Numbered from the stretch's first letter, positions 1 to 40,000 are shown. The stretch: DNA of 40,000 nt from Nonomuraea sp. MG754425 (GCF_021699195.1 NZ_SSXE01000005.1:38770-78769), one strand, 5' to 3'. The notes: a model not told the origin generated them from the sequence alone. A program made the numbers and translations.

Positions 1-330
1 CGCATGTACGAGCTGGGATTCTCGCACAACAACTGCCAGGGCAGTTGCGTCCGCGCGGGCCAGGCTCAGTGGCTTCTTACCCTGCGGGAGTTCCCGGAGC
101 GGTACGCCCTCGCGGAGGCCGAGGAGCAGCGGTTCCGGGAGGAGCACGGCAAGGACGTGTCGATCCTCACCGAGACCGTGAACGGCGAGAAGCGCACGCT
201 CACGCTCAGGACGCTGCGGCTTCGAGCGGAGGCGGGCCTGGTTCGTCGCCGCTCGCCTCAACCTGCCCGGTCACGTCGTCGCAAGGCCGTGCAGACGGAG
301 CCGCTGTTCGAGATGGGGTGCCCAGCATGA
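1..330 (+). CDS. PAPS reductase-like (phosphoadenosine phosphosulfate reductase family) protein, C-terminal part; 5' end upstream of window
   Basis: Frame 1 is open from base 1. GFSHNNCQGSCVRAGQAQW..FPERY..EEQRFREEHGKDVSIL matches by eye the conserved C-terminal block of phage PAPS-reductase-family proteins. High GC3. Confidence 0.7.
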   Translation, partial: RMYELGFSHNNCQGSCVRAGQAQWLLTLREFPERYALAEAEEQRFREEHGKDVSILTETVNGEKRTLTLRTLRLRAEAGLVRRRSPQPARSRRRKAVQTEPLFEMGCPA

Positions 331-503
331 AGAAGATCGCTAAGTGGCTGGGTCACCTGAACCAGTACCGTCTCCGCTTCGGGCGCATCGCGATCTACAT
401 CGAACCGCGAGACCTGTGGGTCGGCGGCTACATCGCGCCGGACGCGGTCTACGTACTGCCCTTCCCCACGATCGTCTTCCGCTGGACCAGGAGGCCCCGG
501 TGA
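327..503 (+). CDS. hypothetical protein (58 aa)
   Basis: ATG 327 overlaps the upstream stop (ATGA 327-330). Internal start of ORF 45..503; begins MKKIAKWLGHLNQYRL. Confidence 0.6.
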   Translation: MKKIAKWLGHLNQYRLRFGRIAIYIEPRDLWVGGYIAPDAVYVLPFPTIVFRWTRRPR

Positions 504-898
504 CCACGGTTGAGAACTGCTGGGTGCTCGCCCGCCCAGACGGCACCCACATCGACAACGGCGACTACGTTGTGCACTTCGCGGACAAGACCAGAGCCGT
601 TCAGGTAATCGCCGACGACCAGTCCGAGGACACCCTCGCCCCTGGCTGCTACCGCAACGCCACACCGCGTCAACTCGACCACCCGTGCATCAACGTCTCC
701 TGCGGCTGTTGCGGTGAGACGTTCGACGAGTCCGGGGAGGGCTACACCGTCCACTTCGCGCCTGGAGAAGAGTCACTCGTCACCGAGGCCGAGTGGGCTG
801 TCCGAAAGGACGGCACCTACCGATGCATCGAGTGCGGCCCCGAAGGCGACTGCGAAGACTGCCAGTCCGAGCGGGAGGCGGTGGCGAGCGATGCCTGA
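500..898 (+). CDS. Cys-rich hypothetical protein (132 aa, Zn-ribbon-like clusters)
   Basis: GTG 500 overlaps the upstream stop (GTGA). CGCCG..CIECG..CEDC cysteine clusters. High GC3. Confidence 0.7.
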   Translation: MTTVENCWVLARPDGTHIDNGDYVVHFADKTRAVQVIADDQSEDTLAPGCYRNATPRQLDHPCINVSCGCCGETFDESGEGYTVHFAPGEESLVTEAEWAVRKDGTYRCIECGPEGDCEDCQSEREAVASDA

Positions 899-1079
899 AC
901 TGGACGTGATCGGCCCCCTGCTCAGGGAACACCTCATCAGCTACTACGCGACCCAGATGGTTCTCACCGGCGGGGTGGGCGCTCTCGACGCGCGTGATGC
1001 CGCCGCCGAACTGGTGGACAACTCGGACCTGGGCGCCCTGCTGGCCGTCGAGGCGGTGGTGGGCGATGGAGGGGCGTGA
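891..1079 (+). CDS. hypothetical protein (62 aa)
   Basis: ATG 891 overlaps the upstream gene end by 8 nt. Internal start of ORF 714..1079. Confidence 0.55.
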   Translation: MPELDVIGPLLREHLISYYATQMVLTGGVGALDARDAAAELVDNSDLGALLAVEAVVGDGGA

Positions 1080-1782
1080 ACTCCGGCGTGTCCTTGACGC
1101 CCACCAGCTCATCGCCCGCGCCTACAAAGACGACCGTTTCCCCACCACCGGCCGGGGCGGTGACTTCCGCATGTTCGTCATCACCTGGATCTGGGTCATC
1201 CAGATCGAACGCTGCCCGAAAGACGACCGATGGGCTCGCATCACGAACGTGCTGGGGATACGGAACAACTTCCAGCTCCGCGAGCTGATCGCCTCCGACG
1301 CGCCCCGGTACGAGCCCGAAGACCGCGGCGCATGGCACGCGCCATGCCCGGCGCCGATGATCCGCCGTGACGGGCTATGCGAGCGGCGCGGCTCCATCCG
1401 TGTCCGCGTCACCAACCCGGAGGACGGCACCTGGCGGCCGGATTGGTATTGCTCCCGCCACCGCAAGGAAGCCCACCAGGCGCAGGAGCACGAGCGGGCG
1501 CTGCTCGCGTCCGGGAAGGTGCCGGAGCCGCTGCCGAACCGTGGCGGACTCGGCCCCTCCTACCTGCGGTGGAAGTGGGCCAACGTGTACCGGTGGGCGG
1601 CCGGTGCGATCTGGGAGCCGCCCGCCGTGGGCCTGTGCGCGGACAACTGGCCCGTCATGGCGAAGGTCATTGGCCAGGAGCCGCCCGCGCTGGAGTTGCT
1701 CGAAGGCGACGGTGAGGCGAGCGGCTGGCCGGGCGGTGCTCCAGGTCTACGTCTCGTTGAAGGGAGCGGAGGCCGTGGCTGA
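1066..1782 (+). CDS. hypothetical protein (238 aa)
   Basis: ATG 1066 (MEGRELRR..) overlaps the upstream stop at 1077-1079. No family recognised. Confidence 0.7.
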   Translation: MEGRELRRVLDAHQLIARAYKDDRFPTTGRGGDFRMFVITWIWVIQIERCPKDDRWARITNVLGIRNNFQLRELIASDAPRYEPEDRGAWHAPCPAPMIRRDGLCERRGSIRVRVTNPEDGTWRPDWYCSRHRKEAHQAQEHERALLASGKVPEPLPNRGGLGPSYLRWKWANVYRWAAGAIWEPPAVGLCADNWPVMAKVIGQEPPALELLEGDGEASGWPGGAPGLRLVEGSGGRG

Positions 1783-2185
1783 CGCACAGAGGCAGCTCAC
1801 CCGCGAGCAGGCCCGAGTCCTCTACCCGTTCCTGGAGGCGGGCCGACGCGGGCTCGCCGCGGCGAAGTGGCGGGTCGGTATGGACGCCGACGACCTGCTG
1901 GCACCCATCGTGCTCGCGGTCATCGGCGAGGTGAACCGGCGGGTCGTGGAGGGCGGGAAGCTCGATGAACGAGTGTCGGCTGCCGCGGGCCTGATGGTCG
2001 TCCCGGTCGCACTCCTCGAAGCCCTCACCGATTCCGAGGAGTGCGATTTCGACCATCACGGAGGCTGCCAAGCCCACGGATACCTGTCGCTCGAACCTGG
2101 CGAGCGCTGCCCGCAGGCCGAGCTCCGTGAGCTGCTGGCCACGGTGACCACCGACGAGGAGGACGGGGGCGACGACCGTGGCTGA
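1775..2185 (+). CDS. hypothetical protein (136 aa, acidic C-terminus)
   Basis: GTG 1775 overlaps the upstream stop at 1780-1782. In frame with ORF 1367..2185. Confidence 0.65.
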   Translation: MADAQRQLTREQARVLYPFLEAGRRGLAAAKWRVGMDADDLLAPIVLAVIGEVNRRVVEGGKLDERVSAAAGLMVVPVALLEALTDSEECDFDHHGGCQAHGYLSLEPGERCPQAELRELLATVTTDEEDGGDDRG

Positions 2186-2435
2186 GATCCCCCAGGAGGC
2201 CGTGCAAGACCTGTGCTGCCACGTGATCAACGAATTCAGCCGCCGCCGATGCACGGACGACCCCGCCGTTCGTCTCACCGCAGGGTGCGTTCACGAGCAC
2301 GTCGGCTCCATCGTGGTGTGCCAGCATCACGCGGAAGGGCTGGCCACTGGCGAGGTGGGCTGCTGGCAGTGCGTCGAGGTGGACGGCCACTTCTGTGCCA
2401 GCGCCATCATCGGGAAGGAGCCGATCCATGGGTGA
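2178..2435 (+). CDS. small Cys/His-rich protein (85 aa, 8 Cys)
   Basis: GTG 2178 overlaps the upstream stop. ORF-track entry 2178..2435. Confidence 0.65.
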   Translation: MAEIPQEAVQDLCCHVINEFSRRRCTDDPAVRLTAGCVHEHVGSIVVCQHHAEGLATGEVGCWQCVEVDGHFCASAIIGKEPIHG

Positions 2436-3405
2436 CCGCAAGCCGTACGTGGTGCTCGTCACCGGGTCCCGCACCTTCAAGGACTGGCGCACCATGCGCG
2501 ACGTCATGGCCGCGATCGTCACCGAGCACGGCCCCGACAGGGTGACGTTCCGGCACGGCCGGTGCAGCCGGGGTGCTGACATGATGGCAGATCGGCTCGC
2601 CCGCCAGCTCGGCGCGCACGTCGAGCAGCGACCCGCCGACTGGGACGTGTGCGCCGGCCCGAACTGCACGCCCCCGCACCGCAAGCAGCGGGGGGACGGG
2701 TCCACGTACTGCCCCGGCGCCGGGCTCCATCGAGACGCTGCCATGGTGGACGACGGTGCGCACGAGTGCCTGGCCTTCATCGACCCGTGCGCAGAACCCC
2801 GTTGCCGGGGCAAGAAGCCGCACGGCTCCCACGGCGCGACCGAAACGGCCCGGATGGCGGACGAGGCGGGCATCCACGTCCGCCGCTTCCCCGAGCCACA
2901 GCCGGTGATCGACCGGTTCGCGGGTCCGTACGAGGCGCTGTCGAACTTCGCCCGCATCCCCGTCACCATCTACTCCCAGCTCGAACAGCGAGAGATCACC
3001 TACCCGACCTCCGAGCATGCCTTCCAGGCCGCCAAGACCCTGGACGTGAACGAACGGGCGAAGATCCTGGCCGAGCCGGAACCGAAGGACGCGAAAATCC
3101 TCGGAGGCCAGGTGACGCGTCGTCCCGGCTGGGACGAGGTGATCCGGTACAAGGCGATGCGAGCCATCATCGTCGCCAAGTTCACCCACGACAGCCCGGC
3201 CGGCCGGGTGCTGCTCGGCACCGCGGACGCGTTCCTGATCGAGGGCAACCGGTGGCACGACAACCACTGGGGCGACTGCCGGTGCGGCCGGGCACGGTGC
3301 GCGCCGCCGGGCGCGAACTGGCTGGGCCGGATGCTCATGGAGCGCCGCGCCGAACTCACCACCTCCCTCCACCACCACTCACAGAAGGACGATCGCCATG
3401 CCTGA
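2428..3405 (+). CDS. SLOG (DUF2493/YspA-like) - NADAR (YbiA/DUF1768) fusion protein
   Basis: ATG 2428 overlaps the upstream stop. N-terminal VVLVTGSRTF..FRHGRCSRGADMMAD..PADW looks like DUF2493 SLOG. C-terminal LSNF..SEHAFQAAK..GNRWHDNHWG..NWLGRMLMERR matches the NADAR signature blocks by eye. Confidence 0.85.
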   Translation: MGDRKPYVVLVTGSRTFKDWRTMRDVMAAIVTEHGPDRVTFRHGRCSRGADMMADRLARQLGAHVEQRPADWDVCAGPNCTPPHRKQRGDGSTYCPGAGLHRDAAMVDDGAHECLAFIDPCAEPRCRGKKPHGSHGATETARMADEAGIHVRRFPEPQPVIDRFAGPYEALSNFARIPVTIYSQLEQREITYPTSEHAFQAAKTLDVNERAKILAEPEPKDAKILGGQVTRRPGWDEVIRYKAMRAIIVAKFTHDSPAGRVLLGTADAFLIEGNRWHDNHWGDCRCGRARCAPPGANWLGRMLMERRAELTTSLHHHSQKDDRHA

Positions 3406-3784
3406 GACTCGGGACTTCCACATCGGAGACATCCTGTCGGTCACCACAGGCCGCCTCGTCTCCCCGACCCACATGGATGGCATCTACGCCATCCTCAACT
3501 GGATGACGGGAGACAACCTCTACACTCACCAGCTCCCCAGAGCCAAGAACGAATGCGAAGGGCCGCTCCTCGCCCAGCATCCCGACCTCTCCGCAGTCAC
3601 CGTGCCCGACGAATTCGATGACGAGCTGCACGTCAAACAGTGGCTGGCCGAGCAGGTGGAACGTTTCGGGGAGTTCCGTCCAGTGACTCCGATCGACGCC
3701 GAACTGCACCAGCGCATCGACCCGTTCAGCGAACTCGGCATGATGATGGGCGGGGATGAAGGGGCGCCGCTGAGCGGCCAGTGA
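3398..3784 (+). CDS. hypothetical protein (128 aa)
   Basis: ATG 3398 overlaps the upstream stop. Followed by palindrome copy 1 and a hairpin. Confidence 0.75.
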   Translation: MPETRDFHIGDILSVTTGRLVSPTHMDGIYAILNWMTGDNLYTHQLPRAKNECEGPLLAQHPDLSAVTVPDEFDDELHVKQWLAEQVERFGEFRPVTPIDAELHQRIDPFSELGMMMGGDEGAPLSGQ

Positions 3785-3789
3785 CGTTC

Positions 3790-3807
3790 GTTGGCGGTTC
3801 CGCTTAC
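3790..3807 (+). promoter_or_regulatory. palindrome-family copy 1 (left arm only) GTTGGCGGTTCCGCTTAC
   Basis: Direct read. Starts 5 nt after the stop at 3784. Confidence 0.6.
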
Positions 3808-3808
3808 G

Positions 3809-3848
3809 GTGGGGGCTCGACCACTTCCCTCGGTGGACGAGCCCCCAC
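3809..3848 (+). terminator. hairpin GTGGGGGCTCG..CGAGCCCCCAC (11 bp + inner 4 bp)
   Basis: Direct read. Downstream of 3398..3784. No U-tract. Confidence 0.5.
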
Positions 3849-3877
3849 TTCGCGTGTGAAAGGGAAGGGCGGCTTGC

Positions 3878-4660
3878 ATGCCGTGGGTTCGTGTCGATGA
3901 CCAGTTCCCGGTCAACCGGAAGGTCCGGCCGCTGTCGGATCGGGCGTTCCGCCTGTATGTGAGCGCGTTGTGCTGGTGCAACGCGAACCTCACCGATGGG
4001 GTGATCGGGGCTCGTGAGCTGATGTACGTGAGTGACGTGTCGTCGCCGCGAAGGTACGCCGATGAGCTGGTGAACGCTGGTCTGTGGTCTAAAACAAACG
4101 ACGGTTGGCAGATTCACGACTACCTCGAATACCAGCATTCAGCGATCAAGGTTCGTGAGGGGCGCGAGGCTAAAAAGGCACGTCAGGAGCGGTGGCTGGA
4201 GTCGCAGAGGCAGACGCGGGAGGCACAGCAAGACGCGTCTCAAGGCGCGTCGCAAGACGTGTCTGGAGACGACCCCCCATCCCATCCCACTCCCATCCCA
4301 TCCCAACAGACGTTCTCTAATCACTCATCTGACGGACCGTATGCAGGTGATCAAGGACGGACGGATGGACAAGATTTCTTGATCGTGGACGAGATGATCC
4401 GCAGCGAACTCGCCGCACTCACCCCCCACCCGATCACCCCCGAGCACGCCGCCCACGTGCGGCAGCTCATCCTCAGTCGAGCCCGCACCCTCGTGAAGAA
4501 CCCCCACCGGTACATCCAGCGCGCACTCCGCCGCGACCCGCACGCCTACCTCCCCGAGCAGCCCGCCGGCTACCGCGGTGTCGGCCGCATGTGCGGCAAG
4601 CATCCGTTCATGGCCGAACCGTGCCGGGCCTGCGCCGCCGATCGCATCGCCAAACCCTGA
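3878..4660 (+). CDS. putative replication-initiator / replisome-organiser-like DNA-binding protein
   Basis: The N-terminal WVRVDDQFPVNRKV..LSDRAFRLYVSALCWCNANLTDG block resembles winged-helix N-domains of phage replication organisers (recognised by eye). SD GAAAGGGAAGG upstream. Followed by a 515-bp non-coding repeat region. Confidence 0.6.
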   Translation: MPWVRVDDQFPVNRKVRPLSDRAFRLYVSALCWCNANLTDGVIGARELMYVSDVSSPRRYADELVNAGLWSKTNDGWQIHDYLEYQHSAIKVREGREAKKARQERWLESQRQTREAQQDASQGASQDVSGDDPPSHPTPIPSQQTFSNHSSDGPYAGDQGRTDGQDFLIVDEMIRSELAALTPHPITPEHAAHVRQLILSRARTLVKNPHRYIQRALRRDPHAYLPEQPAGYRGVGRMCGKHPFMAEPCRACAADRIAKP

Positions 4661-4770
4661 CCACACCCCCGCGCTCGCTCGAAAGATCTCACCCAGGGAC
4701 CACCCGCAGGCACCACGCGGCCGAGCGCTCACCTCCTCGTCGCTGACGGGGTTGACCTCACACCAGCCGA

Positions 4771-4802
4771 GAGAGCGACGCGAACGACGCGAGAGCGACG
4801 CG
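4771..4802. repeat. direct repeat GAGAGCGACGCG x2 (4771-4782, 4791-4802), with CGACGCG x3 at 4776/4785/4796
   Basis: Direct read, within the 515-bp non-coding gap. Confidence 0.8.
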
Positions 4803-5175
4803 CCGCAACACCGCCGGAACAGTCTTCATAGTGGCGCGAGAGACGCGATCAGGCGCGGCCTGGCAGTGAGAGACCATGCCATGATCACAAACGCTCAGAG
4901 ATGCACACAGACAAGATCCACAAGACGGAGTGGGGCCACAACGGCCCCAGGCATGCCGTTGGGGTCGGTGGGGTGCGAACCTGGCGTGTCAGCTTTGGTT
5001 GACGTCTAGAGGTTTGGTCGCGTCCGGAACGCAAGGTGGATTGCGGTGTTTCTGCTGGTGGCGTGAGTGTGCGTTTGTCCTGGTGGGCAACTTGGAGCAC
5101 CAGCTTGACAACGATTTGATCTCGCTATGGTCCGAAATCTGGACAGCTTGTCATGCGCATCACAAGCTCTGAGCC

Positions 5176-5964
5176 ATGCAGATCACACGCACGGCCACAG
5201 CGATCGGGAGGGCGGTCACGACCGCCGCTCTCGCATCCGCCATGGTCATCACAGCAGGCCACATCGCGCCCGGTCTCATGCCGGGCACGACCATGGCCAA
5301 CATGGTCACCCAGGGTGGACGGGTGGCCATGGACCCCACCGTCATGCCGACGTGCCCCGACCAAGACCCCCCGGTCGTGTGCATCGTCGGCCCGCAGGGT
5401 CCCGCCGGACCTCAGGGTGAGACCGGACCTCAGGGACCTCAGGGACCTGCCGGACCGACCGGACCCGTAGGCCCGACTGGCGAGCCCGGACCGACCGGAC
5501 CCGCCGGAAGCACCGGACCCACCGGACCGCGCGGCGAGCAGGGCCCACAAGGGCAGCAAGGGCCCGCCGGGCAGGCTGGCGCATCCGGCAAGCCCGGAAG
5601 CGCCGGACCGACCGGGGAAGCCGGGAAGCCTGGCAGTACCGGACCCATCGGACCGCAGGGACAACCCGGACAGACCGGCATCGACGGCACCACCGCGCAG
5701 AACATCCCCACGGATGTGGAGATGCCAACCCCGCGCATCGCATCCCCCACGGACGAGACCACGCCCACCCCCACGGGCAGCGTGTTCCTGAGCGGCCCAA
5801 GCCTGCCCTCCGCCACGACGACACGCGCCAACGACACTGACAACTGGTTCGCCCCCGTCGCATGGCTCGCGGTGATCCTCACCGGCATCGCCGCAACCTG
5901 TTACGTGGTCTGGCGTCGCCGCCACCGCGAAGCGCAGTTCGTTGACGGTTCCGCCAACGACTAA
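5176..5964 (+). CDS. collagen-like triple-helix-repeat protein with N-terminal signal-like segment and C-terminal TM anchor
   Basis: 33 uninterrupted G-X-Y triplets (aa 72-170). Hydrophobic N-terminus. C-terminal [17 protein letters not shown] followed by RRRHR. Own hairpin terminator. Confidence 0.9.
5389..5685 (+). repeat. coding (GGN-NNN-NNN)x33 collagen repeat
   Basis: Direct read of [15 protein letters not shown]...GQTGID. Confidence 0.95.
5941..5958 (+). promoter_or_regulatory. palindrome-family copy 2 GTTGACGGTTCCGCCAAC
   Basis: Direct read. Occupies the last codons of the collagen-like gene. Confidence 0.6.
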
Positions 5965-5974
5965 CCAACCCCCC

Positions 5975-5999
5975 GCCCCCTCCCACCAGGGGAGGGGGC
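5975..5999 (+). terminator. hairpin GCCCCCTCCC-ACCAG-GGGAGGGGGC
   Basis: 10-bp stem, 11 nt after the collagen-like gene stop. Confidence 0.6.
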
Positions 6000-6022
6000 A
6001 CCTACCCCGAAAGGGACCAGCA

Positions 6023-6688
6023 ATGACCAGCACCAACACCCCCGCGTTCCAGATCACCGAAGACCTCCGCGCCGCCGTCCGCGCCGCCCTCACCGATCTG
6101 AACAAGGCCCTTGAAGGGCACACCGGCAACAACCCGATGCTCAACGCGTACCGTCTCCCCGCCGCCCGCGCGCCGCTGGCCGAGGTGATCGCCATCGTGG
6201 ACAACGGGGGCACCCTGTACGACGGCCCCGCCCCGACCGCGTACGCGGCGATGGACAAGGTCAGCGAGGCGGACCGCGCCGGGTGGTACGTGATGCCCGA
6301 CCGCGCCGGAGCCGCCGCGCGCATCGCCGCCACGTGCGGCAAGTACGGCATCCCCGCCGACCACCTGATCGCAACGCATGCGCCGTCTCAGGCGGAGGTC
6401 AAGGCCATGCTCGGCAGCGCCGACCCGCTGGCCAAGATGGCGGAGATCCACGCCGAAGCGGCCAAGCGCGACGCCGAGCGGATCAAGGCCGAGCGCACGA
6501 AGCGGATCAAGGACGCGGTTGCCGCCGCCAAGTCCCTGGCCAAGTTCAAGGGTGACCCCGCCCTGCCGTTCGCGCAGGCGATCGAGGAAGGGGCGGACCG
6601 CGCCGAACTGGCGCAGGCATTCACCAGCGCCGGACTCCCCGTGCCGCCGGAGGAGCCCGCCAAGCCCAAGCCCGCGCCGAAGAAGTAG
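6023..6688 (+). CDS. hypothetical protein (221 aa) with Lys/Pro/Ala-rich C-terminal tail
   Basis: ATG 6023 lies 7 nt after SD GAAAGGGA. C-terminal tail EEPAKPKPAPKK. Terminator downstream. Confidence 0.7.
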   Translation: MTSTNTPAFQITEDLRAAVRAALTDLNKALEGHTGNNPMLNAYRLPAARAPLAEVIAIVDNGGTLYDGPAPTAYAAMDKVSEADRAGWYVMPDRAGAAARIAATCGKYGIPADHLIATHAPSQAEVKAMLGSADPLAKMAEIHAEAAKRDAERIKAERTKRIKDAVAAAKSLAKFKGDPALPFAQAIEEGADRAELAQAFTSAGLPVPPEEPAKPKPAPKK

Positions 6689-6697
6689 CACCACCCC

Positions 6698-6727
6698 GCG
6701 CGCTCCCCGCGCCACCGGGGAGCGCGC
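6698..6727 (+). terminator. hairpin GCGCGCTCCCC..GGGGAGCGCGC
   Basis: 11-bp stem after 6023..6688. Confidence 0.6.
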
Positions 6728-6766
6728 ACCCCACCACCAACCAGCCACGACCCACAAGGGGAGATC

Positions 6767-7465
6767 ATGACCAGCTTGCAGGCCCTAGCGGTCAACACCG
6801 CCGCCGCCGTCCGGCTCAGCATCGCCGACCGTCACCAGCACCGGGAAGAGTGCGCCATGTGCCGCCCCGACCAGGAATGCCCCCGCGCAATGGCGATGTT
6901 CGCCGACCACCAAGCGCGCGTGCAGCGCGCCCGCTCCAACCTGCTCACCTACCTGCCGCACGGATCGGTGATCACCTACGCCGGAGCGCTTACCCGGATG
7001 CACGGCGAATGGTGGATCAACGACACGTGCGCCGACTGCGACCACACCGCGCTACGCCTCGTGCGGGGACGCGGCATGACGCTCTCCCACGTACTGCTCT
7101 CCGAGATCACCAGCACGCCCATCCTGCAACCCCGCGCGGGGGAGACGCTGCCCGCCGCGCGGGAAGCCGCACGAGAGCTGGCCGTGATCCTCACCATGGG
7201 CAACGTCACCCTTCCGATGATCGTGGACATCAACGGCCTAGGCGTGTGTACGCTCGCCTACCCGCGCGGCACCTACGACCACGAGATCAGCGTCGCAGAG
7301 TCCACGCGGACCGCCGAAGCGTCCTACACGCTGGCCGCGTTGCGCGCGGTTCCCGTGCTGGCCAGCGCCATGGCCAACGGCAACGCCGCAGGCGTCTCGG
7401 GGATCACGGAGCGCCTGCTCAAGCTGCGTGAAGCGGCGGCAGACGTGCGCCGCAAGAGCCGCTGA
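6767..7465 (+). CDS. hypothetical protein (232 aa)
   Basis: ORF-track entry. SD AAGGGGAG upstream. 14-bp-stem hairpin downstream. Confidence 0.7.
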   Translation: MTSLQALAVNTAAAVRLSIADRHQHREECAMCRPDQECPRAMAMFADHQARVQRARSNLLTYLPHGSVITYAGALTRMHGEWWINDTCADCDHTALRLVRGRGMTLSHVLLSEITSTPILQPRAGETLPAAREAARELAVILTMGNVTLPMIVDINGLGVCTLAYPRGTYDHEISVAESTRTAEASYTLAALRAVPVLASAMANGNAAGVSGITERLLKLREAAADVRRKSR

Positions 7466-7474
7466 GCCGACCAG

Positions 7475-7508
7475 CGAAGCCCCCGCGCGAACCGCCGCGC
7501 GGGGGCTT
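7475..7508. terminator. hairpin GAAGCCCCCGCGCG-AACCGC-CGCGCGGGGGCTTC between convergent genes
   Basis: 14-bp perfect stem. Confidence 0.65.
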
Positions 7509-7662
7509 CCGCACGTCCAAGATCACCCCCCGTGCCCCCCGCCGACCGGGCCGGCGGACGTACCTTGGTTTCGTTCATGCTGAGGGGTTTTGATCTTGCC
7601 CGGTGGGTTGTGAGTGTCCTGCGGTCTGCTCGGGGGCGGCGGCCGGGGTGGTCGCGGTGCGT

Positions 7663-8148
7663 TCAGGAGGCGAGCAGGTCGAGGTGGAACCCGGCGGCGA
7701 TGAGGGCAAAGGCGAGCAGCCGTATCCAGTTCAGAGCTCGTCCGCCGCGTTGGAGGAAGTCGGCGATCTTTGGGAGCCAGATCCACGTCATGATGGGAAG
7801 GGTCAAGAGCCACATGCCGAAGAGGGCTCTCACGGCGAATTCCCAGGGGCCCATTGGCGCCCCCGTAAGGATCAACGCAATGGCGGAGATTCCGAGAATC
7901 AGCGTGGCAGGGACGGCAAAGTACACAATGATCCCCACCCCGTCCGCACGGCGGCGTACCACTCGCCCAAGAGCGCGGATGCGTTCGGGGCCGAGGATCT
8001 CCAGCAGGATGGTGCAGCCGCCGGTGAACTGGGCGATTTTCCCGATCCGGCCCCACCAGATCATGGGTAGGCCGAGCAGGTCGTTGCCGAGCGTGGATTG
8101 GCCGTCCAACCACATCTGCCATGCCTGTAAGTAGCTGATGTCCCCCAT
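7663..8148 (-). CDS. polytopic membrane protein (161 aa), moron-like
   Basis: Several hydrophobic stretches (IIVYFAVPATLILGISAIALIL, LFGMWLLTLPIMTWIWL, LLAFALIAAGF). Opposite strand to its neighbours. Bracketed by a hairpin and a divergent promoter region. Confidence 0.75.
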   Translation of the reverse strand: MGDISYLQAWQMWLDGQSTLGNDLLGLPMIWWGRIGKIAQFTGGCTILLEILGPERIRALGRVVRRRADGVGIIVYFAVPATLILGISAIALILTGAPMGPWEFAVRALFGMWLLTLPIMTWIWLPKIADFLQRGGRALNWIRLLAFALIAAGFHLDLLAS

Positions 8149-8279
8149 GATCGGAGTCTAGGTCTCGCGCGGCCCCGGCGAAGGGCTGTCGCCACGTGGA
8201 GGAGCATGGCCGAGCGTGCGGTTTGAGCCTGTGTGTGTAGGGTGTCCGCGTTCGAGGCGGCGCGCAGGGAGGGACTGGG

Positions 8280-9038
8280 ATGTCGAAGGTGTGCCAGGGT
8301 CCGTGCAATCGGGAAGCTCGCGCAGTGTGGGCCGTCTTCCTGCGGGAGCGGGAGGCGCACGCGGACGCGGTCGATCGGTGGCTGGCCGAGGGCGGCGAGG
8401 GGGAGCCGCCGCGCGAGCCCGTCATGCCGGTGGTGGAGTGGCGGCCGGGGGAGTCGCTGCACTGCGGCCGGTGCCGGGCGACGGCGCGGCGTGCGCTGCT
8501 GGTGGTGGACGAGTTGGCCGCGGCGTTGGCGGCGCGGCCGGGCGTGGTGAAGGCCCAGTCGAAGTGGTCAAGGGTGCGCGGCACCAGGCCGCACGGCAGC
8601 ATGTCGGGGGAGGCCGACGTCGTCCACACGGTGACGGGGGAGCTGCTCCGGCTGCGGCGAGACGTCGGCGAGCGCCTGGAGTTGGCCGACCAGGTGCCCG
8701 CCGGCCGGTCCGGGGTGGTGAGGTCTCGGTCGGTGACGTGGCTGGTGGACAAGCTCGACGCGGTGCTCGGCCTGGAGCAGTTGACCGTGGTGTCGGCGGT
8801 GCGCGATCCAGACGATCCGGTGGAGCTCGGCGTGGTCGAGTGGGCGCTCGCCTGGGAATCGAAGCTGCGGCGTCTGGTGGACGACGAGCCCGGCCACACG
8901 GTCGCGCGCTGCCCAGGCTGCGAGATGCGGAGCCTGGAGTGGAGGCAGCGGGCCGGCTACTACGTGTGCGAGAACTGCGGGCGCCACGTCAGCGAGGCGG
9001 ACGCGATGGACCTGGTGTCTGAGGAGGCGGGAGCGTGA
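8280..9038 (+). CDS. hypothetical protein with C-terminal Zn-ribbon (CPGC..CENC)
   Basis: ORF-track entry. High GC3. Four-Cys ribbon at the C-terminus. Confidence 0.7.
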   Translation: MSKVCQGPCNREARAVWAVFLREREAHADAVDRWLAEGGEGEPPREPVMPVVEWRPGESLHCGRCRATARRALLVVDELAAALAARPGVVKAQSKWSRVRGTRPHGSMSGEADVVHTVTGELLRLRRDVGERLELADQVPAGRSGVVRSRSVTWLVDKLDAVLGLEQLTVVSAVRDPDDPVELGVVEWALAWESKLRRLVDDEPGHTVARCPGCEMRSLEWRQRAGYYVCENCGRHVSEADAMDLVSEEAGA

Positions 9039-9147
9039 TCACATGGCCGCGCGGCAGTTATGACGGGCTTATGACGGTCCCATGGTTGCCTATCAGGACG
9101 AGGGAGACCTAGGCGCAACACATCCAAGGACGATGGGGAAGGCAAAC

Positions 9148-9594
9148 ATGAGATCGCTACTAAGGCTGGCGGCCACGGCTGCGCTTGTTGCCGCGGGCAC
9201 TGCTGGCATGGCCACGCCTGCCGAGGCCGTCTATGAGCCCTGGATTCCCGGAGAGTGGGGGACGCATGTTGCGACAACGCCCTACTTCAACGACGCGCGG
9301 AACTGCACCTGGGATCTGACGAATCGTGCCGCCCGAGCCTGCGCCACGAAGACTGCCGTCTACGTCGGCGACGGTGCGTCGGACAGTCGGTCCGCGGTGG
9401 GTGAGATGGTGGTCCACTGGCCTGGCTCCACCTCTAGGGTTGTGTGCCGCAACGGCGCCGGCTACGGCAAATGGGTCAAGTGCCCGATCGACGCAGACAG
9501 CGGTTACGTGCAGAAGATCGAGGTCGGCGCAGGAACGTACGGCAACGACGGCTACCACAACTTCAGGGCTCCAAGAGGGGTTTACCCGGCCTGA
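9148..9594 (+). CDS. secreted protein (signal peptide, 4 Cys), moron-like
   Basis: ATG 9148 after GGGGAAGG. Signal peptide MRSLLRLAATAALVAAGTAGMATPAEA with an AEA cleavage-like site. Confidence 0.75.
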   Translation: MRSLLRLAATAALVAAGTAGMATPAEAVYEPWIPGEWGTHVATTPYFNDARNCTWDLTNRAARACATKTAVYVGDGASDSRSAVGEMVVHWPGSTSRVVCRNGAGYGKWVKCPIDADSGYVQKIEVGAGTYGNDGYHNFRAPRGVYPA

Positions 9595-9810
9595 GTCGGG
9601 TGTGGAGATCGACGTCAACCTGTCGCCTCCTGGGCCAGCGGAACCCTCTCTGCGCGGTGGCGCGTCCTGATGGGTTCATGCGCGCCAGCCCTACTCCTTA
9701 CCCCACACCGTGACGGGGGAGTGCCGTACCGGTACCGGGAGTTCCGGCCGGAGTGGCGAGCGACCTGAACCGCTGGCGGGCCGCCCCTCCAGGGCGGCCC
9801 GCAGCTCTAG

Positions 9811-10020
9811 CGGACAGGAACTTGCGCTACTTCAGCAGGGGCCGCGCGAGAACCTCGCTACCCCATCAGCTATACGCAGGTTCAGCCGGACCTGGTGGTG
9901 GAAGTCCTGGTAGACACCGCCCTGGAGGGGCACCGCCACCGACACCCCGTGAGGTACCTCCGGTTTCCCACCGATCTTGACCCGGCAGATGTGGTGGCGC
10001 AGCACGACGGCGTGGTGTGA
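9811..10020 (+). pseudogene. 3'-terminal remnant of an ATP-dependent DNA ligase (LigC/LigD-type OB-fold end)
   Basis: Frame 1 reads ..QPDLVVEVLVDTALEGHRHRHPVRYLRFPTDLDPADV.. then stop. This resembles the conserved ligase C-terminus (VVEV..RFRHP..R.R.D..P). There is no start codon and no N-terminal domains. Upstream frames are broken. Confidence 0.5.
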
Positions 10021-10674
10021 TCAGCTAGCCCTCTGACTCCGAAGCGCGTCGTTGAAGCCTGTCAGGTAGGCGAAGTGATAGTCCGCCATGTCACTGAGCG
10101 TGCAACTGTCCATCAGATCGAAGTGCTCGGCCAACTCCCGCTCCTGCCGGGTCCGCCGACCGTCGAGATAGTCCTGACGACCTAGAGCGGTCATTTTTCG
10201 CTTGATTATGGACCGCTTCAACCTCCCGGCAGGCCATCTCTCTGCCTCGGTCCGGCCCTGCACGAAGGCCCTGTGACAGGCGTTCATGGTGGAAAAGGTC
10301 TTGTGGTCGATGATGCCGAGCATCACGGCTACCGATCCAATGTCACTCGGCAAATAGCACGGAGCCGTGGCGTTCTCGACTCCAGCCTCTCGTGCTGCCC
10401 TCAGCAGGTCTTCGTCTACCTCTTGGCGCACTCGTCCCCCCATGGTCGCTGCGACTGATCGTAGGAGGGGAGCGCCTGCTGACGCGCCCGCCACCTCGCG
10501 ATGATGGGTGCAAAGAGGCCACCTTTTGATCATCTGTTGCCGGAGACAAAGGGGCCATCTCGTTCCGAGGGCCACGAGGGCGACCTTGAGTACACGCTGC
10601 TCGGAGGATGGCCGCTCGCCCGCGACGAGGAGGCCGTCGAGGCGTTCCAGACAAAGGTCGCCAAGCACATCCAC
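10021..10674 (-). CDS. hypothetical protein (start uncertain), lower third-position GC than neighbours
   Basis: Only long frame on either strand here. GTG 10674 is the first start after hairpin 10693-10729. Alternative ATG starts at 10533 and 10443. Many A/T-ending codons suggest a foreign gene. Confidence 0.5.
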   Translation of the reverse strand: MDVLGDLCLERLDGLLVAGERPSSEQRVLKVALVALGTRWPLCLRQQMIKRWPLCTHHREVAGASAGAPLLRSVAATMGGRVRQEVDEDLLRAAREAGVENATAPCYLPSDIGSVAVMLGIIDHKTFSTMNACHRAFVQGRTEAERWPAGRLKRSIIKRKMTALGRQDYLDGRRTRQERELAEHFDLMDSCTLSDMADYHFAYLTGFNDALRSQRAS

Positions 10675-10692
10675 GCCTGACCCGGACGCGAG

Positions 10693-10729
10693 GAAGGCCC
10701 GCCGCGCTTCATCGCGCTGGCGGGCCTTC
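10693..10729 (-). terminator. hairpin GAAGGCCCGCC..GGCGGGCCTTC after the acidic micro-ORF
   Basis: 11-bp stem. Confidence 0.55.
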
Positions 10730-10742
10730 TGCGTGCTAAGGG

Positions 10743-10829
10743 CTACAGGTCGTTGGTCACCTCCTCGGCGTCCTCGGCCTCGGTCGTCTCCGGCTCCTCG
10801 TTCTCGGGGTCGAACGCGTAGTCGGTCAT
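10743..10829 (-). CDS. hyper-acidic micro-protein (28 aa, MTDYAFDPENEEPETTEAEDAEEVTNDL)
   Basis: Not in the ORF track (<60 aa). SD GAAAGGA lies 7 nt before the ATG. All 27 non-start codons end in G/C. Conserved CCTCGCGAAAG leader upstream. Hairpin terminator downstream. Confidence 0.55.
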   Translation of the reverse strand: MTDYAFDPENEEPETTEAEDAEEVTNDL

Positions 10830-10835
10830 GGTGGG

Positions 10836-10849
10836 TCCTTTCGCGAGGG
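10836..10849 (-). promoter_or_regulatory. conserved leader core CCCTCGCGAAAGGA upstream of the acidic micro-ORF
   Basis: Direct read. Shares CCTCGCGAAAG with three other leaders. Confidence 0.45.
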
Positions 10850-10882
10850 AAGAACTTGCTGGCTCTCACAGCATGGCGGTTC

Positions 10883-10900
10883 GTTGGCGGTTCCGCACAC
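10883..10900 (+). promoter_or_regulatory. palindrome-family copy 3 (left arm only) GTTGGCGGTTCCGCACAC
   Basis: Direct read. Lies in divergent control region 10830-11158. Confidence 0.6.
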
Positions 10901-10931
10901 GTTCTCCGAAGACTCGTCGCTGACCTCGAAC

Positions 10932-10949
10932 GTTGGCGGCACCGCCAAC
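10932..10949. promoter_or_regulatory. palindrome-family copy 4, perfect GTTGGCGGCACCGCCAAC
   Basis: Direct read. Perfect 8-2-8 inverted repeat (9-2-9 with the flanking C/G). Confidence 0.7.
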
Positions 10950-11158
10950 GGTTGCGCCCAATGGATCTTCTGTGTCACACTTCGTGCGGGCGGCACCCCT
11001 ATGCCCAAGCGGACCCCCTTGTGAGCTGGGCTTCAGCGGAACGCGGGACTGGACGCGTTTCTGCCGGTGCGTGTGCCGCCCCCACACTTCCCCATTCGGC
11101 CGATCGCGTTCGCGTCTCTCCGGCCATCTCAGCGGCTCAATTTCTCCACGGAAGCGGG

Positions 11159-11410
11159 GTGAACGTGACCACGCTTGCTCCCGTGACCGCCCGTCAGGCC
11201 GCCGAACGGCTGGAGCGTGAGCCGTGCACCATCCGTAAATGGGCGCAGCGCTACCAGGCGCGCGTTCTCGGCCGCGCCGGGCGGGAGACCGTGTTCGATT
11301 TCGCTGACCTGGCCACGATCGAGTGGTGCATCTGGGCCAGCCGTGAGGTCCCGGCCACGGCGGAGGACCGCGACGAGCTACGCGCCGCCCGCCGAGCAGC
11401 CACCGCGTGA
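11159..11410 (+). CDS. MerR/excisionase-family HTH DNA-binding protein
   Basis: GTG 11159 (or 11165) after GGAAG. TARQAAERLEREPCTIRKWAQR is a typical HTH_17/Xis-like helix-turn-helix. Confidence 0.7.
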   Translation: MNVTTLAPVTARQAAERLEREPCTIRKWAQRYQARVLGRAGRETVFDFADLATIEWCIWASREVPATAEDRDELRAARRAATA

Positions 11411-11506
11411 CTAGTTGCCCGGCTGTCCAGGCGCGATGGCCCTTGGCGTCGGTTACGGTTCCCACGGCACGACGGTCGTGCGCGGCACGTCGAGGTTTGC
11501 TCACCC

Positions 11507-11746
11507 TCACTCGCCCCTCGCGTACTCGAACAGGCCGGCGCGGCGGCCCGCGCGAAGGTAGTGCAGAGCGTCCACCGCGGACATCTCCTGGTCATGGGGT
11601 GTCAGCTCGTCGAACGTGTCCAGGTACGTGGCCTCGTGGGCAATCTGCTGGCGGGCGGCGGCCAGCTTGCGGGCGTCGTCGTACTCGGCCTGGTTGGCGA
11701 AGGGCCATCTGGGGCTCTTGACGCCGGGCTGCGAAGTGCCTTCCAT
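11507..11746 (-). CDS. hypothetical protein (79 aa; alternative starts 11755/11782)
   Basis: ORF-track 11507..11782. ATG 11746 has GGAG 9 nt upstream. Divergent from the HTH gene at 11809. Confidence 0.6.
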   Translation of the reverse strand: MEGTSQPGVKSPRWPFANQAEYDDARKLAAARQQIAHEATYLDTFDELTPHDQEMSAVDALHYLRAGRRAGLFEYARGE

Positions 11747-11808
11747 GTCGCTCATCTCCGGATCGTCCCACCGGCACCCCACCCCTCGCAGGCAGAAGGA
11801 GCACCCTC

Positions 11809-12042
11809 ATGCAGATCAAGCCCCGCGTCCGCATCGTCGGCGCCGAACGCCACCAACTCGCCCAGGTCCTCGCCGGCCGCTACGCGGCGGGCGAGTCGAT
11901 CCGCGAGCTCGCGGTGTCGGTCGGCCGCTCATACGGGTTCATCCATACGCTGCTGGAGGAGGCGGGCGCCGAGATCCGGCACCGCGGCGGCAACCAGCGC
12001 ACCCGCCCCACCGCCGCGTCGGCGGCCGAGGCCGGGAAGTGA
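11809..12042 (+). CDS. small HTH DNA-binding protein (actinobacterial 'IVGAER..SIRELA..GRSYGFIH' family)
   Basis: SD GAAGGAG 8 nt upstream. ESIRELAVSVGRSYGFIHTLLEEAG is a clear HTH. Confidence 0.8.
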   Translation: MQIKPRVRIVGAERHQLAQVLAGRYAAGESIRELAVSVGRSYGFIHTLLEEAGAEIRHRGGNQRTRPTAASAAEAGK

Positions 12043-12203
12043 CGGCCGCCGAGCACGCCGCTGTGAAGGCGGGGGAGATGCTGGACCAGGCCGCCGCTCA
12101 GCCCCTGAGCACCGAGTACGTTGCCAACTGCGGGGCTATCGCGGAAGCCTGGATGCGGCTGCACGCGGTGCTCGTCACCGGCACGTTCATGAACGGCCAC
12201 TGA
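12039..12203 (+). CDS. hypothetical protein (54 aa)
   Basis: GTG 12039 overlaps the upstream stop (GTGA). Tail of ORF 11616..12203. Confidence 0.5.
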   Translation: MTAAEHAAVKAGEMLDQAAAQPLSTEYVANCGAIAEAWMRLHAVLVTGTFMNGH

Positions 12204-12282
12204 TCGTGCAGGGTCCCCAGGACTTGTCCAGGCGGCGCACCACCGTGGGGAACCCTGCGCCACCACTCGGTGGGCGCCGCGA

Positions 12283-12417
12283 CTACTTCCGATGCGCCCA
12301 GAGCCACCGGATGATCACGTAGTGGCCGATGACCTGGGTGACCAGGAGGAACACGCCCTCGGCGATGGCGCGCACCTGAGGGAGCATGGAGGAGACGACG
12401 GTCAGGAGTTCAGACAT
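12283..12417 (-). CDS. small hydrophobic protein (44 aa, one TM)
   Basis: Internal ATG 12417 of ORF 12283..12543, preceded by GAGGTGGG. Sequence MSELLTVVSSMLPQVRAIAEGVFLLVTQVIGHYVIIRWLWAHRK. Confidence 0.5.
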   Translation of the reverse strand: MSELLTVVSSMLPQVRAIAEGVFLLVTQVIGHYVIIRWLWAHRK

Positions 12418-12668
12418 GGCAATCCCACCTCGCCGGACTCCACCGTGAGTCGAGTTCCTACTGCCCTGGCTCCGTACTGCGGGTCGCTCTGTCCTAGCGG
12501 GGCGGAACTCGTCGGTAGATCCGGTGATGCAGTCGCTGTCCAATGTGTCTGATACTCCTGAATGGGGCAGGGCCGGAGCCTACGCCGCCGCTGCCTCGCC
12601 CCCAGTCTGCACAACGATCCGCCGGGCACTGTCTTGGTCACCAGGAATGTCACCTCCAGGACACACAA

Positions 12669-12697
12669 GAGCCCGCCGACACAAGGTCGGCGGGCTC
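12669..12697 (-). terminator. hairpin GAGCCCGCCGAC-ACAAG-GTCGGCGGGCTC followed on the minus strand by TTGTGTGT
   Basis: 12-bp stem with a T-rich tail. Ends the minus-strand cassette. Confidence 0.7.
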
Positions 12698-12712
12698 CGA
12701 TGGTGCAGACGG

Positions 12713-12943
12713 CTATTTTGGCTGGTCGGTCAGCCAGTGGAGCGCTGTCTCGTAGACCTCGAACCGCGTCTCGGCGTCGGCCCCGTTGTCCACGATCGTC
12801 TTGCTGACCGTGGCGTTCGGATGACTCGCGCTGGGGAGCTTCACGTACGGCTTCGCGCCGGTCTTGATCACCTTGAACCCGCCCTCGGCCGCGTGCGCGC
12901 GCACGTCCTCCGGGGTGCGCAGGCGATGCAGCGTGCGCGTCAT
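12713..12943 (-). CDS. hypothetical protein (76 aa), last gene of minus-strand cassette
   Basis: High GC3. SD GGGGCGAGG. Followed by a terminator at 12669-12697. Confidence 0.7.
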   Translation of the reverse strand: MTRTLHRLRTPEDVRAHAAEGGFKVIKTGAKPYVKLPSASHPNATVSKTIVDNGADAETRFEVYETALHWLTDQPK

Positions 12944-12952
12944 CCTCGCCCC

Positions 12953-13333
12953 CTACCTGACCATCTCGACGCCGCGTGCCAGGCCCCACATGCGCAGGCC
13001 GAGCTCCTCCGGGTCATCGCCCTCCAGGTGTTCCCGGTCGCCGACCTGCCGGAACAGGCGAGCCACCTCCCTGGCCGCGCTGCGTGCGCTGCCCCGAGGG
13101 ATGTCCGCCAGGCCCGTGCTGGCCGGCTCGGTGTAGGTGACGTCGGAGTAGTGCAGCTCGACGGCGCGGGCGGCGACGCCGAAGCGCTCCTTCTGGCCAC
13201 AGTCGTTGCACGTGGCGGGCTGGCCGCCCCAGACAGCGCGGGTGAGCGCGGCATCGAGGCTGAGGTCGAGGTCGCCGAGCATGACGTCGGCCGCCCGCTC
13301 CAGCACGTAGGCGATGCACACGAAGCTGGCCAT
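12953..13333 (-). CDS. hypothetical protein (126 aa)
   Basis: Its ATG shares one nt with the upstream stop (TGATG). High GC3. Confidence 0.7.
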   Translation of the reverse strand: MASFVCIAYVLERAADVMLGDLDLSLDAALTRAVWGGQPATCNDCGQKERFGVAARAVELHYSDVTYTEPASTGLADIPRGSARSAAREVARLFRQVGDREHLEGDDPEELGLRMWGLARGVEMVR

Positions 13334-13698
13334 CAGCGGGCACCTCCCCTCTCCAGGCCCCTGCTGTAGATTGCGGACATGACCGGGTACGCCTGGTTGA
13401 GCGGGATCGTCACCTGGTGCGTGGTGGTGGTGTCGTACCGCACGCCGATCTTGACGCCGTCCTTCTCCACCGATACGTCGAGGTATGGACCCTCCTCGGC
13501 ATCGGAGGCCCAGATGGTGAGGGCCACGTGGGCGTCGGGCTCGGCCAGGAGGTCGATCAGCCTGACGACCGCGAGCGCGCTGATGCCGACTTGGTGGCCT
13601 GACACATCCAGCACGACCGCGCCCTGTGGAGCATCGGCCGGCGGGCTCGGCACGTCGAGGTACGTGCCGTCTGGGCTGTTGTAGGTGTGATCACTCAT
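13333..13698 (-). CDS. hypothetical protein (121 aa), paralog of 13794..14177
   Basis: Shares GTY.DV / DAP.G / V.VSG / H..LT blocks in the same order with the 127-aa neighbour. Confidence 0.75.
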   Translation of the reverse strand: MSDHTYNSPDGTYLDVPSPPADAPQGAVVLDVSGHQVGISALAVVRLIDLLAEPDAHVALTIWASDAEEGPYLDVSVEKDGVKIGVRYDTTTTHQVTIPLNQAYPVMSAIYSRGLERGGAR

Positions 13699-13801
13699 CG
13701 GTGGTCGCCTCCGGGTCGGTCCCGACGCAGGCGACCATCTGCTCCCAGGTGTGCTGGGTGTACAGCTTGCCGCAGTGGCAGAGGGTCAGGATGTCACTCA
13801 C
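13691..13801 (-). CDS. Cys-containing micro-protein (36 aa, VSDILTLCHCGKLYTQHTWEQMVACVGTDPEATTDE)
   Basis: Not in the ORF track. GTG preceded by GGAGG at 9 nt. 8-nt overlaps with both neighbours. GC3-rich. Confidence 0.5.
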   Translation of the reverse strand: MSDILTLCHCGKLYTQHTWEQMVACVGTDPEATTDE

Positions 13802-14177
13802 TTTCGGTGACCTCCTTGATGGCCGCCCGCACCCGGTCGGCCTGGTCGTGGGGGAGGACCACCGCCGCGTTGGCCCCGCAGGCCGGGAACCCGACCCTGA
13901 GCTCTAGGCCGTGCTCGTCGGAGGTCGCGGTCACCCACGCTTGGCCGTCCGGGTCATCGACCGTGAGTGTGAGCTGCCGGTGGTTGGCGTTCGGGCCGAG
14001 CATGCCGAGCAGCAGCCCGAGGTCGTGGGCCTCCAGCCCGAACACAAGGCCGGAGACGTTGACGATGACGCTGCCGGGCGGCGCGTCGGGGAGCGCGTCG
14101 AGCACGTCGAAGTACGTGCCGTTCGCGTCGATGTAGAGCGATGTGTACTTGAAGGGAGCCGTGGTGGTCTCAGGCAT
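13794..14177 (-). CDS. hypothetical protein (127 aa), paralog of 13333..13698
   Basis: ORF-track entry. Paralogy by eye. 8-nt overlap with the upstream micro-ORF. Confidence 0.75.
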   Translation of the reverse strand: MPETTTAPFKYTSLYIDANGTYFDVLDALPDAPPGSVIVNVSGLVFGLEAHDLGLLLGMLGPNANHRQLTLTVDDPDGQAWVTATSDEHGLELRVGFPACGANAAVVLPHDQADRVRAAIKEVTESE

Positions 14178-14304
14178 TCCACACCACCACGACGTCGGGG
14201 TGGGCCGGGCAGGCGCCCATGTCGGAGTGCAGGTGGTACGTGCCGGTCAGGGCGCACGCGGTGCGCGGGTCGGCCGCGCATTCGTAGACGCACAGGCAGT
14301 GCAT
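14170..14304 (-). CDS. Cys-rich micro-protein (44 aa, MHCLCVYECAADPRTACALTGTYHLHSDMGACPAHPDVVVVWNA)
   Basis: Not in the ORF track. ATG lies 7 nt after SD GAAAGGG within the conserved leader. GC3-rich. Confidence 0.55.
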   Translation of the reverse strand: MHCLCVYECAADPRTACALTGTYHLHSDMGACPAHPDVVVVWNA

Positions 14305-14368
14305 GGTGTATCCCTTTCGCGAGGAATTGGGGTCACCGTAGAACTGGCATCTGTCGTCTGTCGGGCAT
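14305..14368 (-). promoter_or_regulatory. promoter-leader cassette copy A (-35 CCGACA, 18-nt spacer, -10 TACGGT, leader AATTCCTCGCGAAAGGGATACACC-ATG)
   Basis: Blocks ATGCCCGACAG (14358-14368), TACGGT (14335-14340) and an 18-nt leader (14311-14328) are identical to copy B. Confidence 0.55.
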
Positions 14369-14392
14369 CTCGCGAAATTCGTCGAACACGCA

Positions 14393-14420
14393 GAAGCCCG
14401 CCGACGCCGCGGCGGGCTTC
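14393..14420 (-). terminator. hairpin GAAGCCCGCCG..CGGCGGGCTTC after the 62-aa gene
   Basis: 11-bp stem. Confidence 0.6.
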
Positions 14421-14437
14421 TGATGATGTGGCGCAGG

Positions 14438-14626
14438 TCAGCCCAGGACCGTCTTCCTGGCCAGGTCCTCCACCTCCTGCGTGAGCGCCCGCTCGTACGG
14501 CAGATGGGTGAACGTGCCGATTGGGTTGTCCTCGTGGAAGACCGTGTACTTCTCGGGGGAGCGCATGTCGTACGCCACGGTGTAGGAGTGGCCGCTCACC
14601 TCGAACGCGCTGATGTCGTGATGCAT
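14438..14626 (-). CDS. hypothetical protein (62 aa), monocistronic
   Basis: Same promoter-leader cassette as the 14304 operon. Own terminator at 14393-14420. Confidence 0.7.
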   Translation of the reverse strand: MHHDISAFEVSGHSYTVAYDMRSPEKYTVFHEDNPIGTFTHLPYERALTQEVEDLARKTVLG

Positions 14627-14693
14627 GGTGGTATCCCTTTCGCGAGGAATTTCGACGCCACCGTACGACCAACTCCTGCTCCCTGTCGGGCAT
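14627..14693 (-). promoter_or_regulatory. promoter-leader cassette copy B
   Basis: ATGCCCGACAG (14683-14693), TACGGT (14660-14665), leader (14634-14651). Same spacing as copy A. Confidence 0.55.
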
Positions 14694-14761
14694 CAGCTCG
14701 AAAACGCCGCTGGCGGCCGTCTCCGACGACCGCCAGCGCTAGGTGAGGGGCAGGAACCGCG

Positions 14762-14971
14762 TCAAAGACGCTGGGCCCACGGTGCGAGCACCATGGGGGC
14801 GAGGTCCGTGAGGTCGAAGCCGTTGAGCGCCAGGATGATCACGGCGGTCAGGGCGATGAGCCACGGCAGGGTGCGGATGAACGTCTGGAGGACGTCCGCG
14901 GGGATGGCCACGGTGAGCGTGGCCCGGTTGTCGGGCTTGTCCGGTGGGCCGGACGGCGCGTTCTTTGGCAC
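14762..14971 (-). CDS. small membrane protein (one TM; the longest ORF extends to 15016)
   Basis: GTG 14971 lies 6 nt after GAAGGAG. TM segment LPWLIALTAVIILAL. Confidence 0.55.
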   Translation of the reverse strand: MPKNAPSGPPDKPDNRATLTVAIPADVLQTFIRTLPWLIALTAVIILALNGFDLTDLAPMVLAPWAQRL

Positions 14972-15071
14972 CGGCACACTCCTTCGAGTTGGGGAACTGA
15001 AGTTGGCGCCGGGCACAGAAAGCGCTGGTCAGCCGTGTTTACCTCGGTTGTGTTGCACGGCTGACTTCCGA

Positions 15072-15106
15072 TAAGTAACATGTTCGTGAGTGTTAGCATG
15101 TACTTA
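15072..15106. repeat. AT-rich imperfect inverted repeat TAAGTAACATG..CATGTACTTA (candidate attP core region)
   Basis: Direct read. Lowest-GC stretch beside int. Confidence 0.35.
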
Positions 15107-15142
15107 GCGCTGCACCTCCTGGAGGCCCGGCGTAGTGCGTAA

Positions 15143-15184
15143 ACGATTCTGGACTCGCTGTCGCTAGCAGCGAGCCAGAATCGT
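15143..15184 (-). terminator. 17-bp-stem hairpin (one bulge) downstream of int
   Basis: ACGATTCTGGACTCGCTG-TCGCTAG-CAGCGAGCCAGAATCGT. Followed by TTTAC on the minus strand. Confidence 0.55.
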
Positions 15185-15342
15185 ATCCAGGATATCGCGA
15201 TTCCCGGCCTGTCCGCCTGACCTGCGCCTTACCTCGGCAATGACCGTGTGTCAGCAGCCGTGTGGAGAGTATGCCCCCAGGCCGCAGGCGCAGTTCGTAG
15301 GCCATGCGGACAGGCTTCGGCAGGGTTCGTTCATGGTCGCGC

Positions 15343-16326
15343 TCATTCGTCCACTGTGAGCTTGTCGATCGCGGCCTGGCGGTCGGCGTCGGTGGGCAGC
15401 GTGTAGCGACGAGCGGTCTCGAGAGAGTGGCCCAGCAGTTCGGCGATCGTGACGACGTCCACACCTTCGCGGGCGAGTTTCGTGCCGAGGGTGTGCCGGA
15501 GCACGTGGGTGGTGAAGTCTTCGTCGCGGCCGACTTCGATCCCGGCCCGGTCGGCGATGCCGTTGAGCACGTCGGTGGCGGCGCGGGCGGACAGCCGGCG
15601 ACCGCGCACGTTGAGGAACAGCGCCTTGGACTCGTCGGTACCGCGTAGTGTGGCCCGCTCCTTCAGCCATGTCTCCAACTCGGCGCGGAGCTTGGCGTGC
15701 AGGTTGACCTCGCGATACTTGCCGCTCTTGCCCATGCGGACGATGAGCACGCCCTTGCGGGCGCTGATGCGGAGGTCATCGAGGTCGAACGCGACGAGCT
15801 CGTGGATGCGAGTGCCCGCGTAGAAGGCGGTGTAGCCCATGGCGCGGTCGCGCGGAGAGGACAGTTCGGCCTCGCGCAGGAATCTCACTTGGGCACGCTG
15901 ATCGAGGGCGCGAGGGGCGAGGTTCGGCAGCTTGGTGCGCTTGGCGGTGGCTGGACCCAGGCCGAGGCGGCGGTTGAAGTCGTCGATGGCGGTCAGGTGC
16001 GCGTTTACCGTGGTCGGCTTGCGCTTGAGCACGGTCAGGAGATGGGCGCGGTAGTCGCGTGCGGCCCAGTCGCGGGCGGCGGGGTCGGTGAGGGGGTCGC
16101 CGTCGAGGTTGGTCGCGTCGAGCCAGGCGAGGTACTGGCGGACGCGGGAGAGGTAGTTCCGGCGGGTGTCGTCGTCGAGTCGGAGGAGCGGGTCGGTGAC
16201 GGCGGTTTCGTAGTCGGCGTAGACGCCCGCGTAGCGGCCGGGGACGGGTGTGGCAGTGGCTCCTGGGCGTCGTCGTGTGGGGCGTTGGGACGTTACGGGA
16301 TCTTGGTCTCTAATATCAGAAGTCAT
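15343..16326 (-). CDS. int: tyrosine integrase / site-specific recombinase (XerC/D-like)
   Basis: Catalytic pattern AGTRIHEL .. HVLRHT .. LLGHS..TARRYT (R..HxxR..H..Y). ATG 16326 is preferred over 16437 because the upstream stretch holds a palindrome and promoter elements. Confidence 0.9.
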   Translation of the reverse strand: MTSDIRDQDPVTSQRPTRRRPGATATPVPGRYAGVYADYETAVTDPLLRLDDDTRRNYLSRVRQYLAWLDATNLDGDPLTDPAARDWAARDYRAHLLTVLKRKPTTVNAHLTAIDDFNRRLGLGPATAKRTKLPNLAPRALDQRAQVRFLREAELSSPRDRAMGYTAFYAGTRIHELVAFDLDDLRISARKGVLIVRMGKSGKYREVNLHAKLRAELETWLKERATLRGTDESKALFLNVRGRRLSARAATDVLNGIADRAGIEVGRDEDFTTHVLRHTLGTKLAREGVDVVTIAELLGHSLETARRYTLPTDADRQAAIDKLTVDE

Positions 16327-16417
16327 TTCGGCGTCCTGTTCGCCTCGGGGAATCGGAATATCAGAAGCCGCACCTGGACCGCGCTTCTTATATTCACAAG
16401 TATCTGAAGTTTGGCAT

Positions 16418-16441
16418 CTCGTTGGCGGAAGCGCCAACGAG
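16418..16441. promoter_or_regulatory. palindrome-family copy 5, CTCGTTGGCG-GAAG-CGCCAACGAG (perfect 10-4-10)
   Basis: Direct read. Lies between int and the early operon and overlaps a -35-like TTGGCG. Confidence 0.7.
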
Positions 16442-16480
16442 CGCTACGATCGCGAGTAAATCAGTCTCCTCGCGAAAGAG
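16422..16480 (+). promoter_or_regulatory. putative early-operon promoter (-35 TTGGCG 16422-16427, -10 TACGAT 16445-16450) plus leader core CCTCGCGAAAGAG (16468-16480)
   Basis: 17-nt spacing. The -35 is embedded in palindrome copy 5. Confidence 0.4.
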
Positions 16481-16486
16481 ATGATC

Positions 16487-16750
16487 ATGGATCACATCGA
16501 GACCGGAGGGGCCGCCCGCTACGGCCGCTCCATGCGGCCGGTCGCGGTCGGTGACACGGTGGACGAACTCGAACTCTCTGCACTGGACAAGGCGCGGGCG
16601 GCATTTCCCCCGAACGTTCGCCTGGAGATTGTGCCGGACTACGAGATCTACACGGTCCCCGGTGACGGCGGCTTCAGTTCCTTCCCCGGAGTTCTGGAGT
16701 CGGGCAAGACGTACTACAGCCACATCACGGTACGCGAGGTGATCGCGTGA
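16487..16750 (+). CDS. hypothetical protein (87 aa), first gene of early operon
   Basis: ATG 16487 is 6 nt after GAAAGAG in the conserved leader. ORF-track 16481..16750. Confidence 0.7.
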   Translation: MDHIETGGAARYGRSMRPVAVGDTVDELELSALDKARAAFPPNVRLEIVPDYEIYTVPGDGGFSSFPGVLESGKTYYSHITVREVIA

Positions 16751-16998
16751 TGAGCCGTCCCATCATCACCGCTGTGGCGGAGGTCGAAGCGCTGGCCGCC
16801 CGGCGACGCGCTGGCCTGACCATCCTGGGCGTCAATCTCGACAAGGCGAAGGGCATCCTTCGGGGCCTGTCCGCTTTCGCTCCCACCACCGTTTACGTCT
16901 CCAAGCGTGACGAGGGTGTCTATGTCGAGCACGCCGACTCCGGGCTCATCGCAGAGCTTCGGGAGGAACTGCGCGTCGGGGGGTGGGCGGTCCGATGA
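16750..16998 (+). CDS. hypothetical protein (82 aa)
   Basis: GTGATG start/stop overlap at 16747-16752. Confidence 0.65.
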   Translation: MSRPIITAVAEVEALAARRRAGLTILGVNLDKAKGILRGLSAFAPTTVYVSKRDEGVYVEHADSGLIAELREELRVGGWAVR

Positions 16999-17303
16999 CG
17001 ACCTTCAAGATTCAGCAGGAAGTGCTGGCCAATCACGAGTTGCCCAAGCCGTTCTTCGCGGACGAGTCCGGCGCCATCGGTCGCCAGGACGTCTGGAAGG
17101 GGAACCCGGCGCAGGTCATCGGCTTCCAGTACGATCCGGATCTTCCCGAGATCGACCTGCTGTGGGATGACGCGATCCAGGACCCCGACCAGGCGTCGGG
17201 CATGTACCTCGTCACGGCCGACGCGGACGGGAACTTCAGCACGCACACGATCCTCGTGGAGTCGCTGACGGTCGTCACCCCTGCGGGCGGTGAGTCCCGA
17301 TGA
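16995..17303 (+). CDS. hypothetical protein (102 aa)
   Basis: ATGA overlap at 16995-16998. Confidence 0.7.
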   Translation: MTTFKIQQEVLANHELPKPFFADESGAIGRQDVWKGNPAQVIGFQYDPDLPEIDLLWDDAIQDPDQASGMYLVTADADGNFSTHTILVESLTVVTPAGGESR

Positions 17304-17680
17304 GCAACCTCGACCAGCTCACGCACGAGCCCGCCGACGACGACCGCATCGAGCACCTGGCCAGGATGGCGATGGAGTACGCCGCCACCGACCCGGACGA
17401 CGACGCACAGATCCTCTTCCGCCTGAACCACTCCTCGTTCATGGGGCAGTTCATGGGGGCCGTGCTGGTCCGGCTGCGTGACGCGGAGACGAAGCTGCGT
17501 GAGGTGTCGGTGGCGGGCCGCCGCGACACGGCGCTGAAGCTCGCCCGCGACTTCGAGAAGTGGGCGGAAATGGAAGACGACGACGCCCGCCGGGCTGCGT
17601 ACGATCACGCGGCGATCACCGCTACCACGCACGCGGAGTTCGCCGCGGCCGAGCCTCTGCCGGGCGGTGAGGTCCGGTGA
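17300..17680 (+). CDS. hypothetical protein (126 aa)
   Basis: ATGA overlap at 17300-17303. Confidence 0.7.
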   Translation: MSNLDQLTHEPADDDRIEHLARMAMEYAATDPDDDAQILFRLNHSSFMGQFMGAVLVRLRDAETKLREVSVAGRRDTALKLARDFEKWAEMEDDDARRAAYDHAAITATTHAEFAAAEPLPGGEVR

Positions 17681-17961
17681 GCGAGCAGGCGACCATGACC
17701 GTCCGAGTCCGCGACCGTTCCGCCGAGTCCCCGTGGGGGTCCGGCCCCACCAACCCGATCGTCCGCACGGTGACAATCTCCGCGTACTGCCCCGTGTGCG
17801 GAGAACTGCGGGGCACGCCGAGGAACCTCAACCAGTGCGACGACGGCGCGCACTACTCGTCCGACGTCTGGACCAACCCGTGCGGGCACACGGACATGTA
17901 CGCCGACGTGGTCAAGGAGGCCAAGGAACTCGCGACGGCCCAGGCCGGTGAGAGCCGATGA
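17677..17961 (+). CDS. hypothetical Cys-containing protein (94 aa, CPVCG..C..CGH)
   Basis: GTGA overlap at 17677-17680. Confidence 0.7.
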   Translation: MSEQATMTVRVRDRSAESPWGSGPTNPIVRTVTISAYCPVCGELRGTPRNLNQCDDGAHYSSDVWTNPCGHTDMYADVVKEAKELATAQAGESR

Positions 17962-18182
17962 CCGCCCAGGAGCGCATCTTCCTCAACGAGGACCTGCTGC
18001 TCACGCTGGACCAGCTCGGCAATCTGGAGCGCGCCGCCCACGACGTCGGGAAGTCAACGGCCGAGGTGCTGGCCATGCTCGCGGGCCGGGTGCAGGTGGA
18101 CCCCGGAGGCCGGCTCGCCCTGTCCGGCGAGTGCGACGAGGACGACGAGGACGAGAGGGCTGAGACCCCATGCGTCCCATGA
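17958..18182 (+). CDS. hypothetical protein (74 aa, acidic tail)
   Basis: ATGA overlap at 17958-17961. Confidence 0.65.
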   Translation: MTAQERIFLNEDLLLTLDQLGNLERAAHDVGKSTAEVLAMLAGRVQVDPGGRLALSGECDEDDEDERAETPCVP

Positions 18183-18382
18183 GCTGGGTGGAGATGGCCG
18201 AGCGGCCACGCAATGAACAGCTCGCATTCGTCCGGGCGGGCACGCAGATCTTGGTCTCCAAGATGATGCTCGTGACCGGTCTCACCGAGGGGGAGATCGC
18301 GCGGGCGGTCATGGAGGCCGCCAACCTCGACGGCGTGGCGAGCATGTCCGGCCGGGTGACGAGGATGAGTAGATCGGAATGA
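18179..18382 (+). CDS. hypothetical protein (67 aa)
   Basis: ATGA overlap at 18179-18182 (alternative ATG 18170). Terminator 18390-18419 follows. Confidence 0.6.
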   Translation: MSWVEMAERPRNEQLAFVRAGTQILVSKMMLVTGLTEGEIARAVMEAANLDGVASMSGRVTRMSRSE

Positions 18383-18389
18383 TCTTCGT

Positions 18390-18419
18390 GTGCTGGCAGG
18401 TTTCGCGACCTGCCAGCAC
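18390..18419 (+). terminator. hairpin GTGCTGGCAGGT-TTCGCG-ACCTGCCAGCAC ending the early operon
   Basis: 12-bp perfect stem, 8 nt after the stop. Confidence 0.65.
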
Positions 18420-18489
18420 GCGCGGAATGGTCTTCATCGTGGCCGCTCGCGGCCTATCTGACCTGGTCTGATGGTCAGCGTCGGTCAAG

Positions 18490-18526
18490 ACGTGAGGCGC
18501 TGAGATTCGCTCTTAGCGCCTCACGT
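18490..18526 (-). terminator. hairpin ACGTGAGGCGCT..AGCGCCTCACGT after the secreted-protein moron
   Basis: 12-bp perfect stem. Confidence 0.6.
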
Positions 18527-18570
18527 GCTTCAAGGCGAGATCACGGAGCTGCTGGCATTCGACGGTGCTG

Positions 18571-18957
18571 TCAACTGCGCCAGGCGGTGCAGCCACCGTC
18601 ATTGGCGCAATAGCGCCATTGACCATTCCAGAACGCCGTAGTGCCTGCCCTGGCATAGCTGACGCTTCGGTAGGCAGCTTCGCTTCCACCCAGGGAACTG
18701 CATGCGCTTGGAGTGCAGAATTGGGCGACGATCCAGTAGCGCGTTCCTGTCCCCGAGTAGCAGTAGCCGGTCACTATATGGCCATCGCTGGAGCCTATGG
18801 CGGCCTCGCAGTTGGATGGGGCTGCCGCCTTGACCATCTGTACGGTGGAAGCGGCCCCTGCTGTGGATGCTGTCGCTGACTGCGCTGGCAGTGCGATGAG
18901 AGCTCCGGTCGCCGCCATGGCGAGGACGGCGGTCTTAATCAGAGATTTCGTCTTCAT
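18571..18957 (-). CDS. secreted Cys-rich protein (128 aa, signal peptide, 6 Cys), moron
   Basis: Signal peptide MKTKSLIKTAVLAMAATGALIALPAQSA. Lower GC. Opposite strand to its neighbours. Flanked by hairpins. Confidence 0.75.
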   Translation of the reverse strand: MKTKSLIKTAVLAMAATGALIALPAQSATASTAGAASTVQMVKAAAPSNCEAAIGSSDGHIVTGYCYSGTGTRYWIVAQFCTPSACSSLGGSEAAYRSVSYARAGTTAFWNGQWRYCANDGGCTAWRS

Positions 18958-19174
18958 GTATTCCCTTCGATTGAATGAGGGCGTGAGGCCGGTTGACTAA
19001 GCGGTGTGGCACCGCACTCTTCACCATCAATCACCGAAGATTGCTTGGACAGGACAGCGGCCGGACATTCGGCGGACATTTCGCCACGTCGGTACCTGGT
19101 CGTGCAGCCTCGTGGCTCCCAGCAGCTCACTGGCTGGCGGATCCAGACACCACACGCGCGATTTGGAGGTTTCG

Positions 19175-19789
19175 TTGCGTCGTATTGAGTACATGCCCCT
19201 CCCCGAGATTGTGCGGGCCGTGCGGAACCCAAAGGAGCACGACCTCTCGGTCATCAGGAAGTCGATCGAAAAGTTCGGGTGCACGATCGCCGGAGAGCTG
19301 GACGACCGCACCGGCCGCCTAGTGGCCGGGCACGGCCGGCTGCTCGTGCTGGAGCAGATGCAGGTCGAGGGCAAGTCGCCGCCCGAAGGCGTCAAGGTCG
19401 CCGACGACGGCGTGTGGCTGCCGCCCATCCTGCGCGGCTGGTCGTCCCGCTCCGACGCGGACGCGGAAGCGTACCTCGTGGCCAACAACTCGACGTCGGA
19501 GCGCGGCGGGTGGGACCGCGGCGCGCTCGCCGACATGCTGGCCGACATCTACCAGGCAGACGAGGAGCTGCTGGCCGTGACCGGCTACGACCCCACGGAC
19601 ATCGAGGACCTGGTGCCCGCCGACCTCGGGGAGGCGCCCCCCGCGCCGGTCCCGACGCCGGGGCCGGCCGAGCGCGTCGAGCCGCCGGACGTGTGGGGCG
19701 TCATCGTCACCTGCGAATCCGAAGACGAGCAGGTCGAACTGCTGGAGCGGCTGGCCGCCGAGGGCCGCTCCGTCCGAGCCCTCATGTAG
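19175..19789 (+). CDS. ParB-like nuclease (ParB/Srx N-terminal) domain protein
   Basis: TTG 19175 lies 5 nt after GGAGG (alternative ATG 19193). NPKEHD..IRKSIEKFG..LVAGHGRL is the ParB-N signature. Confidence 0.8.
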   Translation: MRRIEYMPLPEIVRAVRNPKEHDLSVIRKSIEKFGCTIAGELDDRTGRLVAGHGRLLVLEQMQVEGKSPPEGVKVADDGVWLPPILRGWSSRSDADAEAYLVANNSTSERGGWDRGALADMLADIYQADEELLAVTGYDPTDIEDLVPADLGEAPPAPVPTPGPAERVEPPDVWGVIVTCESEDEQVELLERLAAEGRSVRALM

Positions 19790-19800
19790 AAGGAGCCGCT

Positions 19801-20895
19801 GTGCGCGCGGACATCACGCTCGCTACCCCCGTACGCCGCACCGCCAGAGTCCTCCAGTTGCAGGGCATGTTCGACGTGCCGCTGGAGGAGAAACTCAGTG
19901 CCTCGTGGTCGGTGAACCTGCCGATCGAGGAACGGAAGTGGAACGTCGGCCTGCTCGTCGGCCCGTCCGGGTCCGGGAAGTCCACCATCGCGAACGAGCT
20001 GTGGCCCGGCCGGCTTGTCAAAGAGCACCCGTGGGGGGATCGGGCGCTCGTGGACGACTTCCCGCTGGGCATGGGTATCAAGGACATCGTCGGCCTGCTG
20101 ACCGCCGTGGGACTGTCGAGCCCGCCCGCGTGGCTCCGGCCGTACAAGACGCTCAGCAACGGGGAGGCGTTCCGCGCGAGCATGGCCCGCGCGCTCGCCG
20201 AGCACAAGGGTCTGCTCGTCGTGGACGAGTTCACGTCCGTGGTGGACCGGCAGGTCGCCAAGGTCGCTTCTCACGCTGTGGCGAAGGCTGTCCGCCGCGA
20301 TGGGCGGCAGCTCGTCGCGGTGACGTGCCACTACGACGTGGTGGACTGGTTGCAGCCGGACTGGGTGTACGACGTGGCCACCGCGGCGTTCAAGTGGAGG
20401 TCGGTTCAACCCCGGCCACAGCTCCAGCTCGACATCCACGCGGCCGACCGGAGCCTCTGGCAGATGTTTCGCCACCATCACTATCTGAGCAGCGACATCA
20501 GCAATGCCGCCCAGTGCTTCGCCGGGTGCATCGACGGCAAAACGGTAGCTTTCGCTGCCTACAGGCACTTTCAGCATCCGAAGGTGCGTGACATCAAACT
20601 CGGTCACCGCCTGGTGGTGCTGCCGGACTTCCAAGGACTGTCGATCGGCGGGCACCTGGAAGACTGGATCGGCCAGCACCTGCATGCGCAGGGGTTCCGG
20701 TACCGGAATGTGACGTCGCACCCGGCGTTGATCGCCTACATGGAGCGCAGTGCTCGGTGGCAGCGGCAGGGCCGCGCCACCAAGCTCCACACGTCCTCGA
20801 AGCGGCGGAACCAGCACGCGAACACGCTGGACCCGCGCCGGCTTGGGCTGGTGTCGTTCGAGTACATCCCGCCATCGCGGCCGACGCATCAATAG
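19801..20895 (+). CDS. ABC-type ATPase fused to a GNAT-like acyltransferase domain
   Basis: GTG 19801 after GAAGGAG. Walker A GPSGSGKST (19960-19986), signature LSNGE, Walker B LLVVDEF, H-loop TCHYD. C-terminal RLVVLPDFQGLSIGG..GFRY resembles GNAT motif A. Confidence 0.75.
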   Translation: MRADITLATPVRRTARVLQLQGMFDVPLEEKLSASWSVNLPIEERKWNVGLLVGPSGSGKSTIANELWPGRLVKEHPWGDRALVDDFPLGMGIKDIVGLLTAVGLSSPPAWLRPYKTLSNGEAFRASMARALAEHKGLLVVDEFTSVVDRQVAKVASHAVAKAVRRDGRQLVAVTCHYDVVDWLQPDWVYDVATAAFKWRSVQPRPQLQLDIHAADRSLWQMFRHHHYLSSDISNAAQCFAGCIDGKTVAFAAYRHFQHPKVRDIKLGHRLVVLPDFQGLSIGGHLEDWIGQHLHAQGFRYRNVTSHPALIAYMERSARWQRQGRATKLHTSSKRRNQHANTLDPRRLGLVSFEYIPPSRPTHQ

Positions 20896-20960
20896 GAGGC
20901 TCAGCGCATGTGGAACGAGTCGGCGACCTTCCGGGCCGCCGCAACGAATGCATGAGGGAG

Positions 20961-20995
20961 CTCCGGGAGTGCACGCTAACCGGACACTCCCGGAG
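20961..20995. terminator. hairpin CTCCGGGAGTG..CACTCCCGGAG between convergent genes
   Basis: 11-bp perfect stem. Confidence 0.6.
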
Positions 20996-21026
20996 GTAGC
21001 CCCATGCTGGCCGACTTGGCAGTCAG

Positions 21027-21890
21027 TTAGACATTCTGTACGCAGTCGCGGACGATCCGCGCGTTGAACGGATAGACCAAGTTCTCGATGTTGTACTTGG
21101 TATCTTCGGCACCTGGAATCGTGCCCATGAGGTGCGCGAGTTCGTGGAGCATGATGAGGACTCGCTCCTCAGGGTCGCTGAGCCGCTCCTTTTCAGACAT
21201 CAGGTAGGTGTGGTGGCCTGCCGGCTGTTCGCCGAAGTACTTCTTGAAGAGAGTGATCCATCCGCCCGTACCGCTGAATTTCGAGACGGCCGGAGCCGTC
21301 TTGCTGGTCCCCTCAACCAAGGGGCTCTCGTGCAACGGGACCAGTTTGATGTTCCCCTTGTCGAACACCGCGCTCAGGACCTTGCGGGGGTCGGGCTGGC
21401 CTGGCTTCGCTGCTTCGAGCTCGGGGCCCACCTTAATGTTCCCCTTGTCGAACGTCACCTTCAGCCCTTGGCTGATCAGGTTGCGGCATTTGTTGTCGGA
21501 CTTGACCAGGCGGGCGTGCGCGCCGTCGTAACCCTGTTTGAACATCTGCAGGTCGGCCTCGGTGTAATGCGCCTCCAGGGCTGGAGCCGAGTCGGTTTCT
21601 TCGGGCGCAGACTCTTCTTCCGGCAGCAGCACTTCGTCGTCGTTGACGAGTTCGTCGGCCGGTTGGTCCTCCTCGATTGGCTCAGGTGTGTCGTCCTCCT
21701 CTTCGGGCGTCAGATCGAGCAGGGCTCCTTCGCTGTCGGGGTTCTCCGAGCAGAAGAACACGGCTTCCTCATCACACAGGTCTGCGGTAGCCGGGCTGAC
21801 GGCCACGTAGCCGCCACCGACCACGATGGCGAGCACAGCGGCAGCCGCTAAGACTCGGCGACGACCCTTCGGTCGGGTTTCCTGGCTCAT
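21027..21890 (-). CDS. membrane-anchored/secreted HExxH zincin-like protein with acidic linker, moron
   Basis: ATG 21890 after AGGAGGGA. N-terminal RRRVLAAAAVLAIVVGGGYVAV. Asp/Glu-rich linker. HELAH near the C-terminus. Lower GC. Confidence 0.75.
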   Translation of the reverse strand: MSQETRPKGRRRVLAAAAVLAIVVGGGYVAVSPATADLCDEEAVFFCSENPDSEGALLDLTPEEEDDTPEPIEEDQPADELVNDDEVLLPEEESAPEETDSAPALEAHYTEADLQMFKQGYDGAHARLVKSDNKCRNLISQGLKVTFDKGNIKVGPELEAAKPGQPDPRKVLSAVFDKGNIKLVPLHESPLVEGTSKTAPAVSKFSGTGGWITLFKKYFGEQPAGHHTYLMSEKERLSDPEERVLIMLHELAHLMGTIPGAEDTKYNIENLVYPFNARIVRDCVQNV

Positions 21891-22074
21891 GGTCCCTCCT
21901 TCGAGACGGGGATGTCCCTGTCTGTTGTAGGGCCCAGCCTGATGACCAGCCAGGTGAGAACGGATGGCCACTGTTGACCATCGAACTCGGCTGACTGGTC
22001 AACAAAGCGAGGTAAGCAGCACCTCAGGTCAGCCAAAACCCCGGCCGCCCGACGAGAGAACGGAGAAATAGATC

Positions 22075-22380
22075 ATGATCGTGGATATTCGGCAGTACGA
22101 GCCCAGGAACGCCGTCGTGGAGGCGGTCGAGGTGAACGGACTCGACCTGGACGACATCGTCGTCTGGATCAACGAGACGTCCAAGCTCAAGGGCATCGTC
22201 GGGCAGCCCGCGCTGCGCGGTCGGTCCGCCGAGTACATCGACCTTCAGACGCCGGAGGGAATGCTGCGCGCCGTCCTGGGCGACTTCATCGTGACGGACG
22301 GAGCGGGCTCATTCTGGAAGATAAGCCGGTCGGTGTTCGAGCGCAGTTACGCCCCGCACGTCGGCGGCGAGGGGGAGTAG
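22075..22380 (+). CDS. hypothetical protein (101 aa)
   Basis: ORF-track entry. GGAGAAA upstream. Confidence 0.7.
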   Translation: MIVDIRQYEPRNAVVEAVEVNGLDLDDIVVWINETSKLKGIVGQPALRGRSAEYIDLQTPEGMLRAVLGDFIVTDGAGSFWKISRSVFERSYAPHVGGEGE

Positions 22381-22646
22381 TGCGCGTTCAGGTGCTGCGG
22401 CTGCCGCTGTATGAGATCGGCGGCGTCAGCGAGGAGCCATTCGCGCTCATCATGGACCAGGCCCCGGCCGAAGGCGACGGCTGGTCCACGCCCACGCTCG
22501 CGGTGTTCGCCGAGCAGATCGGCGCCCGCGGCGTGTGGGTGACCGGGCAGACGGTGGAGATCGTGGAGCCGCACCTGCCCGACGTGGTGGACCACCTGCT
22601 GGCCGTCGATGTGGCGGCTGACGACGCGGACGGCGGCGGCGAGTAG
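22380..22646 (+). CDS. hypothetical protein (88 aa)
   Basis: GTG 22380 shares one nt with the upstream TAG. Confidence 0.6.
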   Translation: MRVQVLRLPLYEIGGVSEEPFALIMDQAPAEGDGWSTPTLAVFAEQIGARGVWVTGQTVEIVEPHLPDVVDHLLAVDVAADDADGGGE

Positions 22647-22649
22647 CAC

Positions 22650-22667
22650 GTTGGCGGAACCGGCAAC
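22650..22667 (+). promoter_or_regulatory. palindrome-family copy 6 GTTGGCGGAACCGGCAAC
   Basis: Direct read. Starts 3 nt after the stop at 22646, upstream of terS. Confidence 0.6.
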
Positions 22668-22688
22668 GGACGGAGGCGAGTTCTGGCG

Positions 22689-23195
22689 ATGGCTGACGAG
22701 CAGCGGAAACTGGAACTCGCCCGGCGGCGTAACCAAGCGCTCCAGATGCGGATCGCCGGCGTCTCGCCCACGCTGATCGCGGAGCGGCTGGGCTACAACA
22801 GCCCGCAGGCGGCCTCTGGCGACATCACCGCCGCTCTGAAGCGGGCCGCGAAGACGGAAGGGCTCGCGGCCGAGCATCTGCTGCACCTGGAGTTGTCCCG
22901 TCTGGACCGGATGCTGGCCGCGCTGTGGCCGAAGGTGCTCAAGGGAGAGGTGCAGGCGGCCGAAACCTGTCACAAGATCATTAGGACTCGAGCCTCGCTG
23001 ACCGGCGTGTCCGAGCTGAACCGCAACGGCGCCCCGGACAACGACATGGCGTCGCTGCTCGGCGCGATGCTGGCCCAGCTCCAGCAGCGCTACCAGGTGC
23101 CCGACCCTGACCTCGACGCCATCACGGCGGCCGACATGCACGCCGAGGTCGTCACCGGCGAGGTGCTGTACGACGACGCCGGAGGCGAAGCATGA
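22689..23195 (+). CDS. terS: terminase small subunit (HTH N-terminus)
   Basis: N-terminal ARRRNQALQMRIAGVSPTLIAERLGYNSPQAA HTH. Immediately upstream of terL and overlapping it. Confidence 0.75.
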   Translation: MADEQRKLELARRRNQALQMRIAGVSPTLIAERLGYNSPQAASGDITAALKRAAKTEGLAAEHLLHLELSRLDRMLAALWPKVLKGEVQAAETCHKIIRTRASLTGVSELNRNGAPDNDMASLLGAMLAQLQQRYQVPDPDLDAITAADMHAEVVTGEVLYDDAGGEA

Positions 23196-24487
23196 CCGGC
23201 GGCACGCTGGGCCTGGCAGTGCGGCTGTCGCCCAAGCAGGAACGCTCGATCGCCGAATCGAACGCACGCCTGAACATCTGGCAGGGGGCCATCAGAAGCG
23301 GGAAGACCATCGCTTCGTTGCTGCGCTGGCTCGCGTTCGTCGCCAACGCGCCGCGCGGCGGGTCACTCATCGTCGTCGGCAAGACCGCCGACACGATCAG
23401 CCGGAACATCTTCGACCCGCTCATGGACCCGGCGATCACGGGGCCGCTCGCCGCACGGATCTCCTACACGCGTGGCGCCCCGACCGCGACGATCCTGGGC
23501 CGCAAGGTGGAGATCATCTCGTGTGCGGACGCCCGCGCCGAGACCCGGCTGCGCGGCATGACCGGTGTCGGCGCGTACGTGGACGAGATCACGCTGATCG
23601 AGCGCCCGTTCTGGGACATGCTGCTCAGCCGGTTGAGCGTGCCGGGCGCGAAACTCTTCGGGAGCACGAACCCCGACAGCCCCTCGCACTGGCTGAAGCG
23701 CGACTTCCTCGACCGGGCCCACGACCTCGACCTGCGGTCGTGGCACTTCCGCCTCGACGACAACCACGCCCTGGACCCCGCTTACGTGGCCGCGCTGAAG
23801 AAGGAGTACACCGGCCTCTGGTACAAGAGGTTCGTGCTCGGCGCCTGGGTCATGGCCGAGGGCGCGATCTTCGACATGTGGGACGACCACCGCATGATGG
23901 TCCACGAGCTGCCGCTGATGGAAAAGTGGCTCGCGGTCGGCATCGACTACGGCACCGCGAACCCATTCGACGCCGTCCTCATCGGCGTCAGCACCCCGGA
24001 CCAGGCCGGGCAGCGCCGCATCTACGTCGCCAGCGAATGGCGATGGGACTCCCGCGTGCAACGCCGCCAGCTCACCGACGCCGAGTACTCGATGCGGCTG
24101 GCCGACTGGCTCGACGGCATCCCGGACACCTACGGTCCAGGCACGCACGGCGTCCGTCCTTCCTGGCTGATCGTAGACCCGTCCGCCGCGAGCTTCGTGA
24201 CCCAGCTCCACCACGACGGGTTCCGGCCACAGCAGGGCGACAACTCGGTGCTGGACGGCATCCGGACCGTGTCCAACCTGATGGCCGCCGACCACCTGCG
24301 GGTGCACGCCTCCTGCCGCTACCTCCTTGACGAGATCGTCGGCTATGCCTGGGACGACAAGAAGGCCGAACGCGGCGAAGACGCCCCGATCAAGGAACAC
24401 GACCACAGCGTGGACGCGCTCCGCTACGCGCTCCACACCACGCAGGCGGCATGGATGCGGCTGTTGGAGCCCATCCCCGCCTACTGA
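23192..24487 (+). CDS. terL: terminase large subunit
   Basis: Walker A GAIRSGKT, Walker B-like GAYVDE, and a C-terminal nuclease-like block (DHSVDALRY). ATGA overlap with terS. Confidence 0.95.
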   Translation: MTGGTLGLAVRLSPKQERSIAESNARLNIWQGAIRSGKTIASLLRWLAFVANAPRGGSLIVVGKTADTISRNIFDPLMDPAITGPLAARISYTRGAPTATILGRKVEIISCADARAETRLRGMTGVGAYVDEITLIERPFWDMLLSRLSVPGAKLFGSTNPDSPSHWLKRDFLDRAHDLDLRSWHFRLDDNHALDPAYVAALKKEYTGLWYKRFVLGAWVMAEGAIFDMWDDHRMMVHELPLMEKWLAVGIDYGTANPFDAVLIGVSTPDQAGQRRIYVASEWRWDSRVQRRQLTDAEYSMRLADWLDGIPDTYGPGTHGVRPSWLIVDPSAASFVTQLHHDGFRPQQGDNSVLDGIRTVSNLMAADHLRVHASCRYLLDEIVGYAWDDKKAERGEDAPIKEHDHSVDALRYALHTTQAAWMRLLEPIPAY

Positions 24488-24491
24488 AGAC

Positions 24492-24549
24492 GCGCGCCCG
24501 TCCTGGGGAGTCCGGTTGTGGCGGTCGGCACCACCCAGGGCGGGCGCGC
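24492..24549 (+). terminator. 16-bp-stem hairpin 5 nt after the terL stop
   Basis: GCGCGCCCGTCCTGGG..CCCAGGGCGGGCGCGC (one T-G pair). Confidence 0.5.
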
Positions 24550-24692
24550 CGCTCCGCGCGACCCCCGTGACGCGCGTCGAGCCCCCGGTGCGGCCCGCGC
24601 CGTCCAGCGCCGTTGAGGGGCGGCACGGACATGCGCGGGCCGCACCGCCGGACCAGACGATCCCAACCCATTGGCATTGGCGAGGAGCTGCC

Positions 24693-25217
24693 GTGTTCAC
24701 CAACGACCCGATCACATGGAAGGCCGTCTGGCGGCTGGAGAAATACTGGGGCGACAACACCGGCCCCGAGGCGGTGCCGTACGACGCGATCGAGCGCGAG
24801 GGCAACCTGCTCATGCACGGAGGCGCGTCGGCCCTGTGGCAGATGCTGCTCGGCAACGGCACCACCACGGCCGGGCAGCCGCTCACCTACTTCAACGCGG
24901 CCAACGCCCACCTGAGCGTCGGCGACTCCACCACGGCAGCGGCGGCCACACAGACCGACCTCCAGGCGGCGACGAACAAGCTCCGCAAGCCCATGGACGC
25001 CACCTACCCGCAGCACGCGGACGGCAGCACGCCGACGAACGCGACCATCACGTTCCGGGCCACGTTCGGCACAGCAGACGCCAACTGGACCTGGAACGAG
25101 TGGGGGATCTTCAACGCTTCGGCGGGCGGCCGGATGCTCAACCGGAAGGTCGAAAGCCTCGGCACCAAGACGTCGGCCGCCTCCTGGGTGCTGACGTGCT
25201 CGCTGAGCATCGCCTGA
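24693..25217 (+). CDS. tail-fibre-like protein (tail-collar/P2 gpH N-terminal-like pattern)
   Basis: GTG 24693 after GAGGAG. HLSVGDS..TDLQ..ITFRATF..NEWGIFNASAGGRMLNR resembles the fibre N-domain pattern (VGDG..L..E.GL.D..G.L). Confidence 0.6.
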   Translation: MFTNDPITWKAVWRLEKYWGDNTGPEAVPYDAIEREGNLLMHGGASALWQMLLGNGTTTAGQPLTYFNAANAHLSVGDSTTAAAATQTDLQAATNKLRKPMDATYPQHADGSTPTNATITFRATFGTADANWTWNEWGIFNASAGGRMLNRKVESLGTKTSAASWVLTCSLSIA

Positions 25218-25254
25218 CCCATCCCCATCTCACGCTCGCCGCGTCGGGAGGTCG

Positions 25255-26691
25255 ATGATGGCGCAGGTCCGTGACAGGAAAGCCGGAGCGGGCAGCGGAG
25301 CCTCCTTCTCCACCCTGACCCCGGCGTTCCAACCTGGCGACATCCTGGTCGCGGCACACAGTTGCGACATCGGTACCCCGGCCAACATGTCGATCAGCGG
25401 CACATGGAACGAGATCCCACCCATCGGGATGGTAGGGCCGACGTTCAACACCCGCGCCTACTGGAAACCGGCCGGGTCGGACCCCGCCAGCTACACCTTC
25501 ACGCAGGACAGCGGCGCCGATGGTGTCGCTGTGATCGCGTCCCTGATGGACCTGGCCGGGACCGCGCCGCTGAACCTGGGCGAGAGCTTCGTCCTCAACG
25601 CCGCCACCATGACGGCGTCGTCACTGACGCCCGCAGGAGCCGGCGACCTCGCACTCATCTGGGCCGGGGCCGTCGCCAGCCCTGGCGCGGCACGCACCTG
25701 GAGCGGCCCCGCCGGTTGGACCACGGAGATTCAACGCCAGTCCGGCATCTACACCGCAGGCATCATGGTGTCCAAGGTACTGACGTCGGGCGAGCCGACC
25801 GGCGCCGCGACGTTCACCGCGTCGGGCGCCATGTATCGCGGCCAGACGCTGGTGCTGACCTTCCGCGCCGGAGCATCAGCCGTCCAGAAGAACGGCAGCG
25901 ATGCGGCAGCGGCCAGCGAGCAGGGAACCGTGCAGGCCCAGCTTGCACGCACCGATGCCGCCGCCGCAGCCGACAGCGGGCAGGCCGCGCGCCTGGTCGC
26001 CGACCAAGCCGTACTCGCCGAAGCCCGCACGATCGACGCGGCGGCGCAGCGGCTCGACTCCGCCCAGGTCAGCGACACGGCGGCCACGGCGGGAGCGGCG
26101 GGCCGAGCCGAGACCGGTGTGGCTGCCGACGCTGCGCACCTCACCTCCGCGATCAGCCAGGCCGACACTGCTGCCCTGTCGGAGTCGGCCGCGTTGACGC
26201 TCACCACCCACGACCAGGCCGCCGTCACAGACGGCGCGGGCAACCAGGAGATCCTGGGCCCGCTCGTCGGCGACGCCGTCACCACGATCGAGGTTGCGGC
26301 TCTGGCCGCTCCCACGGCGGTTGGTGACGCCGCCGGCCTGGGTGAGACGGCACGGGTCGATGTAGGACGCTCCACATCCGACTCCTCAGCCGTGATCGAG
26401 CAGGCCGTGGCCGGGCCCCTCACTGCCGAGACCGGGACCACGTCCGAGACAGCCACCGTGCGCGTGCTGCTCGACCGAGCCGACGCCGGGGCTGTGGCGG
26501 ACGACGCGGCGGCCGGCCAGCCCACGGGGGTGTCGGACTCGGCCGCGCTCCTCGAAACCGCGCTTGTCGTCGATCTCGGGCGGGAGATCACCGGCGTGGA
26601 CGGGCCACACCGGACGTGGAGCGCCACCCTGGCGCGACGCCAATGGAGCGCTGATCCGCCCCGCCGGACCTGGTCCGCATCACGCACATGA
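25255..26691 (+). CDS. repeat-rich fibre-like structural protein (478 aa)
   Basis: The Ala/Asp/Thr-rich C-terminal half has degenerate ~19-aa repeats (..SD.AA..E.A.V..). Terminal RTWSA motif x2 plus RQWSA. Confidence 0.7.
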   Translation: MMAQVRDRKAGAGSGASFSTLTPAFQPGDILVAAHSCDIGTPANMSISGTWNEIPPIGMVGPTFNTRAYWKPAGSDPASYTFTQDSGADGVAVIASLMDLAGTAPLNLGESFVLNAATMTASSLTPAGAGDLALIWAGAVASPGAARTWSGPAGWTTEIQRQSGIYTAGIMVSKVLTSGEPTGAATFTASGAMYRGQTLVLTFRAGASAVQKNGSDAAAASEQGTVQAQLARTDAAAAADSGQAARLVADQAVLAEARTIDAAAQRLDSAQVSDTAATAGAAGRAETGVAADAAHLTSAISQADTAALSESAALTLTTHDQAAVTDGAGNQEILGPLVGDAVTTIEVAALAAPTAVGDAAGLGETARVDVGRSTSDSSAVIEQAVAGPLTAETGTTSETATVRVLLDRADAGAVADDAAAGQPTGVSDSAALLETALVVDLGREITGVDGPHRTWSATLARRQWSADPPRRTWSASRT

Positions 26692-26700
26692 GGAGCTGCG

Positions 26701-26997
26701 GTGGAGACGATCTCTAGCTTGTCGTGCGAGTGGCTGCCGTTCTTCGTGCGAGGCGCGACCGGGACGGAGGACGTGGAGATCGCGTTCACCACGCCGGGGG
26801 TAGAGCCGACCGAGACCGACTGGATGGCCGCCGAGTGGGCGCCAGGGTCGGTCGGCACGCGTGGCGCGACCGCGCGCATCTTGTTCGGCCCCGGCGGCAC
26901 CGTCTCCAAGCCGGACGGCAGCTACCAGGCGTGGGTGCGCGTGACCGCGCCGCCGCAGCTTCCGGTGCTGCCCGCCGGTCTGATCGACGTCATCTGA
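26701..26997 (+). CDS. small structural-module protein (98 aa)
   Basis: GTG 26701. ..YQAWVRVTAPPQLPVLPAGLIDVI tail, typical of small proteins next to actinophage minor tail genes (by eye). Confidence 0.6.
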   Translation: METISSLSCEWLPFFVRGATGTEDVEIAFTTPGVEPTETDWMAAEWAPGSVGTRGATARILFGPGGTVSKPDGSYQAWVRVTAPPQLPVLPAGLIDVI

Positions 26998-27050
26998 GGC
27001 GAACGGCATCGCCGCGCCAAGCACCACGACCACAGAAGGGTGAGGGCCCG

Positions 27051-28625
27051 ATGCCGCTTCCCGACCGTGACCAGGACTGGCCGCCGCCGCACATCAAGCG
27101 GGAGATGCGGCTGTATGAGGAGTGGGGAGCCTGGTACGCGGGCGACCCGGACCGGCTGGCCGACGTGTACGGCTCGACCGGCATGGTGCACGGGATCGGT
27201 TTGGACCCGAAGGGCTGGGATCGGCCGTCCAAGGGGTTCTCCGGCTGGATTCAGCGTGCCGCCCGCTACTTCTGGGGCACGCCGGTGCCGCTCGGGCAGG
27301 TGCGGTCCACGAAGCTGCACATCCCGATCGCCGGGGACATCGCCGCCACGTCGGCTGATCTGTTGTTCTCGGAGCAGCCCACGTTGAAGGTGCCGGGGAA
27401 GACGTCGCAGAAGCGCCTCGACAAGATCATGCATGAGGCGGGGATCTACGGAGCGCTGCTGGAGGCCGCCGAGATCGGTTCCGCGTACGGCGGCAGCTAC
27501 CTGCGGGTCGGCTGGGACACGGAGATGTACGACCACCCGGTCATGTCGGTGTTGCCGCCGGACGCGGCGATCCCGGAGTTCCGGTACGGCAAGCTCGCCG
27601 CCGTCACGTTCTGGCGGGTGCTCGCCGAGGACGACAGCTCCCGGCAGGTGTGGCGGCACCTGGAGCGGCACGAGCGAGGCCGCGTGCTGCACGGGCTGTA
27701 CCTGGGCACGCCGGACCGGCTCGGCAAGCAGATGCCGCTGGCCGACCACCCCGAGACCGAGATCTACGCCGACCAGGTGGACGAGAACGGCGGCTTCGAC
27801 AGCTACTACCCGCGTGGCCTGCTCGTGTCGTACGTGCCGAACATGAGGCCGCACCGGCTGATCCGTGGCACGAGCCTGGGCCGTAGTGACTACCAGGGCG
27901 TCGAGCACCTGATGGATGCCCTGGACGAGACGTGGACATCGCTGATGCGCGACATTCGCCTCGGAAAGGGCCGCGTCATCGTGCCCGACTTGTTCCTCGA
28001 CTCCCTCGGTCGCGGCTCCGGCGCGGCCTGGGACGCCGACCGGGAGATCTACTCCGGGCTCGGCATGCTGCCGCCGCCCGGCGCCCAGGCCAACAGCATG
28101 TTGACGATCACGCAGTTCGCCATCCGCGTGGCCGAACACGTAGACGCGGGGAAGGCGCTCACCGCCCAGATCCTGCGCGGGGCCGGCTACAGCGCGCAGA
28201 GCTTCGGGGAGTCGGACGGGTCCGGGCAGGCCGTCACCGCGACCGAGGTCCACTCGCGCGAGAAGAAATCGTTCAGCTCACGCGGCCGGAAGACCGGCTA
28301 CTGGAATCCCACGCTCCAGTGGGCTCCCGACGTTCTCCTCAGCATCGACCATGCCGTCTTCGGCAGGAAGGTGTCCGCCGAGCGCGGTGAGGTGCACTGG
28401 CCGGACGGCGTCCAGCCGGACCCCGAAGCGCTTGGCCGGACGGTGGAACTGTTCAACCGGGCTCAGGCCATGTCGCTGGAGACGAAGATCCGCACCGTGC
28501 ACCCGGAGTGGGACGACCACCAGGTGCACGAGGAGAAGGAACGCCTAAGGGACGAACTCGGGCTCAACGTGCCTGACCCAGACCGGCTGGACGACGTGCT
28601 CGTGCCCAGCCTCGGCGAGGAGTAG
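27051..28625 (+). CDS. portal protein
   Basis: ATG 27051 after GGGTGAGGG. Size (524 aa), position and the N-terminal W..PH....Y..W.AWY.GD pattern. Confidence 0.85.
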   Translation: MPLPDRDQDWPPPHIKREMRLYEEWGAWYAGDPDRLADVYGSTGMVHGIGLDPKGWDRPSKGFSGWIQRAARYFWGTPVPLGQVRSTKLHIPIAGDIAATSADLLFSEQPTLKVPGKTSQKRLDKIMHEAGIYGALLEAAEIGSAYGGSYLRVGWDTEMYDHPVMSVLPPDAAIPEFRYGKLAAVTFWRVLAEDDSSRQVWRHLERHERGRVLHGLYLGTPDRLGKQMPLADHPETEIYADQVDENGGFDSYYPRGLLVSYVPNMRPHRLIRGTSLGRSDYQGVEHLMDALDETWTSLMRDIRLGKGRVIVPDLFLDSLGRGSGAAWDADREIYSGLGMLPPPGAQANSMLTITQFAIRVAEHVDAGKALTAQILRGAGYSAQSFGESDGSGQAVTATEVHSREKKSFSSRGRKTGYWNPTLQWAPDVLLSIDHAVFGRKVSAERGEVHWPDGVQPDPEALGRTVELFNRAQAMSLETKIRTVHPEWDDHQVHEEKERLRDELGLNVPDPDRLDDVLVPSLGEE

Positions 28626-28631
28626 CCCGCG

Positions 28632-30509
28632 GTGACCATCCCGACGCTGGCGCTTCCGGCCCAGCAGCAGGAGGCCGCGCAGATCGAGGCGGCTCTCGAG
28701 CATGCCCGCGCCGTGGCCGCGATCTACTGGGACGCCGAACGCGAACTCCTCAAGGTCGTCTCCGAGGCGCTCGCGGCGCGGGAGGGCGAACCGGAGTACG
28801 CGGGCCCGCGCTTCGCCGAACTCCGACAACTCCGGCGCGAGTCCGACCAGGTGGTGCGGCGGCTGGAACGCCTGTCCGAGCGGCTGGTGACGACCGGTGT
28901 CAACGCGGCGTGGCGGCGCGGCGCGGAACGCGCCACCAGAGACCTGGAACGGCTCGGCTCCCGCAAGGGCATCCCGCAGGGGCAGGGAGTTATCGAGATC
29001 GCCCGCCGGGCCACGCGGCTGGTCGCCTCCACCCAGCCAGGCATGCGGTCGGCACCGGAGTTCATGTTCAAGCAGATCGTCAACGAGGTCGCCGCCCAGG
29101 CGCTCACCGGCGCGATCTCCCGCAACCAGGCCCAGGCCCGCGCGCTGGACAAGGTGGCCCGGCGGGGCATCACCGGGTTCACCGACTCCTCCGGCCGCGT
29201 CTGGTCGGTGACCGCCTACGCGGAGGCGGCGGTGCGGGCCGCGATGGCACAGGCCGCGACAGACGGCCACCTGTCCACGCTCGCCGCGAACGGCATCGAT
29301 CTCGTGATGGTGTCGCGGCTGCCGTACACGTGCCCCCGCTGCGAACGCTGGGAAGGCAAGATCCTTTCCCAGGACGGGCCGATCGGCTTCCGGCAGGTGG
29401 AGTCCGCCGTTTCCGACGACATGGTGAACGTGCTCGTGGAGGGCACCGTCACCCAGGCCCGCGCCGCCGGCCTGCTGCATCCCGGCTGCGGCCACACACT
29501 CGGCGGCTTCCTGCCGGGCGCGACCCGGCCGCCGCCGCTGGTCCGGCACCGCGGCGACTACAAGGCGGCCCAGAAGATGCGCCGCCTGGAGTCCGAGCTG
29601 CGCGCCGCGAAGCGGCAATCCGGGGTGGCGCTCGACGCCGACCAGCGGCGCAAGGCGGCGTCCCGCGTCGGCCACCTCAGCACACGGATCGACCAGCACG
29701 CCGCCGCCTCGGGCATCCCATCCCGCACCGACCGGCAGCAGCAGGCCACCCTCCCGCGCGACCTCGACCGGCTCCCGGACGAGGACCTTGCCGCCCTGCT
29801 CGGCCGGTGGGCCGACGACGAAGCCGCCGTCACCCGCATCACCAGCGTCCTGGAGCAGCGCGACACCGACCGCGACCGGCAGCGTGACCAGCGAGTCCAA
29901 GAAGCGGTCGCCGACCTGCCCGCCGAGTTCGCCAACGCCTCCGACGACCAGGTGCTCGACCTGGTGCGCCGCTTCTCCGACGCCGGGGACCCGGTCGCGC
30001 TGGAAAAGCTGCTCGCCGAACTGGACTCGCGCGAGCAGAACCCGACCTGGTCGTGGCGGGCCGACGACACCAGCGAGGACCGCGCCGTCACCGACCTCAT
30101 AGACGACGGCGTGGACCCCATGGACGCCTACGGGCAGGTGTACGGCGTGGACCCCGAGCAGATGCGACGGCAGGACTCCCGCGCGCACGCCGAATCCCAG
30201 AGGCGGCCGGGGGAGACCCTGAACCAGGTCGTCCGCCGCCTGTACGACGAATGGCTTGAGCTCCAGGGCATCGCCGCCGAGCGGTACACGCGTGGCAACC
30301 TCATCAACCGGGCCGGGCGGGCGGCCGGCGTCGATGGCCGCACGCTGCTGTCTGGTCCGCAGGCCCGCGCCGACCGGTACGCCTCCGACGAGCTGCGTGT
30401 CTGGTGGGAGCAGCACCCGCGTATGACGTTGGTGGAGTTCCGGGCGCAGATGCTCGGCCGCGCCTCCGACCGCAAGGCAGCCCAGCGAGCGAAGGAGCAG
30501 CGCCGGTGA
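28632..30509 (+). CDS. MuF-like head morphogenesis / minor capsid protein with ~300-aa C-terminal extension
   Basis: FTDSSGRVWSVTAYAEAAVRAA..GIDLVMVS..CPRCERWEGKILS is the Mu F/SPP1 gp7 signature. Follows the portal gene. Confidence 0.85.
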   Translation: MTIPTLALPAQQQEAAQIEAALEHARAVAAIYWDAERELLKVVSEALAAREGEPEYAGPRFAELRQLRRESDQVVRRLERLSERLVTTGVNAAWRRGAERATRDLERLGSRKGIPQGQGVIEIARRATRLVASTQPGMRSAPEFMFKQIVNEVAAQALTGAISRNQAQARALDKVARRGITGFTDSSGRVWSVTAYAEAAVRAAMAQAATDGHLSTLAANGIDLVMVSRLPYTCPRCERWEGKILSQDGPIGFRQVESAVSDDMVNVLVEGTVTQARAAGLLHPGCGHTLGGFLPGATRPPPLVRHRGDYKAAQKMRRLESELRAAKRQSGVALDADQRRKAASRVGHLSTRIDQHAAASGIPSRTDRQQQATLPRDLDRLPDEDLAALLGRWADDEAAVTRITSVLEQRDTDRDRQRDQRVQEAVADLPAEFANASDDQVLDLVRRFSDAGDPVALEKLLAELDSREQNPTWSWRADDTSEDRAVTDLIDDGVDPMDAYGQVYGVDPEQMRRQDSRAHAESQRRPGETLNQVVRRLYDEWLELQGIAAERYTRGNLINRAGRAAGVDGRTLLSGPQARADRYASDELRVWWEQHPRMTLVEFRAQMLGRASDRKAAQRAKEQRR

Positions 30510-30676
30510 CCATCACCGACCTCGACCGGAGGACGGCGATCACCACGGGGCGGTGGGCCGCGCTGCACGACCGTTCGATCACTGAATGCCCGTACGACCC
30601 CGCAGGCGACGCCCGTGACCAGGCGCTCGCACTGTTGTGGGTTCGCACCTACCGCAGGTACCGGCCGCCGGTCTGA
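30506..30676 (+). CDS. hypothetical protein (56 aa)
   Basis: GTGA overlap at 30506-30509. Confidence 0.5.
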   Translation: MTITDLDRRTAITTGRWAALHDRSITECPYDPAGDARDQALALLWVRTYRRYRPPV

Positions 30677-30711
30677 CACCGGGACCGGAACACCTGCCTG
30701 ATCTGTTGTTG

Positions 30712-30730
30712 GGCCCGCCTGGCGCGGGCC
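30712..30730 (+). terminator. short hairpin GGCCCGC-CTGGC-GCGGGCC + TTT (possible attenuator before the scaffold gene)
   Basis: Direct read. Confidence 0.4.
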
Positions 30731-30761
30731 TTTGCCATGTCCGGCTCCGGGAGGGCCTGCG

Positions 30762-31649
30762 ATGTTCGATCACATGCTGCCGACGACGCCTGGCGCGATC
30801 ATCGGCTACCTCAAGAGCGGCAAGCCGATCCGGCTCATCGCCGGAGGAGCGCCCGAGGGAGAGGGACGGGGCGAAAGCCAGCCGCAGGGCGAGCCGCAGC
30901 ACAGCGGCGCTCCCGACCCGGCCGGGGGCACGCAACCTGACCCGCAGCCTTCCGGCCAGCCGGACCCGCTCGCCAAGGCGCGGGCGGACGAGCAGAAGGT
31001 CAACCCCGACGCCATCAAGGTCGATCAGCTCCCCGAGTGGGCGCAGAAGATTGTCCGGGATGCGCGGAAGGAGGCGGGCGACTACCGCGCCCAGCTCAAG
31101 CAGGCGCAGCAGGAACAGGAGGAGGCCGCCAAGCAGGCGGGCCCGTCCGCTGACGAGATCACCGCTCAGGTGCGGGAGGAGTTCGCCCAGCAGATCGGCA
31201 AGGCACTGGGGCTGGTCGCCGACGAGCAGGACACGAGGCTCACCCCCGAGCAGGTGATCGAGAAGCTGACCGCCGAGAAAGAGCAGACCGCCAAGGAACG
31301 CGACGAGGAGCGCGAGCTGCGCCGCCGGGAGCGTCTGGAGGCGGGTGTGCTCCGCGCGAGCGGCAAGCTGGGCGCCGACTCCGAAGCGCTGCTCGACAGC
31401 CGCACGTTCCTCCGCAAGATCCGCGACCTGGACCCGGACACGGACGACTTCGCGGCCAACCTCGGCGACCTCATCCAGCTCGCGATCGAGGAACACCCCA
31501 AGTACAAGGCGTCCGCCCTGGCGGCGACGCCCACGCGGAGCGGAGGCGAGTTCGCCGGCGGGCCTGGCGCGCGTCCCTCGGGCTCCGAGCCCACCACCGA
31601 CGACTTCCGTAAGCGCCGCGCGGTGGCCAAGGAGCAGAAGTCGTCATAG
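30762..31649 (+). CDS. scaffolding protein
   Basis: ATG 30762 after GGGAGGG. Charged coiled-coil-like sequence (AQLKQAQQEQEEAAKQ..). Directly upstream of the major capsid gene. Confidence 0.7.
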   Translation: MFDHMLPTTPGAIIGYLKSGKPIRLIAGGAPEGEGRGESQPQGEPQHSGAPDPAGGTQPDPQPSGQPDPLAKARADEQKVNPDAIKVDQLPEWAQKIVRDARKEAGDYRAQLKQAQQEQEEAAKQAGPSADEITAQVREEFAQQIGKALGLVADEQDTRLTPEQVIEKLTAEKEQTAKERDEERELRRRERLEAGVLRASGKLGADSEALLDSRTFLRKIRDLDPDTDDFAANLGDLIQLAIEEHPKYKASALAATPTRSGGEFAGGPGARPSGSEPTTDDFRKRRAVAKEQKSS

Positions 31650-31656
31650 CTGATCC

Positions 31657-31674
31657 GTTGGCGGTCCCGTCAAC
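31657..31674 (+). promoter_or_regulatory. palindrome-family copy 7 GTTGGCGGTCCCGTCAAC
   Basis: Direct read. Starts 7 nt after the scaffold stop, upstream of the major capsid gene. Confidence 0.6.
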
Positions 31675-31701
31675 GGCATCCACGTCTGGAGACAAGGCCC
31701 G

Positions 31702-32640
31702 ATGGCTAACACGTTTCTCACCCCGTCGATCATTGCCCGGCAGGCGCTGGCGAACCTGTACGAGACCACGGTCATGAGCCAACTGGTTCACCGGGACTAC
31801 GAGCAGGAGTTCGTGAACCGGATCGGCGACACGATCACGATCAGGAAGCCCGCGACGTTCGAGGCCAAGCAGTTCAACAGGACGCTGGGCATCGAGATTC
31901 AGAACGCGACCGAGGGATCGATCCCGATCACCCTGGACAAGTTCGTGGACGTCTCCTTCGCCGTGACCAGCGAGGAGTTGACGCTCGACATCATCGACTT
32001 CAACGCCCAACTCCTGGCCCCCGCGGTCGAGGCCATCGCGCAGAAGATCGACCGCGACATCCTTACCCTGCGGTCCGACATTGTCCAGCGGGTCGGCAAG
32101 GCCGGCACCACGGTGACCGGTGTGACCGGCACCAACGAGTGGGAGTGGGACAACCCGCGCGTCGCGATCGACGCCAGGCGCGTGCTCAACCAGCGCAACG
32201 TGCCGCCGACCGACCGGAACATCGTGGTCGGGCCGGAGATCGAGGCGCAGTGGCTTGGCGACCCGCTGTTCCACCAGGCCGACACGAGGGGTGACACCGA
32301 GGGTCTGCGTGAGGCCAACCTCGGTCGAAGAATCTTTGGGCACGACGGCTACCAGACGCAGAACATCAAGGGCCCGTCCGGGACGCCGACGGCTGGCCAG
32401 CCGAACACGGAGATCGGCGTCGCATTTCATAAGACGGCGTTCGCTTTGGTGACCAGACCCCTGGTTCTCCCACAGGGCGCCGCGAACGCGCACGTCGAGT
32501 CCTACAAGGGGTTCGCGTTGAGGGTGGTCATGGGCTACGACCAGACCAAGAAGCAGGACGTCGTCTCCATCGACACGCTCTACGGAGTGAAGACCCTCGA
32601 CCCGAACCGCGCGGTGCTGATCCACGGGGTCGCGGCCTGA
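31702..32640 (+). CDS. major capsid protein
   Basis: 312 aa. Position after the scaffold gene. MANTFLTPSIIARQALANL.. is an N-terminus typical of P22-coat/HK97-fold actinophage capsid proteins (by eye). Confidence 0.85.
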   Translation: MANTFLTPSIIARQALANLYETTVMSQLVHRDYEQEFVNRIGDTITIRKPATFEAKQFNRTLGIEIQNATEGSIPITLDKFVDVSFAVTSEELTLDIIDFNAQLLAPAVEAIAQKIDRDILTLRSDIVQRVGKAGTTVTGVTGTNEWEWDNPRVAIDARRVLNQRNVPPTDRNIVVGPEIEAQWLGDPLFHQADTRGDTEGLREANLGRRIFGHDGYQTQNIKGPSGTPTAGQPNTEIGVAFHKTAFALVTRPLVLPQGAANAHVESYKGFALRVVMGYDQTKKQDVVSIDTLYGVKTLDPNRAVLIHGVAA

Positions 32641-32963
32641 TGTGGCGCTACACGAACGCCAACACCGGCCAGGTCGTGGAGGTCCCTGAGCGGGACGCCT
32701 ACCTGGACATGCTGCCGAACTGGACCATCACCGGTTCCCCCGACGACGCGGGGGAACCGGAATCGAGCCCGTCGAACTCCGGTCAGGCTATCCCCGGCCG
32801 GCCGCCCGAGTCGGCGAACAAGGCCGTGTGGGTCGCCTACGCAGTCTCGCGCGGCATGGCCGAGGCAGACGCGAAGGCCCTGCGCAAGGACGCGCTCATC
32901 GAGGAGTTCGGCGAGAACTCCGGCAACGACGAGGACGAAGGGGGCGATGGTGGCCAGGACTGA
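32640..32963 (+). CDS. hypothetical head-module protein (107 aa, acidic tail)
   Basis: TGATG overlap with the capsid gene stop. Confidence 0.6.
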   Translation: MWRYTNANTGQVVEVPERDAYLDMLPNWTITGSPDDAGEPESSPSNSGQAIPGRPPESANKAVWVAYAVSRGMAEADAKALRKDALIEEFGENSGNDEDEGGDGGQD

Positions 32964-33297
32964 CCTTCCGATCACGCCCATGCCGCGCGGCGGGCTGTCC
33001 CTAGCTGGCGCGCTGCCCACCACGGCGATTGCGGACGGGCACGCCTTCGGCCACTCGGCCAAGCGGCTGATCCGGATCAAGAACAGCAGCGGTACTCCGA
33101 AGACGGTGAACGCGGTCATCCCCGGCGAGGTCGAGGGGCAGCCGCTGGCCGACCGGCCGTACGTCATCCCGGCCACGACCGGCGATGTGCTGATCCCACC
33201 GTTCGGCGACATCTACCAGCAGGACGACGGCAAGGTGTACCTCGACTACCCGGCCGACCCGTCCGGGCTGACGGTCGCCGTGTACGAGATGCCGTAG
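32947..33297 (+). CDS. hypothetical head-module protein (116 aa)
   Basis: ORF-track entry. 17-nt overlap with the upstream gene. Confidence 0.65.
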   Translation: MVARTDLPITPMPRGGLSLAGALPTTAIADGHAFGHSAKRLIRIKNSSGTPKTVNAVIPGEVEGQPLADRPYVIPATTGDVLIPPFGDIYQQDDGKVYLDYPADPSGLTVAVYEMP

Positions 33298-33306
33298 GGG
33301 CTCGTC

Positions 33307-33702
33307 GTGGTGGTGTACGCGAGCGCGGACGACTACGCGGCTTACACGGGGAAGCCAGCCCCGGACGGGATCGATGCCGTGCTGGCCCGCGCCAGCGAGC
33401 GGATTGACGAGCTGCTGGTGACGGCGGTCTACGACGTTGACCCGGTGACGGAGCTGCCGACCAAGCCGAAGGAGGCCGAGGCCATCCGGCGGGCCACCTG
33501 CGCGCAGGCGGCTTGGACGGTGGCGGTCGGCGACCCGTACGGCGTGGCCGCCGCGTTTTCCGACGTGAAGATCGGTTCTGTGTCGTTGAAGCGGTCCGGG
33601 GACGGCGGGGCGGTTCCGGCGCGTCATGCGCCGGACGCGGCGTCGATCCTGCGCACCGCGGGCCTGCTGCCCGGCTACGTGATCGACCAGGGCGGGTGGT
33701 GA
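33307..33702 (+). CDS. head-tail connector (gp6-like adaptor)
   Basis: Position. ASADDYAAYTG..AVLARASERIDELL resembles gp6-like connector N-termini. Confidence 0.6.
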   Translation: MVVYASADDYAAYTGKPAPDGIDAVLARASERIDELLVTAVYDVDPVTELPTKPKEAEAIRRATCAQAAWTVAVGDPYGVAAAFSDVKIGSVSLKRSGDGGAVPARHAPDAASILRTAGLLPGYVIDQGGW

Positions 33703-33705
33703 CCC

Positions 33706-34017
33706 GTGCTGCTCCCAGAGTGGATCTTCACGCACGACGCCACCTTCGAGCCGCTGGAGGGTGAAGGTGCCTACGGCCCGATCTTCGGCGACCCGGTCAC
33801 GGAGAAGTGCCTGGTGGACGACGAACGGCGACTGGTCCGCAACGCCGAAGGCTCCGAGGTCGTCTCCGACATGACGATCTTCCTGCGGGCGGGCGCGTAC
33901 TACCCGGCCGGGAGCCGGGTGACGGTCGGCGGCCGGATGACAACAGTCATCGCGTCCAAGCACCGCGACGGCGGCGGCCTTCCGACACCGGATCACACGG
34001 AGGTGGTGTGCCGATGA
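33706..34017 (+). CDS. head-tail joining / head closure protein (putative)
   Basis: Size and synteny only. Confidence 0.45.
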   Translation: MLLPEWIFTHDATFEPLEGEGAYGPIFGDPVTEKCLVDDERRLVRNAEGSEVVSDMTIFLRAGAYYPAGSRVTVGGRMTTVIASKHRDGGGLPTPDHTEVVCR

Positions 34018-34388
34018 CGCAACGCGGCATCGACGTGGACGTGCGGCTGGACATGCACGTCAGCCCCGAAGCGCTGGAGACTAAGGCGCGGGCGGCGATC
34101 GAGCGGGGCTTGACGCAGGCGACCGAGCACGTGCTGACCTCGACCGAGCCCAAGGTGCCATGGCAGACCGGCGACCTGGAACGGTCGGGGTCTGCGGTCG
34201 TGGACCGGTCGAACCTCGACGGCATCGTGTCGTTCGACCAGCCGTACGCGGTCGCCCAGCACGAAAACCTCGATTGGGAGCACCCGCTCAAGGGCGAGCC
34301 GAAGTTCCTGGAGAGGACCCTGTACGAGGAGGCCGCGACGGTGCGGGACGTGGTGGCCAAGGCGGTGCGGAAGGCGCTCGGCGGATGA
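34014..34388 (+). CDS. HK97 gp10-like tail-completion protein
   Basis: ATGA overlap. VPWQTGDLERSGS matches the gp10-family P..TG.L..S motif. Confidence 0.6.
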   Translation: MTQRGIDVDVRLDMHVSPEALETKARAAIERGLTQATEHVLTSTEPKVPWQTGDLERSGSAVVDRSNLDGIVSFDQPYAVAQHENLDWEHPLKGEPKFLERTLYEEAATVRDVVAKAVRKALGG

Positions 34389-34846
34389 CCACCATGCCGG
34401 GCGGCCAGTTCTCCCGCGCGTTGCTGAACGGGCTCGCCGCGTTCCTCGCCAACCGAGGAGTGGGCGACTGGAACCCGGTCGGCACGTACACGCCGAACCA
34501 GCTCGCGCTGACGATCGGCGGCCTGCCCTCCACGCCGGACACGGCGATCTCGCTGGCGGTGTACGGCACCGCTGGCGACGACGTGGAGGGCGGCGACTCG
34601 ACCGTCCTGGTGCAACTCCGGATGCGGGCCAAGGGCGACCCGCGCGACGTCGGCGACTACGCCGACGCCGTGTTCGCCGTGCTGCACGGGCTGACCGAGA
34701 CGCGGCTCGCCTCGGGGGTGCTGGTGCTGCTCGCGCGGCGGACGGTGGTGGCGCCGCCGTCGCGTGACTCCTCCGGCCGGTGGGAGCGGGCCGACAGCTA
34801 CGAGCTGATGGTGCACTGGCCCACCCCGCAGCGGGACGACGACTGA
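34385..34846 (+). CDS. tail terminator-like protein
   Basis: ATGA overlap. LAAFLANRGVGDWNPVGTY..IGGLPSTPD..ISLAVYG pattern typical of actinophage tail terminators (by eye). Confidence 0.6.
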   Translation: MTTMPGGQFSRALLNGLAAFLANRGVGDWNPVGTYTPNQLALTIGGLPSTPDTAISLAVYGTAGDDVEGGDSTVLVQLRMRAKGDPRDVGDYADAVFAVLHGLTETRLASGVLVLLARRTVVAPPSRDSSGRWERADSYELMVHWPTPQRDDD

Positions 34847-34920
34847 CCCTCGTCCCCTTCTCTTCCTTCTTCGCGGGCCTGGCACGACCAGGGTTCGCGC
34901 GCACGAACGGAGAAACGATC

Positions 34921-35400
34921 ATGGCTCTGGTGAGCATGCTCGCCAAGCACTGGTGCATGGACGTCAACATCGCGGGAATCGGAGGGCCCGCCCCGTCGTG
35001 GACGCGCGTCCGGGCCCTGTCCAAGTGGGAGAAGACCACCGACGACAACGTCGAGGACGACGGTGACTTCGATGACGAGTCCGGGTACGGCTCCGACGTC
35101 ATCACCGAACGCAAGTGGAAGATCGAGGCCGAGGGGCGCCGGAAGCGGCAGGCCACCGAGGTGTTCGTGCCCGACGCCGGCCAGGAGTACATCCGCAAGG
35201 CCGCCCGTAGGGTCGGGCTGGGCGCGTTCATTGAGGTTCGCTGGTACCGGCGGGACGGCTCCGACGAGGCGTACCAGGGCATGTGCCAGGTCAACGAGTT
35301 CACGGTCGGTGGCGAGAAGACCGACCTGGAGCCGTTCAGCTTCACCCTGCTCGGGTCGGGCGAAGACGTCGAGATCGACAACCCGCTGGCGGGCCCGTGA
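34921..35400 (+). CDS. major tail protein
   Basis: ATG 34921 after GGAGAAA. Lies immediately upstream of the chaperone frameshift pair. Confidence 0.65.
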   Translation: MALVSMLAKHWCMDVNIAGIGGPAPSWTRVRALSKWEKTTDDNVEDDGDFDDESGYGSDVITERKWKIEAEGRRKRQATEVFVPDAGQEYIRKAARRVGLGAFIEVRWYRRDGSDEAYQGMCQVNEFTVGGEKTDLEPFSFTLLGSGEDVEIDNPLAGP

Positions 35401-35882
35401 TGGCGCAGTTCAGGAACCTTGACGAGTTCTTCGACCCGTCGCTGCGACTCCCGGTGGGCAGCAAGACGTACGTGATCGCGCCGCCGGACGGCGAGGTGGG
35501 CCTGCTGGTGCAGCGGCTCATGCACGCCGGGATCGCGGCCGAGGCCGGGCAGGACATCGATGCCGAAGGGCTCAACGACCTGGCCAAGTCGGTGCTGTCC
35601 AACGACAGCGCGGAGACGGACCTGTACCCGCGCATCCTGGGCCCGGTCTGGGACGAGTTGTTCGCCGACAAGCTCGACTGGCCGGTCATCCAGCACATCG
35701 GCGAGACCGCGATGCTGTGGATCGCAGCCGGGACGGACGCCGCCGCGAAGCACTGGGAGGCCGGGGCGGGGGAAGCGGAGGCCCCGAACCGGAAGGCTCG
35801 CCGGGCGGCGGCGGCGCAGGCCCGATCGACCCGGTCACGGGGCTCCGCGAGTGGTACGACCCGGACGACGGGCTCGGACTGA
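35400..35882 (+). CDS. tail assembly chaperone (G form)
   Basis: TGATG overlap with the major tail gene stop. Precedes the tape measure gene. Its 3' end overlaps an ORF in the -1 frame. Confidence 0.75.
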   Translation: MAQFRNLDEFFDPSLRLPVGSKTYVIAPPDGEVGLLVQRLMHAGIAAEAGQDIDAEGLNDLAKSVLSNDSAETDLYPRILGPVWDELFADKLDWPVIQHIGETAMLWIAAGTDAAAKHWEAGAGEAEAPNRKARRAAAAQARSTRSRGSASGTTRTTGSD

Positions 35883-36100
35883 CCGGCGGCCCGGCCGTGT
35901 CGTGGCTGGACCTGCTGACGCGGTGGGACCTGATCGAGGCCGACCTGCACCAGGTGTACGGGATCGACCTCGACCGGTCCGGGGCCCTGCGCGGCCGGTC
36001 GTGGCGGTGGCTGCGTACCCGGATCGGCGGGCTGCGCGTGTGCGACTCCCGAATCGCACGCGCGCTGGACCAGAGCGACGATCGCCCCCGCCACTGTTGA
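35400..36100 (+). CDS. tail assembly chaperone, -1 frameshift-extended form (G-T)
   Basis: The -1 frame is open over 35717..36100. G-run GGGGGAA at 35768-35774 is a candidate slip site. The exact site is not established. Confidence 0.6.
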
Positions 36101-36101
36101 C

Positions 36102-36119
36102 GTTGGCGGTTTCGCCAAC
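36102..36119 (+). promoter_or_regulatory. palindrome-family copy 8 GTTGGCGGTTTCGCCAAC
   Basis: Direct read. Starts 1 nt after the G-T stop, upstream of the tape measure gene. Confidence 0.6.
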
Positions 36120-36167
36120 ACAACACCGCCGCACATTTTCGATCTTGCGTGAAGGGCGGTGGCCGCG

Positions 36168-38405
36168 ATGAACGTCGGCGAACTGTTCGCCAGACTGCGG
36201 CTCCGCGACAACCTCTCCGGGCCGCTCGGCCGTGCCATCGGCTTCTTCCGGGCCAAGGCCGCCGAATTCAAGGCACACGCCGGTTCCATCGGCGCCGGGT
36301 CGGTGCAGATGGGTGCCCGGCTGGCAGCGACCGCGGTGGCAGGGGCGACCGCTGCCGCCGGTCTGGCCTCTGCCGCCCAGGCCGCGCTCGGCCTGGTGGC
36401 GGCGCTCGCCCCGGCCGCCGGGATCGTGACCACGTTGCCCGGCGCGCTCGCGCTCGGCGCCGGGGCACTCGTTACGCTCAAGATCGCCCTGCTTGGGGTC
36501 GGCGATGCCTTCAAGGCGGCGCTCGCCGATGACCCGAAGAAGTTCGCCGAGTCGATCGCCGGACTGTCACCGGCGGCGCGGGCGGCGGCGATGGAGCTGC
36601 GTGCGGCCAAACCTGCGATCGATGAGCTCAAGGCGTCGGTGCAGGACGCGTTCTTCGCTCCGCTCGCGGGCCACATCGCCGCCGTGGCGGCGGCGCTGGC
36701 CGGCCCGCTCACGTCCGGCATGTCCGGCGTCGCCTCGGAGATGGGCGTCGCGGCGGCGCTGGCCGCGCGGTTTGCTGCCAGCGCGCAGACGTCGGCGGCC
36801 GTCACATCGATCTTCGCGGCGCTGCGGTCGGCGGTGGCCGCGATCCAGCCCGCGATCGTTCCGCTCCTGTCGGGGTTCCGGGACCTGGCCGTCGTCGGCG
36901 CCGAGTTCTCGGCCGGGCTGGTGCCGGGGATTGCCGCGGCGGCTGCCCGGTTCGGCGAGTTCCTGTCGCAGGCCGCCGCCAGTGGCAAGGCCCTGGCGTG
37001 GATGCAGGGCGCGCTGGAGGTGTTCCGGCAGCTCGGCGCTCTGGCCGGGAACCTGATCGGGATCGTGCGCGGCGTGTTCGCGGCGATGCAAACCGGCGGG
37101 TCCGGCGCGCTCGGCGTGGTCGGGCAGCTCCTCGGCCAGGTGAACGCATTCGTCAACAGCGCGCAGGGCCAGCAGGTGCTTGTCACGATCTTCCGGTCGT
37201 TGGCCCAGGTCGGAAGCGTGCTGATGCCGATCTTCTCGGCCCTCGGTGGTGCGCTGGCGCTGGTCGCGCCGCAGGTGGCGGCCATCGCGGTCGCCCTCGG
37301 TCCTGGGGTCGCCGCTACCGTCTCAGCGCTCGGTCCGGCCCTGGCCGCGCTCGGGCCTGGGCTGACGCTCGTGGCTCAGATGCTGTCGCAGGCGTTCGCG
37401 AACCCGGCGATGCAGGCCGGGCTGCTTGCGCTCGGTCAGGGGATCTCGGCGGTGCTCGCGGCGGCGGCTCCGCTGCTGCCGGTGGTGGGTCAGCTTGCGG
37501 GGATCTTGGGCTCGTTGCTGGGTGCGGCGCTGTCGAATCTGGCGGCGCTGCTCGCCCCAGTTATTTCAGCCCTTTCGTCAAGTTTACAGCCTCTTCTTCC
37601 GGTTTTGTCGGGCGCGATCACGGAACTGGCGGCAGCCACAGCCCCGCTCGCGGCTCAACTCGGACAAGTGCTCGCATTGGCACTCAAAACTGTCCTTCCG
37701 CCCCTGGTGCAGCTCGCGGTGGATCTGCTTCCGCCTCTGGTGGAGCTGACGAAGGCGCTGATCCCGATCGTCTCCTCCTGGGTCGGGGCCATGTCGTCCA
37801 TCCTGGGCGTGATTCAGCCGATCATCCCACCTTTGATGCAGATCGCGACGTCGCTCCTGCCCTTCTGGATCAAGATCATTACGGCCCTGGTCAAGCTGAT
37901 CAACGGCGATTTCAAGGGCGCCTTCCAGTCGATCATGTCGGCCATCAAGGGCTTCGGCGACACGATCACGAATGCCGGAAAAGCCCTGATGGAAGGGTTG
38001 TGGAACGGTATTGTCGCCGCCGGAAACATGATCAAGTCCCGGATCGTTGGCTTCCTCCGCTCCATCCTCCCGCAGCCTGTCCTCGACTTCCTCGGCATCC
38101 ACAGCCCCAGCAAGCTGTTCGCCAAGATGGGCCGCGAAGTCCCCGCCGGACTCGCCCTCGGCATCACCCAAGCCGGCGGCCTGGTCCAAACCGCCGTCCA
38201 GCGCATGGCCGGGATCGTCGCCGGCGCGGGCATCCCCGACATGCCCACACCCGGCCTTCCCTTGCCAGGCGGACAGGTCGGAGCGCTCGGCGGCGGCATG
38301 GCGCGGACCGTGATCCACCAGACCAACTACTATCCGCAGGCCGAACCCACGAGCACGAGCGTCAACCGCGGGCTCCAACTCGCGGGCGCACTGGGGGTGA
38401 TCTAG
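36168..38405 (+). CDS. tape measure protein
   Basis: 745 aa, Ala/Gly/Leu-rich with TM-like stretches. C-terminal FLGIHSPSKLF motif. Alternative GTG 36159. Confidence 0.9.
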   Translation: MNVGELFARLRLRDNLSGPLGRAIGFFRAKAAEFKAHAGSIGAGSVQMGARLAATAVAGATAAAGLASAAQAALGLVAALAPAAGIVTTLPGALALGAGALVTLKIALLGVGDAFKAALADDPKKFAESIAGLSPAARAAAMELRAAKPAIDELKASVQDAFFAPLAGHIAAVAAALAGPLTSGMSGVASEMGVAAALAARFAASAQTSAAVTSIFAALRSAVAAIQPAIVPLLSGFRDLAVVGAEFSAGLVPGIAAAAARFGEFLSQAAASGKALAWMQGALEVFRQLGALAGNLIGIVRGVFAAMQTGGSGALGVVGQLLGQVNAFVNSAQGQQVLVTIFRSLAQVGSVLMPIFSALGGALALVAPQVAAIAVALGPGVAATVSALGPALAALGPGLTLVAQMLSQAFANPAMQAGLLALGQGISAVLAAAAPLLPVVGQLAGILGSLLGAALSNLAALLAPVISALSSSLQPLLPVLSGAITELAAATAPLAAQLGQVLALALKTVLPPLVQLAVDLLPPLVELTKALIPIVSSWVGAMSSILGVIQPIIPPLMQIATSLLPFWIKIITALVKLINGDFKGAFQSIMSAIKGFGDTITNAGKALMEGLWNGIVAAGNMIKSRIVGFLRSILPQPVLDFLGIHSPSKLFAKMGREVPAGLALGITQAGGLVQTAVQRMAGIVAGAGIPDMPTPGLPLPGGQVGALGGGMARTVIHQTNYYPQAEPTSTSVNRGLQLAGALGVI

Positions 38406-39287
38406 TTGCCGTCGTACTCGCTGGACGGCGTCCCGCTCGACCACCCTGCCGGCTGCTGGCGGCTCAAGAAGGGCACCCAGCGCAGGCCGCTCCCCGGCGC
38501 GCGAGCGGTCCGCGTCAGCGTCCCCGGCCGCGCGGGTGAACTGCCGATCGTCGGCCTCGACCACGAACTCACCTCGTTCGCGCTGGTGTTCACCGTGACT
38601 GGAGCCGCCCCGGCCGGGGTGGATGGCGGCTTTGCCCAGCTCGAAACCAACCTCGAAGCCCTGTCCGCGCTGCTCGGCGTCCGGCACCGGCTCATGAGCC
38701 TCCGCTACCAGGCGGGCCCGATCGTCCGGGTGGCCGACGTGACCGTCATCGCCTCCTCCGAGCCTGAGCTGTGGGTCGGCGCCGCCCGCGCCCGCCTGAC
38801 CGCCGTGGTCGAGGTGCCATCCGTGTACTGGCGGGAGGAGACGACCACCACATGGACCGGCAGCGCCAACACCGCCGACCAGACGATCACCACCCTGGCC
38901 GGGAGCACAGCCCCCATCGTGGACTCGCTGATCCGCATCACCGGCCCCATCTCGTCGGTGACCGTGGCCGACGTGGCCAGCCAGGGCAAGCTGGGGCTCC
39001 TCACTTCCGGGTCGAACACGATCGCGGCGGGGGAGCGGCTCATCCTCGACTGCGCGGCCCAGGCAGCCGCGCTCGTCACGACGGACACGTGGGAGCTGAC
39101 GGCTGGGACGAGCAAGACCGGCGTCATCAGCGTTTTCGGGCCGGGATCGGCGTCGCGGTGGCTGCACCTGACGCCCGCGGTCGCGGTCGGTGACCCGTTC
39201 TCCCGCGCGGTGCTCATCTCTTGCTCTGGGTCCGGTGTCACCGCCGCGTCCAAGCTTGAGGTCCGGGCGCGCCGCGCGTTCTTGTGA
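38406..39287 (+). CDS. distal tail protein (Dit-like minor tail protein)
   Basis: TTG 38406 directly after the tape-measure stop. Size and synteny. Confidence 0.6.
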   Translation: MPSYSLDGVPLDHPAGCWRLKKGTQRRPLPGARAVRVSVPGRAGELPIVGLDHELTSFALVFTVTGAAPAGVDGGFAQLETNLEALSALLGVRHRLMSLRYQAGPIVRVADVTVIASSEPELWVGAARARLTAVVEVPSVYWREETTTTWTGSANTADQTITTLAGSTAPIVDSLIRITGPISSVTVADVASQGKLGLLTSGSNTIAAGERLILDCAAQAAALVTTDTWELTAGTSKTGVISVFGPGSASRWLHLTPAVAVGDPFSRAVLISCSGSGVTAASKLEVRARRAFL

Positions 39288-40000
39288 CGGGCGCATTGTC
39301 GGAAGCGTCAACTGAAGTCTGGGGATGATGTGTGGATGTGACGAACCTCGTAAGGAGCCGGTTGAGAGACGCGACGAACAACGTGTGATGCGTTAAGTGG
39401 TCGCTGTCGCACCACAACAACAAAACGGTAGCGGGAATCTAAGCCTGGATGGTGTATCTCAACACAACCATTCGGCTAGCCTAGAGGGACGCAACGAGGC
39501 CCCGATCCAGGTTTGCGAGCTCGAATCGGGACCCCGGTTTTGCGATCGCTGCGGCGGGCTCGGGCTATCCGAGTCCGCCGCCGCCATTTTGGAGCCAGTC
39601 GAGGAGGATTGTCAGCAGTTGCAGGAGCAACAGCCGTTCCTCGTCGTCAGCCTCCTGATGGGTGTTACACAACGGACACTCTCCACTCTCGGACCGGTCT
39701 CGTCCTTGCGGGGGGCAGGCCCCGGTCCGTTCGGCCGACCCACATGGACGTCGGCCCACCTTTGACTGGTGAGTGCTGTTGTGCAGCTTCCATGAATCGT
39801 AGTTGACTCGCAGAGACCTCTGCGAATTTATGGGCACTCATAGTGTGTGGATTTTTTCGGGCCAATATAGCTATCGCCAGGGCGAATCGGCCCAAAAATC
39901 GTTCGTACCAAGCATAACTCTCTGTTATCGGTCATCACTCAAAGTCTCAGTGGGGTATCTTTCCAGGGCAATTCCCCCACAGCGTGATTTCCTGCCTTCG
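39288..40000. other. low-GC (about 50-54%) region without convincing coding potential
   Basis: Hand count: 54 G+C in 39301-39400 and 50 G+C in 39901-40000, against roughly 70% elsewhere. ORFs here lack SD sequences and GC3 bias. Confidence 0.6.

What the first reader, a model, noticed from the sequence alone, without database searches (positions are those of the whole stretch)
3790..36119. Eight copies of an 18-bp palindrome (GTTGGCGG-NN-CCGCCAAC) at gene boundaries across the whole element
Copies read directly from the sequence:
- 3790-3807 GTTGGCGGTTCCGCTTAC
- 5941-5958 GTTGACGGTTCCGCCAAC
- 10883-10900 GTTGGCGGTTCCGCACAC
- 10932-10949 GTTGGCGGCACCGCCAAC (perfect 8-2-8)
- 16421-16438 GTTGGCGGAAGCGCCAAC (perfect 10-4-10 over 16418-16441)
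- 22650-22667 GTTGGCGGAACCGGCAAC
- 31657-31674 GTTGGCGGTCCCGTCAAC
- 36102-36119 GTTGGCGGTTTCGCCAAC

Copies 1-3 share a longer left arm, TTCGTTG(G/A)CGGTTCCGC. None lies in the body of a gene.

Five copies start within 8 nt after, or end 3 nt before, the stop codon of a plus-strand gene (stops at 3784, 5964, 22646, 31649, 36100). These positions include the sites just upstream of terS, the major capsid gene and the tape measure gene. The other three lie in the two divergent control regions that bracket the integrase/lysogeny block.

Under uniform composition an 8-mer is expected about once per 65 kb per strand. The arm sequence, not only its pairing, is conserved. That argues for a sequence-specific (dimeric HTH?) binder rather than generic terminators.

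The dispersed intergenic placement recalls the stoperator logic of cluster A mycobacteriophages, but with a different, palindromic site. The alternative is conserved 7-bp-stem/4-nt-loop RNA hairpins used for processing or 3' stabilisation.
Basis: partly seen in the sequence, partly recalled or inferred. Interest (0 to 1): 0.7.

Follow-up and report, generated by a model that had tools for sequence, protein, structure and literature searches.

The report
Dispersed palindromic operator-like sites in Nonomuraea prophage
A temperate phage-like element of the actinomycete Nonomuraea carries a short DNA palindrome at its control regions and at many gene boundaries; related prophages keep it at the same places with lineage-specific spelling, so it is most likely the target of a phage-encoded DNA-binding regulator, which is a known kind of system in a new, untested family.

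Summary
All eight copies sit at the stated coordinates, against 0.58 expected by chance. None lies in a gene body.

The window matches Nonomuraea sp. MG754425 and is a temperate phage-like element. Related Nonomuraea, Sphaerisporangium and Planotetraspora prophages keep the palindrome at syntenic gene boundaries, as an island of conservation in diverged spacers.

The new result is that the core GCGG-NN-CCGC is invariant while the outer arm bases differ by lineage (GTTG, GATA, GAAA, ATTG, GTCA, GCCA). Non-orthologous sites within one genome share their lineage's spelling (permutation 0/2000). Prophages living in the same host carry different spellings.

Unpaired positions show no bias toward G·U wobble overall. 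One site keeps a mid-stem mismatch in all type I relatives. There are no U-tracts, and separate long hairpins serve as terminator-like structures. The 16421 copy overlaps the -35 of a conserved -10-like hexamer.

Best reading (about 0.5): these are operators of a phage-encoded dimeric regulator, used at promoters and as stoperator-like sites inside the lytic operons. An RNA hairpin role remains possible (about 0.2).

This is a new member of a known kind, alongside phiC31 CIRs, cluster A stoperators and cluster O repeats.

The parts
3790..3807 (.). Palindrome copy 1, GTTGGCGGTTCCGCTTAC. It starts 6 nt after the stop at 3784 and is followed by a long GC-rich hairpin.
   Evidence: (orthologues in A, C and L112 keep the same CTTAC right arm)
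5941..5958 (.). Palindrome copy 2, GTTGACGGTTCCGCCAAC. It lies inside the last 8 codons of the collagen-like ORF 5176-5964 and is followed by a GC-rich hairpin.
10883..10900 (.). Palindrome copy 3, GTTGGCGGTTCCGCACAC. It is the left member of the double site in the divergent control region.
   Evidence: L112 orthologue has the same CACAC arm
10932..10949 (.). Palindrome copy 4, a perfect 8-2-8 (9-2-9 with flanks). It directly abuts the conserved non-coding block upstream of the MerR-like/HTH_58 operon.
16421..16438 (.). Palindrome copy 5 (10-4-10 over 16418-16441), between the integrase (-) and the early operon (+). Its left arm TTGGCG (16422-16427) lies 17 bp upstream of a conserved TACGAT.
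16445..16450 (+). -10-like hexamer TACGAT of the putative early promoter. It is conserved at a fixed distance from copy 5 in the window, relative A and L112.
   Evidence: It falls below the threshold of the consensus scan, so this is an inference.
22650..22667 (.). Palindrome copy 6, GTTGGCGGAACCGGCAAC, 4 nt after the stop at 22646 and 21 nt before the putative terS start. The position 5/14 mismatch is kept in all type I relatives.
31657..31674 (.). Palindrome copy 7, between the scaffold-position gene and the major capsid gene. The orthologous site is present in 25 related prophages with lineage-specific arms.
36102..36119 (.). Palindrome copy 8, 2 nt after the stop at 36100 of the frameshifted tail-chaperone ORF and upstream of the tape measure gene.
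39295..39312 (.). Possible decayed ninth copy, ATTGTCGGAAGCGTCAAC. It is intergenic and starts 7 nt after the stop at 39287.
   Evidence: 5 mismatches to the 20-bp consensus; status uncertain
10950..11006 (+). Conserved non-coding block (GGTTGCGC...TGTGTCACACTTCGTGCGGGCGGCACCCCTATGCC) next to copy 4. It is likely the promoter or leader of the MerR-like/HTH_58 operon.
   Evidence: no Rfam or tRNA hit
11809..12042 (+). HTH_58 protein (77 aa), a weak candidate binder. It always lies downstream of the site plus conserved block.
   Evidence: Against: its recognition helix is nearly invariant across types.
11159..11410 (+). MerR/Xis-like HTH protein (83 aa), the weaker candidate.
   Evidence: It is absent in type II locus L115, which still has the site.
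8280..9038 (+). Protein of 252 aa with a TFIIB-like zinc ribbon, just upstream of the immunity-region sites. It diverges by type (82% within type I, 49% between I and II, replaced in V and VI). It is an untested candidate.
3809..3848 (+). Long GC-rich hairpin after copy 1, terminator-like and distinct from the palindrome.
5975..5999 (+). GC-rich hairpin after copy 2.

Best explanation
The palindromes are DNA operators for a phage-encoded, sequence-specific regulator that binds as a dimer. The regulator is most likely the lysogeny (immunity) repressor or a global silencer of that kind.

Each monomer would read one half-site, (C)G-N3-GCGG, on one face of the helix, because half-site centres are about 10 bp apart across an A/T-rich 2-bp centre.

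Proposed actions:
- At 16421 the bound protein would occlude the -35 and spacer of the early promoter.
- The pair at 10883/10932 would control the divergent region in front of the MerR-like/HTH_58 operon.
- The copies placed 2-8 nt after stop codons inside the rightward lytic operons (before terS, the capsid gene, the tape measure gene and others) would act as roadblocks or silencing points. These would keep read-through transcription out of lytic genes in the lysogen, as cluster A stoperators do.
- The outer arm bases, which differ between lineages, would set immune specificity.

**Shown:** enrichment, intergenic placement, syntenic conservation, concerted lineage-specific spelling, and the lack of terminator features.

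**Inferred:** protein binding, the dimeric mode, repression, the roadblock action, the link to immunity and the identity of the binder.
For: - **Enrichment and placement.** 8 copies against 0.58 expected, 0 of 100 shuffles. Mismatch distribution is bimodal. 7 of 8 are fully intergenic, P about 5e-6.
- **Phylogenetic footprint.** At the terS, capsid and tape-measure junctions the motif is an invariant island in spacers that otherwise diverge among relatives with 70-89% nucleotide identity.
- **Lineage-specific spelling.** Across 25 related prophages the scaffold/capsid junction always holds an 8-2-8 palindrome with the invariant core GCGG-NN-CCGC but lineage-specific outer arms.
- **Concerted evolution.** Other, non-orthologous sites of the same genome carry the same spelling. 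With a type-blind search pattern, outer-triplet similarity is 1.64 of 3 within genomes against 0.76 between lineages, 0 of 2000 permutations.
- **Co-resident prophages differ in spelling.** N. basaltis carries types I, II and VI. [Actinomadura] parvosata carries type I and a V-like type. This fits heteroimmunity and argues against a host factor.
- **Fixed spacing and A/T-rich centre.** The spacer is 2 bp and the centre is T/A at position 9 in 39 of 41 sites and A/T at position 10 in 35 of 41.
- **No RNA-strand signature overall.** Among 75 sites, unpaired positions are G·U on the sense strand 19 times, G·U on the antisense strand 15 times, and other mismatches 43 times.
- **Conserved mid-stem mismatch.** The terS site keeps a G·G or G·A mismatch in all eight type I genomes.
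- **Sequence kept where pairing is lost.** Type V sites keep GT..GCGG..CCGC..AC while losing pairing at positions 3 and 4.
- **Not terminators.** No U-tract follows any copy, and the terminator scans over the two control regions (10700-11300 and 16250-16600) found nothing. Separate long hairpins follow copies 1 and 2.
- **Promoter overlap.** Copy 5 overlaps a -35-like TTGGCG placed 17 bp from a TACGAT hexamer that is conserved in three relatives.
- **Distribution.** No copy lies inside the leftward integrase block at 12.2-16.3 kb.
- **Precedent.** Dispersed repressor sites with invariant positions plus specificity positions are documented for cluster A phages (PMC5559632, PMC6550527, PMC9283540).
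Against: - No binding protein is identified.
- The HTH_58 recognition helix (RSYGF[IV]HxLLEE) is nearly invariant across types II, V and VI. Its one variable residue also varies within type I.
- The MerR-like helix differs within type I, and the gene is missing in a type II relative.
- Chromosomal HTH_58 genes are not flanked by the motif.
- No CI-like repressor is recognisable beside the double site. The divergent gene there is a 28-codon ORF in the window and an acidic protein in relatives.
- The capsid site of relative C lost 2 central bp yet stays a perfect palindrome. This change in half-site spacing should hurt a dimer but not a hairpin.
- At the tape-measure site, T2->C is compensated by A17->G in relative B, with a U·G intermediate in relative A.
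- At the capsid junction, complementarity extends into flanks of variable sequence. Wobble pairs there favour the sense strand 22 to 8, although the sequences are not phylogenetically independent.
- The consistent placement 2-8 nt after stop codons is not required by a roadblock model.
- The promoter at 16421 is weak by consensus (8 of 12 matches) and was not called by the scan.
- Spelling is less uniform within type II, V and VI genomes than within type I.
Confidence: 0.5

Rival explanations
1. The copies act in RNA. Each is transcribed into a 7-8 bp stem with a 4-nt loop just after a stop codon. The hairpin serves as a processing site, a 3'-end stabiliser or a partial terminator that sets the relative amounts of the cistrons. 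It may be recognised by a phage-specific RNA-binding protein or nuclease, which would explain the shared sequence.
For: - All copies fold, at -5 to -18 kcal/mol.
- Five of eight start 2-8 nt after a stop codon, and the same holds in relatives.
- There is strong covariation at the capsid junction: 92% of cells paired, 7 of 11 pairs changed on both sides, 0 of 500 shuffles. Three flanking pairs of variable sequence are included.
- Wobble pairs at that site favour the sense strand 22 to 8.
- There is one clean compensatory change with a U·G intermediate.
- A 2-bp central deletion keeps the palindrome.
Against: - A hairpin alone does not explain why non-orthologous sites in one genome share arm sequence and switch together between lineages.
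- Reading base identity inside a regular RNA stem is uncommon (established knowledge).
- The loop bases, the usual recognition point, are not conserved.
- Over all 75 sites there is no sense-strand wobble bias (19 against 15), and most unpaired positions are true mismatches (43).
- A mid-stem mismatch is conserved at the terS site.
- Type V sites lose outer pairing but keep sequence.
- No U-tracts are present. Mycobacterial RNA polymerase needs a U-tract at intrinsic terminators (own knowledge, Czyz et al. 2014).
- Stronger hairpins sit right beside copies 1 and 2.
- Three copies lie in divergent promoter regions, one over a -35.
- No Rfam family matches.
- Covariation of a palindrome is equally expected for a dimer site.
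Confidence: 0.2
2. The copies are recombination joints. They would be recognition or crossover sites for a phage-borne recombinase, or simply short shared sequences that channel homologous exchange. Either way, gene modules would be swapped between related and co-resident prophages at these points.
For: - Homology between the window and relatives starts or stops at the palindrome at 3790, 5941 and 10932. At 16421 a serine resolvase module replaces the integrase module in L112.
- 3 of 85 BLAST segment ends fall within 12 nt of a site, against 0.7 expected.
- Inverted arms around a 2-bp A/T-rich centre resemble serine-recombinase crossover sites (own knowledge of hix, gix and res site I).
Against: - Breakpoints tend to be intergenic anyway, so the excess is modest.
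- The central dinucleotide differs among copies (TT, CA, AA, TC), which would block serine-recombinase exchange between them.
- Most relatives carry only a tyrosine integrase near the sites, and those enzymes use 6-8 bp overlaps.
- Gene order is collinear across relatives, with no inversions or deletions between copies.
- Breakpoints at a conserved 20-mer are an expected by-product of any conserved site.
Confidence: 0.07
3. The copies are targets of a host factor, or a REP-like host repeat that the prophage has picked up.
For: - Placement is intergenic and after stop codons, as for REP elements.
- The host chromosome could not be scanned here.
Against: - Three prophages in one N. basaltis genome carry three different spellings. 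The same holds for [Actinomadura] parvosata.
- An exact-match scan of 2.9 million viral contigs returned 40 stretches. Thirteen of them came from four contigs of this phage family, and the rest were single hits.
- No IS200/RAYT-type gene was seen in any annotated locus.
Confidence: 0.05
4. The copies are binding sites of a late-gene activator or parts of phage-specific promoters that start transcripts for terS, the capsid gene and the tape measure gene.
For: - Several copies precede highly expressed late genes.
- A protein with a zinc ribbon, recalling the P2 Ogr-type activators, is encoded nearby.
Against: - Sequence between the palindrome and the next start codon is not conserved among relatives, so there is no -10 or other promoter element.
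- The motif centre lies only about 36 nt from the capsid ATG, which has a conserved Shine-Dalgarno sequence. This leaves no room for a transcription start site placed 41-55 nt downstream.
- Copies also follow early and accessory genes and lie in the lysogeny control regions.
Confidence: 0.05

Closest known systems
Cluster A mycobacteriophage/Gordonia phage operators and stoperators (L5 gp71-type repressor); R4/phiJoe-type Streptomyces phages
   Same: - There are many copies of one short site, at promoters and at short intergenic gaps throughout the lytic operons of a temperate actinophage.
- Some positions are invariant and others differ between lineages and set immune specificity (PMC5559632, PMC6550527, PMC9283540, PMC10276819).
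   Different: - Stoperators are 13-14 bp, asymmetric, oriented with transcription and bound by a monomer that uses two domains (PMC9283540). The sites here are palindromic (8-2-8, up to 11-2-11).
- Density is lower, about 1 per 5 kb.
- No gp71-like repressor was recognised, and binding is untested.
phiC31 conserved inverted repeats (CIRs), operators of the c repressor
   Same: A palindromic operator of about 17 bp occurs in many highly conserved copies in intergenic regions of a temperate phage of a mycelial actinomycete, including at the repressor gene's own control region. This rests on my own knowledge of Ingham et al. 1994 and Wilson et al. 1995. The papers could not be retrieved.
   Different: - The sequence and host differ.
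- No homologue of the phiC31 repressor was identified.
- The sites here hug stop codons inside the late operon.
- Lineage-specific spelling has not, to my knowledge, been described for CIRs.
Cluster O mycobacteriophage 17-bp repeats (TGTTCGG-NNN-CCGAACA)
   Same: - These are short repeats with dyad symmetry and an A/T-rich centre, dispersed through the genome.
- Most are not at promoters.
- They are predicted to bind a dimeric protein, and their function is unknown (PMC4351075).
   Different: - The geometry is 7-3-7 rather than 8-2-8.
- There are more than 30 copies, and about a third lie within genes.
- The arms are invariant.
- The phages are not obviously temperate.
- The authors saw no link to rearrangements. 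Here several homology breakpoints coincide with sites.
KorB operators (OB) of plasmid RK2 / ParB-parS
   Same: Twelve copies of a 13-bp palindrome are spread over a replicon and are bound by a dimeric HTH protein that silences many operons (own knowledge). The HTH_58 model superposes on the KorB and DeoR DNA-binding domains, though only weakly.
   Different: - The ParB_N proteins of this family (window 19163-19789 and those in L113-L119) have no recognisable HTH region.
- The structural match of a three-helix bundle is not specific (all E > 0.5).
Cluster K start-associated sequences (SAS/ESAS)
   Same: These are conserved short repeats at gene boundaries in actinophage operons (PMC3203893, cited through PMC4351075).
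   Different: SAS are asymmetric and sit 3-8 bp before start codons. The sites here track the upstream stop codon and lie 21-88 nt before the next start.

Membership tests
Cluster A-type stoperator system | Many copies of one short site at promoters and in short intergenic gaps across the phage genome | tested here: met
   8 copies in 40 kb, 7 of them fully intergenic. Relatives show the same pattern.
Cluster A-type stoperator system | Site is asymmetric (13-14 bp) and oriented with the direction of transcription | tested here: not met
   The site is an 8-2-8 palindrome and the centre shows no orientation rule.
Cluster A-type stoperator system | Invariant positions plus positions that differ between heteroimmune lineages | tested here: met
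   The core GCGG-NN-CCGC is invariant and the outer bases are lineage-specific. Whether these lineages are actually heteroimmune is untested.
Cluster A-type stoperator system | Sites are bound by the immunity repressor, which blocks elongation | not testable with these tools
   This needs EMSA or ChIP and transcription assays. No gp71-like protein was recognised in Pfam or PHROG scans.
phiC31 CIR operators | Conserved inverted repeat of about 17 bp in multiple intergenic copies | tested here: met
   The resemblance is in form only. The CIR sequence itself could not be retrieved for comparison.
phiC31 CIR operators | One copy acts as the autoregulatory operator at the repressor gene | tested here: inconclusive
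   A double site plus a conserved block precedes the MerR-like/HTH_58 operon in types I, II and V. The repressor is not identified.
Cluster O 17-bp dyad repeats | 7-3-7 repeat TGTTCGGNNNCCGAACA, more than 30 copies, about a third inside genes | tested here: not met
   The sequence, spacing, copy number and placement all differ.
Intrinsic (Rho-independent) terminator | GC-rich hairpin followed directly by a U-tract | tested here: not met
   No T-run follows any copy. The terminator scan found none at the two control regions. The stems fold at only -5 to -18 kcal/mol, while separate hairpins next to copies 1 and 2 dominate local folds of -42 and -34 kcal/mol.
Known RNA family (Rfam) | Match to a curated covariance model | tested here: not met
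   0 matches at gathering thresholds over the whole window. No tRNA or tmRNA was found.
REP/BIME-type host repeats with a RAYT transposase | Hundreds of copies throughout the host chromosome and a cognate Y1 transposase | not testable with these tools
Indirect evidence against: three spellings in three prophages of one host, and no RAYT-like gene in the annotated loci.
ParB-parS / KorB-OB | Palindromic sites bound by a ParB-family protein that carries an HTH domain | tested here: inconclusive
   ParB_N proteins are present in relatives, and a divergent one lies at window 19163-19789. They consist of the N-terminal domain, an acidic linker and a small C-terminal domain, with no recognisable HTH.
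Serine-recombinase crossover site | Inverted arms around a 2-bp crossover dinucleotide that is identical between partner sites, plus a cognate serine recombinase | tested here: not met
   The centres differ among copies (TT, CA, AA, TC). The window and most relatives encode a tyrosine integrase, and only L112 has a resolvase.

The most novel reading that the evidence does not exclude
The palindromes could be a phage-borne 'address code' with two jobs. A type-specific protein would read the variable outer bases to silence lytic operons. The same invariant-core sites, placed exactly at module borders right after stop codons, would be the preferred joints at which co-resident prophages of different types exchange gene modules. 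This could happen by site-directed or micro-homology recombination. In that case the repeat both regulates the genome and shapes its mosaic structure.
Probability: 0.07. Interest if true: 0.8.

Novelty: new member of a known kind. Interest (0 to 1): 0.42.

Why it matters
**What it would add.** If confirmed, this would be a third, independent and palindromic version of the 'one repressor, many dispersed sites' way of silencing a prophage. The other two are cluster A stoperators and phiC31 CIRs. It would come from a host genus (Nonomuraea, Streptosporangiaceae) with almost no phage biology.

**Why the system is useful for study.** The family offers a natural series of at least six site spellings on a constant core, and several of them occur in the same host. 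That makes it a convenient system for asking how operator and repressor specificity co-evolve and how polylysogens avoid cross-talk.

**Practical uses.** The motif is a simple marker for delimiting and typing these prophages, which sit on 65-113 kb contigs. It could also supply orthogonal repressor and operator parts for actinomycete engineering.

**Caveat.** The general principle is already known, and nothing here has been tested at the bench.

Tried and rejected
**Searches that found nothing**
- A near-identity search of the window against the phage collection gave no match.
- Exact look-ups of window proteins in the assembly index were not on record, so the rest of the 112,881-bp contig and the host chromosome could not be read.
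- Rfam, tRNA and the consensus promoter and terminator scans returned nothing.
- Retrieval of the phiC31 CIR papers failed.

**Hunt for the binder**
- Pfam, PHROG and NCBIfam scans of about 60 ORFs gave only two HTH proteins and a zinc-ribbon protein.
- The HTH_58 recognition helix does not track site type.
- The AlphaFold model of HTH_58 is a plain three-helix HTH (pLDDT 72) with only weak, non-specific fold matches.
- Chromosomal HTH_58 genes lack the motif nearby.
- The divergent gene beside the double site is variable and acidic.
- The ParB_N proteins lack an HTH.

**Tests of function**
- Testing whether every copy is a -35 element showed that only 16421 has a -10-like hexamer at the right distance.
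- The sense-strand wobble test was negative overall and positive only at the capsid junction.
- The excess of homology breakpoints at sites is modest.

**Scope of the motif**
- A de novo search for recurrent palindromes in the Streptomyces relatives and the type VII group found none in the structural regions. The system therefore seems confined to the Nonomuraea-group clade.
- My first automatic motif picker was misled by GC-rich chance palindromes and was replaced by type-specific scans and a type-blind core pattern.

Full report
**1.

The expectation is 0.58, and 0 of 100 dinucleotide-preserving shuffles reach 8.
- The flanks show that the motif is really about 20 bp, (T)C-GTTGGCGG-WW-CCGCCAAC-G(R).
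- Scored against this 20-mer, the window has eight sites at <=2 mismatches, none at 3, and a background that starts at 4 and is entirely coding.
- The isolated half-site GTTGGCGG occurs only twice outside palindromes. By my calculation that is about the number expected at 68% GC, so it is the palindrome that is enriched.
- Seven copies are fully intergenic, where 13% of positions are (P about 5e-6). Copy 2 lies in the last eight codons of a collagen-repeat ORF.
- A possible decayed ninth copy lies at 39295-39312, 7 nt after a stop codon.

**2. What the window is**

- The DNA is 64-73% GC.
- It encodes the following:
  - a tyrosine integrase (15343-16326, minus strand);
  - two small HTH proteins (11159-11410, MerR/Xis-like; 11809-12042, Pfam HTH_58);
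  - a large terminase, a portal protein and a minor capsid protein;
  - a P22-type major capsid protein (31702-32640);
  - a DUF7426 tail chaperone, followed by a 748-aa gene in the tape-measure position.
- The capsid protein is 64-66% identical to those of Streptomyces phages Keanu, Galactica and Hiyaa. No phage record matches at the DNA level.
- The HTH proteins match proteins of Nonomuraea sp. MG754425 on a 112,881-bp contig: HTH_58 at 100% identity and the MerR/Xis-like protein at 99% over 90% of its length.
- Relatives were found in five IMG/VR contigs from isolate genomes. A further 57 loci came from reference genomes, mostly Nonomuraea, plus Sphaerisporangium, Planotetraspora, Thermocatellispora, Streptosporangium and, more distantly, Streptomyces.

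**3. Conservation at the same places**

- Relatives that share 70-89% nucleotide identity with the window carry the palindrome at the orthologous junctions. These are:
  - before terS;
  - between the scaffold-position gene and the capsid gene;
  - before the tape measure gene;
  - beside the integrase;
  - in the divergent control region;
  - after the two leftmost genes.
- In alignments, the motif is an uninterrupted block of identity inside spacers that otherwise differ in sequence and length. Even site-specific defects are inherited:
  - the CTTAC right arm of copy 1;
  - the CACAC arm of copy 3;
  - a position 5/14 mismatch at the terS site, kept in all eight type I genomes.

**4. The main new result: a constant core with lineage-specific arms**

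At the scaffold/capsid junction of 25 prophages there is always an 8-2-8 palindrome about 45 nt before the capsid start. The core GCGG-NN-CCGC is essentially invariant. The outer bases differ by lineage:

| Type | Half-site | Where seen |
|---|---|---|
| I | GTTGGCGG | the window and eight relatives |
| II | GATAGCGG | |
| III | GAAAGCGG | |
| IV | (A/G)ATTGCGG | |
| V | GTCAGCGG | |
| VI | GCCAGCGG | |
| VII | GCAAGCGG | possible type, seen at other junctions |

- Other, non-orthologous sites of each genome use the same lineage spelling. These lie at about +1.6, +3.1, +4.4 and +5.8 kb and at -9 kb from the capsid start, and in the immunity region.
- I re-detected sites with a pattern that ignores the outer bases. 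Outer triplets of different sites then match 1.64 of 3 positions within a genome against 0.76 between lineages, with 0 of 2000 permutations as extreme.
- Type I is the most uniform. Types II, V and VI tolerate more variation at positions 2-4.
- The Streptomyces relatives lack the motif and show no other recurrent palindrome.
- One host can hold several types. N. basaltis carries types I, II and VI on three contigs. [Actinomadura] parvosata carries type I and a V-like type. Strain B19D2 carries type V and possibly type VII.

A repeat that is homogeneous within a genome, switches as a set between related genomes, and differs between prophages of one cell points to a phage-encoded, sequence-reading trans factor. 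It does not fit a passive structure or a host element.

**5. DNA site or RNA hairpin?**

Palindromic covariation is strong at the capsid junction: 92% of cells pair, 7 of 11 pairs change on both sides, and 0 of 500 shuffles match. A dimer-binding site predicts this as well as a hairpin does, so I looked for features that separate the two.

*Favouring a DNA site:*
- Among 75 sites, unpaired positions are G·U on the sense strand 19 times, G·U on the antisense strand 15 times and true mismatches 43 times. There is no sense-strand wobble tolerance.
- The terS site keeps a mid-stem G·G or G·A mismatch in every type I relative.
- Type V sites keep the sequence frame GT..GCGG..CCGC..AC while losing pairing at positions 3 and 4.
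- The spacer is fixed at 2 bp and is A/T-rich.
- No copy is followed by a T-run, and the terminator scan finds nothing at the two control regions.
- Copies 1 and 2 are each followed by a separate, much longer GC-rich hairpin that looks like the actual terminator.
- Three copies lie in divergent promoter regions.
- No Rfam family matches.

*Favouring an RNA hairpin:*
- At the tape-measure site, relative A has A17->G (U·G), and relative B has T2->C together with A17->G. This is a clean compensatory path.
- In relative C the capsid site lost two central base pairs yet remains a perfect 7-2-7 palindrome.
- At the capsid junction, wobble pairs favour the sense strand 22 to 8 and pairing extends into flanks of variable sequence. 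The sequences are not independent, and in types II-IV those flanks (GCC...GGC or GCT...AGC) are themselves conserved.
- The copies consistently begin 2-8 nt after a stop codon.

On balance I put a DNA-protein site at roughly 0.5-0.6 and an RNA role at about 0.2. The two are not mutually exclusive.

**6. Links to transcription control**

- At copy 5, the left arm supplies TTGGCG 17 bp upstream of TACGAT (16445-16450).
  - The hexamer and the downstream leader are conserved in the window, relative A and L112.
  - In L112 the DNA to the left is unrelated, because a serine resolvase replaces the integrase there.
  - A protein on the palindrome would cover the -35 and spacer of this putative early promoter. 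The match is weak by E. coli consensus and was not called by the scan, so the promoter is an inference.
- None of the other copies has a -10-like hexamer at the corresponding distance. The sequence between the palindrome and the next start codon is not conserved. The other copies are therefore not promoters.
- Copies 3 and 4 precede a strongly conserved non-coding block (10950-11006).
  - This block is found in front of the MerR-like/HTH_58 operon in types I, V and VI.
  - It lies directly in front of HTH_58 in a type II relative that lacks the MerR-like gene.
- No copy lies within the leftward integrase block at 12.2-16.3 kb.

**7. Who binds?**

This remains unresolved.

- **HTH_58.**
  - It is the only DNA-binding protein always found downstream of the site plus block.
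  - Its model is a simple three-helix HTH (pLDDT 72) with weak resemblance to the DeoR and KorB DNA-binding domains.
  - Its recognition helix is nearly invariant across types II, V and VI, and the single variable residue also varies within type I.
  - The family is large (more than 3,400 hits) and includes chromosomal members that are not flanked by the motif.
  - If it binds at all, it more plausibly reads the invariant core or the conserved block.
- **MerR/Xis-like protein.** Its helix varies within type I, and the protein is dispensable in type II.
- **Divergent gene beside the double site.** It is a 28-codon ORF in the window and an acidic 98-182 aa protein in relatives.
- **Syntenic upstream protein.** A protein with a TFIIB-like zinc ribbon is 82% identical within type I and 49% between types I and II. 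It is replaced by an unrelated protein in types V and VI. This fits a type-specific factor, but it also fits ordinary clade divergence.
- **ParB_N proteins.** They have no recognisable HTH.

**8. Comparison with known systems**

- **Cluster A stoperators.** The logic matches: sites at promoters and gene boundaries, with invariant positions plus specificity positions (PMC5559632, PMC6550527). Those sites, however, are asymmetric, oriented and read by a monomer (PMC9283540).
- **phiC31 CIRs.** In form the sites are closest to these palindromic repressor operators, which occur in many intergenic copies. This rests on my own knowledge, because the papers were not retrievable.
- **Cluster O repeats.** The 7-3-7 repeats TGTTCGGNNNCCGAACA occur in more than 30 copies, have no known function and are predicted to bind a dimer (PMC4351075).
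- **Other comparisons.** The sites fail the tests for intrinsic terminators, Rfam families and serine-recombinase crossover sites. Membership in the REP and ParB/KorB classes could not be settled.

**9. Verdict**

The finding is real and under selection, and it extends to a whole clade of Streptosporangiaceae prophages. The most likely mechanism is a dispersed palindromic operator set for a phage-encoded dimeric regulator with lineage-specific specificity. This is a new member of a known kind of system.

The binder, the regulatory effect and the host-chromosome distribution remain to be tested. Interest is moderate. The concerted switching of site spelling and the presence of different spellings in one host are the points most worth following up.

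Noticed in passing
window 10950-11006 (extending weakly to 11158): A strongly conserved non-coding block (GGTTGCGC...TGTGTCACACTTCGTGCGGGCGGCACCCCTATGCC) has its own mini-palindrome GTGT-N-ACAC. It is kept upstream of the MerR-like/HTH_58 operon in site types I, II, V and VI and is more conserved than neighbouring genes. It has no Rfam hit. It may be a promoter and operator for a conserved regulator, or a leader RNA.
   Followed up: partly
window 9600-10830: This stretch has lower GC and no clean ORF. Positions 10501-10680 are a remnant of the C-terminus of a 230-aa protein that is intact in L112. A 28-codon ORF (10829-10743) with a good Shine-Dalgarno sequence sits where relatives have an acidic 98-182 aa gene with an internally repeated module. 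This flank of the immunity region looks decayed in this element.
   Followed up: partly
window 3809-3848 and 5975-5999: Long GC-rich hairpins lie immediately after palindrome copies 1 and 2. Local folds are -42 and -34 kcal/mol. The orthologous hairpin after copy 1 is conserved in relatives A, C and L112. These are likely the real terminator-like structures.
   Followed up: partly
whole element; loci L046, L047, L048, L056, L062, L063, L066, L068; plasmid hits H41-H47: Many relatives sit on contigs of 90-113 kb with the integrase internal rather than at an end. Distant relatives of the portal and capsid genes lie on 85-92 kb plasmids of Rhodococcus, Prescottella and Streptomyces. Others are clearly chromosomal. 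The family may include plasmid-like prophages about twice the size of this window.
   Followed up: no
L112:15003-15900 versus window 15343-16440: A small serine resolvase replaces the tyrosine integrase in the [Actinomadura] parvosata relative, and homology resumes exactly at the palindrome. Homology also breaks at copies 1, 2 and 4 in other relatives. 3 of 85 BLAST segment ends fall within 12 nt of a site, against 0.7 expected.
   Followed up: partly
L003/L049:9960-9975: The capsid-junction site of Nonomuraea sp. SYSU D8015 has lost two central base pairs but remains a perfect palindrome, GTTGGCG-GT-CGCCAAC.
   Followed up: no
L059, L061, L065/L117 (N. basaltis); L112, L118 ([A.] parvosata); L064/L114, L076 (strain B19D2): Single host genomes carry two or three related prophages, each with a different palindrome spelling. 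This is consistent with heteroimmune co-residents.
   Followed up: partly
window 35397-35882 and 35717-36100: Two overlapping ORFs lie in different frames upstream of the tape measure gene (DUF7426 chaperone plus an extension). This is the usual arrangement for a programmed frameshift. Palindrome copy 8 starts 2 nt after the stop of the extended frame.
   Followed up: no
window 2428-3405, 5176-5964, 19163-20895: Three accessory genes were noted:
- a YspA/SLOG-NADAR fusion protein;
- a collagen triple-helix repeat protein;
- a divergent ParB_N-like protein followed by a P-loop ATPase-GNAT fusion that is conserved next to terS in relatives.
   Followed up: no
window 8280-9038; L115:8980-9627; L113:6710-7432; L114:7098-7829: The protein just upstream of the immunity-region site carries a TFIIB-like zinc ribbon in types I and II (49% identity between them). 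It is replaced by an unrelated 240-aa protein in types V and VI. In L115 the palindrome overlaps its stop codon.
   Followed up: partly
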